From: Leucoraja ocellata | Lineage: Eukaryota | Length of the DNA stretch: 64,000 bases | Assembly (NCBI GenBank): GCA_036785375.1 | Contig: JAWMAR010000363.1 | Coordinates: 1,116,001 to 1,180,000 of the forward strand | Direction: 5' to 3' | Shown: in pieces, positions 1 through 64,000 of the stretch | Position numbering within the stretch: the first letter of the stretch is position 1 | How the letters are laid out: every line of letters begins with the position of its first letter | Position numbers and translations under genes: made by a program | Notes under the pieces: generated by a model | Told to the model about the DNA's origin: nothing | Databases searched by the model: none | What the model saw: only the letters and a program-made list of their open reading frames with translations

Positions 1-349
1 TTCCAAAAACATACATGCTTTAAGAAATCAATCGGAAAAAAAAAAAACATTTTCAACGAGGATGCCCATTATTGAAATGGCTGATTGCTGATTGGTACCA
101 GAAACTCCATTTCTGTTAAGTACTTGTAGTAAATAATGTCCCTCTTTTCCAGTGGCATTAACCTGCACAGAGTCTCTTTCACTGACAAGCTTGTACATGC
201 ACAGGTCATCACTTGTTGACCATTACTGACTGCAATTCTGCTCCTCCCTTTACCTGCCATTGATTTGCCACAGACCACCTCCCATCGCTTCTTTCATGCT
301 TCATTACTGACTAGTCCTTACAGTGCCTTGACCTGTTTCAGTAACCAGC

Positions 350-505
350 ATCTATCCTGTGATAGATTATTCCCTTATCATGTATCTGTACGCTGCAAAT
401 GGCTTGATTGTAGTCATATAATGTCTTTCCGCTGACTGGTTCGCACGCAACAAAAGCTTTTCACTGTACCTCGGTACACGTGACAATAAAATGGACTGAA
501 CTGAA
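350..505 (+). mobile_element. 3' end of Rex1/Babar-type LINE
   Basis: Ends in the TTTTCACTGTACCTCGGTACACGTGACAATAAA hairpin tail, the same tail that follows Rex-like ORF remnants at 10055-10597. Confidence 0.6.
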
Positions 506-1119
506 GACCAATTTCACTGACTGCTATGGCCCTGAGCAGTCCGTCTCTCGCTGTCTCCCTGCCATTGACTCGATCTACACCTCACGTTGCCTTGTGGAAA
601 GCAGCCAACGTAATCAAGGACCTTTCCCAGCTCGGTCCTTCTCCTTCCCGCTCCACACCAACAGACTCAGAAGCAGATTCTTCCTCTCTGTTATCAGACT
701 TTTGCACGGCCCTTCCATAAGCTCAGACACAGTCCCAATTCTCCAACCTTCCTTTTTGCGGACAATGGGCTTTTTCTCTGGAAGTGGGGATAGTTGAGAC
801 GGGGACTGTGATGGCATTTTGGGGGACACTTGGACAGGTGCATGGATGGGGGAGTGGTATGGAGGCACATGGGCCAGGCACCGACAAATGGGACTAGTAT
901 GTGCAATTTGGGCCGAAGGGCCTGTTTCCGTGCTATGCGACTCTGACTCATTAACTGTCATGCTGCTGTGGTGAGAAACTATATTCCGCATCGTGGTATA
1001 TTTCTTTTAGCTCTACCTGTTGTACTTGCGTTTGGCTTGATTGTATCACATTGTCTTTCCACTGACTGGTTAGCACGCAAGCTTTTCACTGTACCTTGGT
1101 GCACGTGACAATAAACTAA

Positions 1120-1319
1120 AGGGCCTGTCCCACTTGGGCGTCATTTGCGCGTCATGCAGATGGCGTGCATTTGAACATCCCAAAATCCTGAGGCACCGCG
1201 CGCGACTGCGCATCACTGCCTATGTCACCACGCACCATGCGCGCATAATGTGCACGATGTGATGCGTAAATGATGTCGCGTAAATTACGCGCAAATGACG
1301 CCCAAGTGGGACAGGCCCT
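1120..1319. mobile_element. 200-bp PIF/Harbinger-type MITE
   Basis: Perfect 33-bp TIRs (AGGGCCTGTCCCACTTGGGCGTCATTTGCGCGT); TAA TSD at 1117-1119 and 1320-1322; palindromic CpG-rich interior. Confidence 0.85.
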
Positions 1320-1611
1320 TAAACTAACTAAACAAAACTATTCATATACAATATTATCTGATTTGAACGTATAGCACACAGACAAACCATTTTCACTGTA
1401 ACACGAACATTAACAATAATAAACCTAAACCTTCATCCTATTGTAAGGACCGTCATTTGTCCCCATACTGCTCTCGACCAACTTTTTCAAATTCTGTTCT
1501 TCAAATTCAACCAATGTAATAGATTGGCCCTAGGTAAGACAAACGCTAACTATTTGTCCATAGCCTAATATGCAATTTGCTCTGTCACTTTCAAGGTACT
1601 TAGTAGTTTCG

Positions 1612-1898
1612 TTTTAGAGATACTGTGTGGAAATTGGCCCTTCGGCCCATCGAGTCCACGCCAACCAATGATCACCCGCACACTAGTTCTATCCTACACA
1701 CTTGGGGCCATTTACAGAATCCAATTAGCTTTCAAACCTGCACGCCTTTGGAATGTGGAGGGAAACCGGAGCACCCAGACAAAAACCACGCAGTCACAGG
1801 GAGAACGTGCAAACACCACACAGATAGCACCCGTAGTCAGGATCGAACCCGAGTCTCTAAAGCTGTAAGGCAACAACTCTAGCACTGCACCACTGTGC
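1612..1898 (-). mobile_element. V-SINE (HE1-like tRNA-derived SINE)
   Basis: Reverse complement has a tRNA-like head (GGTTCGATCC B box), V-domain-like core and CR1-type tail GGGCCGAAGGGCC. Confidence 0.8.
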
Positions 1899-2508
1899 AC
1901 TTTGTTGAGATAGGATACTACGATCTACTCAGCAGTTCAAGCAGCATCTGTGAAGTGAGAGACAGAATTAATATTTTGGTTTAATAATCCCTCAGCTTCG
2001 TTATCAGAATAAAAATACTCATGAAATGAGGATAGACAATATTGAGTCTGAGAAGATATATTTATACCCTTTTTAGCCCGATGAAGGGTCCTGACCTGAA
2101 ACGTTATCCTTTATCTCCAGAGATGCTGCCTAACTAACCCAGCGCTTTGAGTTCATCTTTGGTATAAAGCAGCATCTGCAGTTCCGTGTTTCTACATAGA
2201 GTCCGTGAAGACAGATTATTGACTTGCAATGCCGCCCTGTATCTCTCAACATTTATGCTCACTGCTTGCTGAATATTAACATTTTCTGACTGTTAGTTTG
2301 AAATTCTTTTAGAATTGTATCCTGGGCATGTGCCGGCTATTTCCCCAGGCTAGTCCTGCTGTCAGTTGTCCATTCAGTGACAGCAACTGAGGCTGGATTG
2401 TAACAATCCTAGTGTTGTTGTGTTTCTGGCATTGACAAACGCAATGGGCGTGGGCAATCGCCATGACATAACGGTGCAGCTGGTAGAGCCACTGTTTCAC
2501 AGCATCAG

Positions 2509-2775
2509 AGGGCGGCGCAGTGGCGCAGCGGTAGAGTTGCTGCTTTACAGCGCTAGAGACACGGGTTTGATCCTGACTGCCAGTGTTGTCTGCACGGAGT
2601 TTGTACGTTCTCCCTGTGACCACGTGGATTTTCTCTGGGTGCTCCCGTTTCCTCCCACACTCCAAAGACGTGCAGGTTTGTAGGTGAACTGGCTTCTGTA
2701 AATTGCCCCCAGTGTACAGGTTGATCGCTGGTTGGCTCGGACTCGGTGGGCCGAAGGGCTAGTTACCTCATTGTA
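2509..2775 (+). mobile_element. V-SINE (HE1-like)
   Basis: GGGCGGCGCAGTGGCGCAGCGGTAGAG head, GGTTTCCTCCCACACTCCAAAGAC-type core, CR1-type tail. Confidence 0.8.
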
Positions 2776-4574
2776 AAAGTCTTAAAAAAAAACTGGGTTC
2801 AATTCTGACTTCTGGAGTTTGCATGTTCTCCCTTTGACTGCATGGGTTTCTTCCTGCCTCTAGTTTCCTCCCACAACCCAAAGACGGTGGGTTTGTAGAT
2901 TAATTGGCCTCTGAGAAATTGCCCCTCTTGTTTTGGGAGAAAATGGGATAACATAGAATTAGTGGGAACAGGTGACAATGGTTGGCATGTCTCGATGGGC
3001 CGAAGGGGCTGTTGCTAAGACCAAGCTAAAAATAAAAATACTAAACACACAGCAATGTGTCCCACTGTGTTCCCCTTAACAGGGAGACTGATAACATCAA
3101 ACCCCCGAGGCACCAGAAAGTGTTATCGCTAATATGTTGGCTAGGTATCAAGCAAAGTTTAGTTCAGAGAATAAGCATAGAAACAGGCCCTTTGACCCAC
3201 TGTCCTACCCCCATTCACATTAGTTCTGCGATATTCCACTTTCGCATCCACTCCTTACGCACCAGGGGTAATTTACAGAGGCTCTAGTTACATACTGATG
3301 GAGTGCTGCTGTATTCCCACAACTGTAGTCTTTTGGATGATGCATTCAAGTATTGACAGCATCAAAGATCTTTTTCAAGGACGAGCGAGGGATTTCTCCA
3401 GGATTGGTGTTTGTGAAAGCTTGCAGTGAGCATGTTGACAATTCATTGACTGTAAATCCCTTTGGGATTTCCTGAAGTCTTAATAGGCTATAAATAAATA
3501 TACTCTTTTTTTCAAAGACTCAGACTGATTGCAAAATCAACTACACACGCCTTCCTAAGTTCTGCTCTCCTAAGCAACCCATCACTACAATTCTCATGCA
3601 AGCTTAATGCCTAAGTCCCATCGTAAGATCCACAAGTTGGTAAATAAAAGCAACAGAGGCTGAGAAAGGATAAACTGGATCCTAACAGGTTGTTCCCTAA
3701 TGCAGTGTGGCTTTCTTTACGACTTTATTTGAAAGGACACCTGGGGGAGGATTTTCAAGTCTAATGCAAAGACATTCTAAATATGGATACACAAAAGACT
3801 GCAGATGCAGAAATCTTGAGGGGGGAAAAATATGACGTGATTGGTTTACATTCCCATCTCAATCTAGTCTAATCCTGGCCTCCATTGCTTAAGTGAGGCC
3901 ACACTTCAAAGTAGAAGACCAGCAACGCGTATTCTGCGCGGATGACTTCGAACCCAATCGCATGAACATTGAATTCTCCAATATCAGGCAAACCACCTTC
4001 CCTAGCTGCCCTCTCATCTCCCCAGTTGGTCTAATACTCCCCCCCTCTCCCCATCCCCCCCCCCCCCCCCCCCTGTTCCTTTTCCTTGCTTCTCTCCCTT
4101 ATCACCCACCCCTACCCCATCTGATCACCCTTCTACCCACAATTGGGATGATCAGCCATGATCACATTGAATGGCAGTGCTGGCTCAAAGGGCCAAATGG
4201 CCAAGTCCTGCACCTATTGTCTATGATTCCTCCCTCAGCTTCTACATTCCAATCTTCCGGCCTCTTTATCAGAACCTACCGCCTGCAGCCCTTTTGGTTT
4301 CTCCACCTATTGCCTCTAGAAGCCTCCCGACCGGAAACGTCACCTATCTATGTTCTCCGGAGATGCTGCCGGGCCTCCAGCACTTTGTGCCTTCTATTGC
4401 ATCCAAAGTTGGTCACTATCTTCACCCTTGTTTCCCCATCCCCCACCTGGCTCATCTGTAAATCAACCCCTCTTTACCTGGCTACGCCTATAACTTGCCA
4501 ACTCTTGCCCCCCCACCCCCGTTCCCCCCGCTTCTTCCAACTAGCTTTCTCCTCTCCACAGTTTTGAAGTTCAT

Positions 4575-5060
4575 TAGTAATAGGAGCAGATGTAGGCCAT
4601 TTGGCCCATCGAGTCTACTCCAACATTCAATCATGGCTGATCTATCTTTCCCTCTCAATCCGATGTACCTATCTTCTCGCCATAACCCTTGTTAATTAAG
4701 AATCTGTCGATCTCCGCCTTAAGTATCCAATCAGGGCCTCCACAGCCATCTGTGGCAATGAATTCCACTGATTCACTAAACTCTGAATAAAGAAATTCCT
4801 GCTCCTCCTTTCTAAATGTACATCCTTTAATTCTCAGACTGCACCCTCTGGTCCTAGACTCTCCCAGTGGTGGAAACATCCTCTCCGCATCCACTCTGCC
4901 CATGCCTTTCACCATTTCACAATATTTTGAGGACATGTCAGGTGCTATATCAGAGCTAGAATCAATTCCTTCCATTTCTTCCTTCCAAACATTTATTTTT
5001 CCTCTGTCCTCCATTACGCTGCCGACGCCTTTCACTATTCGGTAAGTTTCAATGAGGTCC
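4575..5060 (-). mobile_element. CR1-clade LINE 3' fragment (rearranged)
   Basis: Remnant peptides DLIETYRIVKG and RMFPPLGESRTRGCSLRIKG, plus the CR1 3' UTR. Confidence 0.75.
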
Positions 5061-5643
5061 TGACCCACAGACACTGCCTGACCCGCTGTGTTCCTCCTGC
5101 ATTTTGAGTCCGAAGAAGGGTCTCGGCGCGAAACGTCACCCATTCCTTCTCTCCAGAGATGCCGCCTGTCCCGCTGAGTTACTCCAGCTTTTTGTGTCTA
5201 TCTTCAGTTTGAAGATCCATCTGGAACCCCTCGGCATAAATGTATTTTTTTAAAACAATGCTTCATTCTGCCTGAAACTTCAAACATTATACTCAGGCAA
5301 GCAGAACATTCCCTTCTCTGAGGGATTCGAACACAGATACACAGTTTACAGATCCAGCAATGCCGAGCAAGCATCCTGCGGATCGTATTTCAGCAAGTCC
5401 CGTCTAAACATCCTAAACCACAATTTCCTGCATTAGTGTAAAATACTCTCATTAAAACCAGTGTGTAAATAGACCTGAGGAAAACAAAGGGCTTGCGGAA
5501 TGATGCCCCAGAGTGATTTGCACAGCTCAACAAATTGGTGTGAGTGGGGGAGGTGGGTGGGGAGCAATTAGAGAGAGGTACTGGGTCCTCCGGGGAGAGG
5601 GCAAAAGGTCAGGAACATTTCCTCAATGTGCTTGTATCATTCA

Positions 5644-5937
5644 GCGCGGCACGGTGGATCAGCGATAGAGTTGCTGCCTTGCAGCGCCCGAGACCCGGGT
5701 TCGATCCCGACTGTGGGTGCTGTCTGTACGGAGTTTGTACGTTTACCCTAGTTTTCTCCGGGTGCTTCGATTTCTTCACACACTCCAATGACTTGCAGGT
5801 TTGCAGGTTAATTGGCTTCAGTGAAATTGTAAATTGTCCCTAGTGTGTAGAATAGTGCTAGTGTACGGGGTGATCACTGGTCAGCGCGGACTCGGTGGGC
5901 CGAGGGGCTCGTTGCCACGCTGTATCTCTAATCTAAA
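5644..5937 (+). mobile_element. V-SINE (HE1-like), near full length
   Basis: Degenerate A box, B box GGTTCGATCCC, V core, tail ending TGTATCTCTAA. Confidence 0.8.
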
Positions 5938-6237
5938 GTCTTTAAGAATTGTGCGCAAGAATTGTGATGGTAAATAAGGAAGAGGTGCGGGCTGCTTGAC
6001 AGATATGATTAAAGAGAGGGTTGTGGAAGCCAACACAAAATAGAACATCATGGTTGATTTGACCTGGCTGCAAGAACTGAGCTCTCTAATATCCTCTGGT
6101 AGTGAATTCAGAGTTCATCTCATCAGTGAGCAAACATCTCGGCCCCCAAGTACCACCTGCCTGCACAAGTTACACAGTCGCTTTAGGATATTGTCGCCAC
6201 TTCATGTCATGTCCAGACCTGCTTCTTTCACTCACTG

Positions 6238-6390
6238 TTTTCAAGAAGGAACTGCAGATGCTGGAAAATCGAAGGTACACAAAAATGCTGGAGAAACTCA
6301 GCGGGTTTCGGCCCGAAACGTTGCCTATTTCCTTCGCTCCATAGATGCTGCTGCACCCGCTGAGTTTCTCCAGCATTTTTGTGTACCTTC
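6238..6390. mobile_element. Penelope-terminus fold-back insertion with TSD
   Basis: Inverted arms AAGGTACACAAAAATGCTGGAGAAACTCAGCGGG and CCCGCTGAGTTTCTCCAGCATTTTTGTGTACCTT; direct repeat CTTCTTTCACTCACTG at 6222-6237 and 6387-6402. Confidence 0.75.
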
Positions 6391-6990
6391 TTTCACTCAC
6401 TGACTAGTTGGAGGCAAGCAATATTTTTTTTTTAAATAAAGTGAGTCAGCTTTCAATTGGAGAATGAAAAGGGAGGCATTCATTTTAACAGCGCTTTTCA
6501 TAACCTCAGCTGGTCCCCACCAAGCCTTGCAGCCAAACAGGCACTTTTTGAAATCTGTTTGGAGATTACAGCCACCAATTTATATCCAGCAAGCACTGGC
6601 AAGTGGCAAATTACTAACGAGAAGATTATCTGCTGTGGTGACGTTGATGGTGGCCAAAGTGTGAGGGAAACCTTTGGCTCAAACTAATGGTTCATTGATG
6701 TTTTTATTGTCACAGGTGTGCAGCACAAATCCACTGTGAAGTTTATTTATGATCAACCGTGCAGTCGTGACTTGCCATACACAAGCACATCCCCAATTAG
6801 CAGGTGTACGGAATTAGTCCACCACTCCCGCGTGCAAGAGGTGCCATGTTTCACTGCCAATTTCCAAGTCCAGTCCACGCTCTAGTTGTCACGAGCTTGC
6901 CCATTCCAGGCAAGCCCCAGACTGCTGCAGGGCCTCCAGCCATTGCCTTCCTTGGACATTTACAGCAGAGACCAAATCCTTTGTCTGAAG

Positions 6991-7590
6991 ACAGGTTAAT
7001 GCAACACCTGTCCCTTTACCTCCCCCCTCAACTCCATTCAAGGACCCAAGCAGTCGTTCCAGGTGCGACAGAGGTTCACCTGTATCTCCTCAAACCTCAT
7101 CTACTGCATCCGCTGCTCTAGATGTCAGCTGATCTACATCGGTGAGACTAAGCGGAGGTTGGGAGATCGTTTCGCCGAACACCTCCGCTCAGTCCGCAAT
7201 AACCTACCTGAACTCCCGGTGGCTCAGCACTTCAACTCCCCCTCCCATTCCCCGTCCGACCTCTCTGTCCTGGATCTCCTCCACGGCCAGAGTGAGCAAC
7301 ACCGGAAATTGGAGGAACAGCACCTCAGACTTGGGGAGTCTGCATCCTGCGGGCATGAACATTGAATTCTACCAATTTTGTTAGCACTTGCTGTCTCCTC
7401 CCCTTCCTCAGCCCTCGGGCTGTCTCCTCCCATCCCTCAGCCCTCGGGCTCCTCCTCCTCCTCCTTTTCTTTCCTTCTCCCCGCCCCCCCAATCAGTCTG
7501 AAGAAGGGTTTCAGCCTGAAACGTTGCCTATTTCCTTCGCTCCATAGATACTGCTGCACCCGCTGAGTTTCTCCAGCATTTTTGTGTACC
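6991..7590 (+). mobile_element. 5'-truncated Penelope-like retroelement (GIY-YIG endonuclease end, 3' terminus with hammerhead motif)
   Basis: ORF 7063-7365 reads FTCISSNLIYCIRCSRCQLIYIGETKRRLGDRFAEH..PVAQHFN. CTGAAGA..GAAACGTT at ~7498-7525. Direct repeat CCTTTGTCTGAAG at 6978-6990 and 7589-7601. Confidence 0.88.
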
Positions 7591-9284
7591 TTTGTCTGAA
7601 GGAGTTGTCTCAACCCAAAATGTCACCTATTTCTTTTCCCCAGAGATGCTGCCGGGACCTGCTGAGTTACTCCAGCTGTTTTGTGCCTACCTACCTGAGT
7701 TTAAGTAAATCAGATAGGGGCCTGCCTGGTTCTGTGGCTTAGCATGAAATAGGCTGAAGATATTGTCTTCCTTTGCGTGTCTGATCCTTGCATCTTATTG
7801 AACTTCTCCAAATCCCCTTGTCCAACACGATACACTGTGCCTGGGGAACAGTGTGCTCTTGATGAAGGAGAATGCTGGCAGTAACAGTTTCTCCTCCGTG
7901 GAACCTCTGCAAAGGGCAGTGAGAGATGTCTGAGTTGAAACTACTAAATTAATGAACTGCCCAGGATTAATTACAGTGCTGAACCTGAGACGGTCAAACA
8001 TTAAATCAATTTGACTCGCCAGAAAACGAGCTTATTAAAATCATGTTACCATTTGCGGAGGATATTGGATTTATTAGACGAGTTTTCCAGCTTTGTTCCT
8101 GATTTGTCTCCCTTAATTTCTTATTTGCGCTTGGATTGAAATCATGAGCCAGCATCCTGAAGGAGACTTGGAACTGCTCCACATTTTAACATTTTTATTG
8201 TGGTTTTCTCCTTTGCTCTGCACTTGGCAGCCAAGGAGAACTGGGGGAGGAGTTGAGGGATGGGATAAGAGTGTCGGAGAAAAGGCGGATGGTCTCTGAT
8301 GTTATCTTCACAGAATTGGGTCATTTGGCCCACTATGTCTATCCCGTCTCTTAGCTCAAGCAGTCTAGATCTAATGCTACTGGCCCACTAGATGTCTGCT
8401 GCTTAATAAAAGTAATACGACACAAAGTGCTGGAGTTACTCCAAGGGCCCGTCAGCATTTCCAGAGGACATGGATAGATGACGTTTGGGGTCAGGACCTT
8501 TATTCAGACTGGAGAAGGGTCCCAACCCGAAACGTTAACTATCTACGTTCTCTGGAGATGCGGCCCGGATCACTGAATTACTCCAGCAGTTTGGCTCTTT
8601 AGACCTTGAGAGATACAGCGTGGAAACAGGCCCTTCGGCCCACGTGTCCACACCAATCAGCGATCACCACCTATACTAGCAGTATCCTGCACAATACGGA
8701 CAATTTTCAGGGTTTTTTTATTACTGAAGCCAATTAACCTACAAACCTGTACGTCTTTGGAGTGTGGGAGGAAACCGATTCACCTGAAGCGAGCCCACGC
8801 TATCACAGCGAGAACTCCATACAGAGAGCACCTATACCCGGGTTCAATCCTGACCTCCGCTGCTGTCTTTGTGGAGTTTGCATGTTCTACCCCTGATAGC
8901 GTCCATTCCCTCCGAGTGCACTGGTTACCTCCCACATCCAAAAGCCATGTGGGTTTTAGGTTATTTGGCCACTCTAAATTGCTCCTAGAGTGTCGACGGA
9001 CAAGTGGTGTGCACGGCTGAGTAATGGTCATTATTTCATTAAATGCTAGGAGGAGGGAAGAAACAAAGTTCTTGCATCCCTGTGGAGGCAGCGCAGATCT
9101 CTGTGCTTTATTGATGGTGACTGTGTCTCAGCCCCGAGATCAAGAGATCCCGCCTTAAACGTCCCCCATCTTTCAATTGCTGCATAAACCTATCTAATTG
9201 CTAAACAGACTTTTTTTTGGCCTGCATTGCAATCACCTTGAGCGATTCAGTGTCAGTTCTTGTTTGATTCTGCTTTATTTTTCG

Positions 9285-9586
9285 ACTTTTAGAGATACAG
9301 AGTGAAATTGGTCCATTTGGCCCACCGAGTCCGCACCGACCAGCGATCACCCCATACACTGACACTATCCTACACACTAGGGACAATTTACAATTTGCAG
9401 GAGCCAATTAACTGACAGACCTGTGCGTCTTTGGAGTGTGGGCAGAAACCAGAGCACCCAGAGAAAACCCACACGGTCACAGGGAGAATGTACAAAGTCT
9501 GTGCAGGCAGCACATTTAGTCAGGATCAAAGCCGGGTCTCTGACGCTGTAAGGCAGCAACTCTACCGCAGCAGCACTGTGCCGCCC
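9285..9586 (-). mobile_element. V-SINE (HE1-like), full length
   Basis: Same head, core and tail as the other copies, reverse strand. Confidence 0.8.
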
Positions 9587-9759
9587 TTAGTCTTGTGAGG
9601 CGGTATGAGATGATTTACTGGGTCACCATTGCTGATGTTGGGGGGCAATGCCCGTTGATAATAGTTACAGGAGAAACCTTGAGATCCTGATAACTGTTAG
9701 AGAAACTGCGTAACCCGTTCAATTCACACGGTGGCCTCGACCTCAAATGGTTTTGCTTA

Positions 9760-9995
9760 AGGGCCTGTCCCACTTACGCGACCTTTACAGGCGACTGCCG
9801 GCACACATCATAGGTCGCCGAAATTTTCAACATGTTGAAAATTCAGCGGCGACCAGAAAGACACTACGACTCTTTGGAGACGTCTCACGGCCATAGGCTG
9901 TATGTTCGTAAGAGGTCCCCGATGGTCGTTAGATGTCTCAAGAGGCGTAGCGTCTTTCTGTTCACCGCTGAAGTTTCAACATGTTAAAAATGTTC
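9760..9995. mobile_element. Harbinger-type MITE, one-ended
   Basis: TTA followed by AGGGCCTGTCCCACTT left TIR; internal palindrome; no right TIR seen. Related to 60168-60390. Confidence 0.6.
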
Positions 9996-10054
9996 AACCT
10001 GACTAGAATTCCATTTAGTGATAAATGGGGGAAAAAGTATTGTGGATTCCGGAA

Positions 10055-10597
10055 ATATGCATGTTTGTGGGTGCGCCGTAGAACGCATTTCATCAGGATG
10101 CATCACAGCTTGGTTTGGGAGCAGCTCCATCCGAGACCACAAGAAATTGCAGCGTATTGCGGATGCAGTCACACAAACCAAACTCCCTTCCATTGACTCC
10201 ATTTTACCTTATGCTGCCTCGGCAAGAGGCCAGTAGCATAATCAAGGACGAGTCGCACCCTGGCCACTTCCTCTTCTCCTCTTTCCCATCGGGCCAAAGA
10301 TGTAAAAACAGTTTCTTCCCAGCTGTTATCATGCAAATGAACCATCCTACCACAACCAGAGAGCAATCCTGAACTGAACAGTCAGGGTCTATCTCATTGG
10401 GGACCTTCGGACTATCTTTGATCGGACTCCACTGGCTTTACCTCGCACTAACCGTTATTCCCTTATCTTGTATCTGTACACTGTGAATTTCTCAATTTTA
10501 ATCATGTATTGTCTTTCTGCTGGCTGGTTAGCACGCATCAAAAGCTGTTCACTGTACCTCGGTACACGTGACAATAAACTAAACTAAACTGAACTGT
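10055..10597 (+). mobile_element. Rex1/Babar-type LINE 3' fragment
   Basis: Frameshifted remnants SGCITAWFGSS..DHKKLQRI..LPSIDSI and IIKDESHPGHFLFS..PSG..NSFFPAVI; hairpin tail plus (AAACT)n. Confidence 0.75.
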
Positions 10598-10920
10598 AAA
10601 TGTTTCCACTAGTGGGAAAGTCTAGGTCTAGAGGTCATAGTCTCAGAATTAAAGGACGCTCCTTTAAGAAGGAGATGAGGAGGAATTTCTTTCATCACTG
10701 GGTGGGGAATCTGTGGAATTCTTTGCCACAGACGACTGTGGAGGCTAAGTCACTGGATATTATTAAGGTAGAGGTAGATAAATTCTTGATTAGTACGGGT
10801 GTCGGAGGTTATGGGGAGAAGGCAGGGGAATGGGGTTAGGAGGGAGAGATAGATCAGCCATGATTGAATAGTGGAGAAAGACTTATTGGGCCGAATGGTC
10901 TAATTCTGCTCCTATCACAT
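10598..10920 (+). mobile_element. CR1-clade LINE 3' fragment
   Basis: ORF MFPLVGKSRSRGHSLRIKGRSFKKEMRRNFF..NLWNSLP, typical CR1 ORF2 C-terminus, plus 3' UTR. Confidence 0.85.
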
Positions 10921-11349
10921 GAGCTTATAAATGTCAACTAATCAGTCTCTTAACACAACTGGCAGTGGTCTTTATCTCCTTACTCCCATTAATGTGAAGG
11001 GCTTCCATTTCTGCTGATACTGTAGTGAGAACACTTTTGCAGCCAAAAGATTCGACACCTGATCCCTGTCATTGAATTTGAGCTTCATCTATTCACCATC
11101 CTTCTTTAGGCTGTTAGCCAAATGCACTAAAACATAAACAGCGTGATGGAGCACAACAAGAAATATGCAGGCGGGCTTCCGTGACAAGTCGGCTAATGCA
11201 GGATTAATAAATGGTTCTCATTGTCTGCTGTTTACCACGAGCAGACAGACAGGAACAAACCCCTTCAACACCTGCCACCTGCCTTGATCCCGGCCAAGTT
11301 ACCATGAGCTCCCGGTCGCCTAAAGTCCGCCTTGGACTTTATGCGATCT

Positions 11350-11845
11350 CCCGTTTGCCAAACACTTCAACTCCCCTTCCCATTCCCACACTGACTAGGC
11401 CAGTGTCAGAGTGAGGCCACACACAAATTGGAAGAACAGCACCTCATATTTCGCTTGGGCGACACAATCCAGCAGTATGATATTGATTTCTCTAAATTCA
11501 AATAACCCTTACATCCCCCCTCACCCCCCTCTCTCTCTCTATCCCTCTCCCACCCTAGTCATCGTACTAGTTTCGCTGTTGTCCTGTTGAGTTTCACTTT
11601 CTGTATAACTCATTACCACTTAACCCACAGCAAACAATGGACCATTGTGGGCTCCACCTTTACTTGATCATTGTTGATCTTTGCATAACTTTCATTCATT
11701 TGTTCTATTTTACCGTCTATATCTCTCGTTTCCCTTTCCCCTGACTCTTAGTCTGAAGAAGGGTCTTGACCCTAAACCTCACCCACTCCTCCACTCCAGA
11801 GATGCTGCCTGTCCCGCTGAGTTACTCCCAGCATTTTGTGTCTAT
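11350..11845 (+). mobile_element. Penelope-like 3' fragment (second subfamily) ending in the hammerhead-bearing terminus
   Basis: HFNSPSHSH..KLEEQHLIFRLG remnant, 3' UTR, then GTCTGAAGAAGGGTCTTGACCC. Confidence 0.7.
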
Positions 11846-14246
11846 AAGAGGAAGGGAAGCTGACCTGGAGGAACTTGGAAATGGGTTAATTTTGCTTTGA
11901 CAGATTTGCAGCTAGTGATTTATTGTGATGATAAATGCACAATAAAAACAAGCAAGGAAGTATCTGAAGAAGCGTCCTGACCCAGAATGCTGCCTGTCCA
12001 TTCCCTGCACCCCAACAATGACAAAGTAATTTTGGCCACGATGCATTTGAGGTGAATTGGACAGTACCCTAGCTTATGGTGCAATAAATAAGATTACCGT
12101 TCCTGGGTTAACCACATTGCATGCAATTCTAACTATGGGGAAATTAATGATTTGTCGAATTATGTCAGCGATCCTCTTATCCACGAGACAGATATCAGTG
12201 TCAGTGGGTTAATTGTGCTGATCTTATTTCATGTTGCCTCGACTACACGTCAGCCGGCCTTTCTGTGGCTCAGTACACAGTGAGCCCCACCCTGAGACTG
12301 CTCCCATTAACCCTCTGGCTGAGCGACTCCACAGAAGTGCTGCCAACGGCACCTCCACAGCCTGCTCTTGAGGGTTGCACGTGCGGGGATTGCTTTGTCG
12401 GTGCCCTCGCCGTTGCCGAGAGGGTGCGGGTGGGTTTGTGGGGCAAGGGGAAAGGTGGAGACAAGCAAAGCAGCCCGGACGCAAGCAGTGTTGTAGTTAG
12501 ACACCAAAACCCGGACTGGCCGCATCTCTGGAGAGAAAGAATGGTTGACGTTTCGGGTAGAGACCCTTCTTCAGTCTGAATTATTACCTGAACTCTTTGA
12601 ATGTGTTGACTGCAGAAGACTGCATTGCTCCCAGACAGAAGATGGGGAATAGTTCTTTAACATTGAAACAGTAAATAGTACATGTTCCTGAAGATGGAAG
12701 ATCAACACAAAATGCTCAGCGGGACAGGCAGCATCTCTGGAGAGAAGGAATGGGTAACATTTCGGGTCAAGTCTGAAGAAGGGTCTCGACCCGAAATGTC
12801 ACCCAATCCTTCTCTCCAGAGATGCTGCCTGTCCCGCTAACTTACTCCAGGTTTTTGTGTCTAATCGGTTTAAACCAGCATCTGCAGTTCCTTCCTACAC
12901 AGTATTGAAGTGAGTGTATTCACAATGACGCAAGCTGGTAGAGCCACTTCCTCACAGCTGCCTCTTAACCAGAGGCCCGGGTTCCGTCCTGGTCTCGGGT
13001 GCAGTCTTTTTGGAGTTTGCATGTTTCCCCAGTGATGGGATGGGTTTCCTCCAGGTTCCCACTGCATCCCAAAGATGGTTAATTGGCCTCTGTAAATTGC
13101 TGCTATTGGGGAGTGGATGAGAAAGCAGGATAACGTCAAACTGGTGTGAATAGTGTGAATTGTTCTTCCAAAGGGCCAGTTTCCATGCTGTATCTTTCAA
13201 TCTTACAATGACTGTTCTGCCTTTCAATTTGATAACTTTCCAGTTGATGCTACCTGGATGCTATGAGCTCATGAGCCTGCATTGCTACATTTGGTGAAAT
13301 TGTGTGTTTGCACACCCTTGCTCTGCCCATTTAGATGATATTTTCCAGCTATTATCAGATCTTTTTTTCCCATATCAAATTGCAATGCACCACATCTCCT
13401 AGAGCATAAACTCATAGTAAAGTAGAGCTAAGGAACAATGCTGTGCCGAACCCAATAAGCTAATCTCACCTGCCTGCACATGAACCATATCCCTTCATTC
13501 CCTGCATAGCCATGTGCCTATCTAAAAGCTTCTTGAGCACAATCTTGTTTGCCTCGACCACTACCACCACCACCACCACCCTTTGTGTTTAAAATAAAAA
13601 CGTGCTTTCCACGTCTCCTTTAAAGTTTGTCCCTCACACCTTAATGCTAAGCTCTCTAGACGTTGACCCCGGGAACACACACAGACAGACACACAAACAC
13701 AGACAGGACCCCCCCCCCCCCCCCCCTTATCAGATCTCCCCTCAACCGCTGGTGTTCTACGGAAAACAAACTAAGTCTGAACAACCTCTCCTTGCAGCTA
13801 ACACCCTCTAGCCCGTTTACTGAAATTAATTACAACGCTTTGAGGTTGTCCGAATCACATCAGTGACCCCACACCACTCTACGAAAAGATAGAGATGGGG
13901 TTCAACTATCAGACGTGTTAACCTGCTGAACGTGCTGTTCTGAGCCCCCGAACTGCCAGTCTAACAGTACCGTGCATTATTTCATCCAGCCTAAAGACTG
14001 AAATATGGTGACTCTGTGGATATTCTTTTGCAGGGAAGGACATTGCATCTGCCGGGTCTAAGAGATTGTGGGGAGAAGGCAGGAGAATGGGGTTAGGAGG
14101 GAGAGGTAGATCAGCCATGATTGAATGGCAGAGTAGACTTGATGGGCCGAATGGCCTAATTTTGCTCCTGTAACGTATGAATTTACATTCATTTTTCTGG
14201 ATTGTGTTTTGGAGTTGTCTAAGCTCTCTGTTTGGTTTGATGACAG

Positions 14247-14321
14247 CACCAGCAGCAAGTGGTCCAGGCAATAGAGCGGGCCAAACAGGTCACCATGGCC
14301 GAGCTGAATGCCATCATTGGG
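14247..14321 (+). CDS. TLE2: Groucho/TLE corepressor internal exon (end of Q domain), [25 protein letters not shown]
   Basis: Flanked by acag| and |gtaagt; 75 nt, phase 0-0. Peptide is nearly identical to the vertebrate TLE Q-domain C-terminus. TLE family is secure; the paralogue call is tentative. Confidence 0.93.
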
Positions 14322-16051
14322 GTAAGTGGCCATCTTGTACGCGTGGTTCAGTGTGAGATGTGATGAGTGTTGTAGCCACATCTAAACCGTGACAGTCACC
14401 AAAGAACTGCAGATGCTGGGCTTCTTGTATAGAACTCGTAAAGCGCAGGAGTAACTCGGCGGATCAGGCAGCATCTGTGGAGGGAATGGACAGTCAATGT
14501 TTTGGCACGTCTTTCGAAAGTGGGAGGAAACTTGAGCACCCGTAGAAAACCCACGCAGTCGCAGGAGAACAGTTACAGTTTGCAGTTTAGTTTATTGTCA
14601 CGTGTACTGAGGTACAGTGAAAAGCTTTTGTTACGTGCTATCCAGTCAGCGGAACGACAATACATGATTACATTTGAGCCATTTACAGTGCATAGATGCA
14701 TGACAAGGGCATAACGTTTAGTGCAAGGTAAAGTCAAGGATATTCCGAGGTTTCACCAACGAGGTGGACAGTAGTTCAACACTGCTCTCTGGTTGTGGTA
14801 GGATGATTCAGAATTTACAAACTCTGTACAGACAGCACTTGTAGTCAGGATCGAACCTGGGTCCGTGGAGCTGCAAGGCAGCAACTCTACCGCGGCGCTA
14901 ATGTGCCACCCCCTTGCGAAGGACAATGTTAAACAAAGTTGTTGTCCAAGATCCCAAACTAGGTGATTTCTTTTTCTCCCCTTCTCGTTCATTAAAATGG
15001 ATGAAGCTGCTGCTCATGTGATCAGACTGTGAGCAAAATTCACTGCCACATTTCCCACGTTACAATGGATGAAAGTCAAAGATACTGCAGATGCTGGAAA
15101 TCAGAAACAAAAAATAAACAGAAAATGCTGAAATTACTCAGCAGAGCAGGCAGCATCTGCGGAAAGCAAAACAGAGCTCTCATTTCATGTGAAGAACTTT
15201 CAGGTCTGAGTGCTTCTAGCATTTTATGCTTCTCTTTCCACTCTGCCAATTGACTGCTCTTCAGAGACCACTGGTTCACTCCAAGATGGTTCAGCAATTG
15301 CAGCCTTGAAGACAAAACCTTGGCACCCATTTTGTTTCTGATCAATGACCAAAGACCCCACAGGAAAGTCGGTGTTTTCTTCTCAGGAACTCTGGGAATT
15401 GATGATGAAATGAATCATGAGGAGAATAGATGTGTGAATGCAGTGTTGAGAAGTCAAGAACTAGAGGCCACAGGTTATGGTGAGAGATTTAATATGAACC
15501 TGAAGGGTGACTCAGAAGGTGATGGGTATATTGAATAAACTGCCAGAGGAGGTAGCTGAGGAAGGTACAAGAACAGCATTTACATTTGGATAGGTACATA
15601 GATAGGAATGGGTTAGAGGGATATTGACCCAATGCTGGCAAATGGGACTAACTTGGCCTGGTCAGCATGGACGAAAGGGTCAGTATCCCTGTTGTATGAG
15701 CTACATAGACATAACATTCTGGACAACCTCAGCAGGTAAGGCAGTATCTCTGGAGAAAAACAATAGGTGATGTTTTGGGGTGAGAACCCTTCTTCAGTCA
15801 GTTCTTCGGGTCTGAAGAAGGGTCCCGACCTGAAACATCCCTATTCTTTTCCCCCAGGGGTGCTGTTTTGTGTCTATATCTTCGGTATGAACCAGCATCT
15901 GCAGTTCCTTCCTACACCGCGCGACTCTATGACTCCTCTGACATGATTGAGTGTTTTTTAAAATCTAAGCTAAACGACTTTGTGCCGATTAGTTTGTTTA
16001 CTTTGGTTTATATGTCGGTGCTACCATTGATGTCAGCACCTTTACTTACAG

Positions 16052-16247
16052 CAGCAGCAGCTTCAGCATCTGTCTCATCACGCACCTCCAATTCCGCTCA
16101 CTCCCCACCCATCAGGGTTGCAGGTAGCAGGGATTCCGTCGCTGGGCGGTGGCTCGGGGCTCCTGGCTCTCTCCAGTGCCCTTGGAGTCCATGCCCACTT
16201 GGCAATGAAGGAGGACAAGAACCATCTGGACATGGAACATCACCGAG
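16052..16247 (+). CDS. TLE2: TLE internal exon (GP domain), QQQLQHLSHHAPPIPLTPHPSGLQVAGIPSLGGGSGLLALSSALGVHAHLAMKEDKNHLDMEHHR
   Basis: Flanked by ttacag| and G|gtaaga; 196 nt, phase 0-1, in frame with the previous exon. PLTPHPSGL and GLLALSSALG are TLE GP motifs. LQxLSHHAPP matches my recollection of TLE2 better than TLE1/3/4. Confidence 0.92.
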
Positions 16248-16289
16248 GTAAGAGAGCCAGCACATATTGGGCGGTTATCCCAAACCTGT

Positions 16290-16317
16290 CTGACGAAGGG
16301 TCTCGACCCGAAACGTC
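16290..16317 (+). ncRNA. Short-stem-III type I hammerhead ribozyme motif (representative copy)
   Basis: CTGACGA-A-GGGT-CTCG-ACCC-GAAA-CG-TC: intact core, 4-bp stem II, palindromic ACGT stem III. Stem I is only ~2 bp, so activity is unproven. Confidence 0.6.
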
Positions 16318-16392
16318 ATCCATTCCTTCTCTCCAGATCTCCTGCCTGTCCCGCTGAGTTACTCCAGCTTTTTGTGCATATCTCAATAAAAT

Positions 16393-16630
16393 TATTAATT
16401 ATCATTAACAATTCCAATAAATAACTGGGAAGAATTAGTTTTTTTTGTCCAGAGAGTGGTGGGAAATTGCAACTCTGAATCTGAAGGTGACCACAATCTG
16501 TGGTTGAGGTGAATAGCAAGGCCTTTAAGCGAGTGTGAGTTAGGTTGCAGATCCTGCAAACTGAGCATAGCTGTCAAATGCTGGCCCATTTTCTCTTAGT
16601 AGAAACAAGGAACTGCAGATGCTGGTTTAC
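16393..16630 (+). repeat. ~240-bp diverged direct repeat, copy 1 (copy 2 at 39109-39341)
   Basis: Collinear blocks AATTCCAATAAATAACTG, AGGTTGCAGATCCTG and AGTAGAAACAAGGAACTGCAGATGCTGG. Confidence 0.75.
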
Positions 16631-16964
16631 ACAAAAGGATTCTCTCAGTTCCCTGTCCCTCCCTCCCCTGACCATTGAGTTACTCCGGCACTTTGTATCC
16701 ATGTTTTACTTGTTGGATGTTTAGAGATACTGTTCCAAGAGGCAATCAGCACTAGTGCTGGTTGTGTCAAAGCAATCCAGTCATGAAGGTTTTAGAGGAA
16801 GACACACGAGAGATCTCTCTACATAGAAACGGAACAACTTGTGCTTGAGACTTAGTTAAAGGGCATCTTTTGTTTGTCCTTTACCAAGAATGATTTGCGC
16901 TGAAGTACATGCCAACTTATTAGATGTCATTTGGTCCCCAAACGGTACCCAAACAATGGTTGGG

Positions 16965-17305
16965 TGAGAATAGATCGAGTAGATGCAAAGAGTCTTTTAT
17001 CCAGAGTAAGGGAATCGAGAACCAGACGGTTTAAGGTGAGAGAGGAAAGATTTAATAGGAACCTGAAGGGCAACATTTTCATGCAGGGGGTGGTGTGTAG
17101 ATGGAATCAATTGTCAGAGGAGGAGGTTGAGGCAGGTACTATACCAATGTTTAAAATACATTTGGACAGGTACATGAACAGGGAGGGTTTATAGGGACAT
17201 GGGCCAAATGCGGGCAGGTGAGACTCGTGTAGATGCGGTGTCTTGATTGGCACGGGCAGGTTAGGCTGAAGGGTCTGTTTCCGTGCTGCATGCCTCTATG
17301 ACTCT
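16965..17305 (+). mobile_element. CR1-clade LINE 3' fragment
   Basis: IDRVDAKSLLSRVRESRTR..FKVREERFNRNLKGNIF..WNQL plus the 3' tail shared with the V-SINE. Confidence 0.8.
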
Positions 17306-17480
17306 ATAATACTTGCCAGAGAATGTGGTCTACTGAGTAAAAGTAGAGTTTGCAGCAGAGGCTAAATATGGAGTTTACAGCAGAGACTAAAGGCTGAAAG
17401 GCCAGTTTCCATGCTCTGTCTTTCCGACTGCCTGGATCTATGTCTTTGCAGAAGAACAGGAAATACATAACCATTACAAA

Positions 17481-17767
17481 GGGCGGCACGGTGGCGCAGC
17501 GGTAGAGTTGCTGCCTTACAGGGCTTGCAGCGCCAGAGACCTGGGTTCGATCCCGACCACGGGTGCTGTCTGTACGGAGTTCGTACGTTGTGGGTTTTCT
17601 CCGAGATCTTCGGTTTCCTCTCACACTCAAAGAAGTGCAGATTGTAGGTCAATTGGCTTGGTAAACTTTTTAAATTGTCCCTAGTGTGTGTAGGATAGTG
17701 TTAATGTGCGAGGATCGCTGTTTGGTGCGGACTCAGTGGGTTGAAGTGGCTGCTTCCATGTTGTATT
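17481..17767 (+). mobile_element. V-SINE (HE1-like), full length
   Basis: A box TGGCGCAGCGG, B box GGTTCGATCCC, V core, CR1 tail. About 30 further full or partial copies on both strands, e.g. 12935, 18780, 22970, 27520, 34060, 41965, 46520, 51255, 56435, 58890, 63695. Confidence 0.85.
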
Positions 17768-19357
17768 TTGCACATTTGGCAGGGGGTAGATTTCTCCACC
17801 GAAGCGCCATAGGCTTGATGCAGTGAGGATGAAAGGTGAAGAGAGAATGTGGGAAGCTCTAATTAAAATCCCAAATGAAAGAAATCAGGAAAGTTGAGGA
17901 ATTTAGTGCCAGTGATAAAATAAGATGGGAAGGAGATAGCTAAGACGGGGAGATTGCCCAATGGTTAAATTAGGAAAGGAAGAATAAAGCTTCGAGAGGT
18001 TTTGCCCCTCGGTTGACAATCTCTGCATTGCGTTTGGAATTGAGTTGTCTAAGAGAAGCCATTACAGTTACGGGAAAAACATTCCTTCATGGAATGCTTT
18101 GGGCTTTATTTGGTGTTAATTGAAGTGAAAGGAAGCATGCACATAAAATGCTAGGCAACCAAACTCCCCAGGGGACAAACACAAATAAAAACATATTCGC
18201 CATCCGAAGGAAATGTTTGTCATTTCCCAGAACCTGTCTGGGTGACATTTCGTATGTTGACTTATCTTCATATTTGGGTCATTTATTTGGAAAGCAAATC
18301 TTTTTTACGATGGTTTTTGGGCTGTGGTTGTAGATCTTTGTTCCAGATGTTGGCAATGTTCCTGGTGTCTGATGCAGGTCAATATAATCCTATTGTTGTG
18401 GCTTTGGCTCATGTTTGTGCAATGTCCACTCTGCCATAATGTATCTAAAGTAATGGCAGGTGGGACTTCACTGCGTAAGTCATAGAGTCATACGATGGAA
18501 ACAGGATCTTCGGCCCAACTTGCCAACACGGACCAACATGTCCATCTACACTAGTCCCACCTGCCTGCGTTTGGCCAATATCCCTCTAAACCTGTCCTAT
18601 CCACGTACCTGTCTAAATGTTTCTTAAACGTTGCTATGGTACACCTGAAGTCCCAGCAAGCAAAAAGTTTACAGTTAACCAATGAGAACTCCAAAGACAG
18701 TGTCTTTGGAACAGATGAGGATGTAACATGTAAATTCCTGTTAGCAGAGGGATTGTACATTAATTATTCTGGTATGTGTGGGTGGCACATTGGCACAGCT
18801 GGTAGAACTGCTGCCTCACAATGTCAGAGACCCGGTTTAGATTCTGACCTCTGTGGAGTTTGTATGTTCTCCCTGTGACCTGGTGGGTTTCCTCCGGGTG
18901 CTCTGGTTTCCTCCCAAATCCCAAAGACATGCAAGTTTGTAGGTTAATTGGCCTCTTTAAATCACCCCTAGTGTGTAAGGAATAGATGTGGAAGTGGAAT
19001 AACATGGGACTAGTGTGCGGGTGATTAATGGGCAGCATGGACTCAGTGGACAGAAGAGCCTGTTTCCGTGCTGTGTCGAAAGCTCAACAAACAAATTAAA
19101 TGTACAGACTGAGACACCATGTGGGGCTATGATTTATAGGAGCTGGGAATCTTTCATTGTGTCCATTCAGGTGTCACTGTGTGTGATGGTTTGGTTTCTC
19201 CAATAACACACTCTCAAGGGGGATCTGTCTCATCAGAGGCTGCTTGTGAACGCTGAACCGCATCTCATTTTGGTTTTTCCACTAACTCTTCTCTTCTGTT
19301 CTTCCCTCCTCCTGCTCGCCATCCTCTGCCGCTCTTCCCCTGGACTCCCCCAACCAG

Positions 19358-19380
19358 ACGGAGATCGGGACGCCAGCAGA
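19358..19380 (+). CDS. TLE2: TLE 23-nt micro-exon, (D)GDRDASR
   Basis: Long pyrimidine tract then ccag|ACGGAGATCGGGACGCCAGCAGA|gtaagt. Phase 1-0 restores frame (196+23=219). Sits where TLE genes have their short exon after the GP exon. Confidence 0.8.
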
Positions 19381-20957
19381 GTAAGTCGATTTCTGCTTTT
19401 AATTCTTGTGCTGGCATTAACACGCGTGTCCGCGGTTCAAGTAGCTCCATGCACATGTGAGCTGCCTTTTGGATTTGTGACTCCAGTAAAGAATGGCTCA
19501 GCTGTTTTCTCCTCAGAAACCTCAAACAAACTAGTTTAGCTTATTATTGCCGCGAGTACCGAGGTAATGTGAAAAGCTTTATCGTTCTGTGCTATCCAGT
19601 CAGCAGAAAGAATATACATGATTACAATCGAGCCATCCACAGTGTACAGACACAGGATAAAGGGTATAATGTATAGTGCAAGATAAAGTCCAGTGAAGTC
19701 TGATTAAAGATAGTCCGAGGGTCGCCAATGAGGTAGATAGTAGGTTAGGACTGCTCTCTAGATAGGAGATAGTGAGGCAGCTAATGTCTATTTTCCCCCT
19801 ACAATTCAGTGGCCTCACAACAGCAGAGACCCAAGTTTAATCGTGACTGTGTTGCGTTTGCACGTCCTCCCTGTGACCGTGTGAGTTTGCTCCGGTTTCA
19901 TCCCACATCACAAAGATGTGCGGGTCTATATGTCGATTGGCCCTCTGTAAATTTCCCTGAGTGTGCAGGGAGTGGATGAAAAAGTGGGATAACACAGAAC
20001 TGATGTGTAGGAGTGATCGATGGTCGGCATGAACTCAGTTGGGGCAAAGGGCCGGTTTCCGTGCTGTATCTGTCAATGAATCGATCAATATTTTGGGAAC
20101 ACGATCTGGGAACAATGGAAGAGAGTGAGTGCTGCCTCAACTTGGGTTAAAACCTGGCTCACCCCTAACCCCACCGACACTGAGTGAGAAAACGCAACGC
20201 ATATGGCTTTCATTCGCTTTGTTAATCTCATGACCATTTCAGGATCTGGCATATGCCGTACCATAGGGAAACTCTCCCGATTAGAAGACTGGCAAAGTCT
20301 ATTTGCCTGTTGTTTTGTCAAAACCGAGCAAAAATCAAATCATAACATGGTTGATCTTACCTTCTGCTGGTCCCACAATACAGTGGTAATGAAAATCGTA
20401 ACTAATCACAGCAATTGCCTCAAGGATAGTGCGTTCAACAGACCAGACAAGAGGCAAAGGAAACAATAACAGAAAATGTTGGAAGCACTCAGTAAGTCAG
20501 CCAGAATCTGTGGAAAGGAATATAATGTAGAAACCAGGAAATGCAGATGCTGGTTTACAAAAAACGACAATGGAGTAACTCAACGCATCAGGCAGCATCT
20601 TTGGAAAACAAGGATAGGCGATGTTTCGGGTCAGGTCCTTACTTCAGACTCATTGTTCTACTCTCCAGCAATTTGTGTGTCTGTGGGCAACGGTGCAGGC
20701 CTCAGGTCTGCAATCCTCCTTCAGACCTGGGATAGAGAGAGAAACGAGTTTTCAGTAGCATGGAAGATGGGGGAGGGTTGGGCCAAACTGAAGGAATGTT
20801 GTTGCTGGTGTGTAATTGTCCCCCCATTCAAAGGGTTAATGGGGGCACCTGCAAACAAACACATTCTGCTTGATTGTCTGTGCAATGTGTTGTGAATGGT
20901 GAGTCTCAGGAACATGACCAGCAGGCTAGACCATGCAAATAGAAGAGGGAAAACTAA

Positions 20958-21651
20958 AGGGCCTGTCCCACTTACGTGTCCTTGGGCCGCAAATTACGCG
21001 ACCTTGTGGTCGCGTCGAGGCACACGGGCATCGTGTGGCCTCGCGGGGCCGGTCCCACTGAGAAGCGCGGAGGGGTATGTAGTTGTGCGCGACATCGTGC
21101 AGGGCTCCAAAATATTTGTAGCGAACGAAATCTTCGCGCGCCAACGACCTGTCACATAACTGACGGCCAAAGTGGATCAGGCCCAAGACCCTGGCGCGAC
21201 GCAACGCCTCACCCTCAACAGCAGCAGAAGCTGGCAAACGGTCGCCGAACTCGGCCTGGGGCTCACGGCCATTGTGGGCCGGATCCGCCCCCACTTCTAC
21301 TCCCAGAGCGGGGCCAGGAGAATTGAAGATGGACACAAAATGCAGGAGTAACTCAGCGGGACCGGCAGCATCTCTGGAGAGAAGCAATGGGTGATTTCGG
21401 GTCAAGACCCTTCTTTCAGACTGAAGAAGCGTTTCGACCCGAAACATCACCCATTCCTTCTCTCCAGAGATGCTGCCAGTCCTGCTGAGTTACTCCTGCA
21501 TTTTGTGTCCATCTTCAAATGACGTCACGCACTCCTGACGGCTGTGCGGATGAATGAAGTCGCGCGCGCCCTTCGCGGGACCGTCGCGGCTCAACGCGAC
21601 CATGAGGTCGCGTAATTAGCGTGCCAAGGACACGTAAGTGGGACATGGGCT
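20958..21651. mobile_element. Harbinger-type MITE (694 bp) containing a captured Penelope-terminus fold-back
   Basis: TAA TSD both sides; TIR core TGTCCCACTTACGTGTCCTTGG / CCAAGGACACGTAAGTGGGACA; internal inverted repeat 21323-21518. Confidence 0.8.
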
Positions 21652-24600
21652 TAAGTCAAAACAATGACAGCAGCGATGACCAGCTCCAATGCAGGCTCTC
21701 ATTTTCATTTACAATGAGGGAGACCACTTTGATTGAGAGTGTTGGGATCTAGACATCCAAATTCATTGCCTCCTCCTCTCAGGTTATGACTTCCTCGCCA
21801 CATACAAATGACTTGTGCACGCTGTCCCCAAAGTGTACTTTCCTCAGCAAATTCTCTACCATTTTCATTTTGAATAATCTGACAATAATTCCTTCTACTG
21901 ACTTGCATTGATTTACCGCTCTCTCTCAGCCCGTTAAAATTACTCGGGAGTAGTTCCTTGGCCCAAGCTGTGCCCTTTAATTCTCCAAGGCAGTTCCAGA
22001 TCCAGTGGTGTGACTCCTATGTGCCACTCAAATGATTATATTCCCGCATTAAGGTGTTATTTCAAGGTGGCAGGTCTCCTGCATGTTGTCCTTGAGTAAT
22101 CTGACCAATTGCTGTGCTGATCTTTTACTGGTATGACATTGTAATTTTAAAGTTCTTGCTTGGGCATCAACCATTTGCAAAGTCCTTGGCATGAGTTTCC
22201 TCCGGGTGCTCCAGTTTTCTCCCACATCTCAAAGACGTGCGTGTTTGTGGATTAACTCGCCTCTGTAAATTGCCCCTAGCGCGTAGGAAGTGTGATAACG
22301 TAGAACTAATGTGAACGGGGTTAGTTTCATTTGATTTAGAGATACAGCGCGTAAACAGGCCCTTCGGCCCACCAAGTCCGCTCCAGACCAGCGATCCCCA
22401 CACATTAGCAGGTGTCAGAGGTTATGGGGAGAAGGCAGGAGAATGAGGTTAGGAGGGAGAGATAGATCAGCCATGAATGAATGGCGGAGTAGACTTGATG
22501 CGGCGAATGGCCTAATTCTACTCCTATTCCTTATGACCTTTTGACCCTACACACATTAGGGACAATTTACATTTATACCAAGGCAATGAACCTACACACC
22601 TGTACGTCTTTGGTGTGTGGGAGGAAACTGAAGATCTTGGAGAAAACCCACGCAGGTCACGGGTAGAACATACAAACTCTGTACAGACAGCACCTGCAGT
22701 CAGGATTGAACCCGAGTCCCTGGCGCTGTAAGGCAGCAACTCAACATTGTGCCACCGTGCCGCCCGCATTGATGGTCAGGGTGGAGTCGGTGAGCTGAAG
22801 GGCTTGTTTCCGTGCTGTATTTCTGAACTAAAGTAAAGCTTTGTAAACTTGCTTTAAATTTTGTTTTTTTGTTTCATATGGGAATTAGAATCTTGTGACA
22901 GTCGCACAGAATGGGAACATTTGAAAATGGTGAATGTTGTGTTGGGACAATAGGAGAGTAATTGCTTGATTGATTGAAAGATACAACATGGAAACAGGCC
23001 CTTCAGCCCATCGAGCCCACGCCGCCTATCGATCGACCCATTCATGCTAGTACTCTGTTATCCCACTTTCTCATGCACTCCATACATATTCGGGGCAATT
23101 TACACAGGCCAACTATCCTACAAACCCGCATGTCTTTGGGAGCACCCGGAGGAAATCCACGCAGTCCCGGGGAGAACATGCAAACTCCACACCGATGGCA
23201 CCCAAGGTCAGGATCAAACCCGGATCTCTGGTGCTGTGAGGCAGCAGCTCTACCTGTTGCGCAACCGTGCTTTGTTAGTTTACAGGATTGCAGACCCTGC
23301 AAATATCAATCCACATGTCGGCAGCTGCAGTGAACAAATGGACCTGAGACTGCGTCAGCGAAACTTTCAATAGGAGTGCGGAGAACGGGTGTACTTGTAC
23401 AACGTGGGGATCTTTTCCGTCCCGGGCCAGGGATCCAGCAGTGATCCTTTGTCGTCGTGATGGATCATTCCAAAACCATTTTCCATTCGTCAGTAATCCG
23501 CCAGGCACTAATTGAACGGAGGTACATTCCAAGGTGGGGCCGAGATACGTTACAGGAAGTAAGCATTACTTTTACTGGAAGTGCAGATCACATGAAGGTA
23601 TTTGAGCGCATTAATAGATGTCTATTCATACGCTTGTCGATCGTATATCATTCTTACACCAGTCCCCAAAATCATCAAGTGGCCCAAAGACTCAAGTTCC
23701 GAACAATTCCCTCGCCTTGTTCTATCATTACAGCAGAGCTTGCCAACTGCTGTATCCTGGTTAGGCAATACTGTGCTTTTAAACATTGCACCCTTGTTTT
23801 CAAATCCCTCAATGTGTCTGCAGTCACCTCCAGTGGTCAATATGTACAAGAAAGAACTGTAGATGCTGGTTTAAATCGAAGGTGGACACTGTCTGGAGGC
23901 AAGCAAGTTTGGGATCTTTGTGGAGTAGTGTCCAACTCCAATGGTCATTAGTTCTTTATTATCATGTGAAGTTTCTCTTGTTTTGACTACAGTACTGTAC
24001 AGTTACATCAGCACAATCCCCGATTAAGTACGAAGTGTATAGACATATCCCATGAGCCCGTTTACACGAGCTGCCAGGTTTTGGCGCCATTTTGAAAGCT
24101 GAAGCTGCAGCTGGATTTAAAGGCCCATCGTCCTGGCTGCAGGGCCTCCACCCATCGCCTCAGTCCGAATCGCCCAGTGAAATATCGTTCCTCTCCTCGC
24201 CTGGCTACCTTCAACCTTTGTGCCCCAGGGGCGTCTCGAAGACACGGAAACGGCCCTTTGTTCTTGTGTCTGCCATCGCTGACTCCCTCCACTATCCGAT
24301 CTCAGGGTTGAGCATCGGTGCTTGGTGGCTTCTCCAACAGGTCAGGCAGCAAGCCTGGGGTACTTGGATAGGCGGTGTTTCAGGTTGAGACCCTTCTTCA
24401 GCCAGTAAGTAGTTGGGAACGAAAGCTGGAAAAGAGCATCAGGTGGAGCTGGTTCCGAAGAGGAGGTTTGAGGCAGATCAACATTGATGTTATTGAATAG
24501 AATTGAGAGCCAGGTTATCCATTCCTGTTCCCACTCTCATGTGTTCCACCAAATGCAAGAAGCCACCATAATTGGGGGCTTAGGTGAGTGTAATAAATGG

Positions 24601-25206
24601 GCAAATGTAAATATATAGCCAGAGACTATTACACAAGTAATTGATGCCTTCACAGGACGTGCAGTTTTACACAACAACATTTTAATCTATTAATAGGTTT
24701 CTATTCATCCTATATGGATTAATGATCCATACCAATTGCCTGTGATATGCTGAAGTGTATCATTATATTCTTTGCGGTCAGAGTTTAGTTGTTAGTCATT
24801 ATCCACCCACATGTATAAAAAGGGATTAAGTTTGGGAGACAAACCCTGTGCCACCCTAATAATTGACAGCTGGCTTACAAAATGAGCAATAGGGTTGGCT
24901 TTGCTCTTCCCCTTCTGCACCGTGCATCTGGTGACCTGATTCCGAACAAGGAAGGCAAAAACTGGCTCTTTTCCCAAACCTCGCTGGCCAATCTCCCATC
25001 CATTACATCTGTTCCAATGTTCCCAGGAATTGCCGTTTTGCCCTATTTTGGGAACGAGAAGGTTGCTGACCATCTGTGAAGAATCTTTGCTTGTTTCCTC
25101 TACGTATACGCACGTGTGCTGTCTCTTTATCTCACGGGGCAGAGGGGAAAGAAATTTAAGAAGCAATGTCTCTTAGGAATGAAGACGGCTCTAATTCACT
25201 CTCTGG

Positions 25207-25230
<24 letters not shown>
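25207..25230. repeat. (TA)n microsatellite
   Basis: AT dinucleotide run just before the gap. Confidence 0.9.
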
Positions 25231-25237
<7 letters not shown>

Positions 25238-25242
25238 CACTT

Positions 25243-25403
25243 NNNNNNNNNNNNNNNNNNNNNNNNNNNNNNNNNNNNNNNNNNNNNNNNNNNNNNNNNN
25301 NNNNNNNNNNNNNNNNNNNNNNNNNNNNNNNNNNNNNNNNNNNNNNNNNNNNNNNNNNNNNNNNNNNNNNNNNNNNNNNNNNNNNNNNNNNNNNNNNNNN
25401 NNN
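25243..25403. other. Assembly gap (161 N)
   Basis: Run of N; true size unknown. Confidence 0.99.
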
Positions 25404-28342
25404 TCTTTTATTGTATTGTTTACATATTCTGTTGTGCTGCTGCAAGTAAGAATGTTATTGTTCTACCTGGGACATATGACAATAAAACACTCTTGACTCT
25501 TGGATTGGAATCCAGTGAGCCCAGGGAGGTTCAGACTTCAGCAAAGGATTGTTCTCACATTTGGAGATGCAGCATGGAATTAGGCCCTTCGGCCCAGAAA
25601 GTCCACAATGAACATCGATCACCTGTTCACACTTATTCTACCTCATTCCACTTTTTCATCATCCATTCCCTACACATCAAGAGCGGTTTTCCAGAGGGTA
25701 GCTAACTTACAAACCCTCATATCCTTCGGCTGTGGGAGGAAACCAGAGCGCACGGAGAAAACTCATAGGGAGAACGTGCAAACTCCACACAGGCAGCATT
25801 TGAGGTCCGGGTCAAACCCGGGTTGTAAAAATGTGACGTTTTGGGTCGAGATCTTTCTTCAGACGGCAAAAGATCTCGACCCGAAACGTCACCTATTCGT
25901 TTTCTCGAAAAATACTGCCTGACCCCCTGACCGAACGCAACCGTTCACCACTGCAAAACGCACGATAGACATAAAATGCTGGAGTAACTCAGCGGGACAG
26001 GCAGCATCTCTGGAGAGATGGAATGGGTGACGTTTCGGGTCGAGACCCGTCTTCAAACTACTCGGGAGAAAGGGAAACGAGAGATATAAACGATGATGTA
26101 GAGAGATAAAGAACAATGAATGAAAGATATGCAAAAAAGTAACGATGATAAAGGAAACAGGCCATTGTAAGCTGTTTGTTGGATGAAAATGAGAAGCTGG
26201 TGCGACTTGGGTGGGGGAGGGATGCCCTTTCCCCTGACCAGTCTGAAGCAGGGTCTCGACCGAAACATCACCCATTCCTTCTCCCCAGAGATGCTGCCTG
26301 TCCTGCTGAGTTACTCCAGCTTTTTGTGTCTATCTTCTGTTTAAACCAACATCTGCAGTTCCTTCCTGCACACCCGGGTTTCTGCAGTTGTGAAGCAGTG
26401 GTTCTACCAGCTGTGCCTCCATGCCACCCTCGGTGTGGAGCTGGTTAGGGTTTTTGTTCCATACAGCGTGGAAACAGGCCCTTCGGCCCAACTTGTCCTC
26501 GCCGACCAACACGCCCCATTTACACTCGGACTACTTGCCCACTTTTGAGCCATATCCCTCTAAACCTATCCTTGTACCTGTCCAAATGTTTTCTAAAAGT
26601 TTGTTGCGATCGGTCATATAGTTGATTCAACATTAGATTTATTTGCAAAGGAAAAATAATTGGTCTTTTAAAGAACGGAGGACATTTGTAGATAATATCA
26701 TAGAAAGTAAAGAATACCAACGAAAGAGTTTGTGGTGAATGAATCGAATGACTTCACATTTTATCCTAAAGCTTTCCACATAATATTGTCAGAATTATTT
26801 TGTTATATAGTGGGTGCATTACAAGACCACAACATCCAAGTTCAATTAACTCCCAAAGGTACAGCATTTTCTTGTCGACTCTCAGTTAACACTCAGCTCC
26901 TGGTTAAGATGATTTAGTTACATGAGAGTTTTCCCATTGCCTGGGTGTGGAGCGATCGGAGACTAGAGATTGTTTTCCTTTTTTTTTATCAGTGTTTATC
27001 TTTGAAAGTTGAAAACTATAGGTTGTGCATTCAGTTTAGAGCCTTCATTCAGGACATCCTGCCCTGTCGTTAGGCTGTAATTACACTATAATAAGCTCTT
27101 TCTATTATAGACTGATCCTAATCTGTTTACAAAGTGAGTACTGTTTGATACTGTGTGCCCATGTCTGTTGCCTTGGTTACGCACTGGCCCTATTTTCTTC
27201 CAATTCAGCCGGCGCTGTGGGCCATTTTGTGCCTGTTGTGAACACAAAATGGAGGCCTTCGCCATGGGAACCCCTCCCCCCCGCACAAGTTTTATTGGGG
27301 TGGGGGGAATGGAAGGGAGGAGTATTTGACCAATATTTTGGTCGTCACATTTACCGAGTGTGTGAAGATAAGAAAACGTGCTGAAAAGATGACTAGAATT
27401 GGTTCCAGGAATGAGGAATTTCCAGTACGGGTTAGCCAGAAGAAGCTATGCTGGTTCTCCTCGAAGCAAATGTGGCTGAGAGGAGATTTGCCGGAGTTGT
27501 GCATGATCATGGCTGACAAGCGGTAGAGTTGCTGCCTTACAGCATTTGCAGCGCCGGAGAACCGGGTTCGAGCCCGTCTACGGGCGCTGTCTGTACGGAG
27601 TTTGTACGTTCTCCCCGTGACCGTGTGGGTTTTCTTCGTACAGGTATGTTGGTAAATTGGCTTGGTATAAGTGTAAATTGTCCCTAGTGTGTGTGTAGGA
27701 TAGTGTTAATGTGCATCGATCGCTGGTCGGTGCGGACTTGTTGGGACGAAGGGCCTGTTTCCGCACTGTATCTCTAAACAAAACTAAAACAACTGGTGGG
27801 TCAGGTAGCATCTCTGGAGAAAAAAGAATGTGTGATGTATACCTGCAGTATTCACATGTGAATTGGTGTTGTAGATGCAGCTGCCATTCATTGTGTTTGA
27901 TTTTTGATTGTTAAAGATGTGTTTTATTACAGAATTCAAAGGAAAGATCTATCACTATTTTTCTCACTCATGTTATTCCCATGCTTATGTCATCACTATG
28001 CATTGTTTCCTTGAGCACATCCTTCATAGCCATACCCTTGATAATGTCTTCACTCGTTGCTGTTTTGCACAGGATCTCACTCCCCCAGACAAAATCCATC
28101 TGCTGATTTGAAAAATAAACGTCGCAAATAGTTGGAAAAAATTAAATCGACAGAAATTGAGCTTTTAAAAGGTCAAAAAATACAAGAGGTTGTTGTACTT
28201 TTAGCTGATGGCACTAACACATAACACATTGAAGACATTATAAAAATTAGAGCTTTATGCAACTAAGAATGCCTCTTCCTTTTACAAGCACTTTCGAAGT
28301 TGAGTTCAATTATTGATGCCTTTATGGACTGTGGGATTTTAG

Positions 28343-28750
28343 AAACATAGAAACATAGAAAATAGGTGCAGGAGTAGGTCATTCGGCCCTTTGAGCCTGC
28401 ACCGCCATTCAATAGGATCATGGCTGATCATCCAACTCAATATCCTGTAACTGTCTTCACTCCATACCCCCTGATCCCTTTAGCCACAAGGGCCACATCT
28501 AACTCTCTCTTAAGTATAGCCAATGAATTGGCCTCAATTACCTTCTGTGCAGAGAGCTCCAGAGATTCACCACACTCTGTGTGAAAAATGTTTTTCTCAT
28601 CTCAGTCCTAAACCTTTATCCTTAAACTGTGACCCCTTGTCCTGGACTTCCCCAACATCGGGAACAATCTTCCTGCATCTAGCCTGTCCAACCCCTTAAG
28701 AATTTTGTAAGTTTCTATAAGATCCCCCCCTTCAATCTTCTAAATTCTAG
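28343..28750 (-). mobile_element. CR1-clade LINE 3' fragment with short tandem tail
   Basis: AGAAACATAGAAACATAGAAAATAGG tail; reverse strand encodes a DLIETYKILKGLDRLDAGRLFPMLGKSRTRGHSLRIK-like remnant. Confidence 0.82.
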
Positions 28751-31475
28751 CGATTTTGGTTTTACAAAAATTGTGTGGGATTCTATAAACATTGCAGAAT
28801 CTTCTTGGATTTTGGAGACAGGTGTGTGATCATGTAGGATTTGTGCAAGGGATTTTAGGGACTTCTTTTAGCTTCTTCAATGGCTAATACTTGCCTCCTT
28901 CGACAATCTATTCACCTGTCTTAACAGCTCACCTCCTCGGAGACCCAAGAGCTGGTCAGACTATAGAGAAGCCACAGGCTTTGTTCTAAGTGTAGGGAGG
29001 AACTGCAGATGCTGGTTTACACTGAAGATAGACACAGTATGCTGAAGTAACTCAGTGGATCAGGCAGCATCTCTGGAGAATCTTGGTGACACTTCAGGTC
29101 GAGGCCCGTTTACAGACTCTGAAGAAGGGTCTCGACCTGAAACGTAACCTATACCTTTTCTCCAGAGATGCTGCCTGACCCATGAGTTATTTCAACATTT
29201 TGTGCCTTTCTACAATCAGTCTTATCGACTGAATGTGTGAAGCAACTTTTTTTTCGTGCAAATCCCTGGATTTCTGACTCTATTCTTGTAATTGGATTCC
29301 AAGATTGTTATTTTTTTGTGGGAAAATGTTCCTGTTCACAGGAGTTCCAGGAGGAGTACTCCCTTTGTGAATTTGTCTCTTCGCCTTGTCCCCCATCCCG
29401 ACACCTATTGTACCTAACGTCAGCTATTCCTTTCCTCCAGAGATGCTGGCTGAGCCGCTGAGTTACTCCAGCATTTTGTGCCTTTCTTCGGCTGTGTTCT
29501 AAGCTTGGGTCAGGAGCATGACCACATATTGTGTGTTGTTCTGGTCGCCTGGCTCTAGGTTCCCGGTTTCCTCCCCCACTCCAAAGATGTACAGGTTTGT
29601 AGGTTAATTGGCTTCGGTAAGTTGTAAACTTGTCCCTACTGTGCAGTATAGTGTTGCGGCACGATGGCTGGTCGGCACGGACTCCGTGGGCTGAAAAGCC
29701 TATATCTCTAAAGTCTAAAAGATTCACAAAGCTGGACGGCTTCAGAATTAAGGAGAGACTGGCTAGGCCGCAACTATTTTGCCTGGAGTGTAGGAGGTTA
29801 AGGGGTGACCTTCTGCACATATAAAAGCATGAGGGGCTTTGGTAGGTGAATGTTCATCTGTTGTGAATCTGTGGATTTCATTGCCCAGATGTCTGTAGAG
29901 TCCTCATCGTTGGGCATTTTTAAAGCAGAGATTGACAGATTTTTGATCAGTAAGGGTGTCAAAGGTCACGGTGAGAAGGCAGGGGAATGGGGTTGAGAGA
30001 AGGTGATTGGTGGAATGATGCCAAGACCATCACTTATCTACCAAAGATAGGCTCAAAATGCTGGAATAACTCAGTGGGAAAAGCAGCATTTCTGGAGAGA
30101 AGGAAAGGTTGATGTTTCTGGTCGAGTTACTCCAGCTTTTTGTGTCTATCTTTGGTAGATAAGTGATGGTCTTGGCATCGGGTATTGTGGGCCGAGTGGC
30201 CTGTTCTTGTGCCGTGCTGTTTGTTCTTTGAGACGGCTCAATATCACCTTCATAAGGACATTTAAGAGATGGGTGTCAGATTCTTACCGCGCCAACTCTG
30301 CCCGCATCCTGTGAGAGGATAAACAAATCTTTAGCGTCTGCCAAGCCAGTCTCGTGAACCAAAGACAGGAATCAAATGTGAAAGCCGCCAAGGCTGGGTG
30401 GCAGTCTCGGTTTCATACCACAAGGAATGTTTACCCCATTGAGTCAAAGGAACCATTACACGCGGCTGAGTAAACAATCAATCAACAGGAGAGCGTCAGG
30501 TTCATCCAGAAAAACATTCCAATCATTCCGTGCGTATTTTATCTAGCCGTGATCTTCCACATTGTTTCAAGCTAACATTTCAACACACGGCTTTGTCACT
30601 GGGATTCTGGAGGCTGCCTCGATCCGAGTGCAACAAGATGGCCGTGGCGTATTGCAAACAAACCCTTCACGCATCGTGTTCAACAACCTGCTTCAATCCC
30701 GTGGCCCCAGCAGCCAGTCATGAACTTGTACAGCACGGAACCAAGCTCCTCGACCCAACCCGTCCACACTGCTCAAAACGTGTGGGAAGGAACAGCAGAT
30801 GCTGGTTTAAACCAAAGATAGACTAAATGCTGGAGTAACTCAGCGGGGCAGGCAGTGTCTCTGGAGAAAAGGAATAGATGACATCTTGGTTCGAGAGCCT
30901 TCATCAGACTAGTTAGGGAAAAGGGGAAACGAGAGATAGGGCCCCCACCCAAGCTGCACCAGCTTCTCCTTTTCACCCAACAAACAGATAACACTGGCCT
31001 GTTTCCTTTATCATCGTTACTTTTATTCATTGTTTTTTATCTCTTTACATCATCGTTTATATCTCTCGTTTTCCCCTTTTCCCTAACTAGTCTGAAGAAG
31101 GGTCTCGACCCGAAACATCACCCATTCCTTCTCTCCAGAGATGCTGCCAGTCCCGCTGACTTACTCCAGCATTTTGTGTCTATCTTCGGATTAAAGCAGC
31201 ATCTGCAGTTTCTTCCTACGCATCACTTACATACCTACACACAGCCCACATCCCTCCATTTTCTGCATATTCATGTTCCTATTCCCAAGTCTTTGAGATG
31301 TCACTAACATATCTGCTTCACCCACCACTCTGGGCAGCGTGTTCCAGGCACTTGCCACCCTCTGTGTAACAATTGTAGGCCATGAGATGAAGGTATTGCC
31401 ATTGCACGATTGGTTTCGGTGTATTTTTCAATTGAAAGATACAGCTTGGAAGCAGGCCCTTCAGTCCATCGAGTC

Positions 31476-31700
31476 TGTTGTGTATTTGGATGCTTGGAAC
31501 AGACTTCAATAAGGTTCGGACACGGGAGTAATCTTACAAGCTACTTTATTGCAGGACGCCACCTTGAGTCTCCTCGTGCACATGCGTACTTGCACAAGAC
31601 ATCACAAGACACTAATTACATATGCTAATTATCACATACCTAACACTCCTCCCCCTTTAACTTGGTGACAGGTAACACCATTTCTATTACATGCCTAACA
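31476..31700 (-). mobile_element. 225-bp miniature LTR-type element (16-bp LTR-start copy, TGG-initiated short hairpin, PPT, 170-bp LTR)
   Basis: TG..CA termini; 5-bp TSD GAGTC at 31471-31475 and 31701-31705; purine tract AAAGGGGGAGGAG abutting TGTTAG; AATAAA within the LTR. Confidence 0.75.
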
Positions 31701-31727
31701 GAGTCCATGTTGACCACACCCCTTAAC

Positions 31728-32771
31728 TAGCAATGTTACAAAATGTTGAGATTTTAAAAATCAAGTCTGCAATTTATCCCATCAGATAAAGCATAAAAAT
31801 AAGTTTAATTTGACACCTAATTCACTTTCATAACTCGAGTATTAAACAAGTTATGGCCATTTTCATACTCGGAAATTAGCATCTTGTTCCCTATTGATTT
31901 TCTATGGACATAACAAAAAAGCTGTGATCGTGGACAGTCAAAAGCCCATAACTTTCTTAAAAATTAAGAGAACTGAATGAAATTTTCAGTTATCATAGAT
32001 TGAAGCATTCTGAAACAAATATAAAACAATCTTACTTGGATGACCTGAAATTAAAGCATATAATTAGTTAGTTACCCAATTGTAGCTAATTCCAAACTTC
32101 AATTACTAGATCTAAACATCTATCCATTTCTTAAGAAAAGATTAACATTTTTAAATAGCCTAAGTGTCCAAATAACATTCACAAAGAATTCACAATAAAA
32201 CATGATTTTTAAATCTCATTAACATTAATTTATAGGCCAAATGGAAGGAATTTAGTGTTCAATTGCTGTAAATTAATGGCCATTTAAATCAGCTTTCGAG
32301 TGGGATCCGGTGGAACGCGCTGGTTTAGAACGTTCACATTGCGGTAGATTTGTGCCCCATATGCCCAGAAAAATACTGCGGGATTTAATGGGCCCCCAAA
32401 TTAGCTACTCGCAACATAAAACTTTGTATAAATCTTAATCTTAAGAAGCCCTTTTTAATGTAAAAATAAACAACCTACCTTCCGTTGTCCCCTGTATGAG
32501 ATCCGGCCCGTTGTCGGTGGTCGCGGGTTTAGAGGTTAATTTTTAACTTACTATAATAATTAAATAAACCCGTAAAATGTAAAAATAACCCCAGCGAGTG
32601 AAACTCGAAGCGATTTTTCGTCAGCAACTTAGTAAGCTGAACAAGCTCGATTTGAACAGCCTAGGGAAAATTGCGTTTTAAACCCGCCCCCCTCTAAACG
32701 GCGCCATAATCGCACACACGGGCTGGGACAGATCTTCAGCGACGCTTAAGGTAGGTTTTGCAACATATCTA
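31728..32771. mobile_element. 1044-bp non-autonomous DNA transposon, superfamily unassigned
   Basis: Imperfect 16-bp TIRs TAGCAATGTTACAAAA / TAGATATGTTGCAAAA (rc); 7-bp TSD CCTTAAC at 31721-31727 and 32772-32778; no ORF. Confidence 0.78.
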
Positions 32772-35280
32772 CCTTAACCAGTTCTACACTATCCCAGTTT
32801 TACATCCACTTCCCACACACTAAGGGCAATTATCCTACAAACCCCGCGTATCATTGGGAGGTGGGAGGAAATCGGAGCGCCCGGAGGAAACACAAGCGGT
32901 GACAGGGAGAACGTACAAACTCTTACGCACAGCACCCGAGGTCAGGATCGAACCCTGGTCTCTGGCGCTGTGAGGTAGCAGTAGCTCTACCAGTTGCGCC
33001 ACTGGGTATTCTGGGATTTTGAGCCAGGAATGTAATTCTAAATCAGACTGTTGTGTGACTGCTGCCCTTTTGTGTCTGGCTCAATCAATATACTGGAAGG
33101 GAAATGTGCTTAACCTTCTGTCCAGAAAATGTCAGGACTTTAGAATAGGTTATCTGCACTAATTTCTACCCAAGCAGTGATCAAAGGATATTTTAACACT
33201 GTCCTGACCGACACACCAAAATGGGCAGTTAACTGAGGTACTGAGAGATTGCCCGTGTCTGAGATACTCCATCCCGTGTGCCTGCAGTTTCTTCATTCCA
33301 TCCTACAGTACTGGAGATTTCGATATCTTTTCGGATGTAACACTATATAGGATAGTAAAGTTCTCACTATATTGGCAAAGCACCAAACCACTGATATTGA
33401 GGGGAAATTTGAGCAGAGACTGGGAGCAGTTTGTGGTTTAACAGCTTGATGTTTCGATGAATGCCGAGCCCATTTGTACAATGCTCAATTGCTCCTTTTT
33501 CCAAGATGTCACGCCAGGTCTTGGACGAAATCACTAGGATAGCTGAGCAACGCAGTGACTCAATGGTAGTGTTACTCCAGCACTTTGTGTCTATCTTTGA
33601 TTTAAACCAACATCTGCAATTTACACCAAAGATAAGCCAATGTTTATGCCATCTACTATTCTTTGTTTCTACCTCCACTGACATTTTGGTCCATATACCC
33701 AACTGTGTGAAATAGTTGCCCCTTAAGTTCCCATGAAATCTTTCGTTTCTCGCTTAAACTTGTGATCCTTTCAAAATGATTCTCAAGATTTTGGTGTCGC
33801 TGTCAATACAAGTATTTCTTTGTCATTTTCTATTGTCTTTTGAGAGGGTGATGATGAGTCGTTTGCATTATTTGAACTCTTCTGCTGAATGTTCTCCCAC
33901 ATTACCTTTGAGTTGGGACTTCCAGGATTCAGATGCAGCGACAATGATACAATGGTTATATATTTCCACGTATGACTGAGTGGAATCGTCAAGGCCGGAG
34001 CTGCACATGCATCTGAAGCAACTTTCCTCCTTTGCGGGAGTGGCGGTGGGGTTGAGAGGTGATTGAATGAACTGGAAGATACCGGGTCCACGCCGACCAT
34101 CGATCACCCGTTCACACTAGTTCTATGCTATCCCACTTTCTCATCCACCCTGTGCCCGTTAGGGGCAATTTACAGAGGCCAACTTCACCTACAAACCCAC
34201 ACATCTTTGGGACATGGGAGGAAAGCGGGGCAAACACACGCAGTCACAGGGCGAGCAAGCAATCTCCACGCAGACGGCACCCGAGGTCAGGATCGAACCC
34301 AGTTCACTGGCGGCTGTGAGGCAGCGGTTCTACCTGCTGCGCCACTGCGCTGCCACGGTGGGGCCATTCTGTAGCTGGCACAGTGGTGGCGGAGGGAGTG
34401 AATGCCCCGAGCAGTGGTGAGGTGCCAATCGAAGCGGTGGCTTGCGATTTGGCCAAAGTAGTTCCGTTTCTCAGTGAGGCATGTTGTGTTGCGGTCGGCT
34501 GTCAGCCAACACAGTGAGAGGAAACTGTGGCTCCTCTAGTGGGTTGGAGTTTGCTGACTTCTGCTGAGTGTTGAGTTTTCACATCGATCTCCCATCCGAA
34601 CTGTTTGCTGCACAAACCACAAACTGTACTGTGTGGTAAAGTGGAGTAAGGTTGAAAGATGAACACAGTGAGTATTTCTGCAAAGCCCAGGCAGCCTGCT
34701 TTTACTGAAGGAACTCGGGGTCATGAGTACAGATGCGTTTTAAAATCTATTCATTTATATTTTGTTCTGATCCTGGACAATGCCAACATTTATTGCCCAT
34801 CCATAATTGCCCTTGAAAAGGGCTACCATCTTCAATATGTGGCGCAGTGGTAGAGTTGCTGCCTTACTGGGCCAGGGACCTGAGTTTGATCCTGTCTGCG
34901 GGTGCTGTCTGTACGGTGTTTGTACATTCTCCACGTGACCTGCGTGGGTTGTCTGCGGGTGCTCAGATCAGTGTGGACTCTTTGGACTTTTAGGTTTTAG
35001 TGATACGGCATGGAAACAGGCCCTTTGGCCCATCGAGTCCACACTGACCAGTAATCACCTTGTACACTAACACTATCCTACACACTAGGGACAATGAACA
35101 ATTTTACCATAGCCAATTAACCAACAGTCCTGTATATCTTTGGAGTGTGGGAGGAGACATTTTTAAATAGCCTAGCACCCGGAGAAAACCCACGCGATCC
35201 CAGGAAGATCTTGCAAACTCCATGCAGTTAGCACCCATAGTCAGGATCGAACCCAGGTCTCTGGCAGCAACTCTACCACT

Positions 35281-36236
35281 GGTACACAAAATGCTGGAGA
35301 AACTCAGCGGGTGCAGCAGCATCTATGGAGCGAAGGAAATAGGCGACGTTTCGGGCCGAAACCCTTCTTCAGACTGGTGGGGGGGAGAAGGAAGGAAAAA
35401 GGGAGGAGGAGGAGCCCGAGGGCGGGGGGGATGGGAGGAGACAGCGCGAGGTTTAAGGAAGGGGAGGAGACAGCAAGGGCTAGCAAAACTGGGAGAATTC
35501 AACGTTCATGCCATCCGGACGCAAGCAACCCATGCGGAATATGAGGTGCTGTTTCTCCAATTTCCGGTGTTGCTCACTCTGGCAATGGAGGAGACCCAGG
35601 ACAGAGAGGTCAGATTGGGAATGGGAGGGGGAGTTGAAGTGCTGAGCCACCGGGAGTTCAGGTAGGTTATTGCGGACTGAGCGGAGGTGTTCGGCGAAAC
35701 GATCGCCCAACCTCCGCTTAGTCTCCCCGATGTAAATCAGCTGACATCTAGAGCAGCGGATGCAGTAGATGAGGTTGGAGGAGATACAGGTGAACCTTTG
35801 TCGCACCTGGAACGACTGCTTGGGTCCTTGAATGGAGTCGAGGGGCGAGGTGAAGGGACAGGTGTTGCATTTCTTGCGGTTGCAACGGAAAGTGCCCGGG
35901 GAGAGGGTGGTACGGGAGGGAAGGGAAGAATTGACAAGGGAGTTGCGGAGGGAGCGGTCTTTGCGGAATGCAGACATGGGGGGAGATGGGAAGATGTGGC
36001 GAGTGGTGGGGTCACGTTGGAGATGGCGGAGGATTATTTGTTGTATTTGCCGGCTGGTGGGGTGAAAGGTGAGGACTAGGGGGACTCTGCCCTTGTTGCG
36101 AGTGCGGGGATGGGGAGAGAGAGCAGTGTTGCGGGGTATGGATGAGACCCTGGTGCGAGCCTCATCTATGGTGGACGAGGGGAATCCCCGTTCCCTGAAG
36201 AACGAGGACATTTCCGATGCCCTGGTGTGAAACTCT
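35281..36236 (-). mobile_element. Penelope-like retroelement 3' portion (post-RT linker, GIY-YIG endonuclease, hammerhead-bearing terminus)
   Basis: Uninterrupted frame FRERGFP..VPLVLTFHP..GTFRCNRKKCNTC..NLIYCIRC..IYIGETKRRL..RFAEH..VAQHFN. Hammerhead motif CTGAAGA..GAAACGTC at 35372-35345. The ORF N-terminus beyond ~36236 is unrelated repeat sequence. Confidence 0.92.
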
Positions 36237-36462
36237 ACCACTGTGCTGACTTGGTGGGCTAAAGGACCTATTTCCAATGCTGTTATCTCTAAACTAAGCA
36301 CTAAAGGGAATAAGTTTAAGATGAGAGGGGAACGATTTAATAGGAACCTGAGGCTACCTTTTTCCACACAGCGTTTGGTGTGTATGTGGCATGAGCTGCC
36401 AGAGGAAGTAGAAACAAGGAACTGCAGATGCTGGTTCACAATAAAAAGGCACTAAATGCTGG

Positions 36463-37859
36463 AGCCGGTCCCACTGAGAAGCGCAGAGGGGTATGGAGTT
36501 GTGCGCGGTATCGTGCGGCACTCCGAAATTTTGTAGCGAACAAAATCTTGGCGCTCCAGAGAGTCAGAGTCAGAGTCAATTTAATTGTCATTTGGACCCC
36601 TAGAGGTCCAAACGAAATGCCGTTTCTGCAGCCATACATTACACACAAATAGACCCAGACACAACATAATTACAATTTTACATAAACATTCATCACATAG
36701 CTGTGATGGAAGGCCAAAAAAAACTTTATCTCTCCACTGCACTCTCCCCCCCCCCCCCCCCCCGATGTCAGAGTCAAAGTCAAAGCCCCCGGCTGGCGAT
36801 GGCGATCGTCCCGCGGCCATTGAAGCCACGCCGGGTGGTGCGAGGTCGCACACCGGGTCTTGTTGTTGGAGCCCCCGGTGTGCGCTCGCAAGTACCCGCG
36901 GCCATTCCAGCCGCGCGGGGCGGTGTAGTGAGGCCCCGCTCCAGGAGCTCTTCGACCCCGCAACACGGGCGGGAGAATTCTCCGTTGCAGGAGCCCCGAA
37001 AAGCGGTCTCTCTCCAGGGATCCGCGGGCTCCCGGCGCCGCTGTCCGCAGACCCGCAGCAGCAGCCCCCGACTCAGCAGCGGCATCGGCAGCAGCAGCAG
37101 CAGCAGCAGCAGCGTTCCTCCACCGCTCCAACCGCTCCGGTCTCGGCCAGCTCCGCGACGGCAACGGTGAGTAGCACCAGAGTCCCCGGCTTCTTCCTGT
37201 TGGAGGCCGCTCCTCGTTGCGGCCTCAACGACAACGGAACCCGACGAGAAAAAGGTCGGGTCTCCAGTGCAGGGAGAGATTTAAAAAGTTTCCCCCCCCC
37301 TCCCACCCCACCCCCACCCCCCCACACACACACCCCAACAAAAAATAACAAAAACTACATTAAAACACAGACAGAAAATAATAAAAACGCGGACAGACTG
37401 CAGAGGCCGCTGCTGGCCAGAGCCGCGCCGCCTACCGGCCTGTCGCGTAACTGACGGCCAAATTGTGACAGGCCCAAGACCCTGGCGCAACGCAACGTCT
37501 CACCTCCAACAGCAGCAGAAGCAGGCAAACGATCGCGGAGCTCTGTCTGGGACTCACGGCTGTTGCGGTCCGGATCCGCCCCCGCTTCTACTCCCAGAGC
37601 GGGGCCAAGAAAATTGAAGATGGACACAAAATGCTGGAGTAACTCAGCGGGACCGGCAGCATCTCTGGAGAGAAGGAATGGATGATGTTTCGGGTCGAGA
37701 CCCTTCTTCAGTTTGACTTCTTCAAATGACGTCACGCGCTCCAGGCGGCTGTGCGGGCGCATGAAGTCACGTGCGATCTTCGCGGTACCGTCGCACATCA
37801 ATGCGACTATGAGGTTGCGTAATTAGCGTGCCAAGGACACGTAAGTGGGACAGGGGCTT
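36463..37859. mobile_element. Second, left-truncated copy of the 20958-21651 Harbinger MITE, interrupted by a retroposon
   Basis: Collinear with 21046-21651 once 36559-37436 is removed; right TIR CCAAGGACACGTAAGTGGGACAGGGGCT followed by TTA. Confidence 0.8.
36559..37436 (-). mobile_element. ~880-bp non-coding GC-rich retroposon, copy A
   Basis: Collinear with 57948-58810 end to end; 3' hairpins and (TGACTC)n tail; internal (CTG)n run. Confidence 0.8.
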
Positions 37860-39108
37860 TAGTGACGTTTTGGTTTGGGACCCTTCCTCAGTCTGAAGAA
37901 GGGTCCTGCCTCGAAACGTCACCTGTGCGTGTTCTCCACAGGTGCTGCCTGACCCACTGTGTTAATCCAGCACTTTGTGTGACTTGGGTGATGAATTTGG
38001 AGTAAACCAACAAATCTTTGAGTCGCTCTATTTCACTGTGCAATGGAGCTTCACATCTTTGCTTCTGCTTGCTGTTAGTTTCTGACCCCCTGATGTCGCC
38101 CGGGTCAAATTATTTGAAGCACTCTGATAAAGGTGAAAGGTCACAGGTGGCGGTGGGTAGTGGGCCGGAGAGGTCTTGAAAATGAGTGATGGATTCCGTT
38201 GGCACTCAGTCAAAACTGGACGAACAGGTAGCTGCTGGTGTCGAGCACAATGCTAGTTCTCCCGTGTGTCTAACCTAATGATAACCCTTTCGCCATTCAT
38301 GCAAGCTCTTGAATCTAACATTTAAACATTGCCCTGGCAATGCGTTGATTGATTCAAAGATAGAGCATCTAAATGGGACCTTTGGCCCAGCAAGTCCACA
38401 CTGATCATTGATCATAGACCCATATGCTAGAGTAACTCAGCGGGTCTGCAGAATGACTGAATTGTTTCTGACACTAACCAGAGTCATGGGTGTCATTGAG
38501 TGATGCCTTCTCTAAATTTCTCAAATCCTCCTCCCTGCTTTAAGGTGTCTCTCGAAACTTCCCCTGGACTTGTGGTCTAATGCATCTGGCACACTGAGTT
38601 TCAGTTTGAGTCTAGTTTATAGGTCAGGTGCACCGAGGTACAGTGAAAAGCTTTTGTTGCGTGCTAATCGGTCTGCTTGGTGTGACTCCGTCATCTTCAG
38701 TTTGAACACATTCCTGTGAAGTGTTTAGTGCTATTTTTGGTGAAAAGTGTGACATAAATGGCATTTGCTGTTTGTGGCGTTGTTAGCCTGCATAACAACA
38801 CTGTCAGCACTTAACATAATTTATTCACGTCAAAGTGCTTTAGGCTTCCCCCAAAGCTTGGAGAGCAAGATATGAAACATTTTTTAATCTTTTGAAACAC
38901 TCCAGCCCAGCACATAACCTGCTGTATTTATTTAAACACTAAACACTGCTGTCATGGGATATGGTCTTCAGCCGACGAGAGGAACTGCAGATGCTGGTTT
39001 ACAAGAAAAGGCACAAAGTGCTGGAGTAACTCAGCGGGTCAAGCAACAGCTCTGGAGAACACGAACAGGTGACTTTTCGGGTCGTCCCGAATTCTTAGCT
39101 TTGGGTTT

Positions 39109-39341
39109 ATTAATTGCCATTAATAATTCCAATAAATAACTGTGAAGAATTTGTGGGTTTTTTTTTCTCCAGGGAGTGGTGAGAAAATACAACTCTAAAT
39201 CCAAAGCAGTGGTTGAAGTGAATAAAAAGGCATTTAAGCGGGTGAGAGCTAGGTTGCAGATCCTGAAACTGAACATAGCTGTGAAGTGCTGGTTCATTTT
39301 TTTACGAGTAGAAACAAGGAACTGCAGATGCTGGTTGACAC
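39109..39341 (+). repeat. ~240-bp diverged direct repeat, copy 2
   Basis: Collinear with 16393-16630. Confidence 0.75.
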
Positions 39342-39641
39342 TTGGGACACACAGGTCTGTCGCATATAATCAGTCTGAAAAGGGTCCTGACCCTAAACGT
39401 CACCTATCCTAGTCCTCCAGAGATTTGGCCTGACGCGAGTTACTGGAGCACTTTGTGAGACTTACTGTTATAACGCTGTTGATTTCAGCACCATACAGCT
39501 GAGAATTGATTCTTTTTTTGACGACAGTGAGCATTTTTGGTTTAACTCCCCCTCCCAGCTCCCTTAACCCGTCCCCCCCCCCCCCCCCCCCCCCTCTCCC
39601 CAGCCAACGTCTTTGCACCGGCTTCTTCTCCCACTCTTTTA

Positions 39642-41042
39642 GTCAAGTTCAAGATTTATGAACCAATTGGGACAGTGAAATTTGTGGTCACCTTACAGCC
39701 ATACGAATAAAAAGAACACAGCACACGATAGACTTTAACATAAACATCCCCACATAATAATAATAATAATAATAATAATACATTTTATTTGTATAGCGCT
39801 TTTCAAGGACTCAAAGTCGCTTTACATGGTGAGTCAAGAACAAAACAAAATAGAGCAGTAAGACAGAGATGCAAAGGGGAGGGGGGCATGGGACTAAGGG
39901 TATGCAGAGGTGAAGAGATGGGTCTTGAGGCGGGACTGGAAGATGGTGAGGGACTCAGAAGTTCGGATCGATTGTGGGAGGGAGTTCCAGAGCCTGGAGA
40001 AGGCTCTGTCTCCAAAGGTGCACAGGTTGGATTTCAGAATGGAGAGGAGACCGGCTGAAATGGATCTGAGGGACCGTGAGGGTTGGTAGGGGGAGAGGAG
40101 GTCAGTGAGATAAGGGGGGGCCAAGTGGTTGAGGGCTTTGTAGGTGAGGACCAGGATTTTGTAGATGATCCGGTGGGAAATGGGAAGCCAGTGAAGTTCT
40201 TTGAGGACTGGGGTGATGTGGTGCCAGGATTTGGTGTGGGTAATGAGTCGGGCGGTTGCATTCTGGACCAGTTGGAGTCGGTTGATGTTGCTGGAATTAA
40301 TGCCAAAGAGAAGAGAGTTACAGTAGTCCAGTCGGGAGGAGATGAAGGCATGGATGAATCAAAGTTTCCCTCTGTGAGGGAAGGCACCAAAGTTCAGTCA
40401 TCCTCCCGTGGTCGGGCCCTATTGAGGCCTCCGCAGCCGCCGCTACGGGCGGCCCGTTGTTCAGGCCCTCTCGCCGGGATGATGGAACTCCGACGTCGGA
40501 ACGGAAGAACACCCTCAGCAGCTTGGACTTCCGAATCGGCCACTTCTTACCGCAGACCGCGGCTTCCAAAGACGACAGGCCGAGCTGGGCGGAGATTGAC
40601 ACTGGTGGCCCTTGGCAAAGGGATCCCAGGACTCCGCGATGTTGAAGTCAGCGCCGCCCGCGGCTGAGCTCCGCAAACCACAGCTCCACGATGTTGAAGC
40701 AGCAGGCCCAACACTCCGGAGCTTCAAACGGCGATTCCCGGTAAGGCATCGCCCGCTCCGCGATGGTACTTCAGAGCTGCGCTGCTGCTGAAGCTCTGGC
40801 CGGTCTCCGGTCTGGGGCAGATGGTAGGCCGCGGGAGGGGAGGGGGTAAAGCGAAGGCGTGACTCGGAGAATAGTCGCATCCTCGCCAGGAAGTGACTGG
40901 GAAACAGTTTCCTCCTTACCCCACTCACCTCCCCCACATAAAAATACTAAAAAAAACTCTAAAACATACTTTTTAAACAGACTAAAATTTTTTTTTAAAT
41001 GGAATAACAGGCAGGCTGTAGGCAGAGGCGCCCCTAGTGGCC
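39642..41042 (-). mobile_element. Divergent relative of the GC-rich retroposon (copy C), split by an L2 insertion
   Basis: Same block order: short GC head, T-rich tract, G-tract, GC body, GCCTTCCCTCACAG..TGTGGGGATGTTTATGT, GTATGGCTG, TTGAAC-type tail. Confidence 0.62.
39755..40356 (-). mobile_element. L2-clade LINE 3' fragment with (TTA)n tail
   Basis: HAFISSRLDYCNSLL..LQLVQNAAARL..HITPVLKELHWLP..YKILVLTYKAL..WNSLP, the classic L2 ORF2 C-terminus. Confidence 0.9.
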
Positions 41043-42647
41043 GTGGAAGGGTCTCGATTGTCCATTCCCCTCCGTAGATGCTGCCTGACCTGCCGAGTTC
41101 CTCAAGCAGCTCTCCCTCCTTTGCGGTGTCCCAGTGAGGCGTTATCGCACGGTTTACGCATTCGCCGATGCCACGTCGGTGTGGCCGAGTCTGGTCCGAC
41201 CCAGTCTTCGGAGCAGAATCCAGGCCATCTATAGCGGGGGGCCACGGGCAAGCAGGCAGTGAGCGTGGGTCCCTTTGAGGGCGAGGCTTGGGTATGTGAA
41301 GGCCAAGCTGCTGATAGGGATGTGGAGCACATGTAACAGTGGGCCAGAAGCTCATAGGGATTAGCTTTATTTGACAAAGCAAAAAAATCTGGATGCAATT
41401 AGCCCGAGGTGACGTGAGGTTTGCATTCCAAAGCAAATGGACTCGCTCTGTCACATTGTGAAAGATAAGCCGTGTGCAGCATACAGCTTGCATTGATGGT
41501 GAATTAGTGCCAGTATCAGAACAGACAGCACACACACGGAGGAGGGGACAAGACGGATCGCTCGCACAAAAGCTCCAGGTGACCCCTGTTCTTATCAGTG
41601 TAGAGACTGATATATATTTCAATGACAGTGTTTAATTCCGCACAGCTCCTGGCTTTTATTACAGTATCAGCTTGACGGTGAGCTGACAGAATCAATACGG
41701 GAGCAGGCTGGAAACAAAATGCCTTCAGACAGCCGATTTCACACCGCAGTGGTGGCTTGGAACCAGCGAGCGTTTTTGTTCTGTTTTCCCACTTGCCGCT
41801 ATTTGGTGGTGGTTGATCTGGTGCATATGGCCGAGCTGCCCCCAACCTTCCCCTGCACACTCACCCTCCTCCTCTTAGACTACCAAAACCGCGAGGTGAC
41901 ATATTTCCTTGTCTACAGAGTCGGCCGAGGCTGTGCTTGGACTGCATCTGTCGGTCATCGATTGGTTTAGAGGTACTGCGTGGAAACAGGCCTTTCGGCC
42001 CCACCGAGTCCATGCTGACCGTCGATCACCCGTTTGCACTAGTTCTCACTTTTGCATCCACTCGTATACACCCGAGGGGCAATTTTACAGAGGCCAATTA
42101 ACCTAGATACTCGCACATCTTTCGGATGTCGGAGGAAAGCCATGCGGTCACGGAAAACGTGCAAACTCCACGTGGGCAGCACCCGAGGTCAGGATCAAAT
42201 GTGAGTCTCTGGTGTAGTAGGGGATAGAGCGGTGGGTTATTGGTCAAAGTCCCAACTGCAGCTGGCGATCAGGGCCCATTGCAGCCGTTGCCTACGTCAG
42301 GTGGTCCCGTGAACCGTCGCCCTCTCCTCGCCCGGCCACCTTCCGTAGCCGACCCTGAGGGCAGGGAATGTAAGACCCCCGCCCCCCGGTTCTTCTTACC
42401 GGCCCTTTAGTACAGGGTCTGCTGCTGTTGTCGACTCCCTCCACCTGCCTCTCCAGTTTCCAGTCTGCACTGGAGTCGAGGCTCGGACGAGGATCCCGCT
42501 CCAGGCAGGGTTCTCGGTTCCGCGGCGGTCGAGACAGGACTGCTGCCGTAGTTTGGCTGCAGCCCGTCGGGGGTTCTCGACATTGCTCCCTCCCATGTTC
42601 ATTGTTGGCAGGGGTCAGAGGTGACTCTGATGCAGCCTTGAAAGCAA

Positions 42648-43082
42648 CTTAGTTTATTATATTGTCACGTGTACCGAGGTACAGTGAAAAGCTTGTGTTA
42701 CGTGCTAACCAGTCAGCAGAAAGACAACGCATGATTACGTTCAAGCCAGTTACAGTGCATAGACACATGATAAAGGAATAATGTTTAGTGCAAGGTAAAG
42801 CCAGTAAAGTACGATCAAAGATAGTCTGAGGGTCACCAATGAGGTAGATAGTAGTTCAGCACTTCTCTCTGGTTGTGGTAGGATGATTCAGTTGCCTGAT
42901 AACAGCTGGGAAGAAAATGCCCCTGAATCTGGACGCTTCTATACTTTTTACCCGATGGGAGAGGGGAGAAGAGGGAGTGGCCGGGGAACGACTCTTCCTT
43001 GATTATGCTGAGGCAGCGTGAGGTATAAATGAGGTCAATGGAAGGGAGGATGATTTGTGTGATGGTCTGAGCTGCGTCCACA
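42648..43082 (-). mobile_element. Rex1/Babar-type LINE 3' fragment
   Basis: DAAQTITQIILPSIDLIYTSRCL..PGHSLFSPLPSGKKYRS plus the hairpin tail. Confidence 0.75.
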
Positions 43083-43747
43083 AGGACAAAGGACTGCTCC
43101 TGAACTACTATCTACCTCATGGGTGATCCTCGGACGATCTTTGAACCTTTGGAGATACTTGTTCTGGATAAGGCATTAATGCAAGGCCCCACTGTCTGTA
43201 GTTTCTGCACTCAACATCCTGCAGCCCAACTTCAAAGTGTCGCAGAAAAGTTCTCTCTGGTGACAAATTTAATCAACATCACTGTCAAAAAGCAGTTACT
43301 TCCATCTTTACCAAATAGTTTTTAGTGGGGGATAGACACAAAGTGCTGCAGTAACTCGGCATGTCAGGCAGCATCTCAGGAGAAAAAGGATGGGTGATGT
43401 TTCAGGTCGGGACCTAGTTCTTTATTTCTACATGTTATTTGTGGGATCCGGCTGTGCATAAACCAGCAGCTTCATTTCCTATTGTGGCCACATCTAAAAT
43501 GCACTAAATCAAGCACTCAGGGACGCTGAGTGACTATGAAAGGCACAGTGGATGCAGAAATGATTATTTTAATAGTATGAAATATCCCTTGAATGAGCAG
43601 TAACTAAAATTGGATTGATGAGCTCAAATGAGTTTGGATGATTGCTGCAATGGTATTGATACTGGTTTATTTTTACAACCTGAAACAGCAACAAGCTTTG
43701 TTTGTGTGCTAATCACTCAAATCATACTAAACATGAGTATAATATGC

Positions 43748-44165
43748 GTGAGAAGGAACGGCAGTTGCTGGTTTAAACTGAAGATTGACACAAAAAGCTG
43801 GAGTAACTCAGCGGGACAGGCAGCATCTCTGGGGAGAAGGAATGGGTGATGTTTCGGGTCGAGACCCTTCTTCAGACTTGTTAGGGATAAGGGAAACGAG
43901 AGATATAGACAGTGATGTGGAGAGATAAAGAACAATTAATGAAAGATATGCAATTATTGGCTGTTTGTAGGGTAACAACTAGAGGCTATTGTGACTAGGG
44001 TGGGGGAGGGATAGAGAGAGGGAGGGAATGCCGGGGCTATCTGAAGTGAGAGAAATCAATATTCATACCACTGGGCTGTAAGCTGTCCAACGAAATATGA
44101 GATGCTGTTCCTCCAGTTTGCATTTAGCCTCACTCTGACAACGGAGTACACCTAGGACCGAAAGG
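43748..44165 (-). mobile_element. Penelope-like 3' fragment with hammerhead-bearing terminus
   Basis: Reverse strand has a KLEEQHLIFR remnant, 3' UTR and GTCTGAAGAAGGGTCTCGACCCGAAACATC. Confidence 0.72.
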
Positions 44166-47100
44166 TCTGTGTGCAGTTCCTCCAATGGAGACCCTCGGGC
44201 TATCTTTAATCGAACTTTGTGGACTTTATGTGGTACTGAACGTTATTCCCTTTATCCTGCATCTGTATACTGTGGACAGCTTTATTGTAATCTGGATAGC
44301 ACGCAACAAAACATTTTTTCACTGTACCTAAGTACACGTGACAATAAACTAAACTAAACTGTCCAGATGTCTTTTAAAAGTCATAATTGTCACCAACGGA
44401 AAAGGTCCCATCCTATCCAACCTCTCCCTATAACTCAAGCCCACAAACCCAGGTAACGTTCTAGTGAATCTCTTCTGCTCCCTTTCCAACTTAATGACAT
44501 ATATCCTATATCTGGGGGAACAGGACCTCACATAATAATCTAAGTGTGGTTTCACCAATGACCATTGGTGTATGGAGCAAGTTGGCGGAAGAGGTGGTAG
44601 AGGCAGGTACTATCGTAATGTTTAATAAGCATTTTGACAGGTAGGTGAATAGGTTAGATTTAGAGGCATATGGGTCAAACACAGGCAGGGGGGACTGGTG
44701 TAGATGGGACATGTTGGTCAGAGTGGGCGTTGGGCCGCAGGGCATGTTCCCACACTGCATGACTCTGACATAAATCTGAATTGTGACGTGCTGGTTTTTT
44801 TGCTTCTATGAGGATCAGTTCACTTCAGTCCTCATTGAAACGGCTATGATTAAGTAAAAAAACCTTGATGGTAACTTTCACCCAAATACTTGACCAAGCT
44901 TCGATGTTTGGATGTAGAAACAAGGAACAGCGGATGCTGGTTAATACGCAAAAGGACACAAAGTGCCAGAGTAACTCAGCGGGTCAGGCAGCATCTCTGG
45001 AGAACGTAGAGAAGTGACGTTTCAGGTCGAGGGCCTTCTTCAGTATCATGCTTGTTTGATGCCAGAACCCTGGCTTGTTCTTCTCCCTAATGCAGGAGTG
45101 CTTGGACCCGTTGCCTTTCCCCAGAAGCTATTAGACAGCTCATGTTGTCCAGGGTTTACACTTGGGGCCCAGTGGAGTCTGCGTGCTGATTGCAGTGATG
45201 AAGGATGGGCCCGTGCACGGAGCATATATATTTCTTAAAATCACTTTGGAACGTGGGCAAATGAGGCAAGTTGAGCCAGGCTTGTTAGCGTCACCTCGGA
45301 GCTGATTATTGCTTTGTGAAAAACAGCACCTCCTGAAGGTATGTGTGGGCCCAGGGACAGGGAGCGGAATTCATTCAGAGAAGCTAATTGCCCATAAACA
45401 GGAAGCAGGTCGGAGGTGGGAAAGTCGTTACCTGCCAAAGACTGCAGGCTCCGGCACAGGCTTGTAATCTTATCAGCAAAGCATGTTGTTGCAGAGCTGT
45501 TCTGCCGTCGCACCTTAAGGTTCACTGATCGAAATCTGGTAGACGCACGCGGTGTGTGGCTGTGCCAGTCAGTCCTGGGATGAGGTTTCATGCCAACACT
45601 TGGGTTAAACACCATGCCCCGCACTTGAGCAGAATTCGGCCATTCTCCCATGACTGGAAACATCCTCCCCTCTATCTAGGACTTTCATTATTTAACAGAT
45701 GTTCACCTTAAGTTTACATTATTCGGTCGTCTTTGCACCTTAAAGCTATGCCCTCTTCTTTGACATTTCCACCCTCGGTGGGAGTGGGGGGGAGGAAAGA
45801 GTTCTGACTGTCTATCCGTGGAATAGAAGGCTGATGTGTACAAAACCAAGGTTGTGTTCCCCTTTCCAATCGCTTTAACTCACGTCTGCACGGTCCAATG
45901 TCGAACAGCATCTGCCGCATGTGAGGAGATGGTGGACAGATATATTGAAGGGACGAGTTTGCAGGGCTATGAGCCAAATGCAGGCAAGTGAGACCAGCTG
46001 AGTGTGCATACTTGGCCGGCGTGGACTAGGTGGGCCGAAGGGCCTGTTTTCAGGCTGCACGCTTCTATGATGTTTGGCAGAGAAGAGGTGTTTTTTTCAT
46101 TTTGGTCTGCTTGCATTTAGGGAAGGGGTCGAATCAATGCAAAGCCATCTAAAGTTGCAAGCAGGCTACGGAGAAGTGAAGCCAGGGGAATTCATGAGGA
46201 GGTGTAGCATTCTGCAAGAGCATCAAATGTCTTTTCCTCAGTTGCTGGGCAGGTTGCCAGCATCGCACCTGCCTGGTTTTTGCGTGTTTAGAACGGGGTG
46301 TGTGATGTGTTGTGAACTGTTTTTTGTGTTATACCAGCCCTTTTAGATTCCAGCACATGGTCTGCCTCTCCAATCCTGCCAAACCACAAGCTCCGGAGAA
46401 GAGCTGACACATTGGTAATGATAGCTTACACTCTCTGCGGTGCTCAAATGCAGGATTTGAGCAGCAGCTGTACCTATTCCTCCTACTTTTACGGTTCAAC
46501 TCCCCAGCGGGTGTTTGCGAGGTGTTGGCACAGCGGTTAAATTGCTGCCTTGCCACGCCAGAGTCGCAGGTTCGATCCTGCATATGGGTGCTGTCTGTGC
46601 GGAGTTTGCACGTCGCTTTAGTTTCCTCCAGTTTCCTCCCACATTCCAAAGTCGTGCAGGTTTGTAGGTTGTCTATGAAGAAGGGTCCTGTTCCTTCTCG
46701 CCAGCGATGCTGCCTGTCCCGCTGAGTTACTCCAGCATTTTGTGTCTATTTTCAGGTTTGCAGGATAATTGCCTTCTGTAAATTGCCCCGAGTGTGTCTG
46801 TCGGATGCCAAAATGGGATAACAGAGAACTAGTGTACGGGTGATCATTGGTCGGTGTCGACTCGGTGGGCCAAAGGGCCACTTTCCATGCTGTATCTGTA
46901 CCTCTGGGGATCATGTCAGAAGCCTCCTTGTGGCGATCCCTGGAAGCGACGACGCGATGCACTCTGTGCCGCCCGCGTTGGGTGACAATTCTGTCAACAT
47001 GTTGGACGACAACAGAAGCCAACAGCGAGCTACATTTTCTGACACACGAGTGGACGAACAATCTGTTCCTCTCCAAAAAATGGTAGTTGGAGAAAGCACT

Positions 47101-47624
47101 TGTGATAATGGGCACAGTTCCACGGCCAGCCATAAACTCCGTTCTCTCTGGCAGCTTTCAGTAAAGAGCAGAGGATTTCTGCCAGGTCTCTTGGACAATA
47201 TTTATATTCCAACAACCATTACCAGAAAACTTTAATGAAGACGACAAGACCTAGGATAAGAATCAGGCTATTCAGCCCATCGAGTCTGCTCTGTCATTTG
47301 ATTACGGCTAATCTATTTTTCCCTCCCACCAACATTCTCCTGCCTTCTTCCCATAGCCTTTGACGCCCTTACTAATCAATCTCAGCTTGACAAATACTCA
47401 ATACTCAGCCACCGCTGTCATCCGTGACAATGAATTCCACAGATCCACCGCCCTCCTCATCTACATTCGAAAAGCATGTCCTTTTATTCTGAGGCTGTGA
47501 TGTAACAGATCTATTGATCTGATCACTGCCAAAGCACGGTGTGACTAAATTGTGTATCTCTTTATTCGTACATTGCAAAAGTGACTACGCCTCCAAGGCG
47601 TCATTTTTGTCTGCAAGGCGCTTT

Positions 47625-48100
47625 CGAGAGGGAGCAGAGGCGGTTTGCCAGAATGCTGCCTGGATTAGAGGGGGTTGACTCTAAGGAGAGGTTGTACAAA
47701 CTTGGATTGTTGTTCTCTATAATGCCAGGGGCAGAGAGGGGAGACCTGATAGAAGTGTATAAAATTGCGAGAGGCAGAAGTGGGATATACGGTCAGAACC
47801 TTTATCCCAGGATAGAAATATCCATGATTCGAAGGCATAGTTTTAAGGTAAGTGGGGCAAAGTTTAAAGGAAATGTACAGGACAGGTTTCTATTTTGCAC
47901 CGTGGTGGGTGCTGGAAATGCACTGCTGGAGGTGGTGGTGAAGGCATAAATGTTAGTGGGGTTACAGGGGATTTTAGATAGGCACGTGGATACACAGGGA
48001 ATGAGGGCTACGTATTGCGTGCAGGCAAAAGAGATTGGTTTTACCTGGCATCATGTTCAGTGCAGATATTGTGGACCATAGGGCACGTTCCTGTGTTGAA
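47625..48100 (+). mobile_element. CR1-clade LINE 3' fragment
   Basis: EREQRRFARMLPGLEG..ERLYKLGL..RGDLIEVYKI remnant. Confidence 0.78.
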
Positions 48101-48241
48101 ACGCATTCTCTTTAAGACATGAGAATGTAGACTAGTGAAGTTGTGTAAGGTATCATAACTCCAGCAATGGGTAAACATGCTTAAGTCATTCTGTCAAGTC
48201 CTCTTCTTGATATTTGCCAGATGATTAAGCCTGCATCAATA

Positions 48242-48560
48242 GGGCGGCACAGTGGTGCAGCTGGTAGAGCTGCTGCCTCTCAGAGTCAGAAACCCAGGTT
48301 TGATCCTGATCTCGGGCGCTGTCTGTGTGGAGTTTGCATGTTTTTTTCCCTGCGACCAAATGAGTTTCCACTGATTTCCTCCCACACCCCAAAAACGTGT
48401 GGGTCTGTAGGTTAGTCATCCTCTGTATATTGCACCTGGTGTGCAGGGAGTGGAGGCGAAAGTGGGATAACATAGAACGAATGTGAACGGGTGATCAGTG
48501 GTCAGGGTGGACTTGGAGGGCCGAATGGCCTGTTTCCATCCTGTACCTTCCAATCAATCA
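48242..48560 (+). mobile_element. V-SINE (HE1-like), full length, second subfamily
   Basis: tRNA head, V core, GTGGGATAACATAGAAC variant, (CAAT)n tail. Confidence 0.8.
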
Positions 48561-49621
48561 AAGAACAGTAGTCGGTGAACTGTAAATTGCAAGATACTGT
48601 AAGGAGAGGCCAAAGGTAATACATTCTCCTGCTATCTTTGAAAACTCTGAAGAATTTCTGAATCCATAAACATTACTATCTCATTCCTTTGCCCTCGGGC
48701 ACTCGTAGAAGATTTACACCAGCTAGTAAAAACAAAGCCATGGCAGGATCCCATGCGGTTGCCACGGTGACGGGACACAGGTCACGATTTAAGGGGCAAG
48801 TCTGTTGAGCGTGACATTTGTCAGGTATGTAGTCCTCGGTGGGACTCAGTAATCAGCTCCGAGCTGCGAAGACAGGTCAGTGAGAAATGGTTCTGATCGC
48901 GGCTGCCTAGTTTCATCCCAGCCAAGCCTAAAAGCTGCATTGAGCTAACTCTGGCAGCCTCTCCATCAGATGAAATTTAGTATCGCAATTCTTTTTCCCG
49001 ACTAAGTTGGTGGTCTTTGACCTCCCCTGTCCCTCGGGGGAAGGGGGGGGGGGGGTGTGAGGCCGGCCAGATAAGGCATTTTGACAGTGTTTCCATGCCT
49101 CAAAGCACGTAATCTCTGGGACTGCTGAACTCCAGGCAAGTGCAATTAGAGGCTGCACCCACAAACTTCATCTTGACAAGCTTCATTTCCTGTCAGAAAG
49201 CCCAACGTCTTGAGTCACGAGTGGCTGTGGGAGCCGGCTGTTGATATGTCGGCCACAGATGGGAGATTTGTGGCCTGACTAAAAAATCCCGTTGGTGAAG
49301 CCTTTCCCGTCTCAATCCACTAAACCAAAATATTCTTATAGTAAATCGGCTGCTGAACCGTAAGTGAAATTAAAAATGGCTGCCAAAGCCTGGCCTGTTA
49401 ATGATAGACACAGAGTGCTGGGGTAACTCAACGGGGCAGGCAGAGGCAACGCCTCTGGATAGAATAAATGGATCATGTTTCGGGCCACGACCCTTCTTCA
49501 CACTTCTTCATACTTTTTCGGACCATGTCATAGAAGAAGGGTCTCGATCCAAAACGTAGATATTTTTGAGGCAGAGATAGATATAGTCTTGATTAGTATC
49601 AGCCATGATTGAAAAGCAGAG

Positions 49622-49826
49622 TAGATAGATAGATAGATAGCCTTTTCTTGTCATTCAGACCGAAGTCTGAACGAAATTGCAGCAGTCATACATATAATAC
49701 CATACAATAAAACAACAATAAACACATATTAACATCCACCACAGTGAGTCCACCCAGCATCTCCTCACTGTGATGGAGGCAAAAGTCTTAGGTCTGCAGT
49801 CTCTTCCCTCCTCTTCTCCCTCTGCT
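49622..49826 (-). mobile_element. 5'-truncated member of the GC-rich retroposon family (copy D) with (CTAT)n tail
   Basis: GCCTCCATCACAG..CTGTGGTGGATGTT hairpin and TTCAGAC-TTCG-GTCTGAA terminal hairpin. Confidence 0.65.
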
Positions 49827-52691
49827 CTCCTCTTGATGGGCCGAATGGCTTAATTCTGCTCCCATCACTTATGAATCCAGCATTGTGTGTCTAAGGTAAG
49901 CCCAAATTATTCATGTCATTGATAGCAAATAAATACAGTCTAGCTTATTCCAAACTGGAAAAAAAGCAATTACGTTTGTGTTCTCCAAGAGGTGAGTAAT
50001 TATAATGATGACAGCTTGCTGCAAAATCCAGCTAACATGTGATATGTGCACCCATTGCTTCTGCAAACGTTCCCTCTATTAAATGGAGTGCACTTGTGAG
50101 ATAGTTAGTTCAGTGCAAACCACTCGTTTTAATGTATTAAATGGTAACAGATGAAAGATGATGGTTGCCAATTAAATGAGTTGTTGAAATTAGTGCATTA
50201 ACTTTTATTTTTGGCTTGGGGACAGGATTTCTGTTCCATTGAGGGTAGAGGAAGGGAGTGCAGCTTGTTTATATTTCACAGCTAGGGGGAGGGGGGAGGT
50301 TCGAGGAGAGCCCTGGACTGTGGAGAAGATCTGTTGGCAGCTTGAAGCTCAAAGTGTGGGCTGAGCACGATATGGGATCAGGTTCAGGAAGCTGTCTCGC
50401 GGTTTGGGTTTAGCATCTGCAGTGCTACTAGAAGAGATGTGAAGGCTTGGTTGACCTCAAAAGTAAATGTCACACTTTATAGTCGAAATTAGGTCAGCAA
50501 TCAGCATGGTTCTCACTTGGCAAGCATTAGATTTCAGAGACCACAGCAGAGAAACAGGCTCATTGGGCCCGCTGAGTCCGCGCCAACCAGCGATCACCCC
50601 ATGCACCATCAATATCCTAGACTCTAGACTCTAGACTCCTAAATTCAATGGGTGACTTTTCGGATCAAGTCCCTTCCTCAGTCTGAAGAAGGGTCTCGAC
50701 CCGAAACATCACCCATTCCTTCTGTCCAGAGATGCTGCCGGTCCGGCTGAGTTGCTCCAGCATTTTGTGTCTGTCTTCGGTGTAAACCGGCATCTGCAGT
50801 TCCTTCCTCCACACCAGGGACAATTTACAATCTTGCCGAAGCCAATTAATCTGCAAACCTGCACGTCTTTGGAGTGTGGGAGGAAACCGGAGCACCCGGA
50901 GAAAACCCATGCAGTCGCAGTGACAGCTTGCAAACTCAGTACAGATAGCACCCGAAATCAGTATCGAACCCGGGTCTCTGGCGCTGCAAGGCAGCAACTC
51001 TGCCACTGTGCCGTCCCAAACCATTGAACGTTCCTGATCCCGCACATCCTGGATGATTATCCTTGGCAAGATCTGTTTTAAGACATGGAGAGCAGTCATT
51101 TAGCCTAACTGGGTCAATCTATGCATAAACCTGCTGTAATATGGCAGAATATTCTCATTCACCCACCTTTCCCTTGGGTTCTTCAGAAGGTTTCAATCTA
51201 AAGCTCAGTTGAACTTCTCGGCAAATGTAAAGATTTTCAAATGGCTACAGGAAAGGGCAGCACAGTGGGGCAGCGGTGGAGCTACTGCCTCATAGCTCCA
51301 GAGACCCGAGTCTGATCCTGACTGTGGGTGCTGTCTGTGCAGAGTTTGCATGTTCTCCCTGTGACCGTATTAGTTTTCTCCGGGTGCTCCTGTTTCCTCC
51401 CACATTCTGAACACGTGCACATTTGTGGGTTAATTATTCGAGGGACAATTAATTTGAGTTGGGGTGATCACTGGTCGGTGGGCCGAAGGGCCTGGAAAAA
51501 AATATATAAAAGGATAGATTAATAAATAGTTAACTAGATAGATTTAAAAAAAATTATAATCAGGGTTTTTTCCGTCCTCTCTCTGACTCGAAGTTTCAGC
51601 TGGATGGGAAAATATGTTTGTTCAGGCAATCTCTTGGTACATTTATTCATCAAAACTGAAAGTGTGTACGTGTTGTCATTGGCTGAGCAAGGATTTAGTC
51701 AATGATGTTTTCCTTTGTCAAATAGTCTGCTGGTAATGATGCCAAAAGGGGTGTACACATGTACGCACGCACGCACACGGATGTATACACACAGACACTC
51801 TTCTTTTGGTTTGTAGTTATAACAAACTTAGTCCTTGTTTATCAAACATGGATTACTGCATTTGGGCAGTACAGTGGCGCAGTGGTAGAGTTGCTTCCTT
51901 ACAGTGCCGGAGGACCGGTTTCGATCCTGACCGGCAGTGTTGTACATACAGAGTTCGTACGTTCTCCCCGTGACACGGGTTATGGGGAGAAAGAAAGAAA
52001 ATGGGATTGGGAGGCAGAGATCAGCCATGATTGAATGGCAGAGTAGAATCGATGGGCCGAATGGCCTAAATTGTGAACTTGTGACCTGCATGATATTTGC
52101 TCCGGCATCTCCGGTTGCCGCCCGCACTCTAGGACGTATTGTCGGCGAATTAGCTTGGAAAAATTGTCCCCAGTGTGAGTGGGTCCAGCGTCAGTGTGCG
52201 GGGATCGCTGGTCGGTGCAGACTCGGCGGGCCGAAGGGCCTGTTTCCGTGCTGTATCTGAATTAAAAGCTAAACTAAATTAAATTTGCATCTTCTGTTAG
52301 CCCACTACGACCAGCTGAGTCGGCCAAGTAACACCTTAGTCAGAACAATCCTGTGACTCAGCACTTCCCTTCAACAGCCAGCTTTACTTTAGATTGGTGG
52401 TGAAATCAAAGGGAACTGAGAGAGAAGAGGACAGTTTTTTTTTTCCTTTTAGCACTAACTTGTGACTGACAGGAAAGGAATGCGGGAAGCGAAAGAAGAC
52501 AGTGATCGCAAACCAACAAAATCTGATTGTCGAAGGGAGAGAAAAAAGTCAATTTAACTTTATATTTGGACACACATGGATTTAAAATAAGTCATTAAAA
52601 TTTAATATAGCCTGAATAGATGGCTTTGCACTCATTTGTGGTTCTTTTGTCAGGAGCATTCAGATAGTGGGATAGAATAGCCAATAAGAAG

Positions 52692-53010
52692 GGGTGGCAC
52701 AATGGCACAGCTGGTAGAGTTGCTGCTTCATCGCGCCGGGGACCCAGGTTCGATCCTGACCTCGGGTGCTGTCTGTGTGAAGTTCACACGTTCTCCCTGT
52801 GGCTGCTTGGATTTCCTCTGGATACTCCGGTTTCCTCCCAAATCCTTAAGACACGCGCTTTTGTAGGTTAATTGTCCACCGTAAATTACCCCTAGTTTGT
52901 AGCGAGTGGATGTGAAAGTGGGATAACAGAACTAGTGTGAAAAGTTGACCGATGGGTGGTGTGGACTGGGTGGGCCCGAGGGCCTGTTTCCTTGCTGTAT
53001 CTTTCAATCC
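52692..53010 (+). mobile_element. V-SINE (HE1-like), full length
   Basis: A/B boxes, V core, CR1 tail. Confidence 0.8.
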
Positions 53011-55321
53011 ATTCTATCAAAAGAAGAAATCAAAGCCGTTAGTATTCAATAAAACATTAGATCCAACAGCAGAAACATGGATTAAGTTCATGTGATAAGA
53101 GCAGTATTAGGTCATTCGGCCCTTCAAATCTACTCCGCCATTCAATCGTGGCTGGTCTATTTCTCCCTCCTAACCCCATTCTCCTGCCTTCTCCCCATAA
53201 CCCTGACACCCGTACTAATCAAGAATCTACCAATCTCTGCCTTAAAATGATCCATTGACGGCCTACATGGCCTTCTGTGGTAATGAATTCCACTGATTCA
53301 CCAACCGCCTGACTAAAGAAATTTCTCCTCATCTTCCAAAAGGAATGTCCTTTCATTCTGAGACTATGATTGGAAAGTGGGATAACATAGGTGACAGGTG
53401 ATCGAGCATTGGCGTTGACTCAGTGGGCTGAAGGACCTGTTTCCAAGTTGTATCTCCATACTAAACTAAACTTATTTGTGGCATTAGGCACCACCTTCGT
53501 GCTTTGCAACAGATTCCAAACGTGAGGAATCTCTTCCCATCACCCACTCACTGGTACCTTCATTAGCAAGCTGTTTCTACTTCAATTGAAGAAAATATTG
53601 ACCATAAAAATTCCCCTGTGTTTAAGATAAAAAGGGTTTTTTTTGCAAGAATGTGAAGTACTTCCTACGCTTCACAGATTAACAGACGTGATGGATATCT
53701 CTTGAGTGTTGCCCTTGGGGGTTCCAATTCCCCATGTTCCATTTTCTTTGCAGACTTTCCTCGGAATTAGGGTTGCAACCAAGGCAACATAGCGGAGCTT
53801 TCATTAACACGGTTGGTGGCCTGAAATCCACTCACTCAGTCTCCTCCCCACAAATCTCCTGGATTTTTAATCATGGACCCATAGTGTCAGAGTGTCATAC
53901 AGACTGGAAACAGGCACTTTGGCCCAACTTGCCCTTGCCGACCGAGATGCCCCATAAGGTCCCATAAGGTGGGAGAGGGAGGTGTCGTAGGTTGAGTCAC
54001 GTGATGCAGGGGAAGGATTCCACAGCTATAAACACTAAACAGATACCCTGACCAAGCCATCTTGGAGGACTACATGACTCTGGAAATGGAGTAACAAGAG
54101 GTACCTCAAGGGACTGGAGTTCCTATTCTTGTCTGGGATAGTGATCAGAGTTGGAGTCACCAGGTAGGGGATAATTCAACCTTCCTTCTGGGGCTCTTTG
54201 GAATTGTTGATGAGGAAATTTGGACAATGGATCCACCTCCTGACAGCTTTGAGCTACTGTGGGAACCACCACTGTTCCCTCTGCTCACAACTTGGGGTTG
54301 GTTGTTTTGATATTGGGTCCCTTGGTATTGACGTGGAAATGTCAGACGAAATTCTCCGTGATCATGTCTCTGGATTGAGAGTTCAATCCATGTTCTCTTG
54401 ACTCTGAGGTGACCCGCATGCACCCATGCACACACATATGTGCGCAAACAAAACAATAGACACAAAATGCTGGAGTAACTCAGCAGGGCAGGCAACATCT
54501 CTGGAGAGAAGGAATGGGTGACGTTTTGTGTCGAGACCCTTCTTCAGACACGACCCAAAACGTCACCCATTCCTTTTCTCCAGAGACGCTGCCTGCCCCT
54601 CTGAGTTACTCCAGCGTTTTGTTCCTATCTTCAGTGTACACCAGCATCTGCAGTTCTTTCTTGCACAAACAAAACATCTGCCTGCAGGCCATTTCCACAC
54701 CGTGCATTCAGCAACATAATCCAGGGCCTTTTTCACCCTGGTCATCCCTCTTCTTCCCGCTCCTGTGGGGAAGAAAGCATTCTTCCTGTTGGGAAGAAAG
54801 CGGTCTTGTTGGCTTCCGGACAACCGCGTAGAAGTCGGGGCCCGGCCAGGGCCTCGCGGGTCGGAGTCCAGGTCAGCAGAGCGACCAACAGAGCCTGCGG
54901 CTGCGGTCCGGGTCGGCACCACGGAGGCGTGAGGTGGGGCGTCATCAGCGGTAAGGCCTCCGGCGTAGGGTGAAGCCTAGGGGTTCTGTCTGTATGGATT
55001 TTGTACGTTCTGCTTGTGACCGCTTGGGTTTTCTCCGGGTGCTCTGGTTTCCTCCCACACTCCAAAGACACACAGGTTTGTAGGTTAATTGACTTTTGTA
55101 CATTGTAAATTGTACCTAGTGGGTAGGATAGTGCTCGTGTACGGGGTGATCACTGGCCAGCGCGGGCTCAGTGGGCCGAAGAGCCTGTTTCTCTGATGTC
55201 TTAAAAGTCTAAAGCAAACAAAAGCTGTTCACTGAATCTCGGAACATATAATAATAAACCAATACAACTATTCAATACCAACACGGATACAAACAAAATA
55301 AAACTCACTGAAAAACAGAGC

Positions 55322-55431
55322 TTCTCTCTCCCTCTACCCCCTCCCTCTCCCTCTACCCCCCCCCCCTCACTCTGCCTCCCCTCCCTCTCTGCCCCCCCCC
55401 CCCCCCTCCCTCTCTACCCCCCCCCCCTCCC
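55322..55431. repeat. C/T-rich low-complexity tract (G-quadruplex-capable on the minus strand)
   Basis: Repeated CCCTCTC(T)CTACCCCC-like units with long C runs. Confidence 0.7.
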
Positions 55432-57364
55432 ACTCTAGGAATTGAAGAGGGAGGGTGAAGAGGAGGTGGAGGGAATGCTGGGGGATGGGGAAATGAGCCG
55501 CCCCTGTGCAGTTGGGGGCTATGCGTGAGTGGTGAACTATTGCGTTGGGGGAATGGGTGAGTGGTGGAATCTTGCGTGGGTGGGAGCAGACGGGTCTGCA
55601 CTTGGTCTAGTGAAAGACAAAACAAGTGTAGCAGGAGCAACGTTCAGGAGGCAGATCCACTTTGTTCATGGGTGCAGGATTCACTTTAGAGTTGCGTTTG
55701 AAGAGCAAAGATGTTTTGTTGCTACAGGTTGAAGAAGACATTTAGCAGGAAGAGGGAATGAAGGAGGAGTGTGTTGCAATAACTCTGCCTGACTCACTGC
55801 AGGGAAAGGCAATGTGTGCATTTCTCATCACCCCCGAGGCAAAGAACAAACATTTTAATTACACCAGTCAGATAGCAGAAATCACTTGCCACAGTTTTTT
55901 TATCTTTGATTAATATGCATTGAAACATCTGAAATAGTCGTACAAGTACTGTAACAAGTACAGTCTGCTGCTGTGAAGTTAAAACTCAATCTTGAATCCA
56001 AAATCCATCCTCTCTTCACAGTTGGTGATTACTGAAGGAATCCCGTGTACCCACCACTTTTGTCGTCAGTAAAACGTGGATGTCACCTAATCCCTAATTG
56101 TGGCTGTACAAACTCAGCTAAGACCAGGGAGAGGATGTGTGTAGGAAGGAACTGCAGATGCTGGTTTAAACTAAAGATAGATGCAAAAAGCTGGAGGAAC
56201 TCAACGAGTCAGACAGCATCTCTGGAGAAAAGAAAGAGGTGACGTTTTTCGGGTTGAGACCCTTATTCAGAGTATGAAGAAGAGTCTCGGCCGGAAACGT
56301 CACATGTTCCTTTTCTCCAGAGATGCTATCTGACCCGTTGAGTTACTCCAGCTTTTTGTGTCTAACCAGGGAGGGGATGACGGTATTCCAGAAGAGCGCC
56401 GATCTGCCAGCAGAGTTTTGGGATCAATCCGATGGATTGATTGATTGAACCGGAAACAGGCCCATTGTCCCACCGAGTCCACGCCGACCATCGATCACCC
56501 GTTCACACTAGATCTATGTTATCCCACTTCGGCACCCCCTCCCTGCCCACCAGGCAAATTTACAGAGGCCAAACCCGCACATCATTGGGATGTGGGAAGA
56601 AGCTGGAGCACCCGAGGAAATCACCCGGTCACAGAAAGTACGTGCAAACTCCACACTGACAGCATCTGAGTTCAGTATCGAGCCCAGGACTCTGGCATTG
56701 TGAGGCAGCAGCTCTATCAGCTGCACCACTGTGCCGCCCAATACATGACCATCCTCATCCAATTCCAGCTCATCAGTTCAGATATAGTTAATTAGGTGAA
56801 TTTAACTAACATATAAGGATTCAAACCTGCATGTGCAAGACAAGTAGACACAAAATGGTGGAGTAACTCAGCGGGACAGGCAACATCTCTGGACAGATGG
56901 AATGGGAGACGTTTCAGGTCGTAGATTCGGACGGAAGGAGAGGGAGCATTGAGAGAGAGAGGATGTTGCTGAGCTCTTGTTGGAGGAGAACTTCTTCAAA
57001 GTAGACATACCTTGAGGAGATTTTGCAGTGGAGCGGACAAAATGCTGAGGAAGGAACTGCAGATGCTGGTTTAAATCGACGATAGACACAAGAAGCTGGA
57101 GTAACTCAGCGGGACAGGCAGCATCTCTGGAGAGAAGGAATGACTGACGTTTCCGGTCGATAACCTTCTTCAGATTGTGCAAGACTGGTGTGATACTGTG
57201 GTTCAGAAAGGGGCAGAGAGTATTGATTAATTTCTCAGTTAAGGTGCCAGGATGGCACAAGAATGAATCAAGAAGCAAGAGTAGATACAAGGTGCTGGAG
57301 CTGCTCAGCAGATTAGGCAGCATCTCATGGATTGGTGACAAGAGCATTTAACTGCCTTTTAACG

Positions 57365-57945
57365 GCACAGGAAGAATGAAATAGTTTCTTGCTGCAGCCT
57401 AACAAGCCCATTAGATCAATAATGCACAGATAAATATATAATAATCAATATGAAAATCAATTAATAATCATAATACTAACCATAAAAGTTATGATCAACT
57501 GTTCAATTAACAGCCCATTGAAGATTACTGTTGCTGACGTTGTGGTTAGTGTTGTGCAGTTATTAAGTGCCTGATGGTTGCTGGGAAAAAGCTGTTCTTG
57601 AACCTGGTGGTCACGGTTTCTAGGCTCCTGTACCTTCTTCCTGATGGAGGTAATGAGATGAAAGCGGGGGCCAGTGTGGTGTGAGTCTTTGATATTGGCT
57701 GCCTTTTTGAGGCAGTGCCTCCTATAGATCCCTTCAATGGCGGGGAGGTGAGTACCCTGTGATGGACCAGGCAATGTCTACCATTCTCATGCTTTCCTTC
57801 ATCCGTGGGTGTCCATTACCATGTAGCAGCCAGTATACTCTCGACTGTACACCTGTAGAGGCCCGATAGAGTATTTGTTGACATACCGTATCTTTCTTTG
57901 GACTGGGCCCAGGATAGATCCACAGAGATATGCACAGCCAGGAAT
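57365..57945 (-). mobile_element. Rex1/Babar-type LINE fragment (continues ~58811-58885)
   Basis: THLPAIEGIYRRHCLKKAANIKDSHH and PSGRRYRSLETVTTRFKNSFFPATIR remnants. Confidence 0.75.
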
Positions 57946-57947
57946 CC

Positions 57948-58810
57948 GGTAGGCGGCGCGACTCTCGTCAGCAGCGGCCTCTGCAGCCCGTCCGCGTTTT
58001 TATTATTTTTTGTCTATGTTTCTATGTAGTTTTTGTTAGTTTTTGTTGGGGTGTGTGTGTGGGGGGGTGGGGGTGGGGGTGGGGTGGGAGGGAGGGGGTA
58101 ACTTTTAAATCTCTCCCTGCACGGGAGACCCGACCTTTTCTGTCGGGTCTCCGTTGTCGTTGGGGCTGCAACGAGGAGCGGCCTCCAACAGGAGAAGACC
58201 GGGGACTCTGGTGCCGACGACTCACCTCACCGTCGCGGAGCTGGCCGAGTCCGGAGCGGGTGAAGCGATGGTGGAGCGCTGCTGCTGCTGCCCGACCTCC
58301 GGAGATTCGGAGGCTGCAACTGCGGGTCTGGGGGACGGCAGCACCGGGAGCCCGCGGGTCCCTGGAGGGAGACCGCTTTTCAGGGCTCCTGCAACGGCGA
58401 CTTCTCCCGCCCGAGTTGCGGGGTTGAAGAGCTCCTGGAGCGGGGCCTGACATCACCGCCCCTCGCGGCTTGGAATGGCCGTGGGACTCTGCGAGCGCAC
58501 GCCGGGGGCTCTAACACCAAGACCCGGTGTGCGACCTTGCATCACCCGGCGTGGCTTTAATGGCCGCGGGACAATCGCCATCGCCAGCTGGGGGCTTTGA
58601 CTTTGACTCTGACATCGGGGGGGGGGGGGGGGGAGAGTGCAGTGGAGAGATACGTTTTTTTGGCCTTCCATCACAGCGATGTGATGGATGTTTATGTAAA
58701 TTATGTTGTGTCTTGGGTCTATTTGTTTGTAATGTATGGCTGCAGAAACGGCATTTCGTTTGGACCTCAAGGGGTCCAAATGCCAATTAAATTGAATCTT
58801 GAATCTTGAA
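57948..58810 (+). mobile_element. ~860-bp non-coding GC-rich retroposon, copy B
   Basis: Same 5' start GGTAGGCGGCGCG as copy A; two 3' hairpins; (TTGAATC)n tail; inserted in a Rex-like LINE. Confidence 0.8.
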
Positions 58811-59529
58811 CTTGATATTATTGACTCTCTCTGCTGCCTTCCTGTCGATGAAGACAGGTTCGCAGATCCTTGCTTTCTCCTCTTGATGTTTAGTTTAGTT
58901 TAGAGATACAGCACGGAAACAGGCCGGCGCACACAGTCCGCGCCGACCAGCGATCCCCACACATTAACACTATCCTATACACACCAGGGACAATTTACAA
59001 TTTTACCGAGCCAATTAACCTACAAACCTCTCCATCTTTCGAGTGTGGGAGGAAACCAGAGCTCCCAGGGAAAATCCACGCAGGTCACGGGGAGAGCGGA
59101 CAAACTCCGTAGAGTCAGGATCAAACCCGGGTTTCTGGCACTATAAGGCCGCAGCGATATTGCTACCACCGTCTGCAGGAGATCTGGCAAAGTCTTGATA
59201 TTGCGCCTACTCTCGAATTGTGCCCTCATGGACGATGATTCCTGGGGAAATGCGATACATTTCTGTGTGAAATCAGGAGCGTTAATAAAAGCCATTGTCG
59301 TGCTTACACTGAACTGAGATGGTGATCAATGGCCCACAACGCCTCAATGGAATGGCTGTTCCTTCTGCCCGACTGTACTCAATTAGCACACCGTCCCCTC
59401 GCTGGTAAAACATTAGCAGGTAAACAGCACAGATACAGGGTGGGGGTTTGGTATCCACTTCTTGGCCGCCACATCTTGAATTCCTTTCAATAGTATTTCT
59501 ACGCCAAGAATCACTGCTCTCGGGAGTTC

Positions 59530-59885
59530 TCATTGAAACCTATTGATAGTGAAAGGCCTGGAGAGGGTGGATGTGGAGAGGATGTTACCAGTAGTGGGAG
59601 AGTCCAGGACCAGATACACAGCCTCAGAGTAAAAGGATATAGCTTTAGAATAGAGGAATTTCTTTAGCCGGAGAGTGGTGAATCTGTGGAATTCATTGTC
59701 ACTGATGGCTATGGAGGCCAAGGCTTTGGGCATTTTTAAAGCGGAGATTGATAGGTTCTTGATTAATAAAGGTGTCATGGGGATATGGCAGCAGAATGGG
59801 GTTGAGAGGCAAAACATAGATCTGTCATGATAGACTGGTGGAGCAATCTCGATTGGGCGAATGGCTTAATTCTGCTCCTGGTCTT
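59530..59885 (+). mobile_element. CR1-clade LINE 3' fragment
   Basis: Collinear with 10598-10920 and 62400-62780. Confidence 0.78.
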
Positions 59886-60167
59886 ATGGGTTGAGCTGAA
59901 GGCACGAGTGACATCTGTGAATGGGGAATGGTGCGAGGGGCTTTCTTTTTAATCTGAGCAAACCTTTGACTTGGAATTGCTGTAACACATAGGCTTGAAG
60001 CAGCGGTGTACAGAGGCAGGGGTCGAAACGTGCCATCTTCTCCTTCCCAGAGGCAATGAATGAATGATACTTGCATTGATGGCCATTGTGAGCATGCATT
60101 ATTTTGTGTATGTCAAGATCATCCCCTCTCCACCAGCTAGAAACAGATATAACATGGGAATTAGTAA

Positions 60168-60390
60168 AGGGCCTGCCCCACTTGGCCATTTTTTTTTTGG
60201 CGACTGCCGGCGTCATTGACTGACGTATCAGGGTCGCCGAAAGATTTTGAACATTTCAAAATCCAGCGGCGACAAAAAAAATGTTGCGACACTCGAGGAA
60301 ACACCGCGCGTCAATACGTCGTCACGCCGCGACTTCTTCGGTGACCCGGTACGCCAGTCAATGATGCCGGTAGTCGCCGAAAAAAGTAAC
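60168..60390. mobile_element. Harbinger-type MITE, one-ended
   Basis: TAA followed by AGGGCCTGCCCCACTT; interior shares GGCGACTGCCGGC..GGTCGCCGAAA..CAGCGGCGAC with 9760-9995. Confidence 0.6.
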
Positions 60391-62174
60391 ATGATAGAGC
60401 CACTGAGGCAGTATTGTATGGGTGTGAGATGGAGGAACTGAGAAGGTCAGGCAGCATCTATGGAGGGAAAGGGCAGACAATGTTTCGGATCGGGAACCTG
60501 CTTCAGAGTTGGTCTGGCTACGATGGTGACCACTCAATTACACTGGAGATTCAGTCATGGAAATTAAATAATTCAATTCAATTAATTTGTAATTTTATTG
60601 GCACATGTACCTAGGAACAGTGAAATGCATCCTGCCTGGTAGAATCATACACCAGACCTCACCTCGGCAGTATACAGGTTTCGCCACGTTTCTGGCCCCA
60701 ACAAAGTTACAGGAGTTCACAGAGCAGCCCTACCCTCTGCCTGCCACCGCACCTGGCAGCAGCCCCTCCCACCCCACCCCACCCCAGCAGGTCCCCCTTG
60801 CCGGGCCCATTGAAGTACATGAAGTACGTACATATATATGAAGTGCAATGAAGTACATATATGGATTCCATCCAAAACCACTCTGTACAGCTCATCAAAA
60901 GGGCCATTGTTTGCAGTTTTTGATGTGCATTGTTGATTGAGGAATGTTGCTGCAAACAATTGCAGTTCTTCAAAGTTGGCTGCATTTGCTTTTGACATGG
61001 TTAGTAGGACCATTGGTGTATTCATCTTTATCCATCTCATTACACTTGACCAAATACCTTGTCCAATTCACCTCGGGCTGGACACATGCCATTGGTTTTT
61101 GGCAGGCTGACATTCCTCTCAATCTCAATTTACACAGTTGTTAGAGGCTCTTCTTCTCCAAACAACCCTTGAGCTTAGAAATTGGATTGCATCTGTCTTT
61201 GAGTGTTGCACGATTTCAAATCAGTTTTACCTGGAATGGATGATAGAATAGTTTTGATGTGAAATAACACTAGAAAATTGGACCTGGCATATCTAATTCA
61301 GACCCCTTATTGGTTTTGATTTATTGTTGTCACATGGACCGAGGTACAGCGATCCAATTAGATTAGATCATACAATGGCTTGAACAGATTGAAAACATGC
61401 AAGTACACCAGGTTGTGCAAAGAGAAAAAAATACCAGGGTGCAGAGTATAGTTTTACAGCATTGTAGTGTTGCAGGTGCAGAGGAAGAAGTCCAACGTTC
61501 GCAATGAGGTAGGTTGGAAGATCGGGATTACACCCTATCGTATGGGGAGGATCATTTATTTGTCTGATGACAGATGGGAAGAAGCTATTTCTGAGCGTAG
61601 TGATACATTGCGTTCAAGATTTAGTATCTTCTGCCCAATTGGGGGGAAGATGGAATGTCTGGGGATGAAAACGATTATATTGGCTGTTTCCCCTATGCAG
61701 CACGTAGATGGAGTCATTGGATCGGGGAGGGATGGGAGGGCGAGTCTGGACTGTGTGATTAACTGGGCTGCATCCACACCTCTCTGCAATTCTTTGTGGT
61801 CTTGGGGCAGAACTGTTCCCAAAACCATGCGGTGATGTATCCCAATGTTCTATGGTGCAGCTTGTTCCATTTTGTCAGGGTCAGACTTACACAAGTCAAA
61901 TGTTGTTACTGGTCTGCCATAAATTGGACACGTCTCTGCTCCTGTGGAAGAGAGACCAGTTTCCGTGTGCATGTATGCATGGGATCTCTCTGCTTATGCA
62001 TGGTGGGCAATCTGCCACAGTGCACCATCCCACGGTGCGCAGAGTTGCTCACTCCTCATGCACAATCCCTTTTCTCCTGTCGGACTCCAAACTGCTTAAA
62101 GCACTGAGAGCGGCAATGTCAGGGAGAGCATGAAGGAAGGTCCTAGTAAGGAAGGCAAATTTAGAGAGGACTCA

Positions 62175-62780
62175 AATAAAAACAGGAATGTAATACCGAG
62201 GCTTTATAAGACACTGGTCAGACCGTATTTGGAGTATTGTGAGCAGTTTTGGGCCTCATATCTGAGGAGGGATGAGCTGGCATTGAAGAGGATCCAGAGG
62301 AGGATTATGAGAATGATACTGGGGATGATTGGGTTAATGTGTGAGGAGCGTTTGACGGCATTGGGCCTCTACTCGCTGGAGTTTAGGATGGGGGGGGGCC
62401 TTCATTGAAACTTACCAAATAATAGAAGGCCTCTATAGAGTGGAGTTGGAGAGGATGTTTCCACTAGTGGACGTGTCCAGGACCAGAGGGCACAGCCTCA
62501 GAATAAAAGGATATACTTTTAGAAAAGAGATGAGGTGAAATTTCTTCAGCCAGAGGGTGGCGAATCTGTGGAATTCATTGCCACAGACCAAGGAGGCTTG
62601 GAGGCCAAGTCTTTGGCCTTTTTAAAATTGGGGATTGACAGGATCTTGATTAGTAAGGGTGTCAAAAGTTACGGGGAGAAGGCAGGAGAATGGGATTGAG
62701 CGGGATAGAAAGATCAGCTATGATTGAATGGCAGAGTAGACTTGATGGGTCGAATGGTCTAATTCTGCTCCTATGACATC
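62175..62780 (+). mobile_element. CR1-clade LINE 3' fragment
   Basis: VIPRLYKTLVRPYLEYCEQFWASYLRRDELALKRIQRR..EERLTALGLYSLE, classic CR1 ORF2 motif, plus 3' UTR. Confidence 0.88.
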
Positions 62781-64000
62781 AACTTATGAAACTAGTCCAA
62801 TTTACTCATGTTTGGCCCATATCCCTCTCAACCTTTCTTATCCATGTACCTGTCCAAATATCTGTTAAATGTTAAATTCATTTCCTCAGGCAGCCCATTC
62901 CATATGTCTACCTCTCTCTATATGAAAACGTTGCCCCTCAGGTTCCTGTTCAATCTCTACTCTCACTTTAAACCTATACCCTCTAGTTCTAATTTCTTCT
63001 ACACTGTTTAAAAGACTCTGTGCATCACCCCATCTATTCCCCTCATGATTTTATACACCTCTATAAGGGGTTAGATGGACACCCAAGGTGGTGCCCAACA
63101 TAGGCGACTATTTGCGTGCTTGCCACAGAAACAGATCCACAAGCCCGTATCACAATCGCTCCGCAATCTTAAATCTCGATTCCTCTACACACTGTAAATG
63201 CATTGATTGTAACGATGCATTGTTTTTCGCCGACTGGTTAGCACACAACAAAATCGTGACAATAAACTAAACTGAACTGAACTGAAGATCAACCCTCAAC
63301 CTCCTGCACTCCAAGGAGTAAAATCCTCGTTTGCTGAACCTCTTCCTATAGCTCGGGCGTTCGAGTCCAGGCCATAGCCTCGGAAATCATCTCTGCACTC
63401 TTTCCAGCTTAATGGCATCTTTCCTGTAGCTAGGTGAACAGAACTGAACATAATACTCCAAGTGCCTCCTCGCCAATGTCTCCTGACGTGTGTATCTGAA
63501 TATTGAGCACTGCTGTTGTCTGGGAGCCTTCTCCTGCTTCCCTGCAGCTTGTCTCTCCTTGGTGCGAGTCATAATGTCTGTTGCTGCAATCTGGTTGCCA
63601 TGGGGAAGGTGCCGTTAAAAGCCGACATCCTTTTCTGCATTCTGGCAGCAACAAAACGGGCCGTCACCCTGACATGAATGTGACCTGTCAGGAGCCTCAC
63701 AGCGCCAGAGACCCGGGTTTGTTGCTGACCTCGGTTGCTGCTGACTGAGCGGAGTTTACACATGTTTTTCTCTGTGGCCGCATGGGTTTCCGCCGGGGGC
63801 TCCGGTTTCCTCCCACATCCCAAAGAAGTGCAAATCTGAGAAAATGATGAGAAAATGAGATAGTATAAAACTAGCCATCGAAAACTAGTGAATGAGCGAT
63901 CGATGCTCAGCATGGACCCGGTGGGCTGAAGGGCCTGTTTCCGTGCTGTATCTCTAAACATTTGTTTTAATTGGCTATAAAGTTGACTATGAGCCCGTTT

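Follow-up and report, generated by a model that had tools for sequence, protein, structure and literature searches.

Hammerhead-bearing tips of a Penelope-like retrotransposon in a skate: copy 5' ends gather at the front edge of the motif and not where it would cut

Minimal type I hammerheads are known from the pseudo-LTRs (pLTRs) of metazoan Penelope-like elements (PLEs; Cervera and De la Pena, 2014, PMC4209133); this association was published in 2014, so that the motif as such is nothing unusual. Insertions of EN+ PLEs are described as having an inverted pLTR, a one-sided tail of 30-40 bp and solo pLTRs (PMC8557442, PMC3846280), and a CX2-5CxxC linker is common to Neptune and Nematis (PMC8557442). 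For an anole element, one in vitro study (PMC11167929) reports two internal starts of reverse transcription that make the tail, extension of both strands, uncut RNA as the main substrate and a hammerhead that cuts only with protein. In the parts of these papers covered here two questions are left open, the role of the hammerhead and the way in which inverted ends form, and the ends of the skate tips bear on both; the value of these tips lies in their scale and end geometry.

We propose, with a probability of about 0.65, that the short hammerhead-bearing copies in the skate Leucoraja ocellata are by-products of an element's reverse transcriptase (RT) copying uncut element RNA back to the likely RNA 5' end at the motif's edge, and that they decay without cutting host RNA. 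The window, a 64-kb stretch of contig JAWMAR010000363.1, was searched with a consensus 33-mer that defines the repeat family, by mismatch matching and an iterated profile. It holds no exact 33-mer, 7 matches at up to 2 mismatches, 32 at up to 8, and 39 ungapped ones at up to 10 (none in each of three shuffles); the profile gave 62-63 matches spanning 1926..60508. The core is covered in 42 of 63 profile matches, 21 on each strand, which agrees with the 40 or more copies on both strands estimated in an earlier, sequence-only reading. That reading was also correct that this is the window's commonest short repeat (its 24 most frequent 12-mers all derive from it, and three other families seeded from the window have 36, 16 and 12 matches), that copies lie at the 13 positions it listed (13 of 13, within 1-3 bases on the + strand, its - positions being low coordinates), and that many are degenerate, as a strict structure-only descriptor passes no more than 7 window copies as having an intact core, stem II and palindrome.

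The repeat is the 100-135-base pLTR tip of an RT + GIY-YIG Penelope-like retrotransposon, an origin that the sequence-only reading had proposed and that is supported by the same tip at both ends of full-length elements. A single ORF with RT followed by GIY-YIG, an EN+ trait, is present in two element loci; in one (L034) RVT_1 scores 33.5 bits, above the cut-off, and GIY-YIG has an E value of 0.0014, below it, and in the other (L031) both matches lie below the cut-off. The motif sits after the ORF and before its N-terminus in full-length or truncated elements, and pLTRs at both ORF ends are seen as a tandem junction at L107 and as inverted copies at L031 and L040. Between RT and EN the linker reads C-X4-C-X2-C in every long ORF that reaches it, which fits the Neptune-clade CX2-5CxxC. 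At the pLTR-ORF junction the frame is open from stem II, and the first AUG follows the core by about 55 codons. The copies show two kinds of 3' end, one short and one tailed. GIY-YIG ends had been placed just upstream of the motif at 7497, 11751, 35345 and 43848; this stood for 7497 and 35345 (Pfam GIY-YIG, E 5e-5 and 2e-4), the other two being broken C-terminus remnants. The element remnants and single copies in the window are:

35283..36235, - strand: 5'-truncated Penelope-like element, subfamily A, with RT thumb end, Zn-linker, GIY-YIG (Pfam), 3' UTR, motif and short 3' end
35342..35374, - strand: intact hammerhead motif, its stem II of 4 bp and stem I of 2 bp preserved along with core and ACGU palindrome (descriptor)
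7000..7595, + strand: 5'-truncated element, subfamily A, with GIY-YIG end (Pfam GIY-YIG), UTR and motif
7496-7528, + strand: motif of the preceding element, 10.1-11.1 pair decayed to G-U
11340..11845, + strand: broken GIY-YIG C-terminus and subfamily B UTR; motif 11751-11783, G12 and palindrome mutated
43754..44200, - strand: broken GIY-YIG C-terminus and subfamily B UTR, tail; motif 43845-43877, palindrome decayed from CG to CA
16288..16385, + strand: solo copy with intact motif; begins at the front edge of the motif and lies 40 nt past the second exon, in the intron that follows
12494..12578, - strand: solo copy passing the descriptor without stem I (profile and descriptor)
44923..45045, - strand: solo copy with tail, passing the descriptor without stem I (profile and descriptor)
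5106..5225, + strand: copy with U4 mutated, directly behind a partial copy

Of 135 scored genomic matches to the protein of 35283..36235, most share 94-97% identity with it from residue 50 onward, and contigs of two related DNA runs reach into the solo copy at 16288..16385.

The copies lie in introns of a TLE4-like gene, so that their placement inside a developmental gene was right. Its exons in the window are:

14245..14320, + strand: TLE4-like host gene exon (tblastn 100% over 19 aa)
16054..16247, + strand: TLE4-like host gene exon

A contig from a related DNA run confirms the join of the first of these exons to the next; in the same data the repeat itself is overwhelmed by paralogous copies. 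Because the following exon located lies beyond the window (C363:1193013), 16248-64000 is likely one intron, with 161 unreadable N at 25243-25403. The very high copy number that had been claimed is real, as a genome-wide sample has 514 matches per Mb (about 1.8 million extrapolated) and the tip makes up about 4.6% of sampled DNA. The gene itself is not special in this respect: the window's density is 9.8 matches per 10 kb where the mean is 5.1, and densities as high occur in 11 of 100 sampled 10-kb stretches. Gene-specific enrichment was thus rejected, the density being genome-wide. There is no sign of an effect of the copies on the TLE4-like gene, and no depletion of its sense strand among core-covering copies (21 vs 21).

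The parse of the motif as a minimal hammerhead holds in the consensus, with core, extra base, stem II, GAAA, palindromic ACGU and UC site. Positions C3 U4 G5 A6 G8 A9, G12 A13 A14, A15.1-U16.1 and H17 are invariant in all six subfamily consensuses, and the extra base after A9, the G10.1-C11.1 pair and the palindromic 15.2-16.2 are all present. Descriptor-intact motifs number 38 per Mb of the genome sample, against 0-1 in shuffles (about 130,000 extrapolated), and all 28 descriptor matches in 664 kb belong to this tip family, with no other hammerhead family among them. An Rfam scan of the window gave no hammerhead family among 16 matches at E <=1, a result of little weight, the motif being too short for those models.

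These counts bear on another possibility, to which we assign very little weight: that the copies still work as ribozymes, neighbouring sense copies pairing up as dimers to cut host pre-mRNA. The consensus retains all 11 core bases, the five subfamily changes inside the motif are all fold-compatible (one-sided wobbles only), intact motifs are abundant, and four intact sense copies lie in the TLE4-like gene. Against this, stem I is 2 bp in 29 of 45 descriptor-passing copies from window and sample and at least 3 bp in only 5, much as the sequence-only reading had cautioned (2-3 bp); in the scored monomer contexts its predicted pairing probability is 0, and the predicted worth of the ACGU duplex is only -1.7 kcal/mol. 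Published minimal hammerheads with longer stems are reported to cut weakly even as dimers (PMC4209133, in the part considered here). The strands show no bias, and CpG decay strikes G12 in 40 of 205 copies. Covariation in stem II, proposed earlier as a check, was absent among 401 matches (no excess of double changes, Fisher p 0.37-0.70), as would be expected for copies that decay after insertion. Conservation of core over flanks across subfamily consensuses, the test that had been set earlier, came out weakly in favour and is borderline (0/11 vs 19/62 changed, p 0.027 one-sided and 0.056 two-sided). Among copies, selected by a filter that favoured intact 5' ends, non-CpG core positions decay less than flanks (135/2046 vs 1160/12032, p 6e-6), and two free positions within the core are equally low (30/409); the lower decay of the non-CpG core may reflect selection on inserted copies, which would count against our reading. 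The motif is decayed in most inserted copies. With stem I at 2 bp, no covariation and no pile-up of copy ends at the cut site, the sequences do not support the idea of the copies as working ribozymes.

The 5' ends of copies are concentrated about tenfold at the front edge of the motif, with no such excess at the cut site. Their rate per base is about 0.04 at the edge (122/196, with the edge taken as 15 nt wide; copies with upstream UTR of an unsampled subfamily inflate this count, and local alignment trims old ends); it is 0.019 over the 5' half of the core, 0.0041 (6/293) at the cut site and 0.002-0.004 downstream. The best-scoring copies begin at the edge in 43 of 72 cases, and for the element itself three of six independent loci reaching the 5' tip begin within about 7 nt of it. 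Since copies begin at this edge instead of the cut site, uncut RNA was their likely template, and they likely leave the host transcript uncut.

Templates defined by cleavage were rejected, there being no excess of 5' ends at the cut site. In one raw RNA run of a related species, of which about 6% was read, there is no place where many molecules begin or end; its reads pile on the tip in both orientations, weak evidence either way.

Target-site duplications of 10-20 bp were found at 24 of 157 solo copies, against 1 of 470 mismatched pairs; that so few solo copies have one counts against our reading. Half of the duplication junctions (12/24) fall at -3 to +6 of the edge and none (0/24) at the cut site. 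The bases upstream of young solo copies are A in 31 and G in 33 of 43, and the AG just before the core stands in TCAGT, an initiator-like sequence; a presumed downstream-promoter-element-like match at +29 to +32 from the putative start, 4 of 5 bases by eye, was given no weight.

The same AG could instead be a splice junction, a pyrimidine tract with CAG forming a 3' splice site and spliced or branch-cleaved RNA setting the 5' end. We consider this improbable. A pyrimidine tract with YAG does precede the core in subfamilies A, B and C, the A and G upstream of young solo copies would fit an exon end, splicing could also supply a longer stem I, and a D. virilis intron is reported to end at helix I (PMC4209133; PMC2377424, in part); that CAG after a pyrimidine tract fits a splice acceptor equally well counts against our own reading. 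Several duplications, however, abut the edge without an exon between, none of the best 15 of 91 supported RNA joints leads onto the AG, loose RNA ends at the AG are heterogeneous (agreement 0.32-0.38), and in subfamily B the branch-like motif is found downstream of the tract, with only 3-9 nt between it and the AG.

Many copies lie head-to-head, an arrangement absent from the sequence-only reading; the window has 12 such palindromic pairs. The paired arrangements, listed without strand, are:

30788..31213: two UTR-bearing arms head-to-head; motifs 30909 (-) and 31090 (+)
25956..26363: two arms head-to-head with UTR between; motifs 26058 (-) and 26241 (+)
6247..6391: head-to-head palindrome, tail on one arm, 16-bp target-site duplication
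54453..54658: head-to-head palindrome, tail on one arm, 15-bp target-site duplication
56147..56367: head-to-head palindrome, tail on one arm, 15-bp target-site duplication
12688..12892: head-to-head palindrome, predicted single long hairpin (-119 kcal/mol) burying stem II
21321..21521: head-to-head palindrome joined at a CAG-W-CTG near-palindrome, with a hairpin of -163 kcal/mol predicted
28998..29215: head-to-head palindrome whose + arm satisfies the descriptor with a 1-bp stem I
37859..38012: head-to-head palindrome whose - arm is short and whose + arm satisfies the descriptor with a 3-bp stem II
15703..15909: head-to-head palindrome
50647..50804: head-to-head palindrome, short - arm
8399..8599: head-to-head palindrome from an older subfamily
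25789..25930: head-to-head palindrome whose arms are short
30038..30158: head-to-head palindrome without most of the core

Among 102 head-to-head pairs, 79 have the 30-40 bp tail on one arm, an EN+ trait, 2 on both and 21 on neither (expected 49, 17 and 36; p 1e-9), target-site duplications flank 26 of 79 pairs against 0 of 312 controls, and the two arms belong to the same subfamily in 18 of 22 against 0.33 expected. The two ends of one insertion likely use different priming sites.

The earlier suggestion was that the tip has been amplified as a short non-autonomous element. In its full form, with short copies transcribed from an internal promoter at the motif's edge, re-mobilised in trans and amplifying from their own masters, such an account is in our view unlikely. 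The fixed 5' edge, short length and duplications would suit it, as would the excess of tip copies over UTR- or ORF-bearing ones (74 of 196 edge-covering copies run on into shared upstream sequence) and the report that in a rotifer nothing beyond pLTR sequences is required to be mobilised in trans (PMC3846280, in part). Yet solo copies come from several subfamilies, full-length copies begin at the same edge, the one-sided tails mark fresh two-end priming, and repeated close relatives (one query) have common flanks and are therefore passengers of larger duplications. The 102 palindromes have 92 junction types; the one recurring class, of 13, favours a non-autonomous element and counts against our reading, as re-amplification could also give it, but it occurs in both subfamily A and subfamily B, at a near-palindrome that is built into the sequence. 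The copies can be explained without a separate non-autonomous family, and such amplification can be partly true alongside our reading.

In the by-product reading, element RNA would begin near the AG just before the core, a start that would leave stem I only 2-3 bp. Reverse transcription would start about 100 or 135 nt downstream, by analogy with the anole element in vitro; on the 5' tip copy RT would run off after 100-135 nt to give a solo copy, and if both target strands were primed, one at each start, two cDNAs could join head-to-head as a palindrome. The motif probably mattered in master elements rather than in inserted copies, perhaps through weak cleavage helped by dimer formation or by protein, or through a part in binding or as a promoter. 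More tentatively, the tips may be a fossil record of the Penelope cycle, in which an RNA start on the hammerhead's first bases leaves just 2 bp of stem I, so that the 5' copy can no longer cut, and priming at internal sites there yields a strong-stop-like 100-135 nt cDNA inserted alone or as a palindrome. If so, the hammerhead would serve less as a nuclease than as a module for the start site and for protein binding.

Among known systems, the fit of the skate motif to the published minimal hammerhead is supported. As in PMC4209133, the motif combines a CUGANGA core, an extra nucleotide before stem II, G10.1-C11.1, GAAA, a palindromic C-G at 15.2-16.2 and a UH site, and occurs in pLTRs, mostly as dispersed single copies from truncated elements with some opposite-strand pairs. 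Stem I is 2 bp in the skate and mostly 3-5 bp in the supplementary list of that paper (2 bp in few, e.g. D. virilis), stem II is 4 bp against often 5-8, and the roughly 130,000 intact motifs extrapolated here far exceed the counts of about 4,000 for coelacanth and about 9,000 for Xenopus. The searched supplement file of that paper has no shark or skate entry, and a literature search of titles and abstract starts found no description of this tip family in skates; subscription papers and repeat libraries, mostly outside its reach, may catalogue the tip.

The non-LTR retrozymes of Li et al. (2026, bioRxiv 10.64898/2026.07.22.740005) are likewise non-coding, PLE-derived, hammerhead-bearing vertebrate repeats, including one chondrichthyan. 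They form head-to-tail arrays with a motif per unit, whereas the skate tips are dispersed solos and head-to-head pairs with PLE-type ends. Head-to-tail units that each hold a complete motif are not the pattern in the skate: a direct copy lies just upstream of 39 of 577 matches and an inverted one of 185, and in each of the window's two motif-bearing head-to-tail cases one partner is partial or mutated.

Like EN+ PLEs (PMC8557442, PMC3846280), the skate insertions have head-to-head inverted pLTRs, a tail at one end, target-site duplications, microhomology at 5' junctions and an initiator-like motif in the pLTR; unlike them, most are tip only. The Poseidon element PAc of Anolis carolinensis (Frangieh et al., 2024, PMC11167929) has the same location of the motif, where pLTR and ORF meet, a frame that is likewise open from stem II, a pair of 3' ends defining the tail, insertions from uncut RNA (likely so in the skate) and no RNA-seq ends at the cut site. 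It belongs to another clade, the skate element having a Zn-linker; the distant first AUG of the skate element is a further difference, and the sections considered describe for PAc neither a 5'-end pile-up at the motif's edge nor a mass of 100-250-bp insertions. Origin from uncut RNA and the use of different priming sites at the two ends both agree with that single in vitro study.

The repeat is the pseudo-LTR (pLTR) tip of an EN+ Penelope-like element, because the same tip occurs both after the stop codon and before the N-terminus of an ORF encoding RT, a C-X4-C-X2-C linker and GIY-YIG, as seen in the longer element copies. For the ORF preceding the copy at 35345, 135 matches were scored out of 177,564 first-look candidates across the 3.44-Gb genome; the hammerhead motif follows the stop codon by ~110-150 bases, and the upstream tip came to light when the 5' extremity of a single long copy was used as query. 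Judged by its linker, as defined in PMC8557442, the element likely belongs to the Neptune clade. In one copy (L034:1928-2511) the N-terminal region of the ORF contains an array of 27-bp tandem repeats. In the 5' tip a reading frame opens directly after the UGA of the core, with the first AUG ~55 codons on. At four loci (L107, L114, L117, and L119) the frame between stem II and the first AUG is open throughout (~55 codons), the AUG there overlaps a good splice-donor-like site, and non-AUG initiation or splicing at the element's 5' tip is possible.

The sequence-only reading regarded this repeat as the commonest short repeat of the window, which it is; the repeat is real and was correctly parsed, and the 33-mer put forward is its consensus. 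That 33-mer has no exact match in the window, 32 matches at up to 8 mismatches and 39 at up to 10 (0 in each of three shuffles), while a profile made from natural copies gives 62-63, with the core covered in 42 (21 per strand). One hundred sampled 10-kb stretches, placed at fixed offsets on contigs >1.5 Mb, held 514 matches (mean 5.1, range 0-24 per stretch) covering 4.6% of the sampled DNA, and extrapolation from these contigs gives ~1.8 million matches genome-wide. The window's density of 9.8 per 10 kb was reached in 11 of the 100 stretches. A second abundant short repeat (e.g., 35060-35290, minus strand; 36 window matches, 229 per Mb) is likely a tRNA-derived SINE. The GC-rich segments at 36585-37454 and 57918-58900 are related to each other, contain similar open frames and probably represent copies of a different mobile element.

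The repeat sits in a TLE4-like host gene whose top matches are from skates, and two exons of this gene, joined in one RNA-type contig, lie in the window; the next exon detected is outside it.

14245-14320, TLE4-like exon
16054-16247, TLE4-like exon

Part of the gene is present a second time ~161 kb upstream, with five exon matches (aa 92-395) and 96-99% identity (~968000-1054000 versus 1128000-1215000 of the window's contig), representing either a tandem duplication or an uncollapsed haplotype. Another TLE-family gene lies downstream on the opposite strand, tail to tail (1245000-1325000, minus strand, same contig). On the sense strand of a TLE4-like intron, 46895-46968 (+) is a weak match to the model of the HDV-like CPEB3 ribozyme, scoring 26.5 bits where the gathering score is 35 (E 0.008 over the window). 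By eye, P1, P3 and the loop can be made out, as can a possible P2, and the window plus the 1-Mb sample hold one copy only.

The repeat consensus agrees with the minimal hammerhead of PMC4209133, and a structure-only descriptor accepts 7 copies in the window, including the intact one at 35342-35374, and 38 in the 1-Mb sample (shuffles 0, 0, 1, 0, and 0). Of these 45 copies, 29 have a stem I of 2 bp. Between six groups, clustered by flank alone from 205 near-complete copies out of 577, the consensuses differ at 0/11 core and 19/62 flank positions (one-sided p 0.027, two-sided p 0.056). The contrast favours constraint in the master elements, but further blocks of the flank are just as invariant, and the groups lack independence. 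The five inter-group changes within the motif are loop, wobble or H17 changes; double changes in stem II were not in excess among 401 matches.

A rival explanation is that the intronic copies are active ribozymes. In the five contexts scored, stem I has a predicted pairing probability of 0; that of stem II is 0 to 0.87. Non-CpG core positions differ from their own consensus in 135/2046 cells and flanks in 1160/12032 (p 6e-6), with the two free core positions differing in 30/409 cells and G12, in its CpG, mutated in 40/205 copies. We read this pattern as neutral decay plus filter bias, though weak selection may also play a part; most copies appear to be dead.

The anatomy, ends and decay of the copies are directly observable. 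Sequence upstream of the motif's first bases is unique in 122 of the 196 copies reaching them and in 43 of the 72 best-scoring copies, in which base composition is at background beyond about -4 of the edge, the motif's front end at the AG just before the core. The edge is also the start of three of six independent full-length loci. Target-site duplications flank 24/157 solo copies (control 1/470); 12 put the junction between -3 and +6 relative to the edge, and none of the 24 puts it at the expected cleavage position, while several more-upstream junctions carry short re-copied pieces of the motif's start. Ribozyme-cut RNA as template would put copy starts at the cut site, and we reject it since no such excess is seen (6 of 293 copies at risk, a rate equal to that just downstream). 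Three separate insertions (L114, L120, and L056:9755) directly follow one and the same position in a different repeat, suggesting that certain targets are preferred. One solo tip is carried along inside a larger segment that occurs at least nine times (L138, L139, L141-L143, L147, L151, L153, and L154), with several occurrences on the same contigs.

We infer that element RNA begins near the AG before the core, and priming on the 5' tip would therefore run off after 100-135 nt; alternatively, the short copies may be a true non-autonomous family. TCAGT at the edge matches the initiator consensus. Published work on a rotifer element describes a pLTR with an initiator-like motif (PMC3846280), and that on an anole element describes reverse transcription starting internally at two sites, which define the tail (the longer 3' end of the tip), extension on both target strands, uncut RNA as the main substrate and hammerhead cleavage that requires protein (PMC11167929). 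Another rival is that the edge is defined by splicing. In one raw RNA run from a related species (~6% read, 11,448 reads aligned), no joint onto the AG was among the 15 joints listed, the tip was present in both orientations and no start or end peak on it was found.

Two-strand priming would give palindromes, and 102 head-to-head pairs of tips account for 204/577 matches, with long hairpins predicted by folding. Exactly one arm is tailed in 79 of the 102 (p 1e-9), duplications occur at 26/79 testable pairs (control 0/312), and both arms belong to one subfamily in 18/22. The pairs show 92 junction types, with one recurring class (n=13) at the built-in CAG-W-CTG near-palindrome, present in two subfamilies.

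Our literature search found no paper on this family in skates, though repeat libraries or subscription papers outside that search may already list it. The kind of system is already known, and the copies are moderately valuable as a record of Penelope insertion.
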